A stretch of DNA of 62,553 nt from contig NC_057721.1 in NCBI RefSeq assembly GCF_004010195.1, positions 15,043,561 to 15,106,113 on the forward strand, given 5' to 3'. The stretch's first letter is position 1; every line of letters begins with the position of its first letter. The notes beneath the pieces are model-generated. The model had not been told where the DNA came from and ran no database searches. It worked only from the letters and a program-made list of their open reading frames with translations. Both the position numbers and the translations under genes were made by a program. Below, one piece after another: positions 1 through 62,553 of the stretch. The DNA comes from Chiloscyllium plagiosum (Eukaryota).

Positions 1-637
1 TCTCCAATTTAATAATATCCTTCCAATGGCAGGGTGACCGTAACTGTACAGAATACGCCAAAAGTGGCCTCATCACCATCCTGTACAACCTCAACATGAT
101 GTCTCAATGGTCTGAGCAATGAAGGCAAGTGTGCCAGACGCCTTCATTGCCACTCTGTTTATCAGTGATACAACTTTCAACGATCTATGAACATGAACCC
201 TTAGATCTTGGTTCAATAACATTCACCATGGCCTGACCATTAACTGTGTAACTTCTGCCGAGGTTTGTACCAACGAAATGCAACACCTCATACTTATCCA
301 AATTACACTCCATCTGCCACTCTTTGGGCCATTGGCCCAACTGATCAAGATCCCTTTGTATTCTTAAATAACCTTCCTCATGAATCAATTAAAATTCTGA
401 TTAAAAGAATGTTCTCAAATACTCAAATTTGTCAAAATAAAAACAGATATTCAAACATCTTTTTCAAAACACTTCTATCATATTAGTAGTATGATAAAGC
501 AATTAAAAAAAGTTACCTCCACAACTGTACTAAACTGAATTAAATCCTCAAGTGAGGTATGGAACTCAGTTTAGCGTTAATAATGATTTGACAATCCATA
601 ACCTAATAAACCACTCCCAAACTCTCAAGTGCAATAC
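1..637. repeat. Copy 1 of a near-identical direct duplication (offset 1987 bp; continues off the window edge)
   Basis: 1-637 aligns to 1988-2624 with only a few substitutions. ORFs 185..388 and 2172..2375 are almost identical. Confidence 0.95.
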
Positions 638-1205
638 CACTTTTCAAACCCTCATACATCCTGAGTGAATAAAGCACTTTTGAAGTGTAGTTACAATGCC
701 AGGAGCATGGTTGCTTGTTGATGCTTAGCAAAGAGCCATGAACAGAAATGTGAAAGGCCAGTTATTCTGTTTTTTGTAATGTCGTTTAAGGGATGAATAT
801 TGACAATGATACCAGAGTCAGCTATCCTGTTCTTTGTTGAAATACTCATAGAGCCATAGAGTCATAGAAATGTACAGTGTGGAAACAGACCCTTCAGTCC
901 AACCCGTCCATGCCGACCAGCTATCCCAACCCAATCTAGTCCCACCTGCCAGCATCCGGTCCATATTCCTCCAAACCCTTCCTATTCATATACCCATCTG
1001 CCAAAGGATCCTGCACATCCACTCAGCAGGCTAAGTCTCAGTTTAGCATTGCGCTTGTTGTTATGCTCCACCAACAGTGCAATGCTCCCTCAAGTGCTGC
1101 ACTGAAGTATCAACCTTGAATTTTGTGTTCAAGCCTGAAAGTGGAATGGGACTTGAATCCAGGATCGTGCAATTCAGCAGCAACTGTGCTATTCACTGAG
1201 CTATG
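638..1205 (-). mobile_element. Deu-domain tRNA-derived SINE (SacSINE1/AmnSINE-like), interrupted by a HER1 3' fragment
   Basis: Reverse Deu domain (ttttgaagtgtag...gggatgaatattgac) and reverse tRNA head (gggacttgaatcc...cactgagct). Confidence 0.75.
846..999 (-). mobile_element. HER1/CR1 LINE 3' end nested in the Deu-SINE
   Basis: catagagtcatag tail followed by tgtacagtgtggaaacagacccttcagtccaac, the same end as the other HER1 copies here. Confidence 0.9.
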
Positions 1206-1546
1206 GTTAATAGTTAGAAGAGTAGAAGGGTATTCATTAGAGGGTTGAATAGACAGTTGTCCTTGCTGCAAAAGGTCATTGAACTGCAGCTCAATTTGCC
1301 TATCAGGGATAAGTATTGGGAAAATCAAGGAAAGGCAGTTTGGTTAATTCACTCAATAGAAGATGAATTGGTGCCTTTTGCCTGTGTTGGAAGTAACAGC
1401 AAAAGAAACATTGGGAGTGTCCCGAAATAGGTTTGGAAATTAAAAGAAGCAGGAGCAGGACGTTGGATTTTCTAGGAAACATTGCCAAATGCAACAACTT
1501 CTTGAAAAGGATTTTGGGGGTAACCAGTTCTTAGACCCTAAACAAA

Positions 1547-1630
1547 AACTCTGATTTCTCTCCACAGATGTTGCCAGAACTGCTGAGCTTTTCCTGCAAT
1601 TTGTTTTTATTTCCAGCATCCACAGTTCTT
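1547..1630 (+). mobile_element. PLE terminal-repeat (pLTR) 3' fragment
   Basis: aactctgatttctctccacagatgttgccagaactgctgagctttt matches the post-hammerhead part of the pLTR at 26282-26345. Confidence 0.7.
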
Positions 1631-1640
1631 ACAACGTTTT

Positions 1641-2367
1641 TCCCTTCAAACCTTTCCTATTCATGTACCTATCCAAACGTCTTTTTGTAACTGTACCTGC
1701 ATCTACCACTTCCTCTGGCAGTTCATTCCATTTACAAACCAACCTCTGTGTGAAAAGGTTGCCCCTCAGGTCCCTTTTAAAGTCTCTCTCTCACCTTAAA
1801 ATTATGCCTTCTAGGTTTAAACCAGCCCATGCTAGCAGAATGAGCCTTGTAATTCATCTTATCAATGCCCCTCATGATTTTATAAACCTCTTTAAGGTCA
1901 TCCCTTAACCTTCTACAAGTCCCAACCTATCCTTACAACTCAAACCCTCCAGTCCTGGCAACATTCTTGTAAATCATTTCTGCACCGTCTCCAATTTAAT
2001 AATATCCTTCCAATGGCAGGGTGACCGTAACTGTACAGAATACGCCAAAAGTGGCCTCATCACCATCCTGTACAACCTCAACATGATGTCTCAATGGTCT
2101 GAGCAATGAAGGCAAGTGTGCCAGACGCCTTCATTGCCACTCTGTTTATCAGTGATACAACTTTCAACGATCTATGAACATGAACCCTTAGATCTTGGTT
2201 CAATAACATTCACCATGGCCTGACCATTAACTGTGTAACTTCTGCCGAGGTTTGTACCAACGAAATGCAACACCTCATACTTATCCAAATTACACTCCAT
2301 CTGCCACTCTTTGGCACATTGGCCCAACTGATCAAGATCCCTTTGTATTCTTAAATAACCTTCCTCA
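1641..2367 (-). mobile_element. HER1/CR1 LINE RT C-terminal fragment (partial duplicate at 1-380)
   Basis: ORF EEGYLRIQRDLDQLGQCAKEWQMECNLDKYEVLHF is typical of CR1 RT. Confidence 0.9.
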
Positions 2368-2624
2368 TGAATCAATTAAAATTCTGATTAAAAGAATGTT
2401 CTCAAATACTCAAATTTGTCAAAATAAAAACAGATATTCAAACATCTTTTTCAAAACACTTCTATCATATTAGTAGTATGATAAAGCAATTAAAAAAAGT
2501 TACCTCCACAACTGTACTAAACTGAATTAAATCCACAAGTGAGGTATGGAACTCAGTTTAGCGTTAATAATGATTTGACAATCCGTAACTTAATAAACGA
2601 CTCCCGAACTCTCAAGTGCAATAC
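1988..2624. repeat. Copy 2 of the direct duplication
   Basis: Matches 1-637. Confidence 0.95.
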
Positions 2625-3329
2625 AGTAGTCTTTGAAGTTATGCAAGCAAATGACCAATTATCTGTTCATTTTTTTTCATACAAATGGACTTTCAATCAT
2701 GTGGTTTGGCATTAATTCAGTGATTTTAAGGGCTGAACAGGTATCTGGACTTAAAAGTGAAAGAATCAAGGCATAGTGTCAAATGATATTTTAAAATCAG
2801 ACTCAATTCTTTTGAGTGCAGAACAGTACTTTATCCAGTTGATTTGATGGCCAATTTTTAAGGACAAAGAGTCATATATTCAATTACAGCATGAAACTAG
2901 ATTTAAACCAATACAATATTACAATATGATATTTGAAGTTGACAAAAGCTTTTAAATTTAACTGTCAAAATGTACCTGACTCTATAATGAGCTTCCCTCA
3001 AAACATGTATCAACTGACCTAATGTGTTTCACACAAGCTGCATGAACCTACTTGCCTCACTGAAGAACTGGAATATTCACAATTGAATAGGCATTTCGAA
3101 GGCTAAACCTGGCATCTCTTAAAGTGGGGTGTTAGTTTGCTACTTGTCACATTTCCAGCACTGGTAAAAATGACAATCAGCAGGAATTAGGTAGGAAATC
3201 GGAATTTAATTTTCAAACACCTCCATCTTAGACTGTCCAACATGGATTTGCCCAGTGCAGGATGACAAGATCTGACCCATGAAGTATAAAATTGGAAGAG
3301 AAAGGCTAATAGTTTAGACATCAGTTTTA

Positions 3330-3895
3330 GGCCTCTGGAACATGCCCAACTTTGATACTATAGTTTAAATAGGATGTGAAGACACTGAAAGGGTGAGAGG
3401 TGGTGCACTAGAATAGCATCAGGACTTGAATTCTGTGGACTGAGTAGGGAAGCTGGGATTGTTCTCCCTAGAGCAGAGGCAAAAGTCAATTTTCCTGCTT
3501 ATCGGATATTGCCTGGCCTGCTATACTTTTCCAGCTCCACTCTAATCTAGATTCCTTCGAGCAGAGACAGCTCAGCAGAGATATGACAAGGGGGCATTCA
3601 GAATTATGGGAACTTTGGTAAGGAGAACTATCACTAGCAGGAAGATTAGCAATCAGTGAACACAAATTAGAGATCAAGAACCAGAGGGACAATGAGAATT
3701 GTTTGACACAGCATGTTGCTATGTGAACATGCTATCGAAACAAATGATGAAAGTAAATTTCAAAAGAGAATTCAGTGCATACTTGTGATGGAAATATTTT
3801 CAGCATTATGGGGAAAAGATCAGGGGAGTGGAATTAATTGGATCGCTCCTCCAGTGAACTGTACAGTGTGAATGGCTTCCTTCTAGGCTGACATT
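3330..3895 (+). mobile_element. Old CR1 LINE 3' fragment containing a PLE pLTR piece (3485-3555)
   Basis: Degenerate CR1 ORF2 end (aagctgggattgttctccctagagcagag). gagcagag recurs on both sides of the insert. Confidence 0.65.
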
Positions 3896-4177
3896 TCTGA
3901 GCAGCATGCTATTGAGAAAGAAGCCATGAGAGTGGTTGCATGCCAAGTGGAGACTGTTGATACTAAATCAAGAAGGAAAGCAACAGATGAGCTGAATTAC
4001 ACCAGATCATTAACTGGGAGATTAAAATCCAGCAATGGCGATTAACTGTAGATTAAAGCCAAAGGTATTAAAGAGTATCTGGTAATTATAAGCTATTCTA
4101 GATCTGAAGAAGTAAATATAAACAAGGGAGTGAGAATCAGGAACCTCTGTAAAAAGGCATGAACATTATCACAGGAT

Positions 4178-4476
4178 CAGAATCCCTACAGTAGGAAGTA
4201 GGGATTCAATGTAGGGATACAATGGAAGTAGGCCACTCAGCCCATTGAGTCCATACCAACCCTCCGAAGAGCATCACACCCAAACCAACACACCTACCCT
4301 ATCCCTGTAACAGTTTATTTCCCATGGTTAATCCATCTAACCTCCACGTCTTTGGACTATGAAGAGGAAACCCACTCAGATGTAGGGACAACAGGCAAAC
4401 TCCACACACAGAGGGTGGAATCGAACCTGGGTCCCTGGAGCTGAGAGGCAGCAGTGCTAGCCACCGTGCTGCCCCA
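4178..4476 (-). mobile_element. HE1 SINE (V-SINE)
   Basis: Reverse tRNA head (gcacggtggctagcactgctgcctctcag...ggttcgattcc) and V-domain (tgtgtggagtttgc). Confidence 0.85.
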
Positions 4477-5337
4477 CATTAATGATGGGATACTCCAATT
4501 ACTCGGACTGGGAATACAGCACAGAAAAACTAAAGAATGCATGTTTCTTACAGTGATTCAAGTATCTTGCTCAACTCATTAGCCAGCCTAATGCTGTCAG
4601 ATCAAACCAAAATCCTTCTTTCAAATGATCTAAGTAGGATAGATAAACACAAGACTAAATTTCTTGGGACTAATTGCTATTCTAGGGTCGAAATTACTTC
4701 ATGCTCTGTTGTTATGAACTTATATCTGATGTAGGTGCCTTAATTATTTCTGTCATCCTTAAATAATTTGAGCATATTTTAAAGAGGTAGTTCACACTGC
4801 CCTATTTCTACCCTGAATTAAAGCACAGCTTGTAACTGCATAATGATGAATAATTAATAATAATGAACTCAACATGATATGCATGCCTTCTGTATGCATA
4901 TTTTTTCAATCTCTTTGACAGTCAAATTATCATGACTGAAGCAAGGCTTGATTTAAATTATTAATCTGCTTTATTACATAGTGAGGTGAATATGCAAAAC
5001 AACAGTTGAGATCACATCTGGTAAAACTTATCTCTCTGTAATAATAGAAAAATAATGAACCATGCAACACTTCCTCACATATTCCATTAGATTCACTTCT
5101 ATAACTTCCAGTTCTTCAAATTATGAGCCTTGTCACATTTGTTTAAAAAAAACATACAAGTTGCTGAAAGTACAAATCTGATAAGATCACAGTGAAGGCA
5201 ACTGAGCATCTGAACAAGACAAGCAGCGTTAACCAACCACTCTCAAAAATTATGAAATTAGCAACCAAAGGACTGAGAAACAAATGTAAATTAGAGCATT
5301 TAAGTTCAATATGAAATTAGGCATGATGGCTCAGTGT

Positions 5338-5871
5338 CTAGATTAGAGTGGTGCTGGAAAAGCACAGCAGGTCAGGCAACATCCGAGGAGCAGGAAAATC
5401 AATGTTTCAGGCAAAAGCCCTTCATCAGGAATGAGGCTGGGAGCCTCCAGGGTGGAGAGACAAATGGAGGTGTGTGATGCTGGGGTGAAGGTAGCTAAGA
5501 GTACAATAGGTGGATGGAGGTGGGGATGAAGGTGATAGGTTGGAGAGGAAGGTGGAGCGGATGGGTGTGAAGGAAGATTGGCAGGTAGGACAGTCATAAG
5601 GATGGTGCTGAGCTAGAAGGTTGGAACTGGGGTAAGGTGGGGGGGAAGGGAAATGATGAAACTGGTGAAGTCCACATTGATACCCTGAGGTTGAAGTCTT
5701 CCGAGGCAGAAGATGAGGCGTTCTTCCTCCAGGTGTCGGGTGGTGACGGAGTGGCGGTGGAGGAGGCCCAGGACCTGCATGTCCTCGGCAGAGTAGGGAG
5801 TGGGGGGAAGGGGGGGGATTGAAATGTTGGGCCACGGGGCAGTTGTGTTGATTGGTGCGAATATCCTGGAG
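5338..5871 (-). mobile_element. Penelope-like element 3' end (GIY-YIG C-terminus + pLTR)
   Basis: Minus-strand translation SAEDMQVLGLLHRHSVTTRHLEEERLIFCLGRLQPQGINVDF. Degenerate hammerhead at 5397-5432. TSD atgatg(g/c)ctcagtg. Confidence 0.9.
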
Positions 5872-6210
5872 ATGATGCCTCAGTGGTTAACACTGCTGCC
5901 TCATAGCACCAGTGACCTGAGTTCGATTCCAGCCTCTGGCAACCGTATGTGGAGTTTGCATATTCTCCCCAATATAATTGGATAAGACTGCATGGGTTTC
6001 CTCCCATAGTCCAAAGATGTGCAGGTTAGGTGGAGTGGCCACGCTAAATTTCCCACACAGTGTCCAGAGGTGTGTAAGTTAGATGGGTTGGCCAAGGGAA
6101 ATGCAGGGTTATAGGGCAGGGAAGAGAGTCTGGGTGAGATGCTCTCTAGAGGGTCGGTGTGGGATTGTTGGGTCGAATGGCCTGTTTCCACACTGTAGGG
6201 ATTCTATGAT
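5872..6210 (+). mobile_element. HE1 SINE (head duplicated by the PLE insertion)
   Basis: ctcagtggttaacactgctgcctca...gttcgattcc head, V-domain, and HER1-type tail ggcctgtttccacactgtaggg. Confidence 0.9.
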
Positions 6211-6438
6211 GAAGTAAATTGTGAAGAAGAAAGAATGGATTAAGAGGGGAATACAGAACAGAATGCAAAAACCTAACAATTCTGTTACATTTCTACATCA
6301 ACAACAACTGAAACTTCTTGGAAGAAAACATTACAGTTGTAATAGATAATTTTCAGTACCAGAGAAACTGATTGGCAGTTACTAATCCAAATCACATACT
6401 AAAGAATATAATTGGATAAGGCTTATTTTTCACTTCCA

Positions 6439-6522
6439 AAGTTAAAAATCCGACAACAGGTTATAGTCCAACAGGTTTAATTGGAAGCACTAGCTTTCGG
6501 AGTGCTGCTCCTTCATCAGGTG
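6439..6522 (-). mobile_element. PLE pLTR fragment (second family)
   Basis: Near-identical to the arm at 30751-30840. Confidence 0.8.
6488..6522 (-). ncRNA. Minimal type I hammerhead ribozyme motif (CUA site)
   Basis: Minus strand reads CAC-CTGATGA-A-GGAG.CAGCA.CTCC-GAAA-GC-TA-GTG. Stem I is CAC/GTG and stem III is the palindrome AGCT. Confidence 0.75.
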
Positions 6523-6750
6523 GTCACTGCCAAGTTTAGTTTGTACCTATCACCTAAATACATAATTTCATACCATCCAATGCAGGTCAATAATAAAGTC
6601 AGATAACAAGATGCCCTGATTGGCAAACTATTAATTGTAGGGAGCAGCTTGAAATTTAACTTTTGGATTTCACATCTAATGTTACATATGTCCCTTGCCT
6701 GAAACTGTTGGCAGTCTTGCTGTGGTCAAATGAGCCACAGCCTCCAGGAT

Positions 6751-7837
6751 TGTTACAGAATAATTGACAATTTTTCATAAGCATGGATTAAAAACTCAAA
6801 ATGGGGAAGCCAAGTTTAAACCTAGCAGGACTCTGCAATGTGTGAACTGCAGAGTTGAAACAGACAATATTCATACAGTCAGCCCTTCCTGTCAAAACCA
6901 GACAGGCATGGAGCTGCCTGGCCAGGTGCTAATGGCCACATTGGTGTTTCAGAACAAATCATCGTTCACACCACCAGTGAACCTGCTCGTCAGAAGAATG
7001 CTACATGGATTTAATGGCAGCTAACTCAGTAGGAAGCCAGAGGCACAACATGATAAGGATGACACTTGACAGCCAAAGGTTCAAACCACATTCTGTTACC
7101 TTCATATATGGAAAGCAGTCACCTCACTGGATCTTCCCGCCCTGCCCGATGCTAGTATTGAACATAGACCACAGAATCTTTGAGAGAGGCTTGAAGAGGA
7201 GAATAAACAGGGCAACCTTGAGCCCCAAATCTGACTTCTCCACCTCCAGACGCTACCTAGCTTGCTGTGTTCTTCCAGCCTCCTGTCTGTCTATTTTGGC
7301 ACCCTCAAAAGCACTTCCACTTGGACTGGCAGCTGAGCTGCACAGCATTGGCAGTTCCTCATACCTCGTAATGAGCATCTTCAGACTGACCAACACCCAG
7401 AAAGCCAACCTCAGTGAGATGGACAGAAGACCAGAACCAACCCTAGTTGAGGGGTGAAGACCAAACGGGTGACTACAGATCCTGACACATCAGCCAAATC
7501 TCAAAAGACAGAGGAAAGGCTTATCCCAGCCTCACTGAATGGGTATGGTCTGTTTCTCAGATACCAGTTCAAATACAATGGCAGGGACCTGTAGATAGAA
7601 TGTAGCAGATCCATGGAAACACATGTCAGAAGTAAATAGTTAGTGTAGATTTGAGGCTGTTTACTGAAAACCACTGAAGAGATTGAAAGATTGGATAGTG
7701 TTTAATTAAACGTCCAACAGTAGACTCTGATAAATATTGTTTTTGCTTAATAAAGTTTGTTGGACCTTCCTCTGATTCTTGTCCCCTTTGTCTAACTTAC
7801 CACCTAATGTGTCAAACTTAAAAACTAAGGTTACTAC
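6751..7837 (+). mobile_element. Possible solo LTR
   Basis: Begins TGTTAC, ends GTTACTACA, with AATAAA at ~7749. No clean TSD. Confidence 0.25.
7232..7299 (+). mobile_element. PLE pLTR 3' fragment
   Basis: gacttctccacctccagacgctacctagcttgctgtgttc is the reverse complement of the pLTR at 15130-15200. Confidence 0.75.
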
Positions 7838-9017
7838 AGATTGGTCAAGGTTCGTCAGGGTACACTTAACCACCATTCACTTTACAACAGCTAGTGCCAT
7901 GAGCCTCACCATTACACTGACACTACGTTATGGGTCAATAACACATGTGCCTATATGGGATAATGAGTTAGTAGCACATTTGCAGACAATGGAAAACAAA
8001 ATCAGGAGAGATGTCAAGCCTCAATGTTATAGCTCCACCCCCAACTCATCGTTTCCTCCAGTGAGGCACTATCAAAAGGAACAAAGTGACCTTAGCTGTC
8101 TTTTAAATTAATTCACTGTTTTAATCCCCTCTAAGATATTTAGTAATGGATCTCTAATGGCCCCGTTTAACTTGCAATGAAATGTTATTTATTTACTCAC
8201 CAGGTTGTTATCCAGTTTTATATTTTATATACATCCACACACAATTACTGCAGAAAAGATATAAAAGATAATTAAGTGTCATGTCAGAATATTAATAATC
8301 AGCCCAAGGCAGAAATAAATCAAGTGGATAGATCAATATATTATTTGTATTGGACATACCAATTTCAGTCAAAAGAAGATTATTATTTGTTACAAAATAG
8401 CAAACATGACCAAACTATTTAAAATAAATGAATTATCAATGTGTGGCATTGGTATAAATATAATCCAGGTCAAAAGATACTTTAATTATTATAAATGCCT
8501 CTACGTTATTTGATTAACCCACAATAATGATAAATGATTGCCTTATACATGTAGATTAATATTATGTATAACCTTGAATGCAAACATTTTACAATGACAC
8601 CATATTGTGGCTCACGGTCATAATAAAGCATACATAATGCGAATATTATAATCAACATTTCTTTCATTCCACTCTCCTTAAATCTGGAGATCTTTAATTT
8701 GACTATGAGGATTTGAAAAATATTAAGTATTATTTATGGCTCAAAGTGAACTCTAGACAACATTGCTTGCGGCTAAGTTGCTAGCATTCTTAAAATCTAC
8801 AAGGATGCATATCTCTGGAGGGTCTTTGCCATGACAAAACTGAAGATGGATGTTTTGAATGCATTCAAACCTTGTATCCCAACAAAATATTCAGAATAAA
8901 ATATCTTACTCTTGCTCTTCACAAGATATGAAGAAAAGAAAAATGTTTGCTTAGCTAGAAAGTTTAATCCCAAGAGAAAGCAAGCTACTTTTGTTACAAG
9001 AGCAGAGTAGGGAACTT

Positions 9018-9239
9018 GGACCGAAAATAACAAATGCTGGAGATCACAGCAGGCCAGACAGCATCCATGGAGAGAGAGCAAACTAACATAAGTCTAGATG
9101 ACTCTTCAGAGCTCTGATGAAGAGTTATCTAGATTCAAAACGTTAGCTTGCTCTCTCTCCATGATGCTGCCTGACCTGCTGTGATTACCAGCATTTGTTG
9201 TTTTCAGTAGATTCCAGCATCTGCAGTAAATGTGTTCCT
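9018..9239. mobile_element. Palindromic PLE-derived mini-element (two inverted pLTR halves)
   Basis: Inverted arms around the centre cagagctctg (~9107-9116). TSD agagtaggga(a/g)ctt at 9004-9017 and 9240-9253. Decayed hammerhead at 9110-9148. Confidence 0.9.
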
Positions 9240-10501
9240 AGAGTAGGGAGCTTTTTGTGGGAAGGAGGACATAAGTGGGTGGAAAGGCTATCATTGAGTA
9301 AGTCTGTAAATGGTGAAAAGCTTTGCACTTCAGATTGGTATTGATTCTGAAAGAAAGTGACAAAAGGGTATGGGGACCAATTTTCCTTTGGTACTCTCAG
9401 TATTAAAAAGAACCTTGGAGCTGGTCATGATTGGGTCTTAAGCAGAAACATTTTAGAACAATCGCCAAGATTGGATACCCTGCTGGTCTCTCCTGCTGTT
9501 GACCTTAAGTGATGCCTCCAAGATTCTGTGCACTCTCATCCTTGACCCTTCAGCCAACCTGAAGTAGGGCACTTTGTGCCTTCAGTCGAAATGGGTACAA
9601 ATAGCCTCCGACGGATGCTCATGTCCTAAACCTGCAGACGTCAGCTTTCAGACCCCCAAACCAGTTCAGATGATGGTAATCAGCCAGTCAGCTCAAACTC
9701 ACAAGTGAATTTGTTTTATTGGAGGCCAGTCATTTGGTCCCTTTTCAGCAAGATCATCTTTACTGATGAATATCTGGTTAAGTGTACAGCATTCCTCTCC
9801 TCTAGAAGAGTACAATTGTGGCCCCCTTTTTCTCTTGAGGGCTCTGCATGACTGGCTCACATTTTCTAGGCTGAACACTCAAACTTATTTACAAAGATCC
9901 ACAATAAAATCATGAGATAGCAAAGTCGGGAGTGTTCATCATCCTTATTAGTTCCAGGCCTTGAGTGGTCTAACTAGAAGTCCTTAAAATGAGCATTGTC
10001 AGGTGACCTGAAGAGGTGGTTATTGGGAGAAAGAGGGAGCAGAGTCAGTGCTGACCCATCTGCACTTCCATCTCTAGCCCACTATTGTCCATCATCACCA
10101 AGGGGAATATTTCCCAGTCAATTGTGAGGTGAATCTATTAGAATCCAACAATGTCTGTAGCCCTGTTAAGGAGTTTAGGCCTTGACCTTACCCATTATGG
10201 AAAAATCATCTTGATGCAACATATTACACAACTGTAATAACTTATTAGTCTTCATTTTTGGCTGAGTGTTTCAGTGAATGTAAATTAGGTCAGCTTTGCC
10301 AATCATTAGTCAAATATCAATTACCCAACTCATACTGACATACCTCCAACTGCTGCAACTTTCATCCAGAGAGAAGGTGGATGTAACTAAAGGGGTTACT
10401 TTAGGCAATAAATGCTCGGTATTTAACCATGACATGAGGTGGAATGCTGCCAGTACACCACTTGTTATAATTCAGATAGCCAGTTGGTGAAAGATGTTAC
10501 C

Positions 10502-10575
10502 AGAGTAGGGAGCTTTTTGTGGGGGAAGGAGGACATAAGTGGGTGGAAAGGCTATCATTGAGTAAGTCTGTAAAT
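10502..10575 (+). repeat. Local ~74 bp copy of 9240-9311
   Basis: Near-identical agagtagggagctttttgtgg...gagtaagtctgtaaat. Confidence 0.9.
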
Positions 10576-10619
10576 CTGCAAGTTTAGGACATGAGTAAGT
10601 CTGTTTTACTCAGGGTGTT

Positions 10620-10845
10620 TTTTTTTAAATTCAGTGTGGGACATGAGCATTGTTGGCTGGGCCAGAAATTGACTAGCCCTGGTGCAGCGGTGAGTTGCCT
10701 TCTTGAATGTCTGTGGTCCAAGTGCCGTAGGTAGACTCATAACATCCTTACGGTGGAAACTTCAGGATTTTGACCCAGTGGCAGTGAAGGAATGGTGGTT
10801 TTTTTTTCAAAGTCAGGACAGTGAGTGGCTGGGAGGGGAACTTAG
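10620..10845 (-). mobile_element. 3' tail of a CR1-like LINE (probably the family of 16540-17270 and 31905-34405)
   Basis: Reverse complement reads aagttcccctcccagccactcactgtcctgac...ctggcccagccaacaatgctcatgtcccac and overlaps in homology with the end of 16540-17270. Confidence 0.6.
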
Positions 10846-11249
10846 TTGTTTTTGATGCTCACGTCTTTAGAGATGGCTAAATTAAAGATGAACTTTATTA
10901 AGTCTCAGAGTACAGTCATAGGAATTAATAAAGATACTTTGAATCCAGGTCACACTTCTCAACTTCAAAAGAAATTTTCACTGATATATTAGCTTGGGAC
11001 ATCCTCACCTAACATAGTGTGCAATGACCTTTGAAAGACCTCATGGAGGATCTTGCCAGTTTAAGATGCCTATGATGAAGCTGGAAGAGTTGTGGGGGAT
11101 TGCCACCATAAAATCTGATTGTGTAGTTATACAATGAAAGGTATTCTAATTCAAAAAGGTACCTTTGCAATAAAAGGGCTGCTAACTAATGTGAACCCAT
11201 ACTGTCACTGTCTGGAAGTTTCACAGCTCAGAATACAAGATCACCAAAA

Positions 11250-11742
11250 TATTGAACTGAATTGAATTTATTGTCACGTGTACTGAAGCACAGTGAAAAA
11301 CTTTGTCTTGCGAGCAATACAGGCAGATCACAGAGTTAAGTAGCACTGATAAGTAAATAATAGGTAAACAGCAGCAAAAACAAAAACACAGGCACAGGCG
11401 AATGTTAAGAGTTTGTGAGTGCATTCAGTATTCTAACAACAGTAGGGTAGAAACTGTTGCGAAACCGCCTCGGGCGCATGTTCAGGCTTCTTAACCTTCT
11501 CTCCGATGGTAAAGGTTGTAGAGAAACATTGCCAGAGTGGAATGAATCTTTGAGAATGCTGGCAGCCTTTCCTTGACAGCAGGCCTGGTTGATGGATTTT
11601 ATAGATGGGGGGTTGGCCTTTGTGATTGTCTGGGCCGAGATCACCACTCTCTGTAACCGTCTCCGATCTTCAATGGTACAGTTGCCATACCAGGTAGTGA
11701 TACATCCAGACAGAATGCTCTCTATGGCACACCTATAAAATA
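11250..11742 (-). mobile_element. Rex1/Babar-clade LINE 3' end
   Basis: ORF FYRCAIESILSGCITTWYGNCT...LQRVV...LPSERRLRSL...FRNSFYP, plus a (ttcaa)n-like tail. Confidence 0.85.
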
Positions 11743-13120
11743 GCATGCATTTGAACAAGACAATAGTCAGTGATTAGCTTAAGACCACTTACTTAATGCT
11801 GCACAGACATAGGATTGACCAAATAGCAAATAAATCCACAGTAGCATGGATTGTCCACAGGGCATTAATAATTGCTTGGAAACCAAGCAAAGAAAGCTCC
11901 CATGGTAGGGCCTACAATTACAATGGAACCAACCAATTAAAATGGATAAAATAAAGGTATTTACATTATGTTTTGCTGTCAGTTTTCTTCAGGAGACTTT
12001 TGGATTCATCATAGGAGTGGGATTGGATGGGAAAATAAATCATGTTGAATGGTTTTCTTTTCAGGATGAAATATTACTTTCATTTACCTTCCAAGTAGCT
12101 GACATTCTGCGGGACTTTTGACTCTAGATCTTAAGGGACAATTGACAGAAAGCTATACAGATTTAAAAGCTTAAAAATTAACATAGTCACAGCTTGCATT
12201 ACACAGTTTTTTTTGCAATACCTACAACATTATAGTTTTTACTAATGAGAGAAATGCTCGTTTATATTCTTATTGCCATACGGTACAGGAAATTCCAGCT
12301 TCCTCACTGAAGCTTAATTGCTCCCATCAGAGTTAAAAGTGAAAATTAACTTCCTGTAAACAACGAGTTCTTTCTCTAATAAGCTTTGGTCTGTTTAGAT
12401 ACAGTGATTCCACGATCAATTTTTTAAAAACATTATCAGAATTTGGGTATGGCTAGCATCCTTCATTAAACTTTAGGGGGTAGTGGATGTACATTTTTAA
12501 TATAAAAAAAACAACTGAGTAACTTGTTAGGCTTCTTCAGAGAAACGTTGAGATTCATAGACTTTCAAAACAGTTACAGTATAAAAAGAGAATCCATTTG
12601 CACATTGTGTCCAGGCTGGTTGTCAAGTAGTTCAGCATGGTTCTCCCTTAAAGTGACTTGCCTGTAATTACTGACCTTATCCGAACAAACACTTTGTTTA
12701 ACCAATGGTGTCCTAAATGCAAATCCTTACTCCTTTGGCTCCAACCCATGCTTGAGAAGGTTTAGAGGAATATAGCCCCCTGAATTCCTTCCTTTCTTCC
12801 TTTAGTATTTCCCAGGTGCATCTGATCCAATCCTGGGCATAGCAGCCAGTCTATAAAATATCGTCCCAATCATTAAATCTGTTCAGGCTAATTGGCAGGG
12901 AAACCCAGGGGTCAGATGCAAATAAGTCAATTTTACAAAAAAAAACCTTTGACCAATCCATTGAACTTATTTCAGTGTTCCCTCTATATTAACACCGATA
13001 CCCCCCACTCACCAGTTGGGATCCCCACCCTCAACCTCTGTCACCCGTGCAGAAAGTGCAATGATGGCTCCCTGGGTTGTTTTCCATTGCACTATTTGGG
13101 GGGGCACTGCAAGGGTGACA

Positions 13121-13966
13121 GTCGATAGAGAGTGGAGCTGGAAAAAGCACAGTCAAACAGCTGAGGAGGAGGGATTCAGTGTTTCAGGTGGGAAGCTTTC
13201 ATCAGGACTGGGGGACAGATAGGGAAGGGGGCTGCGAAATAAATAAAGAGGGGGTGGGGCTGACAGAAAAGGTGGGTGGGTTGGTGATAAGAGGTGGCTG
13301 TGATTGGTCAGTGGGAAGTGTGGAGTGGGTAGGTGGGAAGGAAGACGGACAGATAGGGTCAGGTTAAGGGGGTGGGTCAGGTGGAGAGAGAGGGCTGGGG
13401 GAAAGGTGGGTGGATGCAGGTAGAAGGTGGCTGTGATTGGTCAGTGGGAAGGGTAGAACAGATAGGTGGGAAGGAAGAAGGACAGGCAGGGTCAAGTTAA
13501 AGGGGTAGGGTGGAGGAGGAGAGCTAGGTCAGGGGTGATTTGGAAACTGGTGAATTCTCTATTAAGGCCATGTGGTTGTGAGTTCCTGAGGCAGGAGATT
13601 AGGTGGCCTTGTGTTGACAGTGGAGAAGGCCCAGAATGGACATGTCGTCAGGGGAGTGGGAGGGGAAATTGAAATGGCAGGCACCAAAAGGTGGAGTTGA
13701 TTGGAGTGTACAGACACTTCCCACTGATCAATCACAGCCACCTCCAACTCCATCCTATTCCTATTCTATTCCACCCACCTTTCCTCCAGCCTGACCCGCC
13801 CATTTATTTCGTAGCCCCCTTTCCCTCCTCCAGTCCTGATGAAAGGTTCCGACCTGAAACACTGACTTCCATCCTCCTCTGATGCTACTTGACCTGTCGT
13901 GCTTTTTCTAACTCAACTCTCTATCCACTTTGACTTTCCAGCATCTTCAGTTCTCACTATCTCCAA
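13121..13966. mobile_element. PLE with inverted pLTRs (5'-inverted insertion)
   Basis: Perfect 15-bp TSD actgcaagggtgaca at 13106-13120 and 13967-13981. Hammerhead motifs at 13174-13209 (-) and 13832-13867 (+). Internal ~125 bp tandem repeat. Confidence 0.9.
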
Positions 13967-15100
13967 ACTGCAAGGGTGACAACTGATGGATTGTGGAGTT
14001 GGGGAGCAAAGGTAGTAACTGTCCTGCTGAGTAATAAGAAGACCATACGCCACCACCTTGTTAGAACATGATGTGATGACTGGCTACGAGCTACTTCTGA
14101 CTAGGCCAGAGTGCTGCTATCTATCAGCTTCCCTATGCAAACATAGTGGGTTGTTCTATAATCTGTGGTGGACGAGAGACCACTAACAAGTCTCAGCAAG
14201 AAAGATTCCTGTCCGAGATAACATGATTCACTTTATGACATCTCAATAATGATACATGGGTTACATTAACGTTTAGGCACATTGACCATTGCTACTTAGA
14301 GGGAGGTCGGTTCTCCATCAGAAGTTCATGCTGTTTCTCCATCTGCTCAGTGCTCCACACCATTGCTTAGCAGAGCTCCAACTTAGCTCCTAGACTAATC
14401 CTTTCATAATTATTATTTTATGCAACAGCACCAAGTCTGTCTAGTTTCTACTGATGCTGGAGCTCTATGAAACTGTTTGATTGGGTAGCCATGGGGAATA
14501 TATTTACTTGTGAGGGTCAACCAAAACAAAGTGTCATAAATATAGAGTTACCACCAATAAATTCAATGGGGAATACAGGATCAATTCCTTCCAGTCAATG
14601 TGGGAAAATGTGGATCTATGGAGTCGTAAAAGGAGTAGCATAGATGTATATAGGATAGAGAGGACTAAAAGATTCTTAAGCTCAAACTTTGTAGACGCAG
14701 TATTTGTATGGATGTTTCCATTCAATTTCTGGTGATGGCCACAATATCCTGTTTCTGTGTAGCTATCTTCATCAGCAATTCACCAATTTCATTTTAATAC
14801 ACCGTGTTCACATAGATATGCTTGAACCCTAATTTCTGGTCAATGGTAAGCCCCAGGATGTTGACAGTGGGGGAATTCAATGATAGCAAAGCCATTGAAT
14901 GTTAAAGGAAGATGATTTGGCTCATAGAAAGTTGATTGTGCATCCTGGTTCAGCTATTTATCCCATTTGTCACTCTGCCACTGGTCAGCAAATGCACTGC
15001 TTATTCAAATACAAAAGTTGATGATGTTGACAGAATTTCAATGTGTAACAATATTAATGAACAGATGTTCAAAGGCTACATGCTGCCACAAACACATTTG

Positions 15101-16066
15101 GTTAGAGACAAAAAAAACTGCAGATGCTGGAATCCAAGGTAGACAAGCAGGAGGCTAGGGGAACACAGCAAGCCAGGCAGCATCAGGAGGTGGAGAAGTC
15201 AACGTTTCAGGTGTAACCCTTCTTCAGGACTGGGGGTGGGTGCAGAGCTGCAGGTAAAGGTGAGTGGGTGTGGTGAGGTGGGATAGGAAAACACAGGTAG
15301 AGGGTAGAGCCTGGTTGGTCAATGGTAGGAATGAATACATTTGGTGGTAGGGAGCAGTGGAAGGGATAGGCAGGAGCTAGTCGGGGGAAGGGAAGGGAGA
15401 TTATTTGAAATTGGAGAACTCAGTGTTAAGTCCTCTGCGCTGTAGGCTGCCCAGGTGGAAGATGAGGTGTTGTTCCTCCAATTTGCAGTCTGATTTGTTG
15501 TGGCAATGGAGGAGGCCAATGATGGTCATGCCAGAAAGGGATCGGTATGGGGAATTAAAATGAGCAGTGACTGTAAGGTCCGGTCAGCCCCTGTGGCCTG
15601 GCTGAGGTGCTCGGTAAACCGTTCTTTAAATTTATATTTGGTCTTCCCGATGTAGAGAAGACCACACTGGGAGCACCTGATGCAGTAAACTAGGTTGGAA
15701 TAGAGGCAAGTGAATTTCTGTCCCACCTGGAAGGACTGTTTGGGGCCTTGGATGCAGGTGAGGGGGAGGTGGTGTACTGGCCAGTTTTGCATCTTTCCCA
15801 GTTGCAGGGGAAGGTACCTGGGGGTTCGGGGGTAGACTGACGCAAATCAATGACGATCAAAGGGAAAAGGCAGAGAGGGGTGAGGAGAGGAAGATGTTCC
15901 TGGTGGGGTCTAGCTGGAGTTGGCAGAAGTATTTAAGGATAATGGGTTGGATGCAGAGACTGATGGGGTGGTAGGTGAGGACAAGGAGGATCCTGTCTTT
16001 ATTGCTTTTAGTGGAGGGAGGAGGTCTTAGAGCAGTGGAATGGAATGGAGGAGGTGTGATGGAGGG
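15101..16066 (-). mobile_element. Neptune-type Penelope-like element, 5'-truncated (linker + GIY-YIG + pLTR)
   Basis: NKDRILLVLTYHP, Cys-linker GTFPCNWERCKT, and FTCLYSNLVYCIRCSQCGLLYIGKT (VY...YIG). Frameshifted. Confidence 0.92.
15197..15231 (-). ncRNA. Minimal type I hammerhead ribozyme motif (GUU site)
   Basis: AGTC-CTGAAGA-A-GGGT.TAC.ACCT-GAAA-CG-TT-GACT. Stem I is AGTC/GACT and stem III is the palindrome ACGT. Confidence 0.8.
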
Positions 16067-16539
16067 CATAAATCATTCGCTTTAAATCGTCCTGTCTTAG
16101 AATAATTCAGTGCCCTTGTGAACAGTTCTATTTTATTCTTAAGAAAAGCTTTTTCTTCTTTTTTTCAGGGGTGAAAGACCACAAGCTTCGACACCTCAGA
16201 GACCAACACACCTCTTCTGGATCCTTCTTCCCCCTTATCTTCCCTGTGAAACACATCCTTTCTTGCAATGCCCTGGCTCACTATGTTTCACTATCCCCTC
16301 TGATCCTGGATAGTTAGGCTTCAGCAAAGACCTCACTTGCATCCCCTTTTACTTTTATCTCTACAAAATTTGGCTTGGCATAACTCAGTTCTTTCTGCAT
16401 CACTACTACCAACATGCAAGCTCATTTCTCTGGTCAGGGTGTGTGTCCCATAATACACCCACTATCTCTCACGTTCAAAGATTCTCATTCCACTTGAACC
16501 CTTCCTCTGAACTCATATCAACTGACCCTGAACTATCTT

Positions 16540-17270
16540 CAGCAGCTTCATAATGTTATAATGTGAGAAATGGGATTTTCACTGCTGGTTACAGAAGAAT
16601 CAGCACCATTCATGCCTCTTCAGATACTGAAGCAGTCTAAAGCCAAATGCAACAAGATCTGGACAACATCCATGTCTGGGATGATGTGTGGTAGGTAACA
16701 TCCACACCACACAAGTACCAGGAAATAACCATCTTCAACAAAAGAAAATCAACCATAACATTCAATGGCATTGCTATCACTGAATCCCTTGCCATCAACA
16801 TCTTGGGGCTTCCCATTGATCAAAAAGTGAATGGAAACATCCAGATCAATATTGTGGCTACAAAATCTGAGGTTAAGAATTTTTTCGGCGAGAACCTCAC
16901 TTCCTGGCTCCCCAAAGCCTGTCCACCATCTAAAAATCACAGGTCAGGAGTGCAGTGTAATACTGTCCACTTTCCTGGCTAAATGCAGCTGCAACAGCAT
17001 TCCAGAGACTTGGAACCATCCAGATCAAAGCAACCTGTATATTTGGCACCCCGTCTACAACATTCATCAGTCACACTTTCCAACTCCAATGCACTGTGGC
17101 CACAGAGATGCACTACAGCAATTGGCCATGGCTCCTTTCAAAGTACCAACTAGAAGGACAATACACCAGATGCCTGGTAGCGCTACCAATTTCATGTACC
17201 CCTCCAAGCTACTTAGCATCCTTCACTGTCATTATGACAAAATCCTTGAACATCGTCCCTGCCAGCATTG
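16540..17270 (+). mobile_element. CR1-like LINE RT/C-terminal relic
   Basis: MQQDLDNIHVWDDVW*VTSTPHK resembles the RT domain-6 region. A small minus-strand homologue lies at ~14825-14915. Confidence 0.7.
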
Positions 17271-18462
17271 CAATCAGCCAATTCAATAATGGTGCAGTAA
17301 AAACAAGACTGTTGTCCTGTTAGATCATAACATGTTGTCAGAGTGGAGCTGAGATGTTTAATAACTTAATACAAGTACAGCAACTAAAAGAAGAACACAG
17401 GGATGTTAAAAACTGCCACAGAATTTGCAGAAAAACAAAGAAACAGGTCACAATGAAAGCAATGGATAAGAACCATTGGCTAAAATCTTTCCTCTTCCAA
17501 CACCTATCAAAATGAAAGATGACGTGTCATAACAATGAATCATAACCGTGGATTACTCATTGACATATTGAATGTTTAATTTGAAAATTTACTTAAAAAT
17601 ATACAAAAATGACTGAATGATAAATTCCTGTGTAACCCCATGGAATGTTACACCTGTAGAATTATAGGTGAAGGTCAAAGAAAGGGACTTAAAGGGAAGA
17701 GATAAAGATGGGCTGTCTTCCATTTCATGCAGATTATGCCTCAAGTGGCTCTTACCTGATCCAATACCTCTGCAAAAGAATGTTTTACAGGCTACAGGGA
17801 TATCATTGGAGCATAGCATATAAACAAGGAAAACAGGTGAATGTCACTTCAATACCTTCAAGAGTAACATCTCAATGAAGGTGATAAAGGATACTACAAT
17901 GGAGTGTAACATTTTCCACATCCAGTTTGAATAAAGTAAATCCACATGCTCTGGAAGTCATCAATCCAGCATGAGGTATTGAGTGTAACAGACACCTTGC
18001 TCAAATCAAGTGAACTGTCCAACAAGGAGCAACTCTGCAAGAAGCAGTGACAGTACAATGGCCTGAAAGCTTCAAGTATACACCTGTGGTCACAATACAT
18101 AGAGAGATTAATTCACAGCTCAAGATGGCGTAATGTACAAAGGAAAGTGAATCATTGTCTGTCAGGGATTGTTGAGAGAGATGCTAAAATGCATCATGAA
18201 AGCTACCCAAGGTCTGAATGATCCTGAGGAAGGCAAGAGAAACCCTTTGCTGGCCAAACATGAGCAATTAAATCACAGACCTCCATCAGTCAGTGCAGTG
18301 CTTGTAGTGAGCACAAAGCTACTCAAGTTATAGAGTCACTGATGACACATGACATCCTGGAGAGGCTTTGGAAGAAGTAGGGAGTAGACAGGAAGCTATT
18401 ATATTATCAGGATAGACTCCTTTTCTGACCACTGGGAGATAGGCCAGCTGATTTCAACAGAT

Positions 18463-18706
18463 TGTGTGGAGTTTGCACATTTTCCCTGTGTCTGCGTGGA
18501 TTTCCTCCAGGTGCTCCGGTTTCCTCCCACAGTCCAAAGATGTGCAGGTTAGATCAATTGGCCATGCTAAATTGCCCATAGTGTTATATCAATTAGTCAG
18601 AGGGAAATGGGTCTGGGTGGGTTACTCTTTGGAGGGTGAGTGTGGACTAGTTGGGCCAAAGGGCCTGTTTCCACTCTGTAGGGAATCTAATCTAATCTAA
18701 TCTAAT
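18463..18706 (+). mobile_element. 5'-truncated HE1 SINE inserted in the Gypsy integrase
   Basis: V-domain plus (taatc)n tail. Confidence 0.9.
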
Positions 18707-19073
18707 TACCCATGAGCTTGTAGAATTCCTGAAAGCACACTTCAACTATTACAACATTCCAGGCATTATAAGTGACAGGGACCCTCAGTGCCTGAGTGAA
18801 GAATCCAGCCTCTATGAACGTTCCATAGTGTTATATCAATTAGTCAGAGGGAAATGGGTCTGGGTGGGTTACTCTTTGGAGGGTGAGCGTGGACTAGTTG
18901 GGCCAAAGGGCCTGTTTCCACTCTGTAGGGAATCTAATCTAATCTAATCTAATCTAATTACCCATGAGTTTGTAGAATTCCTGAAAGCACACTTCAACTT
19001 TACAACATTCCAGGCATTATAAGTGACAGGGACCCTCAGTGCCTGAGTGAAGAATCCAGCCTCTATGAATGTT
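18576..19073. repeat. Tandem duplication, ~250 bp units (18576-18822 / 18823-19073)
   Basis: Near-identical units spanning the SINE tail and integrase flank. Confidence 0.95.
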
Positions 19074-19724
19074 TGGGCATTCAACATCACACATCCTCTC
19101 TGCATTACTATCACTCAAAAAGAAAAGCAGAGACAACAGTGAAACTCATCAATGGAGTCATTAAGAAATTGAGAGAATTCAGCATAGAATGTACAGATGA
19201 CAATCTTCAAGTGGCAAAACATGTCTACCTATGGCATGTAAATTAGTCTGTATGAAGACTAATTAAGAAACTAACACCACACCCAAGCTACTCTTCCAAT
19301 TACATAAAGCTACTGATGCTCATCGTGGTAAACTACCAGGTTGGCTCCTCAGAGAGAAGGTTGGTCATATGAGATAAAAGTGGATCAACTGATCCTGTAT
19401 TTGTTGAATTTTGGAAGAATGAGAGGGGACCTCAGTGAAGCGTATAAAACTCTAATGGAGCTGGACAGTCTGGATACAGGAATGATGATTTAGCTCTCAG
19501 CCAGTCTTAAACACAGCTGTCCCAGGCAGGGCTGGTCAACTTAATGGAACAATTCCCAGTTCGAGTTGAAATATTGGACAAAAACAGCTACAGAATTCAA
19601 ACAATCCTTTTGAACGCTTATTCTTTCTTTAATTTTCACATTAGGAAATAAACTCAAGTTCTGCTTTAGCAGGATTTGGAACATTTTCCTCCTACACATT
19701 TGTCAGAATTGCAGTATGTACAAA

Positions 19725-20330
19725 GGAACATAAGCAGGCCACTCAGCCCCTCAAGATAGCTCCACCATTCAATAAAATCACATCTGCTTTGTGGCCAAAA
19801 TCCATATGCCTTGATACACTTGCTAAATAATATTGGTCTATCACAGATTTAAATTTGACAAATGAATTACCATTGACTGTTATTTGCGGAAGAGAATTTC
19901 AAACTTCCACTATTCTATGTATGTTGACGTGCTTTCTAACATGTTTCCTGTTAGCCTAGCTCTAATTCTTTAGACTATACCAACCTGGTTCTAGAGTTTT
20001 CAACCAGTGGAACTCTCTCTATTGACCCTGCTTTTCCCTGTTAACATCTTGCAGACCACAATTAGATCACCACTTAATCTTCTAAATTATGAAGAGCCAT
20101 ACAGCATGGAAGCAGACTCTTGGGTCCAACTCATCCATGCCAACCATGTTTCCCAAACTAAACTAGTCCCATTTGCCTGTGTTTGGCCCATATCCCTCTA
20201 AACCTTTCCCATTCATGTACCTGTCCAAATGTCTTTTAAATGTTGTAACTGTTACCTATATTTCCTCTAGCAGTTCATTTCATATTCAAGAGAATGAAGG
20301 CTTAATTTCTCTATTCTCTTCGCATAACTC
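19725..20330 (-). mobile_element. Old CR1 3' fragment with a nested HER1 3' end (~20093-20286)
   Basis: aacataagcaggccactcagcccctc tail, then gagccatacagcatggaagcagac insert. Confidence 0.7.
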
Positions 20331-21107
20331 CTGAAGTCCATGAAATACTGTTCATAATGTCTTGAGCTAAACTAGTTTTGATGTAATAAATCTGTCATTG
20401 AGATTTATGCAAAAGAACACCTTCAAAAGTCCCTTATAGGTCACCAACATCATAATTCTCCAGATATCCACAGTGGAAAATTCTAATCTCCTGAAGGTCC
20501 ATCCCCTTCTGTAATTTCCAAGTAGCAGTTTAGTGGTAGTAAAATTATACACAAGGCAGACATTGTACACTGTGAATTCATTAGACATAGGAGTACAGGT
20601 AATCAATTCAACCCATTGAACCTACTCCACCATTCAATGAAATCATGGCTGATGTGATAATCCTCAACTCCACTGTCTTGACATCTTGCTTGACATCTAT
20701 AATTTTTGATTTCCTTACTAATTAGTTCTATGGTGTCTACCATCTTCAGATAATATTCAAAAGCAGGTTCCATGTCATACTGGATTCTTCCCATTTCAAG
20801 AGTTTTCCCTACACTTGCCGAACACTGAACTAGGGACTTTCATTTTGAATTAAAGCTTTGGAAGGAAGTGATCGCCATCTCAAAATCATTTTAAGTGGCA
20901 TCATGACAACTGGGCGTTCCTGTGACTTTTGGGATGCCAAATCAGGATCGAACAGAGATCCTCACTCTGTACTTCACAGCAGCAAAAGCCAATTAGCATT
21001 AGTTCAGGAGGCAGATTCCTAATGTCCTGCCTTTGTGCTAACCATAACAATCAGTGATGGGTGGCTGGAGAGATGAGATAAAATGGGCTATGCTGAGGTA
21101 GACCTGC

Positions 21108-21423
21108 TAGATTAGATTACATTACATTACAGTGTGGAAAAGGCCCTTCGGCCCAACAAATCCACATCGACCCGCCGAAGCGCAACCCACCCATACCCCT
21201 ACATTTACCCCTTACCTAACACTGCGGGCAATTTAGCATGGCCAATTCACCTTACCTGCACATCTTTGGACTGTGGGAGGAAACCGGAGCACCCGGAGGA
21301 AACACACGCAGACACAGGGAGAACGTGCAAACTCCACACAGTCAGTCGCCTGAGGCGGGAATTGAACCCGGGTCTCTGGCTCTGTGAGGCAGCAGTGCTA
21401 ACCACTGTGCCACCGTGCCACCC
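21108..21423 (-). mobile_element. Full-length young HE1 SINE
   Basis: Close reverse complement of 50092-50413. A/B boxes, V-domain and microsatellite tail present. Confidence 0.95.
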
Positions 21424-22489
21424 ACTAAATATGGCACCCCAGGCTACACTGCAATGCAGAAACATGCAATATCCAAGCCAGCAGGGCAATAAGGGAATCC
21501 CTACTGCTGGAGCAGATTCAGCAATAATTGCAGCTTTTTGTGCTCATCGATGAGGCATGGAGCCTCATCGCTCAGATGTGACTGTAGCCTCCTACAGGAA
21601 GGCTGTCCCTACTGAGCTGGCATCCTCTATCCAGGGCTGGTTTTGGCAAGCGTGGTGGGCTTTTGGATTGGCAATCTCTTTATTGCGGCACAGGGCATCC
21701 AATCCTGATGGTCCAACCGGGGGCTGTTTTTACAGAGCTGGAAAGCTACTCAAACACAGTGCAGGGTAGTGCACACTAATGGCTGGAATACCTTAACTTC
21801 ACCAGAAAATCACGTGTAATTCAGCCCAAAGCGGTCTAAATTAGCTGCCTTTCTCTTTGGAATAGGTGTCCATCTTCCTCCCCCAAACTCCCCTGTACGG
21901 GAAGCAACCCCAGTCCATGCTGCTTCTCTGTAGGTGAATCAAATTGGTTCCATTTCTCTCCTCTGTCATTGTAGCCTTATACATTTATTTCCCTCAAGTC
22001 TCCATCCATTTTCCTTTAAATATCACTAATCAGCCATGATTGAATGGTAGTGCAAATTTGACAGGCTGAATAGCCTAATTCTGCTCCTAAATCTTATGAT
22101 CTTATAATCATTTCCACTTCTCCAAACTCAAGGACAGTGAAATCTATGCCAGTATCATTTGCTGCATGAAATCTTAAATCTGTCTCCTCTTGTCCTCGTC
22201 ATCAGCAAATGGGAACAACTTTCTATTCTCTACTTTATTTAATGTTGTCACAATTTTGTAAAGCCCTGTCAAATTTGCTATCAATCTCCCTTGTTCCAAG
22301 GAGAATACCTCTAGCTTTCCAACTTAAGCTAGAATTCCTCAATCCTGGAACCATTTTGGCAAATTTTCTTGGTATCCTCTTGAGAACCCTCACATCTTCA
22401 TTGGACAACTCTGCGTAAAACTAATTCTTTCAACTTCCACCCAGATATTTTGCCAATTATTTATTAACTAAGTTGATTCTGGAGTTGAG

Positions 22490-22955
22490 AAGGTTGGGTG
22501 ATGAGGAGAGATTGAGTAGACTGGGACTATACTCATTGGAATTTAGAAGAATAAAGGGTTGATGGTGGGGGGATATTATTAGAAAAATAAGATTTTGAAG
22601 GGAATAGATAAGATAAAAGCAGGAAGGTAGTTTTCATTGGTAGGTGAAACTAGAACTGGGGGAATAGCCTCAAAATAACAGGAGACAGATTGAGGGCTGT
22701 GCTGAGGAGGAACTTCTTCTGCCAAAGTGTTGTGAGTCCATGGAATTCCCTGCCCAGTGAAGCAGTTGAGGCTACCTCGTTGAATGCTTTTAAGGCAAAG
22801 TGAGAGAAATGTTTGAGCAGTAAAAGGTATTAAGGGTTATGGTGAGCAAGTGAGTCAGTGGAGCTGAAGCCATGAAAAGATCAGCCATGATCTTATTAAA
22901 TGGGGCAGCAGACATGAAGGGCCAGGTGGCCTATTCCTGCTCCATTTCTGATGTT
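22490..22955 (+). mobile_element. CR1 LINE 3' fragment
   Basis: EERLSRLGLYSLEFRR and WNSLPSEAVEA motifs; cctattcctgctcc tail. Confidence 0.85.
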
Positions 22956-25199
22956 ATTATTTTAAATCTGTGTTCCCTGCTTATCAGTGGCACAGGTCAT
23001 CTACTCTACCCTATCAATACCCTCTTAATTCAGAATACCTTAAGGATATGCCTACTTTTAGATATTGTTTCAACATTAATTTAAATAGATTCAGTGTATC
23101 TTCTATTTTTGTACTCAATGCCATTATTCATGAGCTCAAGCTCACATATCCTTTGCCATCCATTCTCTCAAAGTACTCTTCCAATTTCAAAAGATTTATG
23201 TAGATAGAAATCCAAATCCCTTTATTCCTGCACACTCTTTAGAACTTTGCCATTAAGTCTATTTTGCCTCCTTAACCCTTCTACTAAAATGCATGTCAAA
23301 ATTCTGTATTAAATTCTGTTACTTGTCTGCCCATTCTGCTTGCCTATCTATGCCCTGTTGCAGTCAATTGATATCATCTTCTGTTTGCTACACTTTCAAA
23401 ATTGATACCATCAGCAAATTGTGGAGGACTGAAGACATGAAAACCACACAGATTAGAGGTAACAGAATGAAATAGAGCTCAGAAGAGAGAAAGACAGTTA
23501 CAGGTTAATTAGACTTTTGTCCATCTGACATGGCAGATGAACCATTAAAAGGGAGAAAAAAAGCTTACGTGGAACAAGTACTTAATTCACTGTACAAGAC
23601 CGTTTCACCAGATTCAGGTCCTCAAGTCCATCTCTTACCCTGTATAGTGCCCTTATTTATCCATGCCCAGGTAAAATAAACATGTCTTCCACAATTATCA
23701 GCACAAAACTATTATTAAGAGACATTTCAGAATTATAGTTCTCCTGGATTTATAACAATGCATCCTTTCCTATGTTCCATTTCATATTGAAAAGAAAATT
23801 AGTTCACTAACTCTATTGAGCTGAGTTTGCTTTCTACCTCTGCATTTTTATCAATGAGTTCATCAGTCTGACAAAACCAGGCATGCATTTCAAGACAGTG
23901 ACTAATGGTTCATATTTTGTATGTCTGATTATTCAGTCAGATATTATTGGTTGTGGAACCGTTTTAAAGAATTTTTCAGTTACTTGTTTGCTAGAATATC
24001 ATGGTATAAATCATATTTACCTCTGTTGGAAGGTGAAATAAATATCGACAATTACAGGGCTTCTAAAGGAATTCCCAAAGAACCCGTAGAGTAGAAACAG
24101 TAGTCAGGTAATTAATCATAAAATTATACAGCAAAGAAAGAGACTATTGGGCTGGTTGTTTGCGTCAACACTCTGAAAGAACTATTCAATTAGTTGCTCC
24201 GGCCTGCACTTTCCCTGGTACCCTGCAAATATTCCCTTTTGGCTACCCAATCTCCTTTAAGGAGTTATGATCAAATCTGAATCGATCAACCTTTCTGGCA
24301 ATATAGTCCAGATCATAACTTGTTGCATAAAAAATCTCAATTCACCCAGGTGTATTGTCATTTATTTTAAATCTAATCCCCTGTTATTGACCAGATTGCC
24401 TGCAGAAACTGTTGCCCTCTATCCACTCTGGTGATCAAGCCAAGTATCCGATTAGTTTCTTTTTTACGGAAGAGTTTTATCAACTGAAGCTGCCACTTTC
24501 AATGACGTATGGCTATGAATCCTCAGGTCTCTGTCTGAATGCCTTATAAAATAGCACCATATAGTTGAAGTTGTCTCTTGTCAATTTTCCTTCCAAAATG
24601 CTGCTCAACAAAGACCATTTATGTTATTATTCAATTTTCTATACCATAATTACTAAACATTTAACTCATCACTCAGTGAAACCGACATTGGTGGATGACA
24701 GTAGATTTGTTCTCGAGTATTAAATGAGCCTGCAGTGTGAATGCATGAAACGGTTACTCTCCTGACTGGTAGCCATGGCAATAGACATTGGGCAATTTCA
24801 TTTCATGATCTGCATTACATGACCCCCACTTGGGATGTCAGTAGATGTCATGATTGAGTTATTTACCACTACTGCAGTATATTGTTCTCTTGCAGATCTA
24901 GTCTAGCGGCAATTGTCACTGGGATTGATTTCTCCCTGCCTTCGCCTTCCCTTTAATGGAGCGGCAACAGCCTCATAATTGAGGTCCACAGCCTTATCAC
25001 CCCATAACATCAGCAATGTGGCCTACTTCCATTGGAAAAGAGTCCCACCAATTCAGTGTTCAAATGCCTAACTAAGACAGGAGATGGGGCCTTTAAAATG
25101 GAACATAAGATCCTAAGGTGTAAACAAGATCTTGATTTTAAAAAAAATTCTTCAAACTGTTTTCATTTCACAGATTGCAGACAAGACTAGCAAGACTAG

Positions 25200-25330
25200 C
25201 TTCTGTTGTTCATCTGTAATTGCCCTTGAACAGAGCGGTTTGCACAGTCCCTTCAGAGGGCTATTAAGAATTAACCAATGTGAATTGCTGGGAATCTGGA
25301 GTGGTATGTTGGCCAGACCAAGTAAGGACG
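25200..25330 (-). mobile_element. Fragment of the bipartite SINE (see 35449-35647)
   Basis: taattgcccttgaac...ggccagaccaagtaagga is reverse-homologous to 35480-35600. Confidence 0.6.
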
Positions 25331-26212
25331 TCAGAATGAGACGGTCAGACAGTTTGTGGAATTCTGACCAAAGCAAATGTCGATTTGTCTCTGTGTAAAG
25401 GAGAAGTCTGGCATCCTTACTGCCTCAAGATTCCCAAACTCCTAAACCCTCACTCGTATCGACCTGGTGGCAAGTGGCTACCAAGGGCAATCTCCACATC
25501 TAAAACTGACCAGTTCACGGCATACCAGTTGCCCAACAAAGTGAAATCGGGTTAAAGCCTCATAACCAGGGACCTCTCCAGCATCAGAACAACATCAATA
25601 CCTTTCACCAACTGATCACCCAAAAGTTAACACTGGTCCCAGTGATTGTACACAAACTTTGGACCTGCACTGAAAAATCCATACCAGAGAAAACAATTCT
25701 CCTTTGCGCTATGTTAACTTTTAAACATATTAACTATGCTGATGAAGCAAAACACAACAAAAAGCACAAATCAATTAGCCAGAGCATTAAAACTGGTGCT
25801 GTGTATTAATTAGATCCTATCTGGGTTATGTTCAAGTCCACTGCAAGTAGACTGGATAACAAGTCACTTACCATTTCAGAAGATTGGGAAAAAAATAGAG
25901 CCAAATTACGAAGAAAATCAATAAAAGAAAGTATACTTGATAATACCATGGAAAGCTCGATTACCCTGAGAGATTAAACTGCTTGGCAATCCATGGTTCA
26001 GTATTTATATTGGTTTGTAGCTTTCTTGAGATAGTATTGGTGTTTGATTCAGTGTCACACTATGATTGTGCCATCTGAAAACCTGATAAAACATTTGACT
26101 GTGTTAAAATTCTTCTGGAGGTGGCAGATATCTTGGGCCTAAACCATTTCTAAACACAGTTGATTCAAGATTCCAGTTGAAGACTTTGCTGCTGATCAGA
26201 ATTGTAAAATTG

Positions 26213-26350
26213 CTGGTCCAATGATCCTTCTTCAGAGTACATTCTGAAAATGTTCTGAAGGGTCACTGGACCAGAAACATTAACTCTGCTTTCTCTCCAC
26301 TGATGCTGCCAGACCTGCTGAGCTTTTCCAGCAATTTCTGATTTTGTTAC
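26213..26350 (+). mobile_element. Degraded PLE pLTR with a short inverted arm
   Basis: ctggtccaatgatccttcttcaga ... tctgaagggtcactggaccagaaacattaactctgc. Confidence 0.65.
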
Positions 26351-26659
26351 ACTAATTGTATATGTGCACTAGTCCCTGTAGGAGAAAAATGATCCTTGTA
26401 GGTAGGGTCTTTAAACATGGAGTGTGTGTTGGCCTGCAGCTACTATATGATTCTGGCTGACTAAGAAACTCGTTGTTACCATCAAAAGCACATCAGAAAG
26501 ATTTAGATGGTTTTTTATCATATTTGTCTATGTTATGATACACTAACTGTGGTCATCAAATCCTGACGTGGGACTTGAATATGGAACTTCTGGCTCAGAG
26601 GTAGGGACACTACCCCAATGCCACTAGAGCATTTATAAACTAAACATACAACAGTAGAC

Positions 26660-27126
26660 TAAGAGAAAGTGAAGACTGCAGATGTTGGAAATCAGAGTCA
26701 AAACGTGTGCTGCTGGAAATGCACAGAAGGTCAGGGAGCATCCAAGGAGCAGGAGAATCGACATTTCAGACATAAGCCCTTCATCAGGAATGTGGGGGCA
26801 GGGGGCTAAGGGGGTTGAGAGATAAATAGGAGGAGAATGGGGCTGGGGGTATGGAAGGTAGCTAGGAAGATGATAGGTGAATGTAGGCGTGGGATATTGG
26901 TAATAAGTCAGAGCAGATAAGTGGGAAGGAAGATAGACAGGTAGGACAGATCAAGAGGGTGGTGCCGACTTGGAAGGTTTGATCTGAGACAAGGTGGAGA
27001 GAGGGGAGATGAAGAAACTGGTGAAATCAACATTTATGCTGTGTGGTTGGAGGGTCCCAAGGCTGAAGATGAAGTGTTTTTCCTCCAGGCATCTGGTGGC
27101 TAGGATTTGGCGGGGGAAGTGGCCCA
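26660..27126 (-). mobile_element. Penelope-like element 3' end
   Basis: Homologous to 5338-5871. Hammerhead motif at 26756-26791. Confidence 0.88.
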
Positions 27127-29004
27127 GTTATGGAAGTTGATAAAACGTATTTGTGACTACACAATGTTAAGGCAGTTAAGAAAGGTCAGAAGTTTGTCTG
27201 GTATGAGCGATGACAATGTAGGGCTGTTCAGTTAAAATAGGGTGAGCTCTTAAAAACACAAACTATGGAAAAGGTATTTCTCAGCAACATGTAACAATTA
27301 AAAAAAAACTCTAATCCTCATTTATATATTACACGGCGTTCTCAGTAGAAATGTTATCTTCTGTTTAAGCTTCCAAAGTTTTAAATGTCTTCCTCCTCCC
27401 ACACCAGAGTGATTCTTCCTGTGCCCTCTTAGATAAAGTCCCTTCACTCAACACTTTGAGATAATTGAACGGACCTCAAGTAGCAGAACACCAAGTGGTT
27501 TTGCAGTCTTTAAATTCTTCACAAGCTTAGCCTTTATTAACAGGGGATATATCTCTATCAGCTGTCTACTTGGTGATAAGCTGAAAAGACTCCTTTTTCC
27601 CTGCATGGCACACAATGTCTGTTGTAGATCTTCTCCAGATCTCGCCAGCTTACTATCTCTGAGAGTGCACACAGCAAAATAAAGATGTCTCCTCTTGATT
27701 GTTGGATATTTCAACCCATACTTAAATCATTTTTCACCTATGCCCCTGTCATCTTGGTCACATAGACTTGTCTCTGGGCATATTTCAGTGGAGATCACGC
27801 CCCCTACTTCAAACAGCTCCATGTTAACTTCAAGTAATAAATACACGTGAACATGTATTCATCTAGCAGTCCTAACATCATGTTGTGGATATTTCTTGCT
27901 GAGGTATCACCAAATATATCTGCAGCTTGGACACAACTATCCAGCAAACACATTTGAACAGCTCTCTTCAGATAGTCCAAATGTTTTGGTAGTCAGCTGC
28001 AGAACTGTGTCATATGGTATTAGGACACCTACCACACTGCAACATGAACATCTCAAGCTTATTTACATATTGACAATAAAATATTGGTTTTACCATTGGA
28101 AAGCTTTGCTTTGTAGTACAAAATACTCTGAAGTTATCAGTCAAAACTATTTTGAAACATTGATTAGAGCAGTTTTATCTCTGTATGTAAAATTTCTAAG
28201 AGATTGGTAAGAAGATACCAGTAACCCAAGGGTGGTGATTATGTTCTTTGAAGCAAAGCAATTAAAAATAATCAGACCCAATTATTAACTAGATGGGAGA
28301 TGAGATTTTGTGCACTGAAAACTGAGACATTCTGTAATTACATTAGTTACCTTATTTTGGCAACATCCTGACAAACAAGTAGTTAATTAACCAAACATTG
28401 TCATTTTTTCAAACACCAAAAACAAATTGGTCTATCACATTACAATTACTTAGGCAGCAACATTTACGTATATTGTACTATTGTGAAATTCCTTTACTAT
28501 TTATGTCTATTCAGATAAACAAGCAAATGGAAAGTTACTGAAGTGTTGATGATATGATGTTATCAATTATGCCAGTCCACAATTTCATACTGCCTTGTCC
28601 TGAAAATCGATGATGCGTGCTCGGGAACAGTTTCCTCATTTATCTATCGCCCTATGTTTGGAATGATGTCACTGATATGGAATGGTTTAAACAATGTTGA
28701 GGGCTCCATTTTTTTTTTAGGAAAGATTTGGATAGTCCTGCAGTGCCTGAGAGCCATGGTTTAAAATGGAACTCATTTTACTGAAAGTATCTAATCAATT
28801 CTGTAAATGGTCATCCTTCATGGCAGCAGATTTTGGTACAATATTTAATAAATGAGTACATACATAGGTAATATAATACAGGAGATCTCAGTTGTGCACA
28901 AAGCCCCTAGCCCAAATCTACAAATATGCACTGCCGAGCAAAGGATAAATAAATAACAGGAATACACAAATCAACTAACCTTTATCACTATTACAATGAA
29001 AATA

Positions 29005-29205
29005 GATGGCCTTACTCTTACCAGACCAGCGAGCTGCTTTCTCATTAGAGAGAGGTGACTGTTGAGGAGTTTAATCTGAAAGTCACACCACCTCAGGCAA
29101 GGGGAGAGGTCGAGAATGAGAGTCCTTGATGGGGATTTCAGCCAGTGTGAGAATTCAACCCATGCTGTTAGCAACCAGCTGTCTAGCCAACTGAGCTGAC
29201 TGACT
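29005..29205 (-). mobile_element. tRNA-derived SINE (unnamed family)
   Basis: Minus strand: agctcagttggctag (A box) ... ggttgaattctc (B box). Confidence 0.6.
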
Positions 29206-29334
29206 CTGACAATAAATAACCATTTGTAAAAATCAAAAGTGAAGTTTGGTAGAAGAGATTCCTGATTCCAGAAACAGAGCCCATGTATTATTTTCCAGGT
29301 TTGCCAATGGTCATTAACTGCTTCCAATACACTT

Positions 29335-29580
29335 TAAACCATATTGCTGAGAGCCTGAAATCACATCGAGGCCAATCTAGATAAGGATAACAGATTTCCT
29401 TTCCATTAGGGAATCAGATAGCTTAAAAGTGACCATTGTTGTGATCAAAAACTAACTCTTTGTTCTATACTTTCATCCAATTCAAAATTTTATCATATAA
29501 GTTTGGGATTTGAGCACATGACCCTAGAATATTAGTCTGAGTTTCAGGGTTGTGACAGTACCACTGCTCTACTGTGCACC
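29335..29580 (-). mobile_element. Bipartite SINE copy retaining its tRNA-like head
   Basis: Minus strand: gcagtggtactgtcac...cagactaatattctaggg...ctcaaatccc, then ggaaatctgttatccttatctag. Homologous to 31911-32160. Confidence 0.6.
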
Positions 29581-30089
29581 CCCAAATCAGTCTATACCTT
29601 TGAGGGACTTTTCTGGGACCTAGTAACTGCAGAATCGTGGTTTTCAATTTAAGTTCAAATCAAAGCCTTGACTTCTATTCCAGTGATGACATGCAGTTGG
29701 ATTGTGAGTTTCCAAGAAAGGTTCTTTGAAGAAGAAAAAATAAATGTGGCAAAGTTGTTTGATTGTGAGAAGTGTAAATGTTAGCCTCAGTCTCCCCATC
29801 CTGAACTGAAACAACTCTGGCTTTTTAAAAGAGGCACTCAACCGTTATAGAAAAAGGTAATAATTTCACAACAACTTGTTCATGTTTGGAATACTATCAG
29901 AAAATGCTAAATACGTGGAGCAGCATACAACTGTCTTTACTCCTTATAGATGTTAGTGGAGGTACGGTACTTCTTTTGAAATATTTGTGATTTCCAATTC
30001 AGTTAAAAAAACCATGCATTTAAATAGCACTCGTAAAGCAAAATTAAACAAGCCTTGCATATGAATTGTATGTTTTAAATTTTACATAT

Positions 30090-30490
30090 AATGCCTTTCT
30101 TGGCCTCAGGCTCTTCCAAGTATTTGCAGTATCAATTTATCCCATTTTAAAGTCTGGTCACTGTTACAAATTAGTGAACACAGCAGCCATTTTGCAAACA
30201 GAAATATCAGATCAATGTGATAATCACCAATTTTCTTTTTTTTCTTGCCCCCAGCAGTGAACACTACATTCTGGCCAGAATACAAGAAAGAACTCCTCAG
30301 CTCTTCCTCAAAGTAAAACAATATTTTGTGTTTACCAGAGAGGAACTTGGATTAACATATCTTTAGAAAGACAATGCATCCAACTGTTCTGTACTCCCTC
30401 ACTATTGGAGTGTCAGTTTGTACTCAAATCTCTGGCATGTGGTTTTGAATTCACAGTTGCTAAATCGGAGATGAGAGTGTCACCTCTCAC
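30090..30490 (-). mobile_element. Deu-domain SINE (old)
   Basis: gtcactgtt...cagcagccattttgcaaacag...aatgtgataat, and gtactccctcact...ttgaattcac. Confidence 0.65.
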
Positions 30491-30710
30491 AGATAACAAT
30501 CCACAGATAACACATGTAGGAAACCTCTCAAGGTGATTCACAGGGACATATGGATGACAGATCTTGAGCCAGAAAACACAATATTAGAAGGAGTGGCTAA
30601 AAGCTCAGTTAGGGGAATGGATATTTAGGAAGGTTTTAAAGGTAATGAGGGAGGTGGAAAGATGAAAGGATTAGATACCCAAGAGAAAGAATGAGAAAAA
30701 GAGTCGATGG

Positions 30711-31047
30711 TAGTCATGATTTGGAGACGCCGGTGTTGGACTGGGCTGTACAAAGTTAGAAATCACACAAACACCAGGTTATAGTCTAACAGGTTTATTT
30801 GGAAGCACTAGCTTTCGGAGTGCTGCTCCTTCATCAGGTGAGTGTGATGAAATCATTATCAGGAGAAAGCAGGAATCTGGATCTGAGGTTCCCATCAATC
30901 AGCCATGATATTATTAAAAGACAGAACTTAAGGAGCTGACTGGTTCTTAATTCATCAATCACCTGATGAAGAAGCAGCACTCCAAAAGCTAGTGTTTCCA
31001 AATAAACCTGTTGGACTATAACCTGGTGTTGTGCGATTTCTAATTTT
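30711..31047. mobile_element. Inverted pLTR pair enclosing captured local DNA
   Basis: Arms at 30711-30841 (-) and 30958-31047 (+). Spacer 30850-30955 matches 31653-31763. Confidence 0.9.
30806..30840 (-). ncRNA. Minimal hammerhead ribozyme motif (CUA site)
   Basis: CAC-CTGATGA-A-GGAG.CAGCA.CTCC-GAAA-GC-TA-GTG, identical to 6488-6522. Confidence 0.75.
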
Positions 31048-31154
31048 GAGAAAAAAAGACCATCAGAGATGATGGGTTGTATTATTGGAGGACAGTACAG
31101 AAATAGAGGGGACAAGAGCACGGAGGAATTTAAAGATGAATTGTAGACATAACA

Positions 31155-31770
31155 AATAATTAGAAAAGCTAATGGAATATTGTAATGTCGCACAGGCAGA
31201 AATAGAGAGATTATGCCTCAGTTATATAGCTGGAGACAATGGCTGGAGTATTGTGTACAATATCTTTAAGAAAAGATGTAGGTGCATTAGAGACAATTCA
31301 GACAAGGTTTATTAGACTAATACTTGGAATGGATAGACTGTCTTATGAGGAAAGGTTGGACATGTTAACTTTGTATCTGCTGTTCAGTAGAGTAAGAAGA
31401 GACTTGATTGCAACAAAAAAGATCCTGAGGGGTTTTGACAGGGCAGACGTAGAGGGGAAATTTCCTTGCATGGGAGAAGGTAGAATTAGGGGGCTCCCTA
31501 TTTTAAAAAAATCAATGGTCATCCATTTGAAACAGTTGAGGCAAATTTTTTTCTCAGTATGTTCTTCAAAATTCTTCCTGAAAAGGTGGTGGTGGCAGAG
31601 TCCTTGAATATTTGTAAAGGTGAAGTAATGGATTATTGTTAAGCAACAGGATAAATCATTATCAGGAGAAGGCAGGAATCTGGATCTGAGGTTCCCATCA
31701 GCTAATCCATGATACTATTAAAAGACACAGCAGACTTAAGGAGCTGACTGGTTCTTAATTCATGTGTTCA
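31155..31770 (+). mobile_element. CR1 LINE 3' fragment
   Basis: ORF LRKDVGALETIQTRFIRLILGMDRLSYEERL. Confidence 0.88.
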
Positions 31771-31904
31771 TCTGAGATGATCATTTTAAAATTCAACTGT
31801 TGGTGGACCAGCATCTGCTAAACAATTTGGGATAGGAGTGCGAGAGGCGTAAGTGTTATTACGTCGCAGCAACATTTTTGATAAATTGAGATGTGTCCTA
31901 AGAG

Positions 31905-34405
31905 TAGTTGGAAGTGTAGTGGTATTGTATTTGCACGAATAATCCTGAACTTCAGTGCAATGTCCTGAAGACAGTTTTGAATCCCACCAGGGCAAATGGT
32001 GGAATTGGACTTCAAACACTTCAGGAATTTAAAGTCTAATGATTACCATAAAATCATAGTAGATTGGTGTCAAGAAAAACCTATTTGGTTCACAGTGACC
32101 TTTACAGGGAGCAAACTACAGCCCTTTCCTGGTCTAGTCTACATCTGACTGCAGACCCACAATGTAATTGACTTATAATAGCCCACTGCAATGGCCTAGC
32201 AAGCCACTCAGATGTAGCAAGCTACTGAAAATTCTCAAGGAAGGAATGAAATTGGATGAACTAGCTTTAGTGATTGAACTAGGGACCAAACATCAACTGC
32301 AAAATCCTCTTTATTAACATGGAGACTAGTGCTGAAATGAGAAGAACTGTGGATGTAGGTTTGCTCGCCTGAGCTGGAAGGTTCATTTTCAGACATTTCG
32401 TCACAATACTCTGCGGTGAGCCTCTGGACGAAGCACTGCTCATGTTTCCTGCTTTCTGTTTATATGTTTGTGTTTCCTTGGGTTGATGATATCATTTCTT
32501 GTGGTGATGTCATTTCCTGTGCTTTTTCTCAGAGGGTGGTAAATGGGGCCCAAGTCAATTTATTTCTTGATAGAATTCTGGTTGGAATGCCATGCTTCTA
32601 GGAATTCTTGTGCATGACTCTGTTTGGCTTGTCCTAGGATGGATGTGCTGTCCTAGTCGAAGTGGTGTCTTTCCTTATCTGTGTGTAAGGATACTAGTGA
32701 GAGAGGGTCATGTTGTTTTGTGGCTAGTTAATATTCATGTATCCTGGTGGCTAGTTTTCTGCCTGTTTGTCCAATGTAGTGTTTGTTACAGTTCTTGCAC
32801 AGTATTTTGTAAATGGCAGTAGTTTTGCTTCTTGTCTGTTTTAGTGTGTTGGTGGGTTTGTGGGTTACCATGGTGCCAAGGGGTCTGAATAGTCTGACAG
32901 TCATTTAAGAGATGTCTTTGATGTAGGGGAGAAGGGCTAGGGTTTCTGGACGTGTTTTGTCTGCTTGTTTGGGTTTGTTGCTGAGAAATTGGCGGACTGT
33001 GCTCATTGGGTACCCATTCTTTTTGAATATACTGTATAGGTAATTTTCCTCTGCTCTGCGTAGTTCTTCTATGCTGCAGTGTTTGGTGGCTCGTTGAAAT
33101 AATGTTCCGATGCAGCTTCGTTTGTGAATATTGGAATGATTGCTTCTGTAGAAGAACAGTCTCATATCAGTCAAACAACACCCTGATTCAGCATTCTTTA
33201 AGAATCATATCATACAGGCAAGGTTTCAAACAATACCATCACTTTCACTGGAAGGACAGATCCAGTGTTGGTGGCACAGTGGTATACAGTTGGGAAGGAA
33301 TTGGCCTGGGATTCGTCAACATTGCCTCTGGACCCCATGAAGTCACATGGTATCAGGTCAAACATGGACAAAGAAAAATTTCTGCAGATTACTAAGTACC
33401 ATTGCTCTCAGCTTATGTATCTGGGTTCCACCATGTTGAACAATACTTGATGAAAGCACTGAGTATGGCAAGGGCACAGATGTTGCTCTGGGTGGGGGAC
33501 TTCAATGTCCACTGCCAAGAGTGGCTCAGTAACACTACTTGAAAGGGTTGTTTCTATACTGGATATGCACGAGTAGTGAAACCTCTAGGCACCAACCTGC
33601 CCACTATAGATGCACCTATCCATTACAGTATTGGTAGGTGTGACTGCCTTGAAAATTACCGTGAGATGACTTCCCATCTTCATATTGAGGATACCCTCAA
33701 TCATGTTATTTGACTGTGCCATTTGCTAAATGGGATAGATTTTGAACAGACATTAGCAATTCAATACTGGCATCCATGTAGTGCTGTGGGCCATCCACAG
33801 CAGCAGAATCATACTCCAACACAATCTGCAGCCTCAGCTTAGCATATCCCTTAGTCAACAATTACCACCAATCCACAGGATCAACCCTGGTTCAAATGGA
33901 GAGTTCAGGAGGGCATGCCAAGGAGCAACACCAGCCTTTCCTAAAATTGAGATGTCAACCTGGCGAAACCAAACTGGACTACTTGCATGCCAAATGTCAT
34001 AAGCAGCAAATGATAGACAGAGCTAAGTGAGCCCACAACCAATAAATCAGATCTAAGCTCTGCAATCCTGCCTCATCCAAATGTGAGTGGTGGTGGACAA
34101 TTAAACAGCTCACAGGAAGAGGTGCTCCATAAATATCCCCAGCTTTAACAGTATAAGATCAGGCTGAAGCATTTGCAATAATCTTCAGCCAGAAGTGCTG
34201 AGTGGATGATCTAATTCAGCCTCCTCCAGTGGTTCCCAGCTTCACAGATCCCAGTCTTCAGCCAATTCAATTTGCTCCACATGATATTAAGAAACTATTG
34301 GAGACACTGGATACTGCAAAGGTTATGGGTCCCAATATCATGCAGATTGTAGTACTGAAGACTTTTGGTCCAGAACACAGAGCAGTCCTGGCTAACCTGT
34401 TGCAG
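31905..34405 (+). mobile_element. CR1-like LINE with a tRNA-like 5' head and APE endonuclease, no visible ORF1; interrupted by a PLE
   Basis: A-box-like gtgtagtggt (31914) and B-box-like gttttgaatccc (31974). Protein motifs KILFIN (32301), HWKDRSSVGGTVVY, LWVGDFNVH (33486), QPWF and IKKLLETLDTAKVMGP. Confidence 0.75.
32351..33149 (-). mobile_element. Poseidon/Penelope-type PLE, 5'-truncated
   Basis: RT thumb SNHSNIHKRSCIGTLFQRATKHCS...KNGYP and GIY-YIG AIYKILCKNCNKHYIGQTGR. TSD agaagaac(t/a)gt. Confidence 0.92.
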
Positions 34406-35448
34406 TGAAAGGCTAGAATTCCTTTCCTTATAAAATTGTAAATGCTGGATCAATTGACATTTTCAAAACAGATTGCTAGATTTGAGATAAGGGCATTAAG
34501 GAATATAGGCCAAAAGCTTGTAAATGGGGTTGAGATACAGATCAGGGACTGAATGGTCTGTTCTTTTGTAAAATGCAACAATGGCAAATCCAACATCATT
34601 TATTCCTTGTTTGGAACAAGAAATATTTCTTGGAAGATCAAATGGGCTTATGAACAAAACAAAAGCAAAATATTGCAATGCCGAAATCTGAAATAAAAAA
34701 AAGCTGGGAAGCAGACCACTAAGTTACTTGTGAGGAGAGAAACTGTTAACTTTTCAGATTAAAAATCTTTTTATGAGCATTGGAAGAAATAAGACATTTA
34801 GTTAATTGTCTTTAAGCAAGTGCAGAGTGCAGGAAGGCAGGACCAGGAAACAATAAAAAGGAAAAAGGTCTGTGATGAAGTAGAGGGTAGGAGTGATTGA
34901 ATGCCAGAAGGAATGTTTCAGCTTTTAATGGATTTATTGATACAACCTTTATAAGGAGAGGATTTAAGACATGTGGTAACAGCAAATTTGAAACATGACC
35001 AAGATTTCCTGCTTTCCTCTCCCTCTGTCTTTTGAAGTTTTCATGATGCTGTTTTATACTCGCTAAGTGCAATATTTTTACAAGATAAAATACAATAACA
35101 TGCTAAAGAATTACTACATTGGATTAGTTACCACCAGGATCTCTAACTCAGCACAACAACATTGATTATGCTCACCTAGGGAGTTAATATCCTGCAAGAC
35201 AAATAACTTCTACTATCCTTGAGGGGCTTTCTCTACTCATTCAAGCAATTTAACACGAGTAGAATGGATTACTGTAGCTCCGTAAAAAGTTTTCTCGAAG
35301 TTTTGAGTTAGTGAATATCAAAAACTAATCTGCGTAAGACTTGGTCACGTTTTTCAAGCTAAGCCAGGAATGCCAGTTATTCTATAGTCCAGGGTATATT
35401 GAGGAGAATAGATAAGAATAGCAAATAAATAGTTGTTTGTGGATACCG

Positions 35449-35647
35449 AGGTCACTAATAGCCTTTAAGGGAAAAAATCTGCCATCCTTATGTGGTCTGG
35501 GCTACATGTGACTTCTGTATATCTGAAGTGCAGGTGACTTTCAATTGCCCTCTGTAATGCATGAGTAAGCCATTCAGTTTAAGGACAACTAGGGATGGGC
35601 AACAATGTTGGACTTGCCAGTAACATCCACATCCAATGAAGGAATGC
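35449..35647 (+). mobile_element. Bipartite SINE: LINE 5'-UTR segment joined to the LINE 3' tail
   Basis: 35449-35578 aligns with 32087-32211. 35580-35647 resembles the reverse complement of 10625-10680. Confidence 0.7.
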
Positions 35648-36830
35648 AATTTTAAAAATTATGACAATGATCACATTTACCTTCAGGCCATGAAAAGCAT
35701 GACGTAAATACAAATAGTTTTTCCTTTTTGCCACAACCACCCTTGGTGTTAGTAACCTCCACATTCTCACAATTCTCCAAGTAAAAAGGCTTCTCCTGAG
35801 TTTCTTCGACTCTATTCTGTTAGTTAAACTATAGGAGTTCTTGAGTTTGTGAAAAGTGTTACATAAAAGCATTTTGTTTTAGCACGAACACTTTCACCAG
35901 GAAGCTAAACTCTCATCGCGGAAAGGTCACTGTTAACTCCGATTTGTCTCCACAAATGTTGCCAAACCTGCTCAGGTTTTCCAGAAATGTTTGTTTTGTT
36001 TCACACTGAGGCCTCCTCCATCTGCAGCCAAATGAGCAAAGAGCCGCTCGGATATTCCTCATTGTACTTTTACATTGCTGCAACAAAGCCTGTTCTCCAG
36101 ATCACTGCGATTCACAAGCAGTTTATATTAATCTCATCTCATTAAAGGGCTTGGAATTGATAGAAATTGATCAAATAAAAAGGCCATTGAAATAGTTGAT
36201 GCTGTTCTTCACTCCATCAGGATTGTGGCTGTGCGAGAAGCCTGGTGGTATTAGCCTGCACAAATCTAATTTATTCTCTCAATTCCCACTTGACTCCACT
36301 GTGTTGATTTGACTTTACATTGCCAAGAGATGGGTTGCTGCTCATGAAGATTGATGGTAGTGATTTGATCGAGGAGAGATGGTTGCTCATTGTGAGAAAC
36401 TGCAATGATGCGCAGTAGTTGGTTAGGAGCAGAAAAATAGAAATGCAACAGTGTGATTTTAATAAAACATATCCTTTTACAGCTGACTGCTTCAGGCTAA
36501 TACAACAATTCAGCAGCATTTTAGTGTCATATCCTTGGCAGTTAACCTGAGCTTTCAGTTCTATATGATAAATACTATTTAATATCTGAAAGCTATGGTT
36601 ATATTGCGTAAGATCTAGGCTCCATACTGTAACTAATATTTATACATTACATTATTTATAAAATACGTGTCTACATTCTAACACCTTCAAGAGAGTCTGA
36701 TTAATTATGTGATACTGCAGGAAATAAGCTTTATCTTGTTGCATTGTTTTCAAATGGTAATAATTCAACCAGAAGCTTCACTATTTCATTTATTCAATTT
36801 TTCCTTGCCTCACGTGATCTTCTGTCTTAC

Positions 36831-36973
36831 CTTTGAACCTACAGAAGGTCTCCAGGTCATGAATGGATTCCATTCCTGTCTACGTTCCTAAGTCGATTGT
36901 GAGCAATTCAGAACATACAGTGCCGTACAAAATATCCATTTGTAACAATAAGTAAACGTTTGCACATTGGATC
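36831..36973 (-). other. Candidate exon (143 nt), possibly 5'UTR plus start codon (MESIHDLETFCRFK...) or lncRNA
   Basis: Acceptor ttttacttttgattttaag|G and donor AAG|gtaaga. ATG in GGAATGG context at 36873. Non-repetitive context. Protein not recognised. Confidence 0.35.
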
Positions 36974-38342
36974 CTTAAAATCAAAAGTAAAATAGGATCT
37001 CATTTGTAAATATGAGTGACCGTAAGATCCCTTTTAAAGGCCAAACTTGATATTATCTGACAAAAGTCTGAATCATTTAAGGCTCTTTCTTTTAAGAAAA
37101 GAGAAGACATTAAAGATGACATAATTGAAATTGTTAAAACTGTGAAGGGTTTTGGTAAGAGAGATAAGGAAACAGTATTTCACTTATGTAGGTGCTAAAC
37201 CCCTATAAAAACCCTTTCTGGGATTAAAGGTTCTAGCCCAGATAGTAATGGCACACAACAACCCATTTAACGTGGCACACATTAGCATCAGTATATACTC
37301 ACAACGACAATGGTTGCCGAAACTTAGAAACTAGGAGGAGTAGGCCATTCAGCCTTTCAAGCTTAGTCTTTTCATTCAAAAGATAATGATTGATCCTATA
37401 TCTCAGTGCCATATTCCTTTCTCTCCATACCCATTCATTCCTTTAAAATAAAAATAAAATATCTTTATATTGAATGTATTCTGTTACTTAGCCTCCACTG
37501 CCTTCTTGGTAGAGAATTCCACAAGTTCACTACTTTTTGAATGAGGTACCTTTTCCTTATATCATTTCTAAATAGTTACCCCCATATCCCGAGACTGGGA
37601 TTCCTGATTGTAGACCAGCAAAAATATTCTCGCCTGCATCTACTCTGGCCAGCCCTGTTAAAACCTCATACATTTCAATCAGGTCCTCTTCATCCTTCTC
37701 AACTCGAGTAATTATGGGCACAGATGAACCAATCTCTCCTCATAGGGCAGACCTGCAAACCCAAAATGTCAATCTAGTGAACCTCCATTGAACTCCCTCA
37801 GTGCTAAGTACATCCATTTTTAGGCAGGGAGATAAAAACTGCACCTATACTCCAGGTGTGGTTTCCCCAGGCTCTGTATAACTGCACTAGACATCCTTAG
37901 TTCTGAACTCAAACTCTCTTGGAATGAAGGCCAATATGCTATCTGCCTTCTTAACTGCTTGCTACACTGCCTGTCTACTTTCATTGAATGGTGTACAAAA
38001 GACATCCAGATCCCTTTGTACATCCACACGTCTCAATATATCACTAAAGAGAATTCTTCAGTTCGGTTTTTCCACACCAAAGTGTATAACTTCACATTTA
38101 GCTTCTGCTATGTGGCTGTCCACTCACTCATTGTATTCTTTTCAGAACTTATGATCAAGTTCAGCTTTGTCATTAGCGAATTTAGAAATATTGAATTTGA
38201 TTCCCTGTTCCTGGTCATTTATATATTGTGACTAACTGCTGTCCAAGCAATGATCCTTATGGTACTCTATGAGTCATTGCCCGCCTTTTGTAAAAAGACT
38301 CATTTATTCCTTCTTTTTCCCTGTGTGTCAATTAATTCTTGA

Positions 38343-40100
38343 TCATAGAGTCATAGAGATGTACAGCATGGAAACAGACCCAATCTAGCCCACCTGCCAG
38401 CACCCAGCCCATATCCCTCCAAACCCTTCCTATTCATATACCCATCCAAATGCCTCTTAAATGTTGCAATGTTAGCAGCCTCCACCACTTCCTCTGGCAG
38501 CTCATTCCATACACATACCACCCTCTGCATGAAAAAGTTGCCCCTTAGGTCTCTTTTATATCTTTCCTCTCTCACCCTAAACCTATGCACTCTAGTTCTG
38601 CACTCCCCGACCCCAGAGAAAAGACTTTGTCTATTTTTCCTATCCATGCCCTTCATAATTTTATAAACCTCTATAAGGTCACCCCTCAGCCTCCAACACT
38701 CCAGGGAAAACAGCCCCAGCCTGTTCAGCCTTTCCCTATAGCGAACCTGCACTCCAAGGTCTCTTTGTTCAACAACACTCCCTAGACCTGACCATTAAGT
38801 GTATAAGTCCTGCTTAGATTTGCTTTCCCAAAATGCAGCACCTCGCATTTATCTGTATTAAACTCTATCTGCCACTTCTCAGCCCATTGGCCCATTATCA
38901 AGATCCCGTTTTAATCTGAGGTAACGTTCTTACTGTCCACTACATCTCCAATTTTAGTATCATCTGCAAACTTACTAATTGTACCTCTTCTGCTCGCATC
39001 CAAATCATTGAAATAAATGATGAAAAGTAGAGGATCCTTATGGCACTCCACTGGTCACAAGTCTCCAGTCTGAAAAACTCTCCAGCATCACCCTCTGTCT
39101 TCTACCTTTGAGCCAGTTCTGTATCCAATTGGCTAGTTCTCCCTGTATTCCGTGAGATCTAACCTTGCTAATCAGTCTCCCATGGGGAACTTTGTCGAAA
39201 GCCTTACTGAAGTCCATATAGATCACATCTACTGCTCTGCCCTCATCAATCCTCTTTGTTACTTCTTCAAAAAAATCAAGTTGTGAGACATGATTTCCCA
39301 CGCCCAAAGCCATGTTGACTATCCCTGATCAGTCTTTGCCTTTCCAAATTGATCAGGTCCTGGGGATTTATCCACCTTTATGCATTTCAAGACATCCAGC
39401 ACTTCCTCTTCTGTAATATGGACATTTTTCAAGGTATCGCCATCCTTTTCCCTACATTCTATATCTTCGATATCCTTTTCCATGGTAAATACTAATGCAA
39501 TATACTCATTTAGTATCTCCCCCATTTTCTGTGGCTCCACACAAAGGCCACCTTGCTGATTTTGAGGGGACCTATTCTCTTCCTAGTTACCCTTTGAGTT
39601 CTCCTTAATTCTATTTGCCAAAACTATCTCATGTCCCCTTTTTGCCCTCCTGATTTCCCTCTTAAGTTTACTCCTACTGCCTTTGTACTCTTCTAAAGAT
39701 TCACTCGATCTATCCTGTCTATACCTGACATATGCTTCCTTTGTAAAAACCCTTTGAGTTCTCCTTAATTCTATTTGCCAAAACTATCTCATGTCCCCTT
39801 TTTGCCCTCCTGATTTCCCTCTTAAGTTTACTTCTACTGCCTTTGTACTTTAATGATTCATTCGATCTATCCTGTCTATACCTCGATCTATCCTTTCTAT
39901 ATGCTTCCTTCTCTTTCTTAACCAATTTCTTTAGTTGTCCAGCATTCCCTATACCTAGAAACTTTTCCTTTCACCCTAACATGAATAAACTTTCTCTGGA
40001 TTCTTGTTATCTAATTTCTGAAGGCTTCCCATTTTCCAGCTGTCCCTTTACCTGCGAACATCTGCGCCCAATCAGCTTTTGAAAGTTTTTGCCTAATACC
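38343..40100 (-). mobile_element. HER1/CR1 LINE, 5'-truncated, with internal deletions and a ~160 bp tandem duplication
   Basis: ORFs VDVIYMDFSKAFDKVPH...VTSGVP and RERLNRLGLFSLE...WNELPEEVVEA. Confidence 0.95.
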
Positions 40101-40142
40101 AATCAGTGCTGATATATTGCCCATAGCTCTTGTGTTTTAATT

Positions 40143-41060
40143 TAGAGTCATAGAGTCATAGAGATGTACAACTTGGAAACAGACCCTTCTGTCCAAACCG
40201 TCCATACCGACCAGATATCCCAACCCAATCTAGTCCCACCTGCCAGCACCCGATCCATATCCCTCTAAATGCTTCCTATTCATACACCCATCCAGATGCC
40301 CTTTAAATGTTGCAATTGTACTAGCCTCTACCACATCCTCTGGCAGCTCATTCCATACATGGACCATCCTCTCAGTGAAAAACTTGCCCCTTAGGTCTCT
40401 TTCATATCTTTCCCCTCTCGCCTTAAACCTATGCCCTCTAGTTCTGCACTTTCTCACCCCAGGGTATATTGTCTATTTATCCTATCTATGCCCCTCATGA
40501 TTTTATAAACCTCTGTAAGGTCACCCCTCAACCTCTGACACTCCAGGTAAAACAGCCCCAGCCTGTTCAACCTCTCCCTATAGCTCAAATCCTCCAACCC
40601 TGTCAACATCTTTGCAAATCTTTTCTGAACCCTTTCAAGTTTCACAACATCTTTCCGATAGAAAGGAGACTAAAATTACACAGAATATTCCAACTGTGGC
40701 CTAACCAATGTCCTGTACAGCCGTAACATGACGTCCCAACTCCTGTACTCGATACTCTGACCGATAAAGGAAAGCATACCAAACACCTTCTTCTCTATCC
40801 TATCTACCTGCGACTCCACTTTCAAGGAGCCATGAACTTCCACTCCGAGGTCTCTTTGTTCAGCAATAGTGGCCATGAACCTCCACTCCAAGGTCTCTTT
40901 GTTCAGCAACAGTGCATAAGTCCTGCTAAGATTTGCTCTCCCAAAATGCAGCACCTCGCATTTATCTGTATTAAACTCCATCTGCCACTTCTCAACCCAT
41001 TGGCCCATTTGATCAAGATTCCATTGTAATCTGAGGTGACCTTCTTCGCTGTCCACTACA
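40143..41060 (-). mobile_element. HER1/CR1 LINE 3' fragment
   Basis: DSEEGHLRLQWNLDQMGQW...LYRTLVRPQLEY and (agagtcat)n tail. Tandem repeat of ~43 bp at 40829-40913. Confidence 0.95.
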
Positions 41061-42739
41061 GCGCCACTAAACTTATAAGTAACCTGACCAAAAGCCTCCT
41101 AAAAAGTCAAAATATACTACATCAATTGGTTCTCCCTTATTTAATCTATGAGATTTGTTAAGCCTCATTTGCTTTCCATTAACTCATGCTGGCTTTGCCC
41201 AATCCCTTTAATGCATTCCAAATGTTCTGTTAATACATCTTGTATAATAAACTAGCATTGTACCCCCTACTGATGTTCGGCTAATTCTGTAATTCTTTCA
41301 CGTTTTTACCTAGCAGGATTACACTTGCCATCCTTCAATCCAAAAGGGCCCTGAAGGATAATCAGGGTTAAAAATCTAACATTGTCAAAGCATTTTCAGA
41401 TTTAGTTTTATTAAAAAAATTTCAAAACAAATCTCTTCTGTTATACGAACATCTGCCATCAATATATTTTTGCATGATATGGTACTTGGAGTGAAATTGA
41501 TATTTTCAATGCATATCGTGGCTTATTTGGAGATTTCTGACTTCCATTCAGCTGCTAATTGCACACACAAGTTATGGTTTGCAACAGCCTTACCTCAGAA
41601 GTTAGTGCGCTACATTCTTCCAGGCAATTGCAAAGTAAACCAATGTCATTTGAAAGTTGTTTTTAAGACAGAAAATTAGATTAACATCTTTTTTAAAAAC
41701 GTGACAGGAATGGCAATTAACATTTCACACCTCTGTTATAAAAAGTAATTTGTTAGCCAAGATAGGACCTGGTAAGTAGCTTTAACAATATGTGAATCAA
41801 AATGTTTCATTAACGGACCCAGCAGTGCATCACTATTTATTTCACAGGGTAAGAGAAGGATATTTGCAAAGAATTTAAAGTCAGCTGAACAATGACAATG
41901 GCACAAATCAAGACAGTTGATGTATGAAGGAATTGAGAGTCACTTTAGGTGTCGATGATAAAGTTAATCTTCTAAGAATAATTCAGACTGATTCAATGCA
42001 GTTTCTATTATTTCCATTATTTGTAACTGCATTTCAAATTCTGTAATCACTCAAAACAGTTCCATAAGAGGTGTGAATTCATCTCTTTTGATGTAGGGCT
42101 ACCTTCCAAAATATTTTGAAATTTGTTAATTAATGCATGAAAGAAAATAATATTCATAGCCAAGAGTACAACTATTTGGCAAGGCATGGAGCAGATTTTC
42201 TAATTTGTGCACTTAATAATAGAGAAGAAAGTCATTTTATACTAAAAATACTATTAATCTGATTCCTATCCCTCAGCTTATTTTTATCTGTCGATTGCTA
42301 CTGTCCCTTGTATTCCACGAGCTGTAAAACATCTCACACATCCACTGTGTGTTCATGTACTGGTAACAAAGACGTGTGTACACGTTAAAAGTCCATTGTA
42401 CAAATCAATGGAGTTATTTTTTTGTTACTTTTAAAGAGTGGAAAATAACACCGGCTACACGTGCTGCACAGACACAGTTATCTGCTATTGTTTGAACCCA
42501 GCTAGTTGGACGGTACAGGTAAACTCCATGTTGCATGTTCTGCCACCAACACCTTCTGGTACCGTATACATTTTTGCCTGCCTGGTCTAGTGTGGCTGAG
42601 TGTAGCCAATGTGTGATCTAACCAGACTCTTACAGTAAACACTATACAATTTCTTGCATCTCTGCAACTACTTACCTGTTTCAGGGATGAAGTAGGTTAT
42701 TCCAGAGAATTTTTGGAGTGTCTGATTTTTGGTTTGACT

Positions 42740-43700
42740 CTCAGAATTGTTATAGAGCAGGAGGAGGATATTTGGCCCATCGTGTCTACACTGGCTCAGT
42801 GAACATTTTAACTGAGTGCCATTTCTCACCTTTCTCCCATAACCTTGCATGTTTTGATATTTTAATAATTATTGAATGTCCTCTTGCATGTCTCCATTGA
42901 ATCTGCCTCCATCACACTTTCAGGCAGTGCATTCCATACCCTAACTACATGCTGTGCAAAGAGAGTTTACTCACCTTGCATTTGCTGCTTGTACAAAACA
43001 TTTTTAATCTTTGCTCTCTTGTTCTCAATCCATGTGCACATGGGAACAGTTTCTCCCTATCCATTCTGTCCAGAAGTCTCAAGTTTTTAAACTTCACATC
43101 TTCTCTTATTTTTCCTTAGAGGGAAAAACTTTCTTCAATTTATCCTCCAAGCTGAGGTTTCTCATCCCCGGAATCATCCTTCTGAACCTTTCCTCCATTC
43201 TCGCGAATACATTCACATCCTTCAAACAGTTTGGCTCTCAGAACTGTACACAATGCTCCTGCTGAGGTCTATCTAGTGTTTTATGACTTTGGAATAATGT
43301 CCCTGATCTTGTATTCAATTCTTGTATTAACGAAGTCGAGAATACTGTATACGTTATTACCAGCTTTCTCTCTACCTATTCTGCCACCTGAATAAGTTAT
43401 ATACAAATACACGCAGGTCTCTTTTGCTCCTGCACACCCTATGAAATAGTACTCTATTTTGCACACTCTCACCATATTCTTTATACAAAATGCGTCACCC
43501 ACACTAAACTTTCTGACACCAATCCACCCACCCCACTAACTTGCCAATGTCCTCTTGAAGTTCTACATTATCCTCCTCTGTTTACAATGCTCCTGAGTTT
43601 TGTATTGCCTGAAATCTTTGAAATTGTCTCCTGCATAACAAAGTTGAAATCAAATTTTTATGTAGGTTGAAAAAAAGGGTCTCAATACTGACCCTAGGTG
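42740..43700 (-). mobile_element. Old CR1 3' fragment
   Basis: CR1-type tail (ggcccatcgtgtctacactggc) and degenerate RT C-terminus. Confidence 0.65.
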
Positions 43701-46318
43701 ATCTGTCAAGGTAAGTTTAATTCTGGGAACTAAATTGTCGACTAATAATGCCAGCTGGGATCTAAACAACTGGTTATTGGACACAATGGAAGCAAGGGGT
43801 TTTGGGACACAGCGAGATAGTGTGGTTACTGTAGAAGATCAACCACAACCTTATTTCATGACAATGAGCTTTAAGGATCACATTGCCTTTGTTCCCATTT
43901 CTGAAGCTCTAATATACTTAACATACTTGTGAACTGTGGACCATTGTTCAATAAATTTCTATAGTTATGACCTGAAAAATCACAAATATTACAGTAATTC
44001 ATGAACTAGCAACATTTTAGAATTTGCTTGTTACACATCCCATTCAATTTATCTTTCCACTGATTGCAATGTTGAATGGATTCCCAGGTAGACGAGTAAA
44101 AGTAATCACCATGCATTAATTTGAAGAACACAGAAATTGAGGGAGGAAAGAACATTTCTGTGTGAATCAGTAAAATTTGGACTGAATTGTCTGACTTTGA
44201 GGACAGACCTTTAATCATTTGAAAACAAACATTGAGTCCACTCACCTTTGCAGCACCAAAAATGGCCTCAATGCCCTTTGGTAGGAGAGTAAATTGGCTA
44301 CTGTTCCTGCTCCTAACTGACGTGCAGTAAACTCTGGTGAAACTGTATGGTTGTCCTTCTATGTTAAAATAACTTGCTGCCCTTCAATATAAAAGCTCAC
44401 ACTTGGGTACCTGGATGAAGTATCAAAACAATAATGACTTGGACACCATGCCCACCAAAAATGCAACGTAAAAGCAGCATATAATCTTGTGTACAAATAT
44501 AGATCATCGGAGATGTACAGCACTGAAATAGACCCTTCAGTCCAACTTGTCCATGCCGATCAGATATCCTAACCTAATCTAGCACCATTTACCAGCTCTT
44601 GGCCCATATCCCTCCAAACCCTTCTTATTCATATATCTATTCAGATGCCTTTTAAATGTTGTAATTGTACCAGCTTCCACCACTTCATCTGGCAGCTCTT
44701 CCCATACACGCACCACCCTCTGTGTGAAAAGGTTGCCCTTTAGGTCTCTTTTATATCTTTCCCCTCTCACCCTAAACCTATGCCCTCTAGTTCTGGACTT
44801 CCCCAGGGAAAAGATCTTGTCTATTTATCCTATCCACGCCCTTCATGATTTTATAAACCTCTATCAGGTCACCCCTCAGCTTCCGATGCTCCAGGGAAAA
44901 AAGCCCCAGCCTATTCAGCCTCTCCCTATAGCTCAAATCCTCCAACCTTGGCAGCATCCTTGTAAATCTTTTCTGAACCCTTTCAAGTTTCGCAAGTTTC
45001 GTCCCTGCGATAGGAAGGAGACCAGATTTGGACGCAATATTCCAAAAGTGGCCTAACCAATGCCCTGTGCAGCCACAACATGACCTCCCAACTCCTATAT
45101 CCATTGCTCTGTCCAATAAAGGAAAGCATACAAAACACCTTCTTCACTATCCTATCTATCTACAACTCCAGTTTCAAGGAACTATGAACCTGCACTCCAA
45201 GGTCTTTGTCAGCAACGCTCCCTAGGACCTTACCATTAAGTGTACAAGTCCTGCTCTTGTGGCACCTCGCATTTATCTAAATCAAACTCTATCTGCCACT
45301 TCTCAGTTCATTGGCCCATCTGATCAAGATCCCATTGTAATCTGAAGTAACCTTCTTCACACCTCCAATTTTGTGTCATCAGCAAATTTACTAACTATAC
45401 CTCTTACGCTCACATCCAAATCATTTATATAAATGATAAAAGTAGTGAACCCAGCACCGATCCTTATGGCACTCCACTGGTCACAGGCCTCCAGTCCAAA
45501 AAGTAACCCTCCACCATCCTCTGTCTTCTACCTTTGAGCCAGTTCTGTATCCAAATGGCTAGTTCTCCCTGTATTCAATCTGATCTAACCTTGCTAATCA
45601 GTCTCCCGTGAGGAACCTTGTTGAACACCTTACTGATGTCCATTTATATCACATCTACCACTCTGCTCTCATCAATCCTCTTTGTTACTTCTTCAAAAAC
45701 TCAATCAAGTTCATGAGACATGGTTTCCCACCCATAAAGGCACGATGACTACCCCAATCAGTCCTTGCCCTTCCAAATACAAGTAAATCCTGTCCCACAG
45801 GGTTCCCTCCAACAACTTGCCCATCACTGATATCAGGCTCACTGGTTTATAGTTCCCTGGCTTTTCCCTAACACTTTTCTTAAAAAGTGGCACCACATTA
45901 GCCACCCAGTCTTCCAGCACCTCACCTGTGACGATCAATGATACAAATATCTCAGCAAAGGGCCCAGCAATCACTTCTCTAACTTTCCAGAGTTCGAGAG
46001 TACACCTGATCAGGTCCTGGGGATTTATCCACTTTTACCCATTTCAAAACATCCAGCACTTCCTCCTCTGTAATCTGGACATTTTTCAAGGTATCACCAT
46101 CTATTTCCCTACAGTCTATATCTTCCATGTCCTTTTCCATAGTAGACACTGATGCAAAATACTCGTTTAGTATCTCCCCCATCCCCTGCTGCTCCACACA
46201 AAGACAGCCTAGCTGATCTTTGAGGGGAGAAAGTGAGGTCTGCAGATGCTGGAGATCAGAGCTGAAAATGTGTTGCTGGAAAAGCGCAGCAGGTCAGGCA
46301 GCATCCAGGGAACAGGAG

Positions 46319-46354
46319 AATCGACGTTTCGGGCATAAACCCTTCTTCAGGAAT
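46319..46354 (-). ncRNA. Minimal hammerhead ribozyme motif (GUC site)
   Basis: ATTC-CTGAAGA-A-GGGT.TTAT.GCCC-GAAA-CG-TC-GATT. Confidence 0.75.
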
Positions 46355-46388
46355 CCTGAAGAAGGGCTTATGCCCGAAATGTCAATTC
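46351..46388 (+). ncRNA. Minimal hammerhead ribozyme motif (partner, CpG-decayed)
   Basis: GAATC-CTGAAGA-A-GGGC.TTAT.GCCC-GAAA-TG-TC-AATTC. Confidence 0.6.
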
Positions 46389-47733
46389 TCCTGTTCCCTG
46401 GATGCTGCCTGACCTGCTGCGCTTTTCCAGCAACACATTTTCAGCTCTGATCTTTGAGGGGCCCAATTCACTCCCTAGTTACCATTTTGTCCTTAAATGT
46501 ATTTATAAATTCCTTTTATAAGATTCGCCTTAGCCTTATTTGCCAAAGCTATCTCATGTTCCCTTTTTGCCCTCCTGATTTCTCTCTTAACTATACTCCT
46601 GCTACCTTTATACTCTAAGGACTCACTCTGTCTATCCTGTCTATATCTGACATATGCTTCCTTCTTTTTCTTTACCAAACCCTCAATTTCTCTCGTCATC
46701 CAGCATTCCCTATACCTACTACCCTTTCCTTTCACCCTAACAGCTGTGTACTATCTCTGGACTGTCATTATCTCATTTCTGAAGGCTTCCCATTTTCCAG
46801 CCGTCCCTTTACCGGCAAACATCTGCCCCCAATCAGCTTTTGAAAGTTCTTGCCCTATACCGTCAAAATTCACTTTTCTCCAATTTACATCTTCAACTTT
46901 TAGATCTGGTCTATCCTTTTCCATCATTATTTTAAAACTAATAGAATTATGGTCGCTGGCCCCATTGTGCTCCCCCAATGACACCTCAGTCACCTGCCCT
47001 GTCTTATTTCCCAAGAGCAGGTCAAGTTTTGCACCTTCTCCAGTTGGTACATTTACAGACTGAATCAAAGTTTTCTTGTACATATTTAATTTCCTGTCCA
47101 TCTAAACCCTTGACACCATGCCAGTCCAAGTCTATGTTTGGAAAGTTACCATACCATAACCACCCTATTATTCTTACAGATATCTGAAATCTTACAAATT
47201 TGTTTCTCAATTTCCTGATGACTATTAGGGGATCTATAATATTATCCCAACAAGGTGATCATCCCTTTATGTCTCAGTTCCACCAAATCATTCCCTGGAT
47301 ATATTCCCAGGAATGTCCTCTCCAATTCCATCAGTAATGCTATTCCTGATCAAAAACTGGACTGCCCCTTCTCTCTTGCCCCACCTTACACACACCCCAC
47401 ACACCCACCCCACCCCTGCATCCTTCATGTAGCATTTACATCCTGGAACATTAAGCTGTCAGTCCTGTCCATTCCTGAGCCATGTTTCTGTAATTGTTAT
47501 GATATCCCAGTCCCATGTTCTAACCATGCCCTGAGTTCATCAGGCCTTCCCTGTTAGGCCTCTTGCATTGAAGTAAATGTAGTTTAATTTATCAGTCCTA
47601 CCTTGTTCTCTCCTTTGTTCATGCTTGCCCTAACTGTTGAATTCACTTCTTTTCCCAACTGTACCAATCTCAGATTAATCTCTTTCCTCACTACCTCTCT
47701 GGTTCCCATGCCTAAACCCACCCCCCCACTAGT

Positions 47734-48560
47734 TTAAATCCTCCCGAGCAACTCTAGAAAATCTCTCTGCCAGTTTACTAGTCTCCTTCCAATTCTATTG
47801 CAACCTGCCCTTCTTGTCCACATCACCGCTACCCCAGAAGAGATTCCAATGATCCAAAAAAATGTTAATCTTTCTCCCCTGCACCAGCTCCTCAGCCATG
47901 CGTTCATCTGTTCTATCCTCCTATTCCTACCCTCACTAGCTTGTAGCAGCGGGAGTGATCCAGATATTACTACCCTCAAGGACTTCCTTTTCAAAATTCC
48001 TTTCTATATTGTCCCTTCAGAATCTCATCCTTTTCCCTTCCTATGTCATTAGTTCCAATGTGTTTCTTCTGGTCCCTCTCCCCTTTGAGAACATTCTGCA
48101 CCCTCTGAGATATCCTTGATCCCGGCTCCAAAGAGGCAACACACCATTCTGATTTTCCACTGCTGACCACAGAAATACCTCTGACTAGAGAGAGAGTCCC
48201 CTATCATAAAGCAATTGCTTGGAACCTGATGTACCCCTCATTACATTAGAGCTTGTCTCAATACCAGAAACTTGGCTGTTCATGCTACCTTTCCCCAACA
48301 CTTTACAAAACAGCAAACTTGTTTGAAATGGAGATAGCCACAGGAGACTCCTGCACTACCTGCCTACCTTTCCTGGAGTCAACCCATTTACCTGACTACA
48401 ATTGCCATCCATCACACCCCCTAGCTCTTGTAAATTCCTTATTGCCTCTAACTGCCACTCCAATCAATCCATACAATATGATAGGGTTCACAACCAAAGA
48501 CACTTGCTGTAGACAGTAACATGGAAATTCTCCCTGAATTCCGAAGAGCATATCACTGTA
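47734..48560 (-). pseudogene. HER1 ORF1 (SGNH/GDSL esterase-like), frameshifted
   Basis: RVVISGSLP...RNRRIEQMNAWLRSWCRGE is typical of the CR1 ORF1 esterase. The 5' limit is approximate. Confidence 0.8.
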
Positions 48561-50091
48561 CTGAAAGCCATCTTTGCTCCTTCACAATCTACAGACCCAG
48601 AAAATAGCATCCACTTTTTACTCCAAAAAAAGTGCTCCAGACTAACCTAGTACTTATGGTTTATATTTTTAAAATGTAATCAAGAGACAGATCTAAATAA
48701 TATATAATCAAGAAAAAGCCCGCTTTATTCACTACTGTAGACTTACAGCAAGGTTACACTTAAAAACTATGCACGTATCTGTTCCTGTGCTGTGTTGTCA
48801 CCCACACTGGTCCCTCCAAGGCCAGCTGTGAATTTTGCAATTTGTTAAATTTTTCCTCGACGCACTCTGATGTCCAGAGATACATGAACTCAAACAGCAA
48901 GTGCAGTAGCTGTGCAGATTCACTGCTGTGTCAGACAGCAGTGTAGGTTTCTTTCTCTTTCTCTCTCTCCCTCACTGACCATGTGGTCACTGCCTCTTGT
49001 CTGTCTTCTTCCCTTTAAAAAGTGTCATTGTTTTGATCTTTCTCCCCCCCAAAGTTCCAAAACAATACAACAGCATATAAAAATTAATTGCTGCTCCTCG
49101 AATTTAAGGAAATCACCTCCAACACCTAAAATACCTTAAAAAAGAAAAAAAAAGAGCAACTTGTACAGCCACTAGTTTTTTTATTGTGTACAAATCTGCT
49201 TATTGATGACAATGCTATAACTTAGCATTCAGGAGTTGCATTAAGCGCTTTAAAGTAAGAGGTAATATGACCAGCTATTCCTTTGTTCAATTAAGAGTAG
49301 AGAGGAATGTCTAGTTCACATTGTTCCAACTTCAAACTCTTTATTCCTCTGCATCCAACTTTCATACTAGATTAGTGTCAAACATGAAACAGCTTGTATT
49401 GTTATGGGTAAAGATGTTGACTGACAGATTAGAAAGCACTGCATGATATTTAAGCTTATGTAATAATACACAGCATGAGGTGGTATCCCTACTGTAATTA
49501 CATACAAACCATGCTGCTGAATGTCTAAGATTTCAAGTGCGGTGTTTACTAATTTTCTTCACGAATGTTGTGTTCAGTGTTGTACAAATTTACTTTTTTC
49601 AAATCAAACAAGCACAGCTGTACATAAAACAATATCCAAAACATTTACATTTAATATTGTATTAAACACTGAATGCAAGGCAAATATGCTGAAGAGCATT
49701 CGATTCACAAAATGTATAGTCCTCATTTCTCACTATTTATAAAAGTATTCTAATTTATCTATTTTAGATTACTTCACATTTTCCCATAATGAACTCCATT
49801 TACCATGGTTTGCCCACTCATTTAATCTAATGACATCTCTTTGCAATGTTTTATTCCCATTTGCACTATTTACTGTGTCACTTAATTTAGTGCCATTTGT
49901 AAACTTGGATATCTGTCCTAACAGTGCTCTCCTCTCCTGTGGATCACTGAGGTTTCAGTGTGGCTGGTTCTCTGATTGGACCAAAACAATATAGAGTCCA
50001 CCAGCCATCTTAACCGGGCCACACAACTGTGGTAAAATGGCTGAGGCAGCACTGCCACCTTGCTGCTGACAAGAACAAGATCAACATTTGT

Positions 50092-50413
50092 GGGCGGCAC
50101 GGTGGCACAGTGGTTAGCACTGCTGCCTCACAGCGCCAGATACCCGGGTTCAATTCCCGACTCAGGCGACTGACTGTGTGGAGTTTGCACATTTTCCCAG
50201 TGTCTGCGTGGGTTTCCTCCGGGTGCTCCGGTTTCCTCTCACAGTCACAAAAATGTGCAGGTTAGGTGAATTGGCCGTGCTAAATTGCCCGTAGTGTTAG
50301 GTTAAAAGGGGTAAATGTAGGGGTATGGGTGGGTTGCGCTTCGGCGGGTCGGTGTGGACTTGTTGGGCCGAAGGGCTTGTTTCCACACTGTAAGTAATCT
50401 AATCTAATCTAAT
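50092..50413 (+). mobile_element. Full-length young HE1 SINE
   Basis: A box tggcacagtgg, B box ggttcaattccc, V-domain, HER1-like tail, (taatc)n. Confidence 0.95.
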
Positions 50414-50904
50414 TTGCTTTTCAACCAGAAATTGTGCTCCTGAGCCTTTTATGCATACTCTGAGTCTTCTACTCGATAATTTCCAACCCTACTCCAATGG
50501 CTACCTTCAACTCCATCTGCTCTCATATTTGCAAACATCTGGTGTTGATCCTCACAAATGCTTACTGGAAGTCCATTCTTGTAACATCAGTTCACATGAG
50601 AGCCATTCCATTCCATGAGTGCTATGCCTGAAATTCGATCATTGGCTTATTGTCTGGTGATACTTTATCCGGTGTCATTGCTTTTGGAAGTCTTTTTTGC
50701 CATTGGTGGTTTGCCATTGCCTTCCACTCTTAGGGACAGGTCACTGTGGCAGGTCCCAAGACTATCTCAGCCAGAACGGGAATCAAACGCATGCTGATAG
50801 CATTACCATGATCTACATGCTGGCTATGATGTTAGTAATGTTAGTAACCTTCTTCAAAGATTTAGCTCAATTAGTTAGGCATAACATTATAAAGCTATTT
50901 GGCC

Positions 50905-51130
50905 CTCTTATCAAGTTATTTTTTACATAGAGGGTGATTCGCATGTGAAATGAACTTTCTGAGGAAGTGGTGGGTGTGGGTACAATTACAACATTTAAAA
51001 GACATTTGAAAAATTACATGAATAGGTCAGGGTTGGAGGGATGTGGAGCAGGCAGGTGGGACTAGCTTGGTTTGGGATTCTGGTTGGCATGGACTGGTTG
51101 GTTCAAGGAATCTGTTTCTGTGCTGTATTC
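50905..51130 (+). mobile_element. HER1/CR1 3' fragment
   Basis: tttacatagagggtgattcgcatgtgaaatgaac...gcaggcaggtgggactag. Confidence 0.8.
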
Positions 51131-51248
51131 ATTTAATAGTTTTGTCACAACTGGCTAGGCCAGGTGTGTCAATGATAACTTGGGACAGCTTTTATTTTCC
51201 ATGTATATTTCTCTTCTAAGATACTCTAAAACATAACCAAAAAAAATG

Positions 51249-51570
51249 CATAGCATCCCTACAGTGTGGAAACTGGCCATTTGGCCCAACAAGTCCACAC
51301 CAAAGAGTATCCCACCCAGGCCCATTCCCCTACGCTATTACACTACATTTCCCCTGACTAATACACCACGCTTAGACATCCCTGAACACTATGGGAAACT
51401 TAACATGGCCAATTCAGCTAATATGAACATCTTTTGACTGTGGGAGGAAACTGGAACACCCAGAGGAAACCCACGCAGACACGGGGAGAATGTGCAAACT
51501 CCACACAGGCAGTCGCCAGAAGCTGGGATCGAACCTGGGTCTCTGGCGCTGTGTGGCACTGTACCATCCA
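51249..51570 (-). mobile_element. HE1 SINE
   Basis: Reverse V-domain and tRNA head. Confidence 0.9.
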
Positions 51571-52648
51571 CAAATGTTGTGGTTGTTAACTTTACATTAT
51601 TAACGGTGGTTTTCTAAGTATAGTGGAAATTTGAATCCACATTTTAAAACAATTGTTACACTATAAAAGTATTCCAAACCTTATCCTTTCTTGCAAATAT
51701 TTTCCAAAACAGTACATTCCAATAGATTAATGAGTGATGGTTGCTAAACATTATAATAGATTTTTAATAAATAAACTTAGCTTTTTTAAAGATTGCTTTG
51801 TGAAAGTTAAGCTCAGCAGGTCACCATAAGCTGAATTTCCAAAATCAAAACAGAAGCTTGACTAGGAACTAGCAAATTCATCATAGACTTTTGGAATAAA
51901 ATCTGTTAGAGTTTTAAAATTTATAGTACTCTTGATCAGATGATTTTGGACATGAATAGGATCATTGACCAATTGCTTGGAACTTGCGGTTGAGCAGGAT
52001 CTTGAGTTCCCATTTTAAATTGATTTTACCATGTTAAAACAAATCTGTAAAAGCAGAACAGACAGAAGAGTTACAGTGCAACAAGGTTTTGAATGTGGCC
52101 TGTGCTCAGTCCAGCTTGTGCAGGTGATGCACACATATACTGACACTTTATGTCACCACTTCTTACTTTCACTTCAAGCCAGCCTTCAGTCCCATCAACA
52201 ACATGACAGATGATTTGCGAAGCTCTGACTGTCATCTTTGGAATAATGCCTTGTGCCATACACCGTGTGACAGCATGAAGGCTATTTTATACAAGCCAGA
52301 TATTTTTAAATCCCTCAAACAGAATACAAAAAGGCTACTGCATGTGATCCCTGATCATTTTGATCGCAACTGGCAGATGTCTCATGCTTCTGTTCATACT
52401 AAGTCAAAGATGATGGTATTTTGCAAAAGATGGAATCAATACATCATACAATACACAATATATGAATGAGCTGTGGATGTGATTCATCACACAGTAAGTA
52501 TCATCGCTGCAAGTAGTTCCATGCTGAAATCAATTAGAATTTGTTGATTTTTAAATAGATCATCAGGTCAATTACAAGATTTTTCTAATGCTAAGATATA
52601 TTCTCTATTGATTACCAGTTACTTGTAAATTCCTAGCTCCTTCTCAAA

Positions 52649-53260
52649 ATCATAGACTCAGATATACAGCACGGAAACAGACCTATTGGTCCAATTCGTC
52701 CATGCCTACTAGATATACTATATAAATCTAGTCCCATTTGCCAGCACTTCGCCCATATTCCTCCAAACCCTTCCTATTCATATACCCATCCAGATGCCTT
52801 TTAAATGTTGTAATTGTACCAGCCTCCACCACTTCCTCTGGCAGCTCATTCCATACATGTACCACCTTCTGCATGAAAAAGTTGCCCCTTAGGTCTCTTT
52901 TATATCTTTCCCCTCTCACCCTAAACCTATGCCCTCTAGTTCTGGACTCCCCCAACCCAGGGAAAAGATCTTGTCTATTTACCCAATCCATGCTCCTCAT
53001 GATTTTATCAACCTCTATAAGGTCACCTCTCAGCCTCCAAAGCCCTAAGGAAAGTAGCCCCAGCCTACTCAGCCTCTGCCTTTAGCTCAAATCTCCAACC
53101 CTGAATCTTTTCTGAACATTTTCAAATTTCACAACATCCTTTCTATTGGAGGGAGACCAGAATTGCACACGGTACTCCAAAAGTGGCCAAACCAATGTCC
53201 TGTATAGCTGCAACTTGACCTTCCCACTCCGCAATTCAATGCACTGACCAATAAAGGCAA
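52649..53260 (-). mobile_element. HER1/CR1 3' fragment
   Basis: TRGHRFRVRGERYKRDLRGNFF...WNELPEEVVEA. Confidence 0.95.
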
Positions 53261-53837
53261 CAGATGAATCAAATTGCAAACTATTGCATTTCTTTAAGCC
53301 TTCTTTTTGCGAAGTGCAACATGTTGGTTTGCATACCTGACAGTGTGAGGATTCATCTATCGCAGACATTTCTCAAAACTTTCTTAGAGATAAGGGGTAA
53401 AATCTGGATGTTTGATCATTTTCAATGTAGGAAATTTTACACGTTCCAAAGATTCAATGGAACACCCCATGACTTAATTTTCAGTGCACAAATGTGTGCA
53501 CTCTCTCAACAATGTATTAACCAGACACATGGGCAGAAGCTTCCTAGACCCTGAATGTTGTGGGCACAGTGAGAAAATAGTGAACATTAAATGAGATCAG
53601 CAGTAAGAAGCCTTTCGATATTGAGCAAAATGTCCTACGTTGCAGGCCAGTATTGAAGGGCGAGACAAGTTTCTCATGAGTGAGTAGAGATCCATTTGCA
53701 TGTATCAACATCTCACAATTAATGTCACCTCATTGCTTTGTAGTTTCCCATTCTCGACAATAGCCATCCTCAAAGTCAGAGCAGGTCCTCAGCAACTCCA
53801 GCTTACTCCTTGCTCCTGTGGACCTCCATGTAGGACA

Positions 53838-54625
53838 GCAGTCTGAGGCCTGTGACCAGTGGAGTGCCACAAGGATTGGTTTTGGGTCCTCTACTTTTTG
53901 TCATTTATATAAATGATTTGGATGTGAGCTTAAGAGGTTTAGTTAGTAAGTTTGCAGATGACACCAAAATTGGAGGTGTAGTGGACAGCGAAGAAGGGTA
54001 CCTCAGATTACAACAGGATCTTGAACAGATTGGCCAATGGGCTGAGATGTGGCAGATGGAGTTTAATTTCGATAAATGCGAGATGCTGCATTTTGGGAAA
54101 ACAAATCTTAGCAGGACTTATACACTTAATGGTAAGAACTTGAAAGGGTTCAGAAAAGATTTACAAGGATGTTGCCAGGGTTGGAGAATTTGAGCTTTAG
54201 GAGAAGGTTGAACAAGCTAGGGCTGTTTTCCCTGGAGTGTCGTAGGCTGAGGGGTGACCTTATAGAGGTTTACAAAATTATGGATAGGATAAACAGACAA
54301 AGTCTTTTCCCTGGGATGAGGGAGACTAGAACTAGAGGGCATAGGTTTAGGGTAAGAGGGAAAAGATATAAAAGAGACCTATGGTGCAACGTTTTCACAC
54401 AGAGGGTGGTACGTGTATGGAATGAGCTGCCAGAGGAAGTAGTGGAGGCTGGTACAATTGCAACATTTAAAAGGCATTTGGATGGGTATATGAATAGGAA
54501 GGGTTTGGAGGGATATGGGCCGGGTGCTGGCAGGTGGGACTAGATTGGGTTGGGATATCTGATCAGCATGGACAGGTTGGACCAAAGGGTCTGTTTCCGT
54601 GTAAACATCCCTATGATTCTATGAC
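53838..54625 (+). mobile_element. HER1/CR1 3' fragment with internal deletion
   Basis: SGVPQGLVLGPLLFVIYINDL...KFADDTKI. Confidence 0.95.
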
Positions 54626-55046
54626 CTCAGGGCATACTTCATGGGCAATGACTGCACATACACCCCATTCACACATGGCATTGGACACATATCAGCATTA
54701 TCGAATCATCATCATTGGCACAATTCCCATTCATCTGCCATTCTGATTGACCTTCCAATGCTGAAGTTTGGAGTGCACTGGCACCTTTCATTAGTGTTCC
54801 AATGTCAGAATACTTTACACATGGTGACAGGCATCCATTACATGAGTGATGGATCTTGATCAACTAGAGTGTATCATTGCTCGCCATTAAAGCTGTCACT
54901 CACTTTTCATCTATATTAACACTCAGTATTTCTGCTTTGCCTTGCTGAGCCTTGGTTTTGGTGGATTGCACCCTCAGCCAGAGCTGTTTCGAACAGACAA
55001 AAAGCCAGGCAGCTTGTCATAGTTGTCAGCTGTGAAGGGGCTAATT

Positions 55047-55337
55047 TTGGAGATAGCGAGGACTGCAGAGGCCAGCAAGTAAGAGTTGATAAAGAGTGGA
55101 GCTGGGAAAGGCACAGCAGGTCAAGCAGCATCAGAGGAGCAGGAGAATCGATGTTTCAGGCAGGACTCTTCATCAGGAGAGGGGAGGGGGGAGGAGGCTG
55201 AGAAATAAATCAGAGGAAGGGGATGGGGCTGGAGGAGGTGGAGAAGGTAGTTGGAATGATGATAAGTGGTTGTGATTGGTCAGTGGGAAGTGTGGAGCAG
55301 ATAGATGGGAAGGAAGATGGACAGGTTGGATCAAGTT
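55047..55337 (-). mobile_element. PLE pLTR
   Basis: Homologous to 26660-26960. Degenerate hammerhead at 55146-55180. Confidence 0.85.
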
Positions 55338-56147
55338 ATCGATTGGGGCAAAGAGCCTAATGTTGATTTAGGTAGCTGCCTCAATCTCACGTATCGTGGT
55401 GTACACAGCAAGCACACTGCGTGTGCTTCACCCAGGTAGATGGAGTAATCCTCAGTCAAAACAAGCTGGACATCCATCAGTCAGAGGTTGCAGGCACAAT
55501 AAGCACAGGAATAGACAATTCAGCTCCTTAAAGTCTGCTCTACCATTCTACACAATCATAACTGATCTTACGTTGGCCTCAACACCACTTTCCTGCCTGC
55601 TCTCCATTACCTTTAACCAGTTACTAATTAAATTTCTCTCCCCCCACCCCCCACCCACAAATTTATTCAGTATCTCAGACTCAGAAGCTGTCACTCATTG
55701 CATGGAGAGTGACCGCTGTTCCCTTCCATCGTGATGCAGATTCCAAGTGTGCAATGGGCTTGCAAATGGAGGCCATAACACCATGAGAGGAGGGTAAGAG
55801 TTTCTTTCTGCGAGGGGAAGCACTCCAGCCAAGGTTATTAAAGTTTCCAGAAGAAGTAATAGTACAGAAGGTTCATGGATCTTACTTCAAGCACAGCAGA
55901 TAAGGGGACAGTCAACCCAGGAGTGAGGCTGTTGTACTTAAATTCGCACCGTAAACATAGTGGGGAGGTTTGCTAGTGTGACTTGAGAAAGTTTAGAGGA
56001 GTTTCAGAGGGGGGGGGAGGTAATCAGAACATGTGGGAGCAGAGTAGGTCAGTCTGTGAGTGAATGAGGAGAAGGTAGAGTTGGCAAGTTGGATACAAAC
56101 TTGTCTTGGCCAAAGAAGGCAGAGGGGTAGTGGTGGAGGGGTGTTTT

Positions 56148-56435
56148 TGATTTGAGTTATTACTGTCGAGTGTACAGACATAGTGAAAAGCATTGTTTTG
56201 CGTGCTAACCAGAAAACTCATACCTTACGTAAGCACTGCAGGGTACCAGAACAAAATGCAGAATGTAGTCTTACGCTACAGAGAAGGATCAACTTTCATT
56301 TATGAGAGGTTCATCATAAGTCTGATAACAGCTGGGAAGAAGCTGTTCTTATCTGTTGGCATATGCTTTCAAACTCATCTAATAGAGGAGAGTGGAAAAG
56401 AGTATAAGCAGAGTGGGAGGGGCCTTTGATTATGT
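56148..56435 (-). mobile_element. Rex1-like LINE 3' tail fragment
   Basis: Similar to 11265-11330 (gtgtacagacatagtgaaaagcattgttttgcg). Confidence 0.55.
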
Positions 56436-56489
56436 TTTTTATCATTGAGTATTTTATTTACATTTATATTAAATTTGACCGGACATTTA

Positions 56490-57725
56490 TGACCAGTGCT
56501 GTTCTGCAGGGATCAGCGCTGGGACCTCTGACTTGAAAGAAAAATGTCAGTGGTCTGATTAGAAAGTTTGCAGATGACATAAAAATTGGTGGAGTCATGA
56601 GGAAGGTTATCAAAGAATCCAAGCGGGATATAAATCATCTGGAAAGTTGGACAGAGAAATGACAGATTGAGGTGGACAAAAATCAGAAAATTGCTGCAAA
56701 AATTCAGCAGGGCTGGCAGCATCTGTGGAAAGAAAGCAGAGATAATGTTTCAGATCCAGTGAGGTGTGAGGTGACGCATTTTGGGAGGTCAAATGCGAGA
56801 GGGAAAGTATACAGTATATGTCTGGATTCTGAGGAGCATTGATATACAGAGTCCAAGTCCATAGATCCCTGAAACTGTCAACACCTGTGGATAAGGTGGT
56901 TAAGAATACATGCATCATGCTTGTCTTCATTGGTCAGAGCACGGAGTATAAAAATTGGCAAGTCATGCTGCAGATGTATGTGACTTTGGTCAGGCCACAT
57001 TTGGAGTCCTTTACACAGGCAGCTCTGCAAAGGGTGCAGAAGAGATTTATCAGGATGGTGCATGGATTGGAGTGTTTGATAAAAGAGAGGTTGGACAAAC
57101 TTGAATTGTTTGCACTAGAGTGACAGATGCTGAGGGGTGACCTGATAGGAGTATTTAAAAAAATGATGAGAGGCATGGACAGGGTGGATTTGTTGGAGTC
57201 TCCTTCCAATGGTAAAAATGTTAAGTAATAGGGGGCATAGGTTTAAAATGAAAGGGGGAAGGTTGAAAGGAGATGTGCGAGGAAAATGTTTTACAGAGTG
57301 CAGTAGGTTGAAAAAATGTGGTGCTGGAAAAACACAGCAGGCCAGGGAGCATCCGAGGAGCAGGAGAATCGACATTTCGGGCTTAAGCCCTTCTTCAGGG
57401 GGCTTATGCCCGAAATGTCGATTCTCCTGCTCCTCAGATGCTGCCTGGCCTGCTGTGTTTTTCCAGCACCACATTTTTCAACTCTGGTACTCCAGCATCT
57501 GCAGTCCTCACTTTCTCCTAGAGTGTAGTCGGTGCCTGGAATGCACTCCCAAGGGGAGGTGATAGAAGCAGATATGATAGCAATGTTTAAGAGGCATTTA
57601 GAAAGACATGAGCAGGAAGAGAAGCAAACCATATGCAGGCTGATGGGGTTAGTTTAGAATAGCATGTCAGCACAGACATGTTGAGTCAAAGGACCTGTTC
57701 CTGTGCTGTATTGTTCTATGTTCTT
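56490..57725 (+). mobile_element. CR1 LINE 3' fragment with two PLE inserts (~56675-56760 and 57305-57518)
   Basis: KFADDIKIGG, MYVTLVRPHLE, LQRVQKRFIRM. Confidence 0.85.
57305..57518. mobile_element. Palindromic PLE mini-element
   Basis: Inverted arms. TSD agagtg(c/t)agt. Hammerhead at 57367-57402 (-); the partner core is deleted. Confidence 0.92.
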
Positions 57726-57734
57726 GTTCAATGG

Positions 57735-60145
57735 TTCTAAGATGTCCCACAAGAGGAAACAATTTCTCAGCATCTACCCTGTCAAGTCCCCTAAGAACCT
57801 TACATGTTTCAAGATCACCCCTTACTGTAGTATGAACACAGACTAGAAAAACGATGATAGTTTTAAAACAAGTCACTAACAGGTAGGAGGGCTTTGTTGT
57901 TCCTCTCAGAGGGTTAAGAGTCAGAGTTCCTTTCCTCAAAAGGCAGTGGGTGCAGAATTTTTAAAGCAGAATCCATCTACATCTGCCTTAGGTTGTAAGA
58001 TCATTGGAATACAGAGGAATGTGTGGTTTAGATTAAAAATCAGATCAACTATAAATTTTGTTGAATGTTGGAGCAGGTTCAAAGGGCTAATTAGCCAACC
58101 CACTCCACCTCATCTTAAAATTCCCTCTAAATCCTGGACCAATACAGTAAGCCTTCTCATACAGTCTACAGTGACAGTGCCTTGGATAATATGATGAAAA
58201 CTCTTCACAATATGTCAGGTGTGGGCTACTTAGTTTCTTGTATAGTTTGAGCAAGACTTTATTTTTATATTCCATTTGCATGGAAATAAGAAACATTCCA
58301 ACTGCCTTTCCGATTACCTGCTGAATTTGCATGCTAACTTTTGTTTTTGGAGAGATTCATGCATGAGAATGCCCAAATCCCTCTATGCTGCAGCTTCCTG
58401 CAGAACATAAATAATATCCATCTCCTCTATTCTTCTTGCCAAATGGAATCACCTCACATTTTCCCATCTTCTATGTATTTTAAATCCCGACTCACTTCAT
58501 CTGTCCCTCTGCAGACTCTTACCAAATGCCTTCCCAATTACTTTGGTGTCATGTGCAAACTTGAGTAAATTCACTTCTCACTCAAGTCACAAATATATTG
58601 TGAATAATGAAGGCCTTAAGCATTAATTTCAATGGCACAAAACTCCACTAGTTACAAGTTGCTATCTTGAAAATGTCTGCTAATCCCAATTCTGCCTTCT
58701 ACGAGTTAGTATATTAGCAAGTACAGAGGATTTACTATCTCAACACCCTGGACTCTTATTAAGCAGCCTTGTGTGGTACCGGCATCATAACCATGTGGAG
58801 ATCCAAATATTTTACACCTCCTGGCTCCATGTATCCATCCTGTTTGTTACTTTCTCAAAAAATTGATTAAAATGATTTTGATTACATGAAGGCATGCTGA
58901 CTCCAATTCTGTATTTCTAAGTGTACCACTATTACATCCCTCATAACTAACACTGTCATTTTCCCAATGACAGATGGTATGCTAAGTGGCCTATAGTTAA
59001 GTTATTGGTCTCTTTTCCTGTTTGAAGAAGTGTCACATTGGCAAATTTTCAATCCTTGGGGACTTTCCCACAACCTAAGATCCTTGTAAGATTGCTACCA
59101 GTGCTTCACTAATTCCAACTACCCCAATTAAAATCCTCAGATACAAACTATCAGGTCCAGAGGACATTTTGATCATTTGTTCAATTACTTTCCTATTAAT
59201 TTTCCCTAGTGCTGGTGAGTGTGTTTGTTTCTTTGCTCCATTTTGCCTCTGGATTATTTAGTATTTTTGAAATATAGTGTGTCTTCAAACTGTGAAGAGT
59301 GATGCAAAGTATTTATTCAACTCCTCTGACATTTCCAACTTCCTTAATATTATTTCTCCAGCCTCATTCTCTAAAAGATCTATGTTTACTTTGGTCTCTG
59401 ACCTTTTTATATTAAAAAAAGTGAACTCTATTGGTCTGATTTGACATTAAACTTTGAAAGTAAACTTGCAAGGTAATTTCTCCTTTTTTGGGTTATCTTT
59501 TGTTGATGCTTAAATACTTTGCAAACTTCGGGCTTACCACTGATCTTTGCGACTTTAACATGATTGGTTAACCAGGGAAGTTAACAATGTTGGTTCACCT
59601 CCTCCCTAAGAATCCTTTTTCCTCACTGAAGTATCTTTGCTGGGAATCATGATCGATTTTCTGAAACATCTGCCATTGTTCAATCATCTTTTTTACGAGC
59701 TACCTTTTTCTACTAGTTATCTGTCTACTACAGCCAACTCTGCCCTCATTCCTTCCTATTTACCCTTAAGGTTGACCCAAGTTTAAGCCAAGTTTCACTC
59801 AGACTGAATGCTACATGTTGTGGTCACATTTTCCTTGGGAATTTCCTATTCTGAGACCCTTTAATAAAACTGCCTCACCACATGTTACTAAATCCAAAAA
59901 TAGCTTGATCCCTGGTTAGATCTACAACATGTTGCACTCAGAAACTATCCTGAATACACTATGAATTCTTGCTCATGTCTACCTCTACCAATTTTAATTT
60001 TCCTGATCCACATGAAAACTAAAGGCATCCAAGATTAATGTAGTGCTTTTTGCTTGCTCCAAATCCTGATTTGTTCTCTATCCGATGTATAGATAATCTT
60101 AAGGGTTTTATAAATTACTCCCACCAATGACTCTTCCTCTTATTC
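57735..60145 (-). mobile_element. Long, old CR1 ORF2 relic (with an opposite-strand CR1 tail at ~57850-58100)
   Basis: LLKLYKKLSSPHLTYC, plus degenerate RT/APE remnants (reverse SPGPD region, atcaggtcc). Confidence 0.6.
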
Positions 60146-61124
60146 GTTAACTCTACTAATATGGAACTTATTGACATCTGGTTCCTTTCAGCTTGATAAG
60201 TGTAACATTTGTAATAATTTCCAGTTTGCTGTTTACTGCTACATGAGGGCGGTCCCAGAGTTCCACTCTTGCAAGCGATCTACCTGCTAGCCTATTCACT
60301 TACCTCACCCAACCTAATGCCCCTTTCATTCAAGCACAGTGACACCAGACATTGAAAATTTGCCATATGCAAACTAGTGCTGCAAAATTCTGTTTCTTTT
60401 TACCTGAAATCGTCTAGCACTGCAATAGAGTTCAGAGGGTCACCACACTCTGCATTTCAAGGGAAGCCGAACTTAAACCAATGGCAAACATGGGACAACG
60501 TCAGCATGTGGGAAAATTCAAGCAAAACTGCAAACCGAATAGGATTGCTGCTGTTTGAAAAATCTAGACTATCATTTACCATGATTAACTATCTTCATGT
60601 AGCAAGCACATTGCTGGAAGAACTGTTTCACAAATCAATTTCTTTATTAGAGTTATGTTAACAAAACCATGATATGAAATACTCTGAAAGGAGGATGAAG
60701 TATTGTGCCATAATGCTACATGACTACAATGTGAAATGATACACATGGTATCAACATTCTTCTGCATAAATGCAAAGGATGGAAAATTCACTTCCATCAT
60801 TTGAGTAATGGACCTGTTACTTGAGAGAATTTTTGAAGTCTAAAGTTAATAATTCAGCCTGATGGCTTTGAAGATGGAATAAATTAGAATAAACTAGTGC
60901 AGGTTGGAAACATGATTTTATGAAGAAATAGGGAGATAAACCAAAATAGGAGTTCCATGTTTTTAATTCCATGTCACTATGCAGCCATTGTAGGAATAAT
61001 CAAATACAATATTATGCAATGTCATCCGTTGATATGTCTGTAGATCTTAAATAACATTGCTGCATTTTATAGTGATCAGGAATAAAGAAAATTTTAAGCT
61101 AGGATTTGGGTTTTGAAACAAGTA

Positions 61125-61326
61125 TAGTCAGATGTACAGCATGAAAACAGATCCTTTGGTCCAACTCGTCCGTGCTGACCAGATATCCTAAGTTAATCTA
61201 GTCCCATTTGCCAGTATTTGGCCTATATTCCTCTAAACCCTTCCTATTCACATACCCATCCAGATGCCTTTTAAATGCTGTAATTGTACTAGCCTCCACC
61301 ATCTCTTCTGGCCGCTCATTCCATAC
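61125..61326 (-). mobile_element. HER1 3' end
   Basis: agatgtacagcatgaaaacagatcctttggtccaac tail. Confidence 0.9.
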
Positions 61327-62461
61327 CCTGCACTTGATATTCTAACAATGTTTGAATCTAGGTAGCCTGCACATACAAGAATATCTCTGCCAAAGGCAAT
61401 TGGATACTTCTTGGCTTGAACTTTCACAGGCAGGCAGAGTGCAGAGCCACTTCTGACGTGTCCTGAGAAGAGATTTCTGGGGGTGGCGTGTGTGGCTGCT
61501 CATCTAGTTGGGTACTTCCTGGTACCACACAGTCTATGAGAGTTAGGGGCACCTGGACTGAGACCTAGGTACGGGTTGCTATGTTTTCATGTCAGAGCTC
61601 TAATGGCTGGGGTGATGGAGTGCAGATATATGCACTTCCCTAGGAAGCCGAGAGACTACAGAAGCTGCAATCTGTCCATTGCAGACAACCAGATTATTCT
61701 CAATACAGCAGATCTGCACTCCTGCAGCCTCTGGGCCACATCTCCCATATTCCTGTCTGGTGCTCTTGTTCCTCCCTGTGCATGTCAGCACAGTCCCCAA
61801 TTGTTAACATGAGGTTTCTCTCCTGTCTGCAGCATTTTCTTCCTGAAGAGGGCTGTTGCAGTGAGGTCCTCACCAGCTTGTGCTCCTAAACATTCCACAC
61901 CTGATCCTCCCACAGAGAAGCAATGAGTTAGCAGGGGGTGTGTAGGAAGCAGACTTGCAATGCTGCCTCTGAGGCCCATGAACTCTCTTCCTGAGGAGTC
62001 AGGAGGCTCCCTTCTGGTGAGCCAGCCTATTTCCCCGCTGGTGTCGTGGACATCCTGCTGGTACCTGAGAGACACAAGAGAATGTGTTAGAAGTGGTATG
62101 CAATGAATGAGACTGATCACAGGGTCACTGTGCGAATGAAGAACAGTACTTACACTGTTGGCAGGACGTGGATGTTTCAGCATTCCTGCAAAGATCAGGA
62201 GTCTCTCCTTATAGGGTGAGCAACTCAACATCAGGCACTCCTCTTCCTGTCCTGGCTGTTATTTTTCCTGCATTGGAAGTGAAAGAGGCTGGCACAGCAT
62301 TTGGTGCTAATGCCGGTGAGTAGGGGTGGATATGTTGAGGTGCACAGAGGGACAGCAAAGACACCAGGGAGGCTAGGGAGGGTTAGCAGGATGGAGAGTT
62401 CGTAGTCCCTGTTACAGAATCACAACACTATTTCTCTTTGCTTGATACCTTCCAAATACCT

Positions 62462-62553
62462 GGCAGCATACAAGGTGCAGCGAAATCGACGTTTCGGGCA
62501 AAAGCCCTTCATCAGGAATAAAGGCAGTGAGCCTGAAGCGTGGAGAGATAAGC
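62462..62553 (-). mobile_element. PLE pLTR, runs off the window end
   Basis: Homologous to 5375-5460. Confidence 0.85.
62484..62519 (-). ncRNA. Minimal hammerhead ribozyme motif, intact core (GUC site)
   Basis: ATTC-CTGATGA-A-GGGC.TTTT.GCCC-GAAA-CG-TC-GATT. Confidence 0.8.

Follow-up and report, generated by a model that had tools for sequence, protein, structure and literature searches.

Minimal hammerhead motifs of Penelope-like elements and the anatomy of their insertions in a shark genomic window

Minimal hammerheads (min-HHRs) are known from metazoan Penelope-like elements (PLEs) (Cervera & de la Peña 2014, PMC4209133). According to that 2014 report, the class is abundant in fish, coelacanth, and Xenopus, with counts of about 4,000 in coelacanth and about 9,000 in Xenopus, and it occurs in the Neptune, Poseidon, and Xena elements of fish. 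Endonuclease-positive PLEs have a recurrent architecture of a pLTR, an inverted 5'-truncated copy, and a one-sided tail of 30-40 bp (Arkhipova 2013, PMC3846280; Craig 2021, PMC8557442). The function of the HHR in these elements is called unclear by Craig 2021 (PMC8557442). Non-LTR retrozymes account for 126,247 motifs in axolotl and are reported in one chondrichthyan (Cervera 2020, PMC7229834; Li et al. 2026, 10.64898/2026.07.22.740005), and an expansion of PLEs in whale shark introns has been published (10.1101/443036).

Here, we examine 62,553 nucleotides of Chiloscyllium plagiosum DNA (the window). The hammerhead class is already known, and finding the motif is in itself ordinary; the most informative feature of these copies is the anatomy of their insertions. 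Our literature search found neither a load on this scale nor insertion ends at the front edge of the ribozyme; Repbase/Dfam entries or the Lünse et al. dimer paper may already include shark copies, and preprint supplements may give chondrichthyan counts.

Hammerhead motifs and their carriers

A sequence-only reading of the window had listed 15 hammerhead motifs, given here by leftmost plus-strand coordinate; 10 of them lie on the minus strand. Upon inspection of the sequence, all 15 positions hold a core or a recognisable remnant, but they reduce to 12 insertions. The minimal-motif search proposed in that reading was run with a descriptor demanding intact CUGANGA, GAAA, and UH, a stem II of at least 4 bp, and a stem I of at least 2 bp. 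It gives 7 hits in the window and 0 in each of 30 dinucleotide shuffles. A stricter version (stem I of at least 3 bp) gives 3 hits versus 0 in shuffles, and a relaxed one tolerating one core mismatch gives 9 versus a mean of 0.33 in 12 shuffles. Five of the 7 descriptor hits have a Watson-Crick palindromic stem III, and these are exactly the copies at 6488, 15197, 30806, 46319, and 62484 that had been called intact; however, two of the five sit in head-to-head palindromes predicted to bury the motif, and two carry a U·U mismatch in stem I. In the structural parse, which covers 14 copies and leaves out the family E copy at 26255 (core deletion), the core is intact in 10 (CUGANGA...GAAA...UH with stem I closing).

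The earlier list omitted partial partner arms at 9109(-), 26235(-), and about 57400(+), five tail stubs, and a damaged Poseidon-type motif near 32385-32424(-). An nhmmer match at 37335-37375 (E=0.008) was rejected as a hammerhead. An Rfam cmscan of the window gave 8 matches at E<=10, hammerhead families being absent; the best, MIR856 at 9022-9206, falls far short of the gathering score and reflects the palindrome there. Both metagenome pattern scans gave 0 matches, and one of three protein searches had no match. Judged by sequence, the window motifs are minimal type I hammerheads of PLE remnants.

Insertions in the window are as follows. P0003 is a Neptune-type protein with a CX4CxxC linker, the best relative, in which the full linker is present.

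1534..1622 (+): family E-like tail stub without core; nhmmer E=1e-10; 9-bp TSD.
3479..3552 (+): family A tail stub starting near GAAA.
5337..5872 (-): Neptune-type PLE 3' fragment with endonuclease end, pLTR, and short tail (P0003 tblastn E=3e-8), containing a decayed family A hammerhead at 5397-5432 (-; structural parse); 13-bp TSD at 5324/5873, 12/13 identical.
6440..6523 (-): solo family C stub of hammerhead and tail, starting 4 nt upstream of the core; intact motif 6488-6522; likely TSD at 6430/6524 (10 bp, 1 mismatch, weak score).
7230..7300 (+): family B tail stub starting within about 3 nt of the cut site.
9018..9239 (unstranded): family D head-to-head palindrome centred on stem I strand AGCT 9110-9113, arms 81% identical; + motif with G12>A, - motif with deletions; 14-bp TSD at 9004/9240.
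13121..13966 (unstranded): family B inverted pair with a long - arm reaching into the endonuclease and a short + arm; decayed motifs 13174-13209(-) and 13832-13867(+); perfect 15-bp TSD at 13106/13967.
15100..16039 (-): Neptune-type 3' fragment with thumb end, degenerate linker zinc finger, GIY-YIG, and pLTR (P0003 tblastn E=2e-15); intact-core hammerhead 15197-15231 (-) with a G10.1·U11.1 wobble.
26207..26353 (unstranded): family E inverted pair; 3-nt core deletion in the + arm (26253), internal deletion in the - arm, 16-nt spacer; weak 7-bp TSD.
26659..27127 (-): Neptune-type 3' fragment with long tail and CpG-decayed family A hammerhead 26756-26791 (tblastn and mapped reads).
30716..31049 (unstranded): family C inverted pair, intact 30806-30840(-) and decayed 30960(+), spacer of about 110 nt; a TSD was sought here and not found.
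31653..31763 (+): likely spacer donor, about 90% identical to spacer 30850-30955 (E=4e-22).
32340..33162 (-): Poseidon-type 3' fragment with RT thumb, GIY-YIG, and pLTR; damaged hammerhead near 32385-32424.
35920..36000 (+): family E-like tail stub carrying a deletion.
46228..46446 (unstranded): young family A palindrome, arms 97%, centred on stem I; intact-core 46319-46354(-), decayed 46352-46387(+); perfect 15-bp TSD at 46213/46447.
55050..55338 (-): family A pLTR fragment with long tail; decayed hammerhead 55146-55180.
56678..56766 (-): family E-like stub starting in stem II.
57309..57519 (unstranded): family A palindrome, arms 96%; - arm with core kept and stem I lost, + arm starting at stem II.
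62459..62553 (-): family A copy running past the window end; shortened tail, intact core 62484-62519, U·U in stem I.

The motifs were proposed to be carried by several PLE families, and coding remnants bear this out for families A and B and for a Poseidon-type element. In all three, the hammerhead lies in a pLTR downstream of the PLE reading frame. Alignments of P0003 lie upstream of three motifs (at 5428, 15227, and 26787), with a weak further one (E=0.2) upstream of 13205. The GIY-YIG domain at 15529-15846 scores 26.2 bits in Pfam versus a cut-off of 22.6, and the linker finger of the 15.1-16.0 kb remnant is degenerate, its last Cys being lost. Families A and B are probably Neptune-type, judged by domain layout and by a linker form (CX2-5CxxC) also found in Nematis. 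The remnant at 32340-33162 is 70-73% identical to Stegostoma proteins P0001/P0002; it and they lack the linker finger, the RT thumb being joined directly to GIY-YIG. By this domain layout, it appears to belong to the Penelope/Poseidon clade as a sixth family. No coding remnant for families C, D, or E lies within the window. D and E are tied to PLEs via tail similarity only (60-73% to A, 49-67% to B), and C by anatomy only. The proposed shark origin agrees with the 70-78% identity that encoded proteins share with those of Stegostoma tigrinum. Of 246 non-repeat frames, the 145 longest were scanned against Pfam, and none gave a host exon.

Covariation of stems I and II across families, as the sequence-only reading had it, holds up. 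The best copy of each of four families, picked by hand, forms 32/36 Watson-Crick pairs; exchanging the 3' halves among families leaves no more than 17, and 0/20,000 column shuffles reach 32. These counts are taken from the structural parse because a MAFFT alignment of the 15 motifs put family C one column out of register. Stem I of the commonest family, A (46319, 62484, 5397, 26756), is AUUC/GAUU with the U·U mismatch at its third pair, a feature absent from the earlier list. Among the 14 parsed copies, the extra nucleotide between 9 and 10.1 is always a bulged A, and pair 10.1-11.1 is G-C in 8, G·U in 4, and A-U in 2; stem II in window copies is only 4-5 bp long. Stem III is palindromic and loopless (ACGU or AGCU) in 7/14, the ACGU type being common to families A, B, and D. 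All seven of the others, which are non-Watson-Crick, show CG>TG or CG>CA. Stem III losses are CpG decay, not covariation.

Insertion ends, tails, and a proposed explanation

Of 24 arms, 10 have their start 1–6 nt upstream of the core rather than at the cut site, and 18 run beyond the core; the templates of those 18 were therefore uncleaved. Stub 7230 counts against the uncleaved-template view, as its start near the cut site is expected of a cleaved template. Tail lengths fall into two classes, 51-67 in 7 of 14 arms and 93-103 in the other 7. The window holds six inverted pairs, and each of the five measured joins one short and one long tail. The two classes fit the one-sided 30-40-bp tail (PMC8557442) together with the two RT start sites of an anole element (Frangieh 2024, PMC11167929). 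TSDs of 13-15 bp scoring 10-15 flank 4 of 17 insertions examined and are weak or absent at 13; among 2000 random pairs, 8 score at least 10 and none at least 13. Pair centres vary from an AGCT overlap or a 3-nt centre to a junction at stem II and to spacers of 16 and 110 nt. The 110-nt spacer is copied from DNA 700 bp away (next best window match E=0.018), so that pair must have formed at its locus.

Two candidate readings of the 5' ends fared poorly. That the 5' hot spot acts as a 3' splice site, by analogy with D. virilis, is unsupported as a general rule: no shared 5' exon is seen, and although a pyrimidine tract and CAG at -2 are present in family B, the nearest such AG in family A is about 8-21 nt upstream. 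The view that most family A copies end at stem I is also weakened. Read depth drops at 26791-26792, but this is not proof, because loose ends there largely continue into the pLTRs of other subfamilies.

With considerable confidence, we regard the motifs as PLE terminal-repeat hammerheads that were likely carried into the genome within uncleaved element RNA and that today probably decay neutrally. This explanation builds on the observed sequence, covariation, coding remnants, TSDs, tail lengths, and CpG decay, and on predicted folding; nicking, priming sites, and cleavage are inferred or borrowed from other PLEs. The PLE protein would nick both target strands about 13-15 bp apart, and reverse transcription would start either about 60 or about 97 nt downstream of the cut site. 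Synthesis of cDNA would run back through the intact ribozyme, often halting just past stem I, and an early halt would leave solo stubs or head-to-head pairs. The ribozyme would have worked only in source elements, weakly, as a dimer or with the element protein.

A bolder reading is tentative, and we think it rather doubtful. It combines the densest vertebrate hammerhead load on record (several 10^5) with template RNA whose first part would be the 5' strand of stem I. A protein acting as a dimer would prime one cDNA on each of the opposite strands, with a different start site for each, and the 3' ends of the two cDNAs would anneal via a short imperfect palindrome made of stem I and the core start. 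If true, the ribozyme front edge, not the cut site, sets the transposition unit in several families. Insertion ends at the front edge bear on the unsettled mechanism of PLE transposition.

Genome load, RNA, and predicted folding

Contigs from two species give a crude copy number estimate of roughly 10^5–10^6. The very large genome-wide load expected from the window is thereby upheld for motifs, which likely number hundreds of thousands in this shark genome; the estimate suggests a load on par with or above that of axolotl. A load of working ribozymes is not supported: among the 15 listed copies, at most 3 combine an intact motif with a position outside any palindrome. At a copy number of 10^5-10^6, carpet sharks would be well suited to the study of ribozyme evolution and would allow a well-powered test, by intronic strand skew, of PLE hammerhead cutting in vivo.

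We consider it improbable that a substantial share of copies shapes the transcriptome by cleaving host pre-mRNAs, whether as dimers in cis or trans or together with PLE protein. The copies occur at very high density with transcription from both strands, and families B and C are predicted to fold as isolated monomer hammerheads with a probability of 0.10-0.16. The ACGU-type stem III of A, B, and D would in principle permit heterodimers. Solo core-bearing copies are on the minus strand in 7 of 7 cases (p=0.016, a post hoc test), which could reflect selection against one orientation; with stubs included the skew is 8/12 (p=0.39). RNA reads retain C15.2 in 84% and C11.1 in 72%, so that many expressed copies keep these nucleotides. 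Against cutting, only the 3 copies above qualify, and the predicted correct-fold probability of the commonest family is 2.5e-5 to 2e-3. The min-HHRs described earlier are inactive as monomers and weak as dimers (PMC4209133), and the anole motif required protein and left no RNA-seq ends (PMC11167929). RNA reads span the cut site with no dip in depth and no pile-up of read ends there, in a library whose fragmentation, poly(A) priming, and unknown strandedness make it a weak test of cleavage. Four palindromes are predicted to fold as near-complete hairpins (-129 to -200 kcal/mol), and opposite-strand pairs cannot serve as dimer partners on one transcript. Most copies are thus likely silent fossils, mutated or, on the predicted folds, hairpin-locked.

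Still less credence is due to the idea that stubs and palindromes are a self-propagating retrozyme- or SINE-like family copied as ready-made units. Stubs are of uniform size and flanked by TSDs, and the summed contig depth of the motif is about 12 times that of the endonuclease end, where other subfamilies fall below the 80% cut-off. However, pair centres differ, and the pair with the 110-nt spacer formed at its locus. The two arms within a family A palindrome are 96-97% alike versus 76-88% to other insertions, and none of the 5 tandem repeat arrays in the window holds the motif, though retrozymes are defined by tandem units. Random matches to a short degenerate motif are refuted: the Rfam scan lacks hammerheads and loose CTGANGA...GAAA matches without stems also occur in the window, but the empty shuffles, the covariation, and the fixed position between pLTR and tail speak against chance.

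Comparison with known systems

The hammerheads of the window resemble the min-HHRs of PMC4209133 in their type I core, the extra nucleotide before stem II, and the palindromic 15.2-16.2 without loop III. In both, a genome carries several families that covary, most copies are solo and belong to truncated PLEs, and there are opposite-strand pairs 100-700 bp apart. They differ in number (about 10^5 or above here, estimated more crudely), in the 4-5 bp stem II, and in the stem I U·U of the commonest window family. The portions of that report available to us mention neither shark min-HHRs nor 5' ends clustering at stem I.

As in endonuclease-positive PLE insertions (PMC3846280; PMC8557442), copies are head-to-head with junction palindromes, a one-sided tail, TSDs, and captured host DNA. 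TSDs are 8-10 bp in Adineta PLEs and 13-15 bp in the window, and many window inserts, unlike those described, consist of hammerhead and tail only, with the junction on stem I. Green anole Poseidon in vitro (PMC11167929) likewise starts reverse transcription at two internal sites downstream of the ribozyme, and both DNA strands are nicked and extended from uncleaved template RNA, as is inferred here. In vitro, however, start sites did not differ between the strands, whereas in the window all 5 pairs combine a long and a short tail. Non-LTR retrozymes (PMC7229834; 10.64898/2026.07.22.740005) are, like the window copies, non-coding, hammerhead-bearing, PLE-related, and very numerous, but they form head-to-tail tandem repeats, whereas the window copies are solo or head-to-head.

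Hammerhead motifs and their covariation

The sequence-only reading had placed 15 hammerhead motifs in terminal repeats (pLTRs) of Penelope-like elements (PLEs). Each of the 15 positions indeed bears a core or its remnant, ten of them on the minus strand, but only 12 separate insertions account for them. A descriptor search set to an intact core and to minimum lengths of 4 bp for stem II and 2 bp for stem I found seven matches in the window and none in each of 30 dinucleotide shuffles. The Rfam models detected none of the window's motifs. Stem III is a Watson-Crick palindrome in five of the seven matches, exactly the five copies that had been called intact (6488, 15197, 30806, 46319, and 62484).

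As had been proposed, the motifs belong to several families: together with their tails (the stretch 3′ of the cut site), they sort into groups A, B, C, D, E, and a Poseidon remnant. Identity within groups is 76–96% for A, 62–71% for B, and 84–91% for C, and the similarity of C and the Poseidon remnant to other groups is near background. In the best copy each of A, B, C, and D, Watson-Crick pairs form at 32 of 36 positions; exchange of 3′ halves between families leaves at most 17 pairs of 36, and none of 20,000 column shuffles reached 32. Because the copies were picked by the analyst and the families are related to one another, this covariation is strong support rather than a clean p-value. Within families, the sequence changes are decay. 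The stem III palindrome is broken in 7 of 14 parsed copies, all seven changes being CG to TG or CG to CA, and 4 of 7 copies of family A, the commonest, carry U·U at the third stem I pair. At the centre of one palindrome (46351–46355), one strand reads AATC and the other ATTC. AATC would match the family A GATT perfectly, so a junction can yield a better stem I than the usual ATTC.

Coding remnants and neighbouring repeats

Coding remnants in the window
15529–15846, minus strand, GIY-YIG frame, Pfam score above the cut-off
32407–33162, minus strand, Poseidon-type remnant, 70–73% identity to two Stegostoma tigrinum proteins without the linker

The PLE origin suggested for all families is carried by coding remnants for A, B, and Poseidon, and D and E have the tail common to A and B; family C, however, is without a coding remnant in the window and is placed by its anatomy, which is the same as that of the others. 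The sole relative found for the GIY-YIG frame is a Neptune-type protein (P0003) with RT, CX4CxxC linker, and endonuclease, the Neptune/Nematis layout described in PMC8557442. Matches to P0003 lie upstream of four motifs: 15227 (E=2e-15), 5428 (3e-8), 26787 (0.004), and, weakly, 13205 (0.2). The pLTR of the Poseidon-type remnant holds a damaged hammerhead that the earlier list lacked. A predicted Stegostoma protein (P0002) reads through the pLTR, and its final residues match the translated hammerhead region 32385–32424, which implies that S. tigrinum, too, carries this Poseidon-type motif. The clade names Neptune and Poseidon are provisional.

The PLE-related insertions number 18 (12 motif-bearing, five tail-only stubs, and one Poseidon-type remnant); with boundaries set by hand, they span some 5.6 kb in total (8.9% of the window). 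The window also holds many LINE-like 3′ fragments (38332–41066, 44499–46861, 52650–54625, 849–998, 20099–20289, and 61128–61326), with a weak RVT_1 match, which by their motifs we take to be CR1-like. A second repeat family of ~300 bp (5881–6206, 18457–18704, 21108–21428, 50087–50413, and 51249–51558) is presumably SINE-like.

Insertion ends and a possible mechanism

Conspicuous target site duplications (TSDs) of 13–15 bp
46213/46447, perfect
13106/13967, perfect
9004/9240, one mismatch
5324/5873, one mismatch

Six insertions are head-to-head pairs. TSDs are conspicuous at 4 of 17 insertions examined; a score of at least 10 arose in 8 of 2000 random position pairs. From cut site to insertion 3′ end, 7 of 14 arms (one strand copy of a pair, or a solo copy) measure 51–67 nt and the other seven 93–103 nt. 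One short and one long tail occur in all five pairs measured, the tail ends of the family C pair being bounded by homology. A one-sided 30–40-bp tail is known for endonuclease-positive PLEs, and the two tail classes are that feature.

At the other end, 18 of 24 arms extend beyond the core and 10 of 24 start 1–6 nt upstream of it. Such an end is found in 6 of 13 core-spanning insertions (p about 0.002 for uniform ends over 100 nt, a simplistic null with hand-set offsets); only one stub (7230) starts near the cut site. Upstream of the core, the family E copies in contigs of two species have only TCAGTT in common, beyond which the majority line (2287 and 2264 contigs) loses agreement, and opposite-strand joints at this edge make up 9 of the 15 best-supported joints listed. 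Many family A copies in the contigs run on into other pLTR variants, so that its stem I hot spot is a fraction, not a rule. The ends may pile up at stem I owing to an RNA start, to a strong stop, or to pairing between the short imperfect palindromes found there (AGCT, CAG-TC-CTG, and CA-CC-TG). In front of the family B motifs (13832, 13209, and 15231) stand a pyrimidine tract and a CAG, the AG of the latter being the first two stem I bases, an arrangement that resembles a 3′ splice site; an intron end at helix I is described for D. virilis (PMC4209133).

This anatomy is consistent with the mechanism of an anole Poseidon element, as described in PMC11167929: both strands are nicked and extended, two internal RT start sites define the tail, protein assists the ribozyme, and the template is uncleaved RNA. 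Opposite strands would be primed from two start sites, copying would proceed through the intact ribozyme and frequently halt just past stem I, and the two cDNA ends would be joined via short homology or repair. A single cDNA folding back on itself would explain the near-identical arms equally well; self-priming has been proposed for PLEs (PMC3846280).

Between the two family C arms, the spacer (30850–30955) is ~90% identical to 31653–31763, which lies 700 bp downstream and is oriented alike, with no other match of comparable score within the window. This palindrome was therefore assembled at its site, the spacer being, to judge from its sequence, a templated insertion at the junction. Some 80 bp adjoining the family D palindrome, including the right TSD copy (9233–9311), recur 1.26 kb downstream at 10495–10575 with 95% identity. 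Direct local duplications (1–637/1988–2624, 99%; 18576–18822/18823–19073, 96%; 39589–39740/39749–39898, 92%) are either recent or assembly artefacts.

Activity and genome-wide load

Most copies are probably dead. The predicted probability of the hammerhead fold in isolated RNA is 0.10–0.16 for families B and C, and 2.5e-5 and 2e-3 for family A copies; at 62484, a core-burying fold is predicted to be favoured. In four palindromes the motif is predicted to be sequestered in a long hairpin; two of the five intact copies are among them, which would leave 6488, 15197, and 62484. Reads from one single-cell poly(A) run, 2606 in all, fall on both strands, with depths of 749 and 492 on the two strands over the family A motif and of 703 vs 654 and 473 vs 351 flanking the cut site. 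The run had no read-end pile-ups and, since the library was fragmented and its strand chemistry unknown, indicates only that uncleaved transcripts are common. The seven solo copies with a core (5428, 6519, 15227, 26787, 32424, 55176, and 62515) are all minus-strand (post hoc p=0.016), a bias that counts against reading them as fossils; four of five coreless stubs lie on the plus strand. A Pfam search of the 145 longest of 246 non-repeat frames found no host exon.

The very large load once suspected is supported. In two DNA runs from two species, 113,814 and 100,303 contigs aligned to 26200–27200 at 80% identity. Summed depth relative to unique flank is about 3.5×10^5 and 3.3×10^5 times at family A stem II and 2.2×10^5 and 2.7×10^5 times at the family E tail; as summed depth is no copy number, this range of 2.2–3.5×10^5 gives an order of magnitude only. 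Five intact motifs in 62.5 kb correspond to 80 per Mb (95% interval 26–187), or 0.8–5.6×10^5 at an assumed 3 Gb genome.

The original catch was correct, and the class is already described; what is added here is the scale of the load and the position of the insertion ends. The literature searched contained no published hammerhead count for this lineage. Other methods have given counts of about 4,000 for coelacanth and 9,000 for Xenopus (both in PMC4209133), and of 126,247 for axolotl (PMC7229834).

Follow-up and report, generated by a model that had tools for sequence, protein, structure and literature searches.

The window, by which we mean the whole 62.5-kb stretch of DNA analyzed here, contains five palindromes (elements A to E) as well as single copies of related sequences (Table 1). 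Self-BLAST identified A to E as the only long local inverted repeats in the window (arms no more than 1.3 kb apart; E values of 1e-29 to 1e-91); two additional short rows from this search belong to D or match C weakly over 38 nt. Gapless identity between paired arms is 83/96 in A, 97/100 in B, 77/82 in C, 164/191 in D and 86/93 in E, and by hammerhead polarity the arms are oriented head to head throughout. Elements A, B and C measure 222, 219 and 211 bp. An earlier note on this DNA had described five such palindromes flanked by target-site duplications (TSDs) and had read them as possible non-autonomous derivatives of Penelope-like retrotransposons (PLEs). All five exist, at a density of 5 per 62.5 kb, with two coordinates corrected: E begins at 30704, not 30711, and C spans 57309-57519, not 57305-57518.

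Table 1. Palindromic elements, single copies and associated features of the window
Feature	Position	Strand	Remarks
Element A, PLE palindrome	9018..9239	.	Left arm without tail; right arm with ~31-nt tail
TSD of A	9004-9017 / 9240-9253		13/14, 10 exact
Element B, PLE palindrome	46228..46446	.	Tailed arm on - strand (46354 to 46228); tail-less arm on + strand (46354/5-46446)
TSD of B	46213-46227 / 46447-46461		15/15
Element C, PLE palindrome	57309..57519	.	Tail-less arm on - strand, CTGA box included; tailed arm on + strand
TSD of C	57295-57308 / 57520-57533		12/14 by eye; 9/10 by script
Element D, PLE palindrome	13121..13966	.	5'-truncated tail-less PLE copy on - strand (~13713 to 13121) plus inverted tailed arm (13714-13966)
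TSD of D	13106-13120 / 13967-13981		15/15
Broken C-terminal GIY-YIG endonuclease ORF inside D	13531..13682	-	Two frames; 20/27 and 13/27 identical to P0001, E 3e-9
Element E, probable PLE palindrome	30704..31046	.	Second arm family, unrelated to A-D; tailed arm on - strand, ~105-bp spacer, tail-less arm on + strand
TSD of E	30692-30703 / 31047-31058		11/12, 9 exact
Spacer of E	30850..30955	+	Copy of 31653-31763, same strand
Likely donor of E spacer (candidate)	31653..31763	+	~700 bp downstream, within a longer old repeat
Single 5'-truncated copy	5337..5871	-	Endonuclease C-terminal coding, UTR, hammerhead motif, tail-less end; TSD 13/14
Single 84-bp arm, E family	6440..6523	-	Starts a few nt before CTGA; TSD 9/10
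Longest PLE remnant of the window	15100..16039	-	Linker, GIY-YIG core, UTR, tailed hammerhead arm; E 7e-40 to P0001; no convincing TSD
Single copy, B/C arm family	26662..27127	-	Tail complete; adjoins coding for the endonuclease C-terminus; no convincing TSD
Single tailed arm with UTR, related to D arms	55047..55338	-	No convincing TSD

One arm of each element had been described as complete and the other as truncated. The asymmetry is real and not random: what was taken for truncation is a PLE end that lacks the tail, with 31, 32, 37 and 37-38 nt of 3' sequence missing in A to D and 47-49 nt in E. C and D share the aligned position of this end with the single copy at 5337, as E does with that at 6440. 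Published PLE tails occur at one end only and measure 30-40 bp (PMC8557442), with 31 bp given in PMC3846280; the tail of E exceeds this range. For an anole PLE it was demonstrated in vitro that RT has two internal start sites with the tail between them, and that both strands of the target undergo cutting and extension (PMC11167929). The last 7 nt of the tail-less arm of B are microhomology with the target at 46447, as had been noticed earlier.

A type I minimal hammerhead motif is seen in most arms. B and D carry the CTGANGA-stem-GAAA motif in each arm, C and E in one; in A it is decayed. The right arm of C has no CTGA box. The arm hammerheads gave 0 Rfam matches at the gathering score, and seven isolated motifs, for which cleavage is only predicted, folded with z-scores from -2.2 to +1.7. 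Whole elements gave z of -26.5 for B, -20.7 for E and -15.0 for A, the three folded, and the predicted hairpin of B reaches -190 kcal/mol. The suggestion that either strand would yield a ~100-bp dsRNA hairpin suitable for Dicer or ADAR is only a folding prediction.

The arms had been thought to fuse at or near the CTGANGA core, which holds for A and B only. Arms of A overlap at a 4-nt self-complementary AGCT immediately 5' of the CTGA box, and B would likewise be joined by microhomology. C has a blunt junction (57399/57400) at which the tailed arm, the one without a CTGA box, begins 9 nt further 3' than the tail-less arm. In D the arms begin ~120 and ~510 nt upstream of the hammerhead core, the tail-less arm extending ~390 nt further 5', and the - strand copy contains an internal tandem duplication of ~133 bp. 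A PLE endonuclease ORF persists in this copy as a broken 3' end; D is therefore not ORF-less, a description that had been applied to these elements. The arms of E are separated by a spacer that matches its likely donor at 90% over 111 columns by BLAST (103/109 gapless), the next-best full-length paralog in the window reaching 66%.

TSD lengths range from 12 to 15 bp across A to E and the sequences are unrelated to one another. Only E had been thought to have an inexact TSD; it is inexact, and so are those of A and C. Among 1500 random boundary pairs, an exact 9-bp flanking repeat arose in 2 and a 10-bp repeat in 0; taken alone, the TSD of C falls short of the exact repeat used in this control. 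The host repeat of B has a paralog at 39436-39616 that represents an empty site, with the TSD sequence present once. Convincing TSDs were not found for the single copies at 15100, 26662, 55047, 7203 and 35932. Comparison of TSD divergence with arm divergence in D gave no sign that its two arms had different templates (P 0.10).

A profile search of the window located 19 arms of the A-D type, 8 palindromic and 11 single; the E family has 2 palindromic arms and 1 single. Single arms at 1534 and 3479 begin within the hammerhead. Arm families of A to D adjoin endonuclease coding sequence at 5640-5877, 15323-16039 and 26984-27127, and inside D at 13531-13682. The A-D arms are thus the 3' ends of PLEs, adjoining GIY-YIG coding sequence elsewhere and in D. 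This linkage covers the A-D arm families, with the family of E outside it, and element A itself is tied to PLEs through arm homology.

A profile search built from four fragments accepted 36 of 410 candidate homologs; with a single fragment, 0 of 7 were accepted. The best homolog, P0001, a whale shark record (E 4.6e-24), has an RT match followed by GIY-YIG. The former is an RVT_1 match with E 9e-5, below the curated cut-off, that includes a YIDD motif; the latter scores 23.2 bits, above the cut-off of 22.6. A linker motif of the CX2-5CxxC kind (CX4CxxC) precedes GIY-YIG in P0001, P0006 and P0026 and is partly present in the remnant at 15783-15836. As the CX4CxxC linker is assigned to the Neptune and Nematis clades (PMC8557442), for which CCHH in the endonuclease is a further criterion, the A-D homologs may tentatively be placed with them on the basis of this motif. 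In the ESM Atlas the top clusters are unnamed and the nearest named one is GIY-YIG (0.87, 21% of members), which serves as a lead only. A Pfam scan of two in-frame window fragments returned nothing meaningful, and a metagenome pattern scan 0 matches. Elements A to E show the features of endonuclease-positive (EN+) PLE insertions: an ORF 5' of the arms (A-D), a tail at one end, and an inverted 5'-truncated copy with a variable TSD in 5 of 5; judged by motif, a minimal hammerhead also appears to be present.

The earlier note had proposed a comparison of central junctions, in which identical centers would mean that the palindrome itself amplifies and variable centers that it forms at each insertion. 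The centers are variable. B and C, the sole pair compared within a family (86-88% identity between B arms and C arms), differ by 12 nt at the center. Partner arms of one element (80/83, 77/82) are more alike than arms of different elements, although this is also expected from arm-to-arm conversion or fold-back. The C center can also be derived from a B-type center by a later 12-nt deletion, in which case both the B/C difference and the non-nesting of C vanish. The spacer of E is about as similar to its local donor (90-94%) as the arms of E are to each other (92.5%). A master element arriving from elsewhere would not carry this local spacer, which therefore counts for formation at the site, although the hairpin center could also have acquired it later, as a repair patch. 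A shared central junction with linked arm variants was found neither in the B/C pair nor in E.

We also aligned contigs of three organisms (36,490, 39,717 and 43,443 contigs) to the single copy at 26662..27127. Among the 18 of 1784 loose-end rows listed, contig ends cluster at 26789-26792, 2-5 nt before the CTGA box; those at 26790-26791 enter AT-rich flanks (consensus agreement 0.30-0.32), and those at 26792 are partly due to a sister subfamily with a different UTR. The strand changes in 1 of the 15 joints listed of 287, with 5, 2 and 10 contigs in the three organisms, and other fold-back joints vary in position. No dominant fold-back junction appeared among these 15 joints, a weak census, since assembled contigs probably break at perfect palindromes and a high-copy fixed junction could stay hidden. 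Depth in X1, which is not equivalent to copy number, is ~9 million on the arm core and 0.2-0.4 million on endonuclease coding. Taken together, the palindromes were most likely formed anew at each landing site.

We consider it probable that A to E are heavily 5'-truncated PLE insertions in which both nicked target strands served as primers and two short cDNAs of the PLE terminus that carries the hammerhead (the pLTR) were joined back to back. The endonuclease would make staggered nicks 12-15 bp apart. One primer would be extended from the outer and the other from the inner of two internal start sites, with the tail between them, and the inner start would often be aided by a few nucleotides of target microhomology. 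The cDNAs would mostly end at the 5' edge of the hammerhead. Joining of their 3' ends would rely on microhomology in A and B, be blunt in C and follow the copying of nearby DNA in E. Priming of one strand alone would leave a single arm. The resulting copies are probably dead on arrival.

Twin priming had been offered earlier as one origin of the palindromes, and it fits their anatomy best. Its main competitor is fold-back at each site, whereby a short palindrome lets a PLE cDNA (or an antisense template) act as its own primer and copy itself, with the second arm stopping before the tail; self-priming has been proposed for head-to-head PLE junctions (PMC3846280). The self-complementary 4-mer shared at the junction of A, the nested arms of B and the private variants common to both arms are all consistent with it. 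However, the tail-less arms of D and C are the longer at the 5' end, so that neither arm can have arisen by fold-back copying of its partner; D is non-nested either way, and C unless a later deletion is invoked. Non-nesting in these two elements favors two primings, and a second start site accounts for the constant tail-less end better than a stop does. We regard fold-back as unlikely. Quite improbable is a non-autonomous element of ~215 bp whose hairpin transcript is recopied in trans by PLE proteins. A, B and C are indeed alike in size, a sense pLTR is available on either strand, one fold-back joint recurs in 3/3 organisms, pLTRs can mobilize other DNA in trans (PMC3846280), and putative non-autonomous PLE derivatives are known (PMC8557442; bioRxiv 10.64898/2026.07.22.740005). 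Against this, the centers of B and C differ and that of E is local DNA, arms are closest to their partners within each element, single arms outnumber palindromic ones in the window, no junction of high depth occurs among the joints listed, and the hairpin of B is predicted to bury both hammerhead motifs.

The view that these are a separate class of palindromic mini-elements is not supported: junctions vary (B vs C, the E spacer, D), arms also insert singly with their own TSDs, and the geometry of inverted pLTRs plus tail, with 8-10 bp TSDs, was already published (PMC3846280, PMC8557442). A retrozyme-like hairpin unit had been suggested as well. Non-LTR retrozymes, circulating as ribozyme-cut circular RNAs, are derived from PLE pLTRs (bioRxiv 10.64898/2026.07.22.740005) and would account for the type I minimal motif in most arms, but known ones are head-to-tail tandems with canonical hammerheads on one strand (PMC7229834). 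Here the two motifs lie on opposite strands and so cannot excise a retrozyme unit, the window holds no tandem array of these arms, and none reached the Rfam gathering score; we find this origin very improbable. Almost no likelihood attaches to a MITE family (a cut-and-paste DNA transposon) built from pLTR sequence, for all that A to E are short, mostly non-coding, palindromic and flanked by TSDs. Fixed terminal inverted repeats with constant transposase-type TSDs had been named in advance as the mark of a true MITE; instead the ends match at only 5-10 of 20 terminal positions, an asymmetry that refutes the MITE reading, and the TSDs are long and variable. Arms are contiguous with the ends of PLE ORFs, and single arms have their own TSDs. 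The earlier opinion that the elements are retro-derived, with PLE pLTR arms, is supported.

As elements, A to E are ordinary, short leftovers of PLEs, retrotransposons of a known kind. It is possible, though we hold it doubtful, that such shark PLE stumps record the integration process itself on a genome scale: a dimeric enzyme would prime both strands at the two internal starts, in most cases within the pLTR with which the transcript begins, and the cDNAs would run off after ~90-125 nt at the RNA end just before the hammerhead, like a strong stop. If so, the non-nested arms would overturn the fold-back model of head-to-head junctions. A minority junction, seen in 5, 2 and 10 contigs of the three organisms, starts at 26759, the first base after the predicted hammerhead cut. 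It would be a trace of ribozyme-cut RNA acting as template in vivo, but is explained just as well by loss of the DNA between two short direct repeats.

PLE palindromes are so numerous that counting alone could decide between two primings and fold-back for inverted PLE ends, and counting could also address why cDNAs stop at the hammerhead 5' edge. Annotation tools would misfile such palindromes as MITEs. Should many of them be located within transcribed introns, they would supply sharks with large amounts of hairpin RNA of ~90-100 bp, in a way akin to inverted Alu pairs.

LINE-1 5' inversions arise by twin priming, in which microhomology lets the second target strand prime on the RNA, and a head-to-head junction forms with the TSD kept. 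The inverted and direct parts of LINE-1 are different stretches of the RNA, whereas both shark arms span the same pLTR, and a palindrome results. Non-LTR retrozymes share with A to E a short, non-coding structure, a type I hammerhead and a relationship to PLE pLTRs, but are head to tail with same-strand ribozymes, in contrast to the inverted pairs seen here (PMC7229834; bioRxiv 10.64898/2026.07.22.740005). The minimal metazoan PLE hammerheads of Cervera and De la Pena (2014, PMC4209133) have the same core boxes, short stem I and palindromic helix III remnant. Motif pairs on opposite strands are described there 100-700 bp apart, with mostly single motifs from truncated PLEs; the shark pairs can be just a few nucleotides apart, their activity is predicted, and sharks are not named in the accessible text of that paper. 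In the titles and abstracts of the papers searched, no shark-specific description of PLE palindromes was found.

The green anole Poseidon element, studied in vitro (Frangieh et al. 2024, PMC11167929), shares the pLTR hammerhead and the two internal RT starts that define the tail; both target strands are cut and extended, and a dimer is predicted. A to D would belong to a different clade, as judged from the CX4CxxC linker of their homologs, and inverted junctions are left unexplained in the accessible part of that report. The closest counterparts are the EN+ PLE insertion units (Arkhipova et al. 2013, PMC3846280; Craig et al. 2021, PMC8557442), in which a 5'-truncated copy adjoins an inverted copy at a head-to-head junction, with a tail at one end, a TSD, microhomology joins and unrelated DNA captured between pLTRs. 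Compared with these units, as far as they are described in the accessible text, the shark arms are usually cut down to a hammerhead module of ~90-125 nt with 5' ends clustered at the hammerhead 5' edge, the TSDs are 12-15 bp rather than 8-10 bp, and the density is very high.

Self-BLAST of the window recovered five long local inverted repeats and no others. These are elements A to E, each with two arms head to head in hammerhead orientation between target-site duplications (TSDs) that match at 12 of 14 to 15 of 15 positions (Table); the palindromes reported in the earlier note are thus real. A, B and E are predicted to fold as long hairpins (z-scores -15, -26 and -21). Among 1500 random boundary pairs, exact flanking repeats of 9 bp arose by chance twice and of 10 bp never. 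The TSD of B is a true duplication, since a paralog of its host repeat at 39436-39616 carries the sequence once, and the 7-nt microhomology described at 46447 is present. Some details required correction: TSDs are inexact in three of the five elements rather than in E only, and D, described as lacking an ORF, contains coding sequence. Fusion of the arms at or near the CTGANGA core holds in part, but the right arm of C has no CTGA box and E has a spacer.

Palindromic elements, and matches to the whale shark protein record P0001
Feature	Position	Arm identity without gaps	TSD	E value
Element A	9018-9239	86.5%	13/14	
Element B	46228-46446	97%	15/15	
Element C	57309-57519	93.9%	12/14 (read by eye)	
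Element D	13121-13966	85.9%	15/15	
Element E	30704-31046	92.5%	11/12	
P0001 match	15323-16039			7e-40
P0001 match	5640-5877			1e-16
P0001 match	26984-27100			5e-10
P0001 match inside D	13531-13682			3e-9

A 74-bp, 97% identical copy of the right flank of A lies 1.26 kb downstream (10502-10575) and begins exactly where the TSD of A begins; it appears far younger than A, whose arms are 86% identical, and may be a patch templated during repair of a break at the edge of A. The left-arm UTR of D (13268-13535) includes an internal tandem duplication of about 133 bp, 83% identical. B and C lie inside older repeats of a LINE-like 3'-end type, which we take to be CR1/L2-like; many 84-90% identical copies of this 3' end occur in both orientations at 38300-45000, 52600-54600 and 61100-61300.

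Arms of the A-D type number 19 in the window (8 in palindromes, 11 single), as counted with an arm profile built from 18 of them. Broken coding sequence lies upstream of the arm in three single copies and in the left arm of D. A four-fragment coding profile matched 36 of 410 candidate proteins, the best being P0001 (E 4.6e-24); the named homologs, from Rhincodon and Chiloscyllium, suggest that the DNA comes from a shark. In P0001, an RT region (RVT_1 E 9e-5, below the curated cut-off; YIDD at 99) is followed by a CX4CxxC linker and then by a GIY-YIG domain that scores above its cut-off. Because P0001 matches three stretches elsewhere in the window as well as the interior of D (Table), homology identifies the A-D arms as 3' ends of Penelope-like elements (PLEs), probably Neptune-like, with A linked through arm homology alone. 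The proposed retro-derivation from PLE-type arms is supported by this continuity with PLE coding sequence in other copies and D. The E family, with a third, single copy at 6440-6523, shares the hammerhead motif and geometry of A-D, the ORF link being established for A-D arms only. The tailed arm of E stops just past an ATG reading MTTID (30700-30717, minus strand), which may be the start of its parent ORF, since in PLEs described so far the tails of the terminal repeats (pLTRs) take in the initial codons. Another broken GIY-YIG ORF end, distinct from the first, at 32550-33000 (minus strand; tblastn E 1e-4 to another homolog, P0031) has no DNA match elsewhere within the window and resembles another PLE clade, presumably Poseidon-like.

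Each element does have a shorter arm, as the earlier note had it, but the "truncated" arm is a PLE end without the 3' tail. The missing 3' segments measure 31, 32, 37, 37-38 and 47-49 nt. In the alignment, C, D and the single copy at 5337 share one position for the short end, and E shares its own with the single copy at 6440; in B the short end lies inside the microhomology.

The two ends of an element do not form inverted repeats (5-10 of 20 terminal positions match) and the TSDs are long and of varying length, which argues against MITEs. Retrozymes are same-strand tandem units according to PMC7229834 and bioRxiv 10.64898/2026.07.22.740005, and no such units of the arms were found in the window. 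The predicted hairpin could be a Dicer or ADAR substrate. That the palindrome itself amplifies, a possibility raised with a check of central junctions, is contradicted by the variable junctions of the window. B and C form one family (86-88% identical between elements, 96% and 94% within), and their centres differ by 12 nt, although the centre of C could have arisen from a B-type centre through a later deletion. In D, one arm bears ORF sequence and the arm joined to it is shorter. The spacer of E matches 31653-31763 (90% by BLAST, 103/109 without gaps; next full-length paralog, 66%), has diverged about as much as E's arms, and shares short words with its source at both ends; it was copied from DNA 700 bp away, though it could be a repair patch of later date. 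These observations speak against the palindrome multiplying as a unit.

The PLE origin, TSDs, tail asymmetry and variable junctions are established in the window. We infer that staggered nicks in the target would allow both strands to be primed, each from a different one of the two internal start sites, and the two cDNA ends to be joined. A fold-back copy is necessarily nested in the first cDNA, so nesting separates fold-back from such twin priming. In D, the tail-less arm exceeds the tailed arm by about 390 nt on the 5' side, and the tailed arm exceeds it by 37-38 nt on the 3' side; neither is therefore nested in the other. The arms of C show the same pattern, by 9 nt, and A, B and E are compatible with both two-strand priming and fold-back. 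Arm 5' ends cluster at stem I of the hammerhead, on its 5' strand, and not at the predicted ribozyme cut, which lies some 28 nt to the 3' side. The simplest explanation would be a template RNA beginning at the cluster, in which case synthesis primed in the 5' pLTR would run off after about 90-125 nt; RT stalling there is the alternative. Among single arms, 26232-26387 (TSD 10-12 bp) starts with a very short fragment of its own hammerhead region in inverted orientation, ends in about 40 nt of unassigned sequence, and may be a minimal fold-back junction; 1534-1622 and 3479-3552 have short flanking repeats and start within the hammerhead motif, not at its 5' edge.

Contigs of three organisms were compared with the single copy at 26650-27130. 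Matching contigs numbered 36,490, 39,717 and 43,443, which indicates a very abundant family in each organism. Eleven of the 18 loose-end entries listed (of 1784) fall at 26789-26792, preceding the CTGA box by 2-5 nt; among those listed, ends at 26790-26792 occur in 358, 555 and 728 contigs of one DNA sample, X1. Ends at 26790-26791 run into AT-rich sequence (agreement 0.30-0.32), as expected from unrelated flanks of single arms, and part of the signal at 26792 is UTR of a sister subfamily. Full-tail ends pile up at 26663 (271 and 310 contigs among those listed). One of the 15 joints listed (of 287) changes strand, from 26759 to 26791 (5, 2 and 10 contigs); 26759 is the first base past the predicted cut, ambiguous by 1 nt, and this minority joint could reflect deletion between two 4-nt direct repeats. 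Further fold-back joints lie at different positions. No fixed high-depth junction appears among the joints listed, a weak census because contigs probably break at perfect palindromes.

We found no description of such elements from sharks, and no pairing of pLTRs with twin priming, among the openly available papers listed. The window adds a locally copied spacer (E) and arms that are not nested. The structure itself corresponds to the insertion signature already published for PLEs. PMC8557442 describes an inverted, 5'-truncated copy adjoining the PLE 5' end and a tail of 30-40 bp, frequently at one end only; PMC3846280, inverted pLTRs with TSDs of 8-10 bp, one pLTR with a 31-bp tail, palindromes at head-to-head junctions and unrelated DNA captured between pLTRs; PMC4209133, minimal hammerheads on opposite strands 100-700 bp apart; and PMC8969392, inverted pLTRs and 3' extensions among PLE peculiarities. 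PMC11167929 demonstrates in vitro cutting and extension of both strands by a PLE protein, with reverse transcription initiating at two internal sites bounding the tail. Compared with these published insertions, elements A to E carry the same signature in its shortest form.

Follow-up and report, generated by a model that had tools for sequence, protein, structure and literature searches.

Zenon LINEs, as described by Stuart et al., 2026 (PMC13343379), lack ORF1 and carry a poly-A tail; they make up 0.7-6.8% of the genome in five elasmobranch species and 0.02% in the elephant shark, and 'CR1-Zenon like' elements have been named in the whale shark (10.1101/443036). The elasmobranch members of that catalogue share with the copy described below a 5' head, a leader, an endonuclease start and the lack of ORF1; unlike their consensuses, our copy is dead, interrupted, and without reverse transcriptase (RT) and tail. 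The word 'tRNA' does not occur in the main text of PMC13343379, where the head and its reading as a Pol III promoter go unremarked. The usual division assigns Pol II to LINEs and Pol III to short, non-coding SINEs, with a brief mention, in one review, of LINE promoters that are 'pol II (or pol III)' (PMC3894237); a 3.3-kb coding LINE driven by a tRNA promoter would, if true, break this division.

Other retroelements resemble parts of this arrangement. RTE-1_DAn and related elements are likewise LINEs with tRNA-like sequence, matching many SINE2 families (Kojima, 2018, PMC5786205), but they belong to the RTE clade, and their tRNA-like part was filtered out as a nuisance match. In the crocodilian Tx1 LINEs Tx1-2_Crp, Tx1-4_AMi and Tx1-11_Crp and in SINEU, a coding LINE and its partner SINE share a head derived from a small RNA (U1/U2; Kojima, 2015, PMC4494074); these heads contain no internal promoter, however, and the oligo-T of SINEU excludes Pol III, whereas in Zenon an A and a B box are present in the head and T-runs are few. 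The bipartite SINEs Bov-tA, SINE2-1_ACar and CoeSINE4 combine a tRNA head with the 5' part and the tail of a LINE, a layout that fits a short repeat in our window (35462-35650), but their donors are LINEs without a tRNA head, found only in RTE and Vingi; Zenon would be a further clade (PMC5786205). The TRIMp3 elements Cassandra, Helenus and Ajax likewise have a Pol III promoter from a small-RNA gene, but are short, non-coding and of the LTR type (PMC10886601). SacSINE1 and HE1 are tRNA-headed shark SINEs (PMC5499810, PMC4824008), the former with a Deu body and an L2 tail, the latter with a V body, and can be set beside the Zenon leader by description only. A search to which subscription journals, Repbase, Dfam and bioRxiv supplements were external returned no paper on a tRNA head of Zenon or on Pol III transcription of an autonomous LINE.

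The window, which is the whole stretch of 62,553 nucleotides of Chiloscyllium plagiosum DNA analyzed here, contains at 31902-34405 a decayed copy of an elasmobranch Zenon LINE; elements of this kind are retrotransposons about 3.3 kb long with a single ORF. This family is abundant in sharks and rays and is already catalogued (PMC13343379); its tRNA-like head is the part that went unremarked. The order within the copy is tRNA-like head, leader, AP-endonuclease start, Penelope fragment, and rest of the endonuclease. As the copy ends before the RT, it is the match to the published consensuses that points to Zenon.

The head (31902-31990, plus strand) forms the 5' end of the element; by eye, it runs colinear with the initial 90 nt of seven Zenon consensuses, and multi-copy read depth sets in with the bin at 31901. 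In a pattern scan, it shows an A-box-like motif at 31912-31922 (two mismatches to TRGCNNARYGG) and a B-box-like motif at 31974-31984 (two mismatches to GGTTCRANYCC), a stringency at which box pairs are frequent across the whole window (8 on its plus strand, 24 on its minus strand), many of them in other repeats. Neither ARAGORN nor Rfam finds a tRNA at the head, and its folding is not better than that of shuffles (z 0.40); a hairpin between the boxes (31950-31970), in place of a long variable arm, gives z -1.99 (8/200 shuffles). Taken alone, the boxes of the window copy are weak; they are convincing because the published consensuses have intact boxes at the matching places. By eye, the sequence of the inter-box hairpin differs among the species of the seven consensuses yet remains paired, and the acceptor stem is unpaired. 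The head may resemble a tRNA with a long variable arm, such as tRNA-Leu. Rfam matches to U2 (32163-32274, minus strand, E 1.4) and to a pseudoknot (E 8.3) were dismissed as chance.

Downstream of the head lies a non-coding leader or 'body' (31991-32211, plus strand), of which 32099-32211 is common to a short repeat and whose folding is not better than that of shuffles (z 0.23). It is followed by an A-rich linker specific to the LINE (32212-32300, plus strand), which by eye is some 20 nt longer in the stingray consensus, and by the start of the AP-endonuclease frame (32301-32347, plus strand), which reads KILFIN (KVLLTN in relatives), is frameshifted, and ends in the left of two target duplications (32340-32347). 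The earlier note had described box motifs, a leader of about 320 nt and a direct start of the endonuclease; with boxes at 31912 and 31974, 316 nt from the end of the B box to the KILFIN codon at 32301, this description holds. Between the head and the Penelope insert, the longest stop-free stretch is 55 codons, and the window copy therefore has no ORF1. The esterase ORF1 that precedes ORF2 in canonical vertebrate CR1 elements is thus absent and would find no room, as the note had proposed, in line with the description of Zenon as a family without ORF1 (PMC13343379). What does not stand is the view that this lack is unusual: the family is Zenon rather than canonical CR1, and ORF1 is lacking in Zenon as well as in Rex1 and clade-B L2 (PMC13343379). 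The element at 44499-49183, adduced as a typical CR1 for contrast, has CR1-type ORF2 pieces by eye, but its esterase ORF1 is not borne out, 47737-48003 matching 0 Pfam families. Of the traits of a SINE2, the copy has the 5' A and B boxes, in decayed form, but it is not short and non-coding, as an endonuclease frame follows.

In the region of 32243-32320, an ATG after an A-rich stretch is kept, by eye, in six of the seven consensuses and in the window copy. In the stingray consensus, this conserved ATG is by eye out of frame with the endonuclease, whose own frame is an Arg-rich run without ATG; no in-frame ATG precedes endonuclease motif I there. The lack of an in-frame ATG would fit either a cap-independent initiation at a non-AUG codon or the use of the conserved out-of-frame ATG together with a shift.

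The endonuclease is interrupted by a later insertion, the 3' fragment of a Penelope-like element (32348-33149, minus strand), identified by Pfam, by its flanking duplication and by its very high multi-copy depth; its minus strand encodes a GIY-YIG piece (Pfam E 0.0035, below the curated cut-off). It is flanked by an 8-nt target duplication, AGAAGAAC, at 32340 and 33150. The right duplication (33150-33157) opens the last part of the copy (33150-34405, plus strand), assigned by tblastn, Pfam and depth, which contains the remaining endonuclease and the stretch before the RT, is broken by stops and frameshifts, and is truncated at its 3' end. The flanks of the insert, translated separately, together keep the motif order of the relative P0003. 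By tblastn, shark relatives are matched in KDR..GG, GDFN, QPWF and the RT-proximal stretch (E 4e-18 to 9e-12), with endonuclease and RT-proximal pieces found at 33170 to 34378 by P0003, P0004, P0007, P0010 and P0012. This confirms the proposal that the LINE can be read across the duplication-flanked Penelope element. The copy thus has the AP-endonuclease motifs of an APE-type LINE; in Pfam, the GDFN region matches Exo_endo_phos_2 at E 0.0017, below the cut-off, and Exo_endo_phos(_2) at E about 0.001-0.002. The copy breaks off at about 34405, before the RT; no RT family is found by Pfam in 16 plus-strand frames downstream, no target duplication of the LINE was found near its broken 3' end, and none of the best 15 of 1762 read joints skips the Penelope insert. 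With RT and tail missing and the frame interrupted, the copy is dead and in itself ordinary debris. The label 'autonomous' given to this hybrid in the earlier note can thus be kept for the family, where the legible part of the published table lists 0-3 copies with intact ORF2 per family, but not for this copy.

Just upstream of the LINE, two inverted Penelope-type end pieces at 30751-31048 enclose 106 nt of sequence that recurs at 31653-31763 with 90% identity, which suggests a long duplication or a nested insertion.

The question of whether the junction of head, leader and endonuclease recurs was addressed with the consensuses in Table S2 of Stuart et al., 2026 (PMC13343379), of which the first 400 nt each were compared by eye. 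All seven elasmobranch Zenon consensuses, from five species, begin with the head and leader of the window copy: CarCar_Zenon-1, RhiTyp_Zenon-1, ScyCan_Zenon-1, HypSab_Zenon-1 and SquAca_Zenon-1/2/3 (white shark, whale shark, catshark, stingray and three from dogfish; 2886-3314 nt). In all seven, the first base is G, the A box lies at about +6 to +11 and the B box some 45-65 nt later, the B box of the stingray consensus being one base short. A 16-nt motif of the window leader is present in five consensuses; a motif of the consensuses lies at 32130 in the window, with three mismatches. The endonuclease start is visible within the first 400 nt of two consensuses; with HypSab_Zenon-1, the window copy is identical by eye at 21 of 24 positions in 32297-32320, and over 400 nt it is colinear by eye with the published consensuses. 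Among the first 400 nt of the consensuses (1,003 by the paper's count), six B-box words match six rows, all of them elasmobranch Zenon; shorter B-box words also match unrelated rows, at internal positions. The first 400 nt of three further Zenon consensuses, two from hagfish and one from coelacanth, show no such head by eye. The junction is thus not unique to this locus; since all seven elasmobranch consensuses share head and leader, it is not a chance neighborhood of a SINE and a LINE.

These consensuses were made by seed extension (PMC13343379), a procedure that might carry a consensus from the shared leader on into an abundant SINE; the lengths of individual insertions and the locus itself, held on a single contig, argue against such an artefact. 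The top single insertions are 3299, 3299, 3322, 2870, 3220, 3240 and 4347 nt long, for consensuses of 3288, 3293, 3314, 2886, 3283, 3096 and 3244 nt, respectively; in all seven families, the top insertion is at least as long as the consensus or within 63 nt of it, and whole copies therefore include the head. At the locus, head, leader and endonuclease start lie on one 642-nt contig (run X1, record 1, 31747-32388), from a run that may be the window's own sample, and the orthologous place is covered by overlapping contigs of two related organisms (X12, 31732-32228; X18, 31977-32368).

In all three DNA runs, multi-copy depth jumps at the bin at 31901 (10 to 1690, 17 to 3831, 8 to 1154) and falls after 34400 (6627 to 30, 15429 to 73, 5272 to 18); rise and fall coincide with the element's two ends. 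Depth is at single-copy level at 32262: at 80% likeness, the reads of other copies do not span the linker. The recurrence of the junction would thus be carried by the published consensuses rather than by reads of this genome.

A phmmer search of 1.84 billion proteins returned 13 matches, seven of which belong by inspection to the Zenon family (P0003, P0004, P0007, P0008, P0010, P0012, P0014), and five of these are, by name, models from whale shark or horn shark; the other six, unrelated repeat proteins, were dropped. A word-indexed protein search gave no match with two pieces of the window, and a single 269-aa model with P0003. Related loci were not found in viral, metagenome or prokaryote collections, the sole GTDB match (L001) being an 18-nt chance match. 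Three shark gene models (P0010, P0014 and P0024; a CWC25 homolog, a kinase-like model and another) contain translated Zenon pieces, by exonisation or by annotation error.

The best reading of the tRNA-like head is that it serves as the internal Pol III promoter of the whole element, which we regard, with modest confidence, as likely: the first base of the consensuses is a G, about 6-11 nt upstream of the A box, much as in a tRNA gene, and the boxes and the pairing of the inter-box hairpin persist across sharks and rays. TFIIIC would bind the A and B boxes and Pol III would start about 6-11 nt upstream of the A box, every full-length copy thus bringing its own promoter; selection would have acted against TTTT terminators on the sense strand; translation of the uncapped RNA would proceed cap-independently through a structured leader; and ORF2p would copy the RNA of the element by target-primed reverse transcription. 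The short repeat that shares the leader would be a likely internally deleted derivative, or else the donor of head and leader, and the window copy would later have been struck by the Penelope fragment and have lost its RT half. Translation is the weak step, since transcripts of Pol III carry no cap. Two points of general knowledge speak against the Pol III reading, the shortness of Pol III products, with SINEs of 100-700 nt, and the poor translation of uncapped RNAs (see also PMC10886601); the start of ORF2 translation has been called an open question (PMC3894237).

T-runs bear on the same point. The sense strand of the window copy has three T4 runs in 1691 nt, fewer than three CR1 stretches of the window, which have 45 in 6845 nt (6.6 T4 per kb; one-sided p 0.009); the three in the copy lie in the mutated B box, in a premature TGA, and at a site where relatives code Cys. 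Since each is explicable as later decay, the source element probably had no T4 in this part. The depletion of TTTT anticipated by the earlier note is thus seen against neighboring CR1 sequence but is not significant against shuffles of the copy itself (1 vs 1.6 and 2 vs 3.8 expected), and the sense strand of the Penelope element is likewise without T4. By eye, there is no TTTT in the first 400 nt of the seven elasmobranch consensuses, and there are several in hagfish Zenon-1. In a single-cell RNA run (X21, 2% read, 676 reads), depth over the LINE is under 8, with a sense bias that is shared by the Penelope piece; no transcription start site is found in these reads.

Extended to the family, the Pol III reading becomes a scenario that we hold tentatively, judging it nearly as apt to be right as wrong: since before the split of sharks and rays, an autonomous, coding Zenon LINE, reaching up to about 7% of the genome, would have been transcribed end to end by Pol III from a tRNA promoter that it had captured, with TTTT purged across its 3.3 kb, an uncapped RNA translated without an in-frame AUG, and a SINE partner that is the same element minus its ORF. 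If true, it would provide a natural example of a translated Pol III RNA, and a direct route from LINE to SINE by internal deletion, for which no new head is needed.

That the head belongs to the LINE but the element is transcribed by Pol II is unlikely, although LINE transcription is ascribed to Pol II (PMC5786205, PMC10886601) and a capped RNA would solve the problem of translation. The head would then either act as an internal promoter co-opted for Pol II, or fold like a tRNA and be excised by RNase P from read-through host transcripts, much as HDV-like ribozymes free the RNAs of R2, RTE and Ingi. Of the Zenon-like copies of the whale shark, 39% are intronic (10.1101/443036), six LINE clades have self-cleavage at their 5' end, and paired arms persist in the Zenon head. 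RNase P needs an acceptor stem, however, and this stem is unpaired by eye in the consensuses, where the A and B boxes are conserved; nor would Pol II transcription lead one to expect the scarcity of T-runs, given the 6.6 T4 per kb of the neighboring CR1 elements.

Improbable to a similar degree is that the head is a passenger. Here the master LINE would start in the leader with Pol II, and the SINE would consist of tRNA head, LINE 5' part and LINE tail, following the bipartite model of Kojima, established for RTE and Vingi (PMC5786205); headed LINEs would arise by template switching or recombination in the shared leader, and BLAST extension would add the SINE head to the consensuses. A short repeat sharing the leader is in fact present in the window, the consensuses were built by seed extension, and reads do not span the linker; against this stand the single insertion with head to endonuclease on one contig (X1; orthologous place in X12 and X18), the top insertions at consensus length in all seven families, and the junction itself, where no SINE tail or A-run is found. 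A mere chance SINE beside a 5'-truncated LINE at this one locus is very improbable: head and leader are abundant, with one certain and one doubtful further copy within 4 kb, but the junction has neither tail nor duplication, and in the consensuses of five species head, leader, linker and endonuclease start follow one another in the same order and at the same spacing.

A separate short, non-coding repeat at 35462-35650 (plus strand) consists of the LINE leader up to the start of the linker, followed by a different tail; a head is not recognizable. Its part 35462-35577 is identical to 32099-32211 at 81 of 111 positions (score 43; none of 1000 shuffles exceeds 30), the likeness ending exactly where the linker of the LINE starts, and the consensus leader motif is present in both. 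The layout is that of a SINE sharing head and leader with the LINE, likely the partner SINE of Zenon; in the text of the supplement of Kojima, 2018, the leader motifs were not found. On the minus strand, 29300-29575 could be a very old copy of head and leader, with A- and B-like boxes at 29571 and 29516; it resembles the 5' end of the LINE no better than shuffles do (708 of 1000 as good), but the copy at 35 kb better than nearly all (1 of 1000), and its identity as a head and leader copy is doubtful.

Two further repeats lie elsewhere in the window. At 46253-46453, a Penelope-type end inserted in a CR1 copy forms an inverted repeat of 100 nt that is near-perfect (97%); and 1-300 and 1988-2287 form an identical direct repeat of at least 300 nt with a spacing of 1987, either a recent tandem duplication or an assembly artefact.
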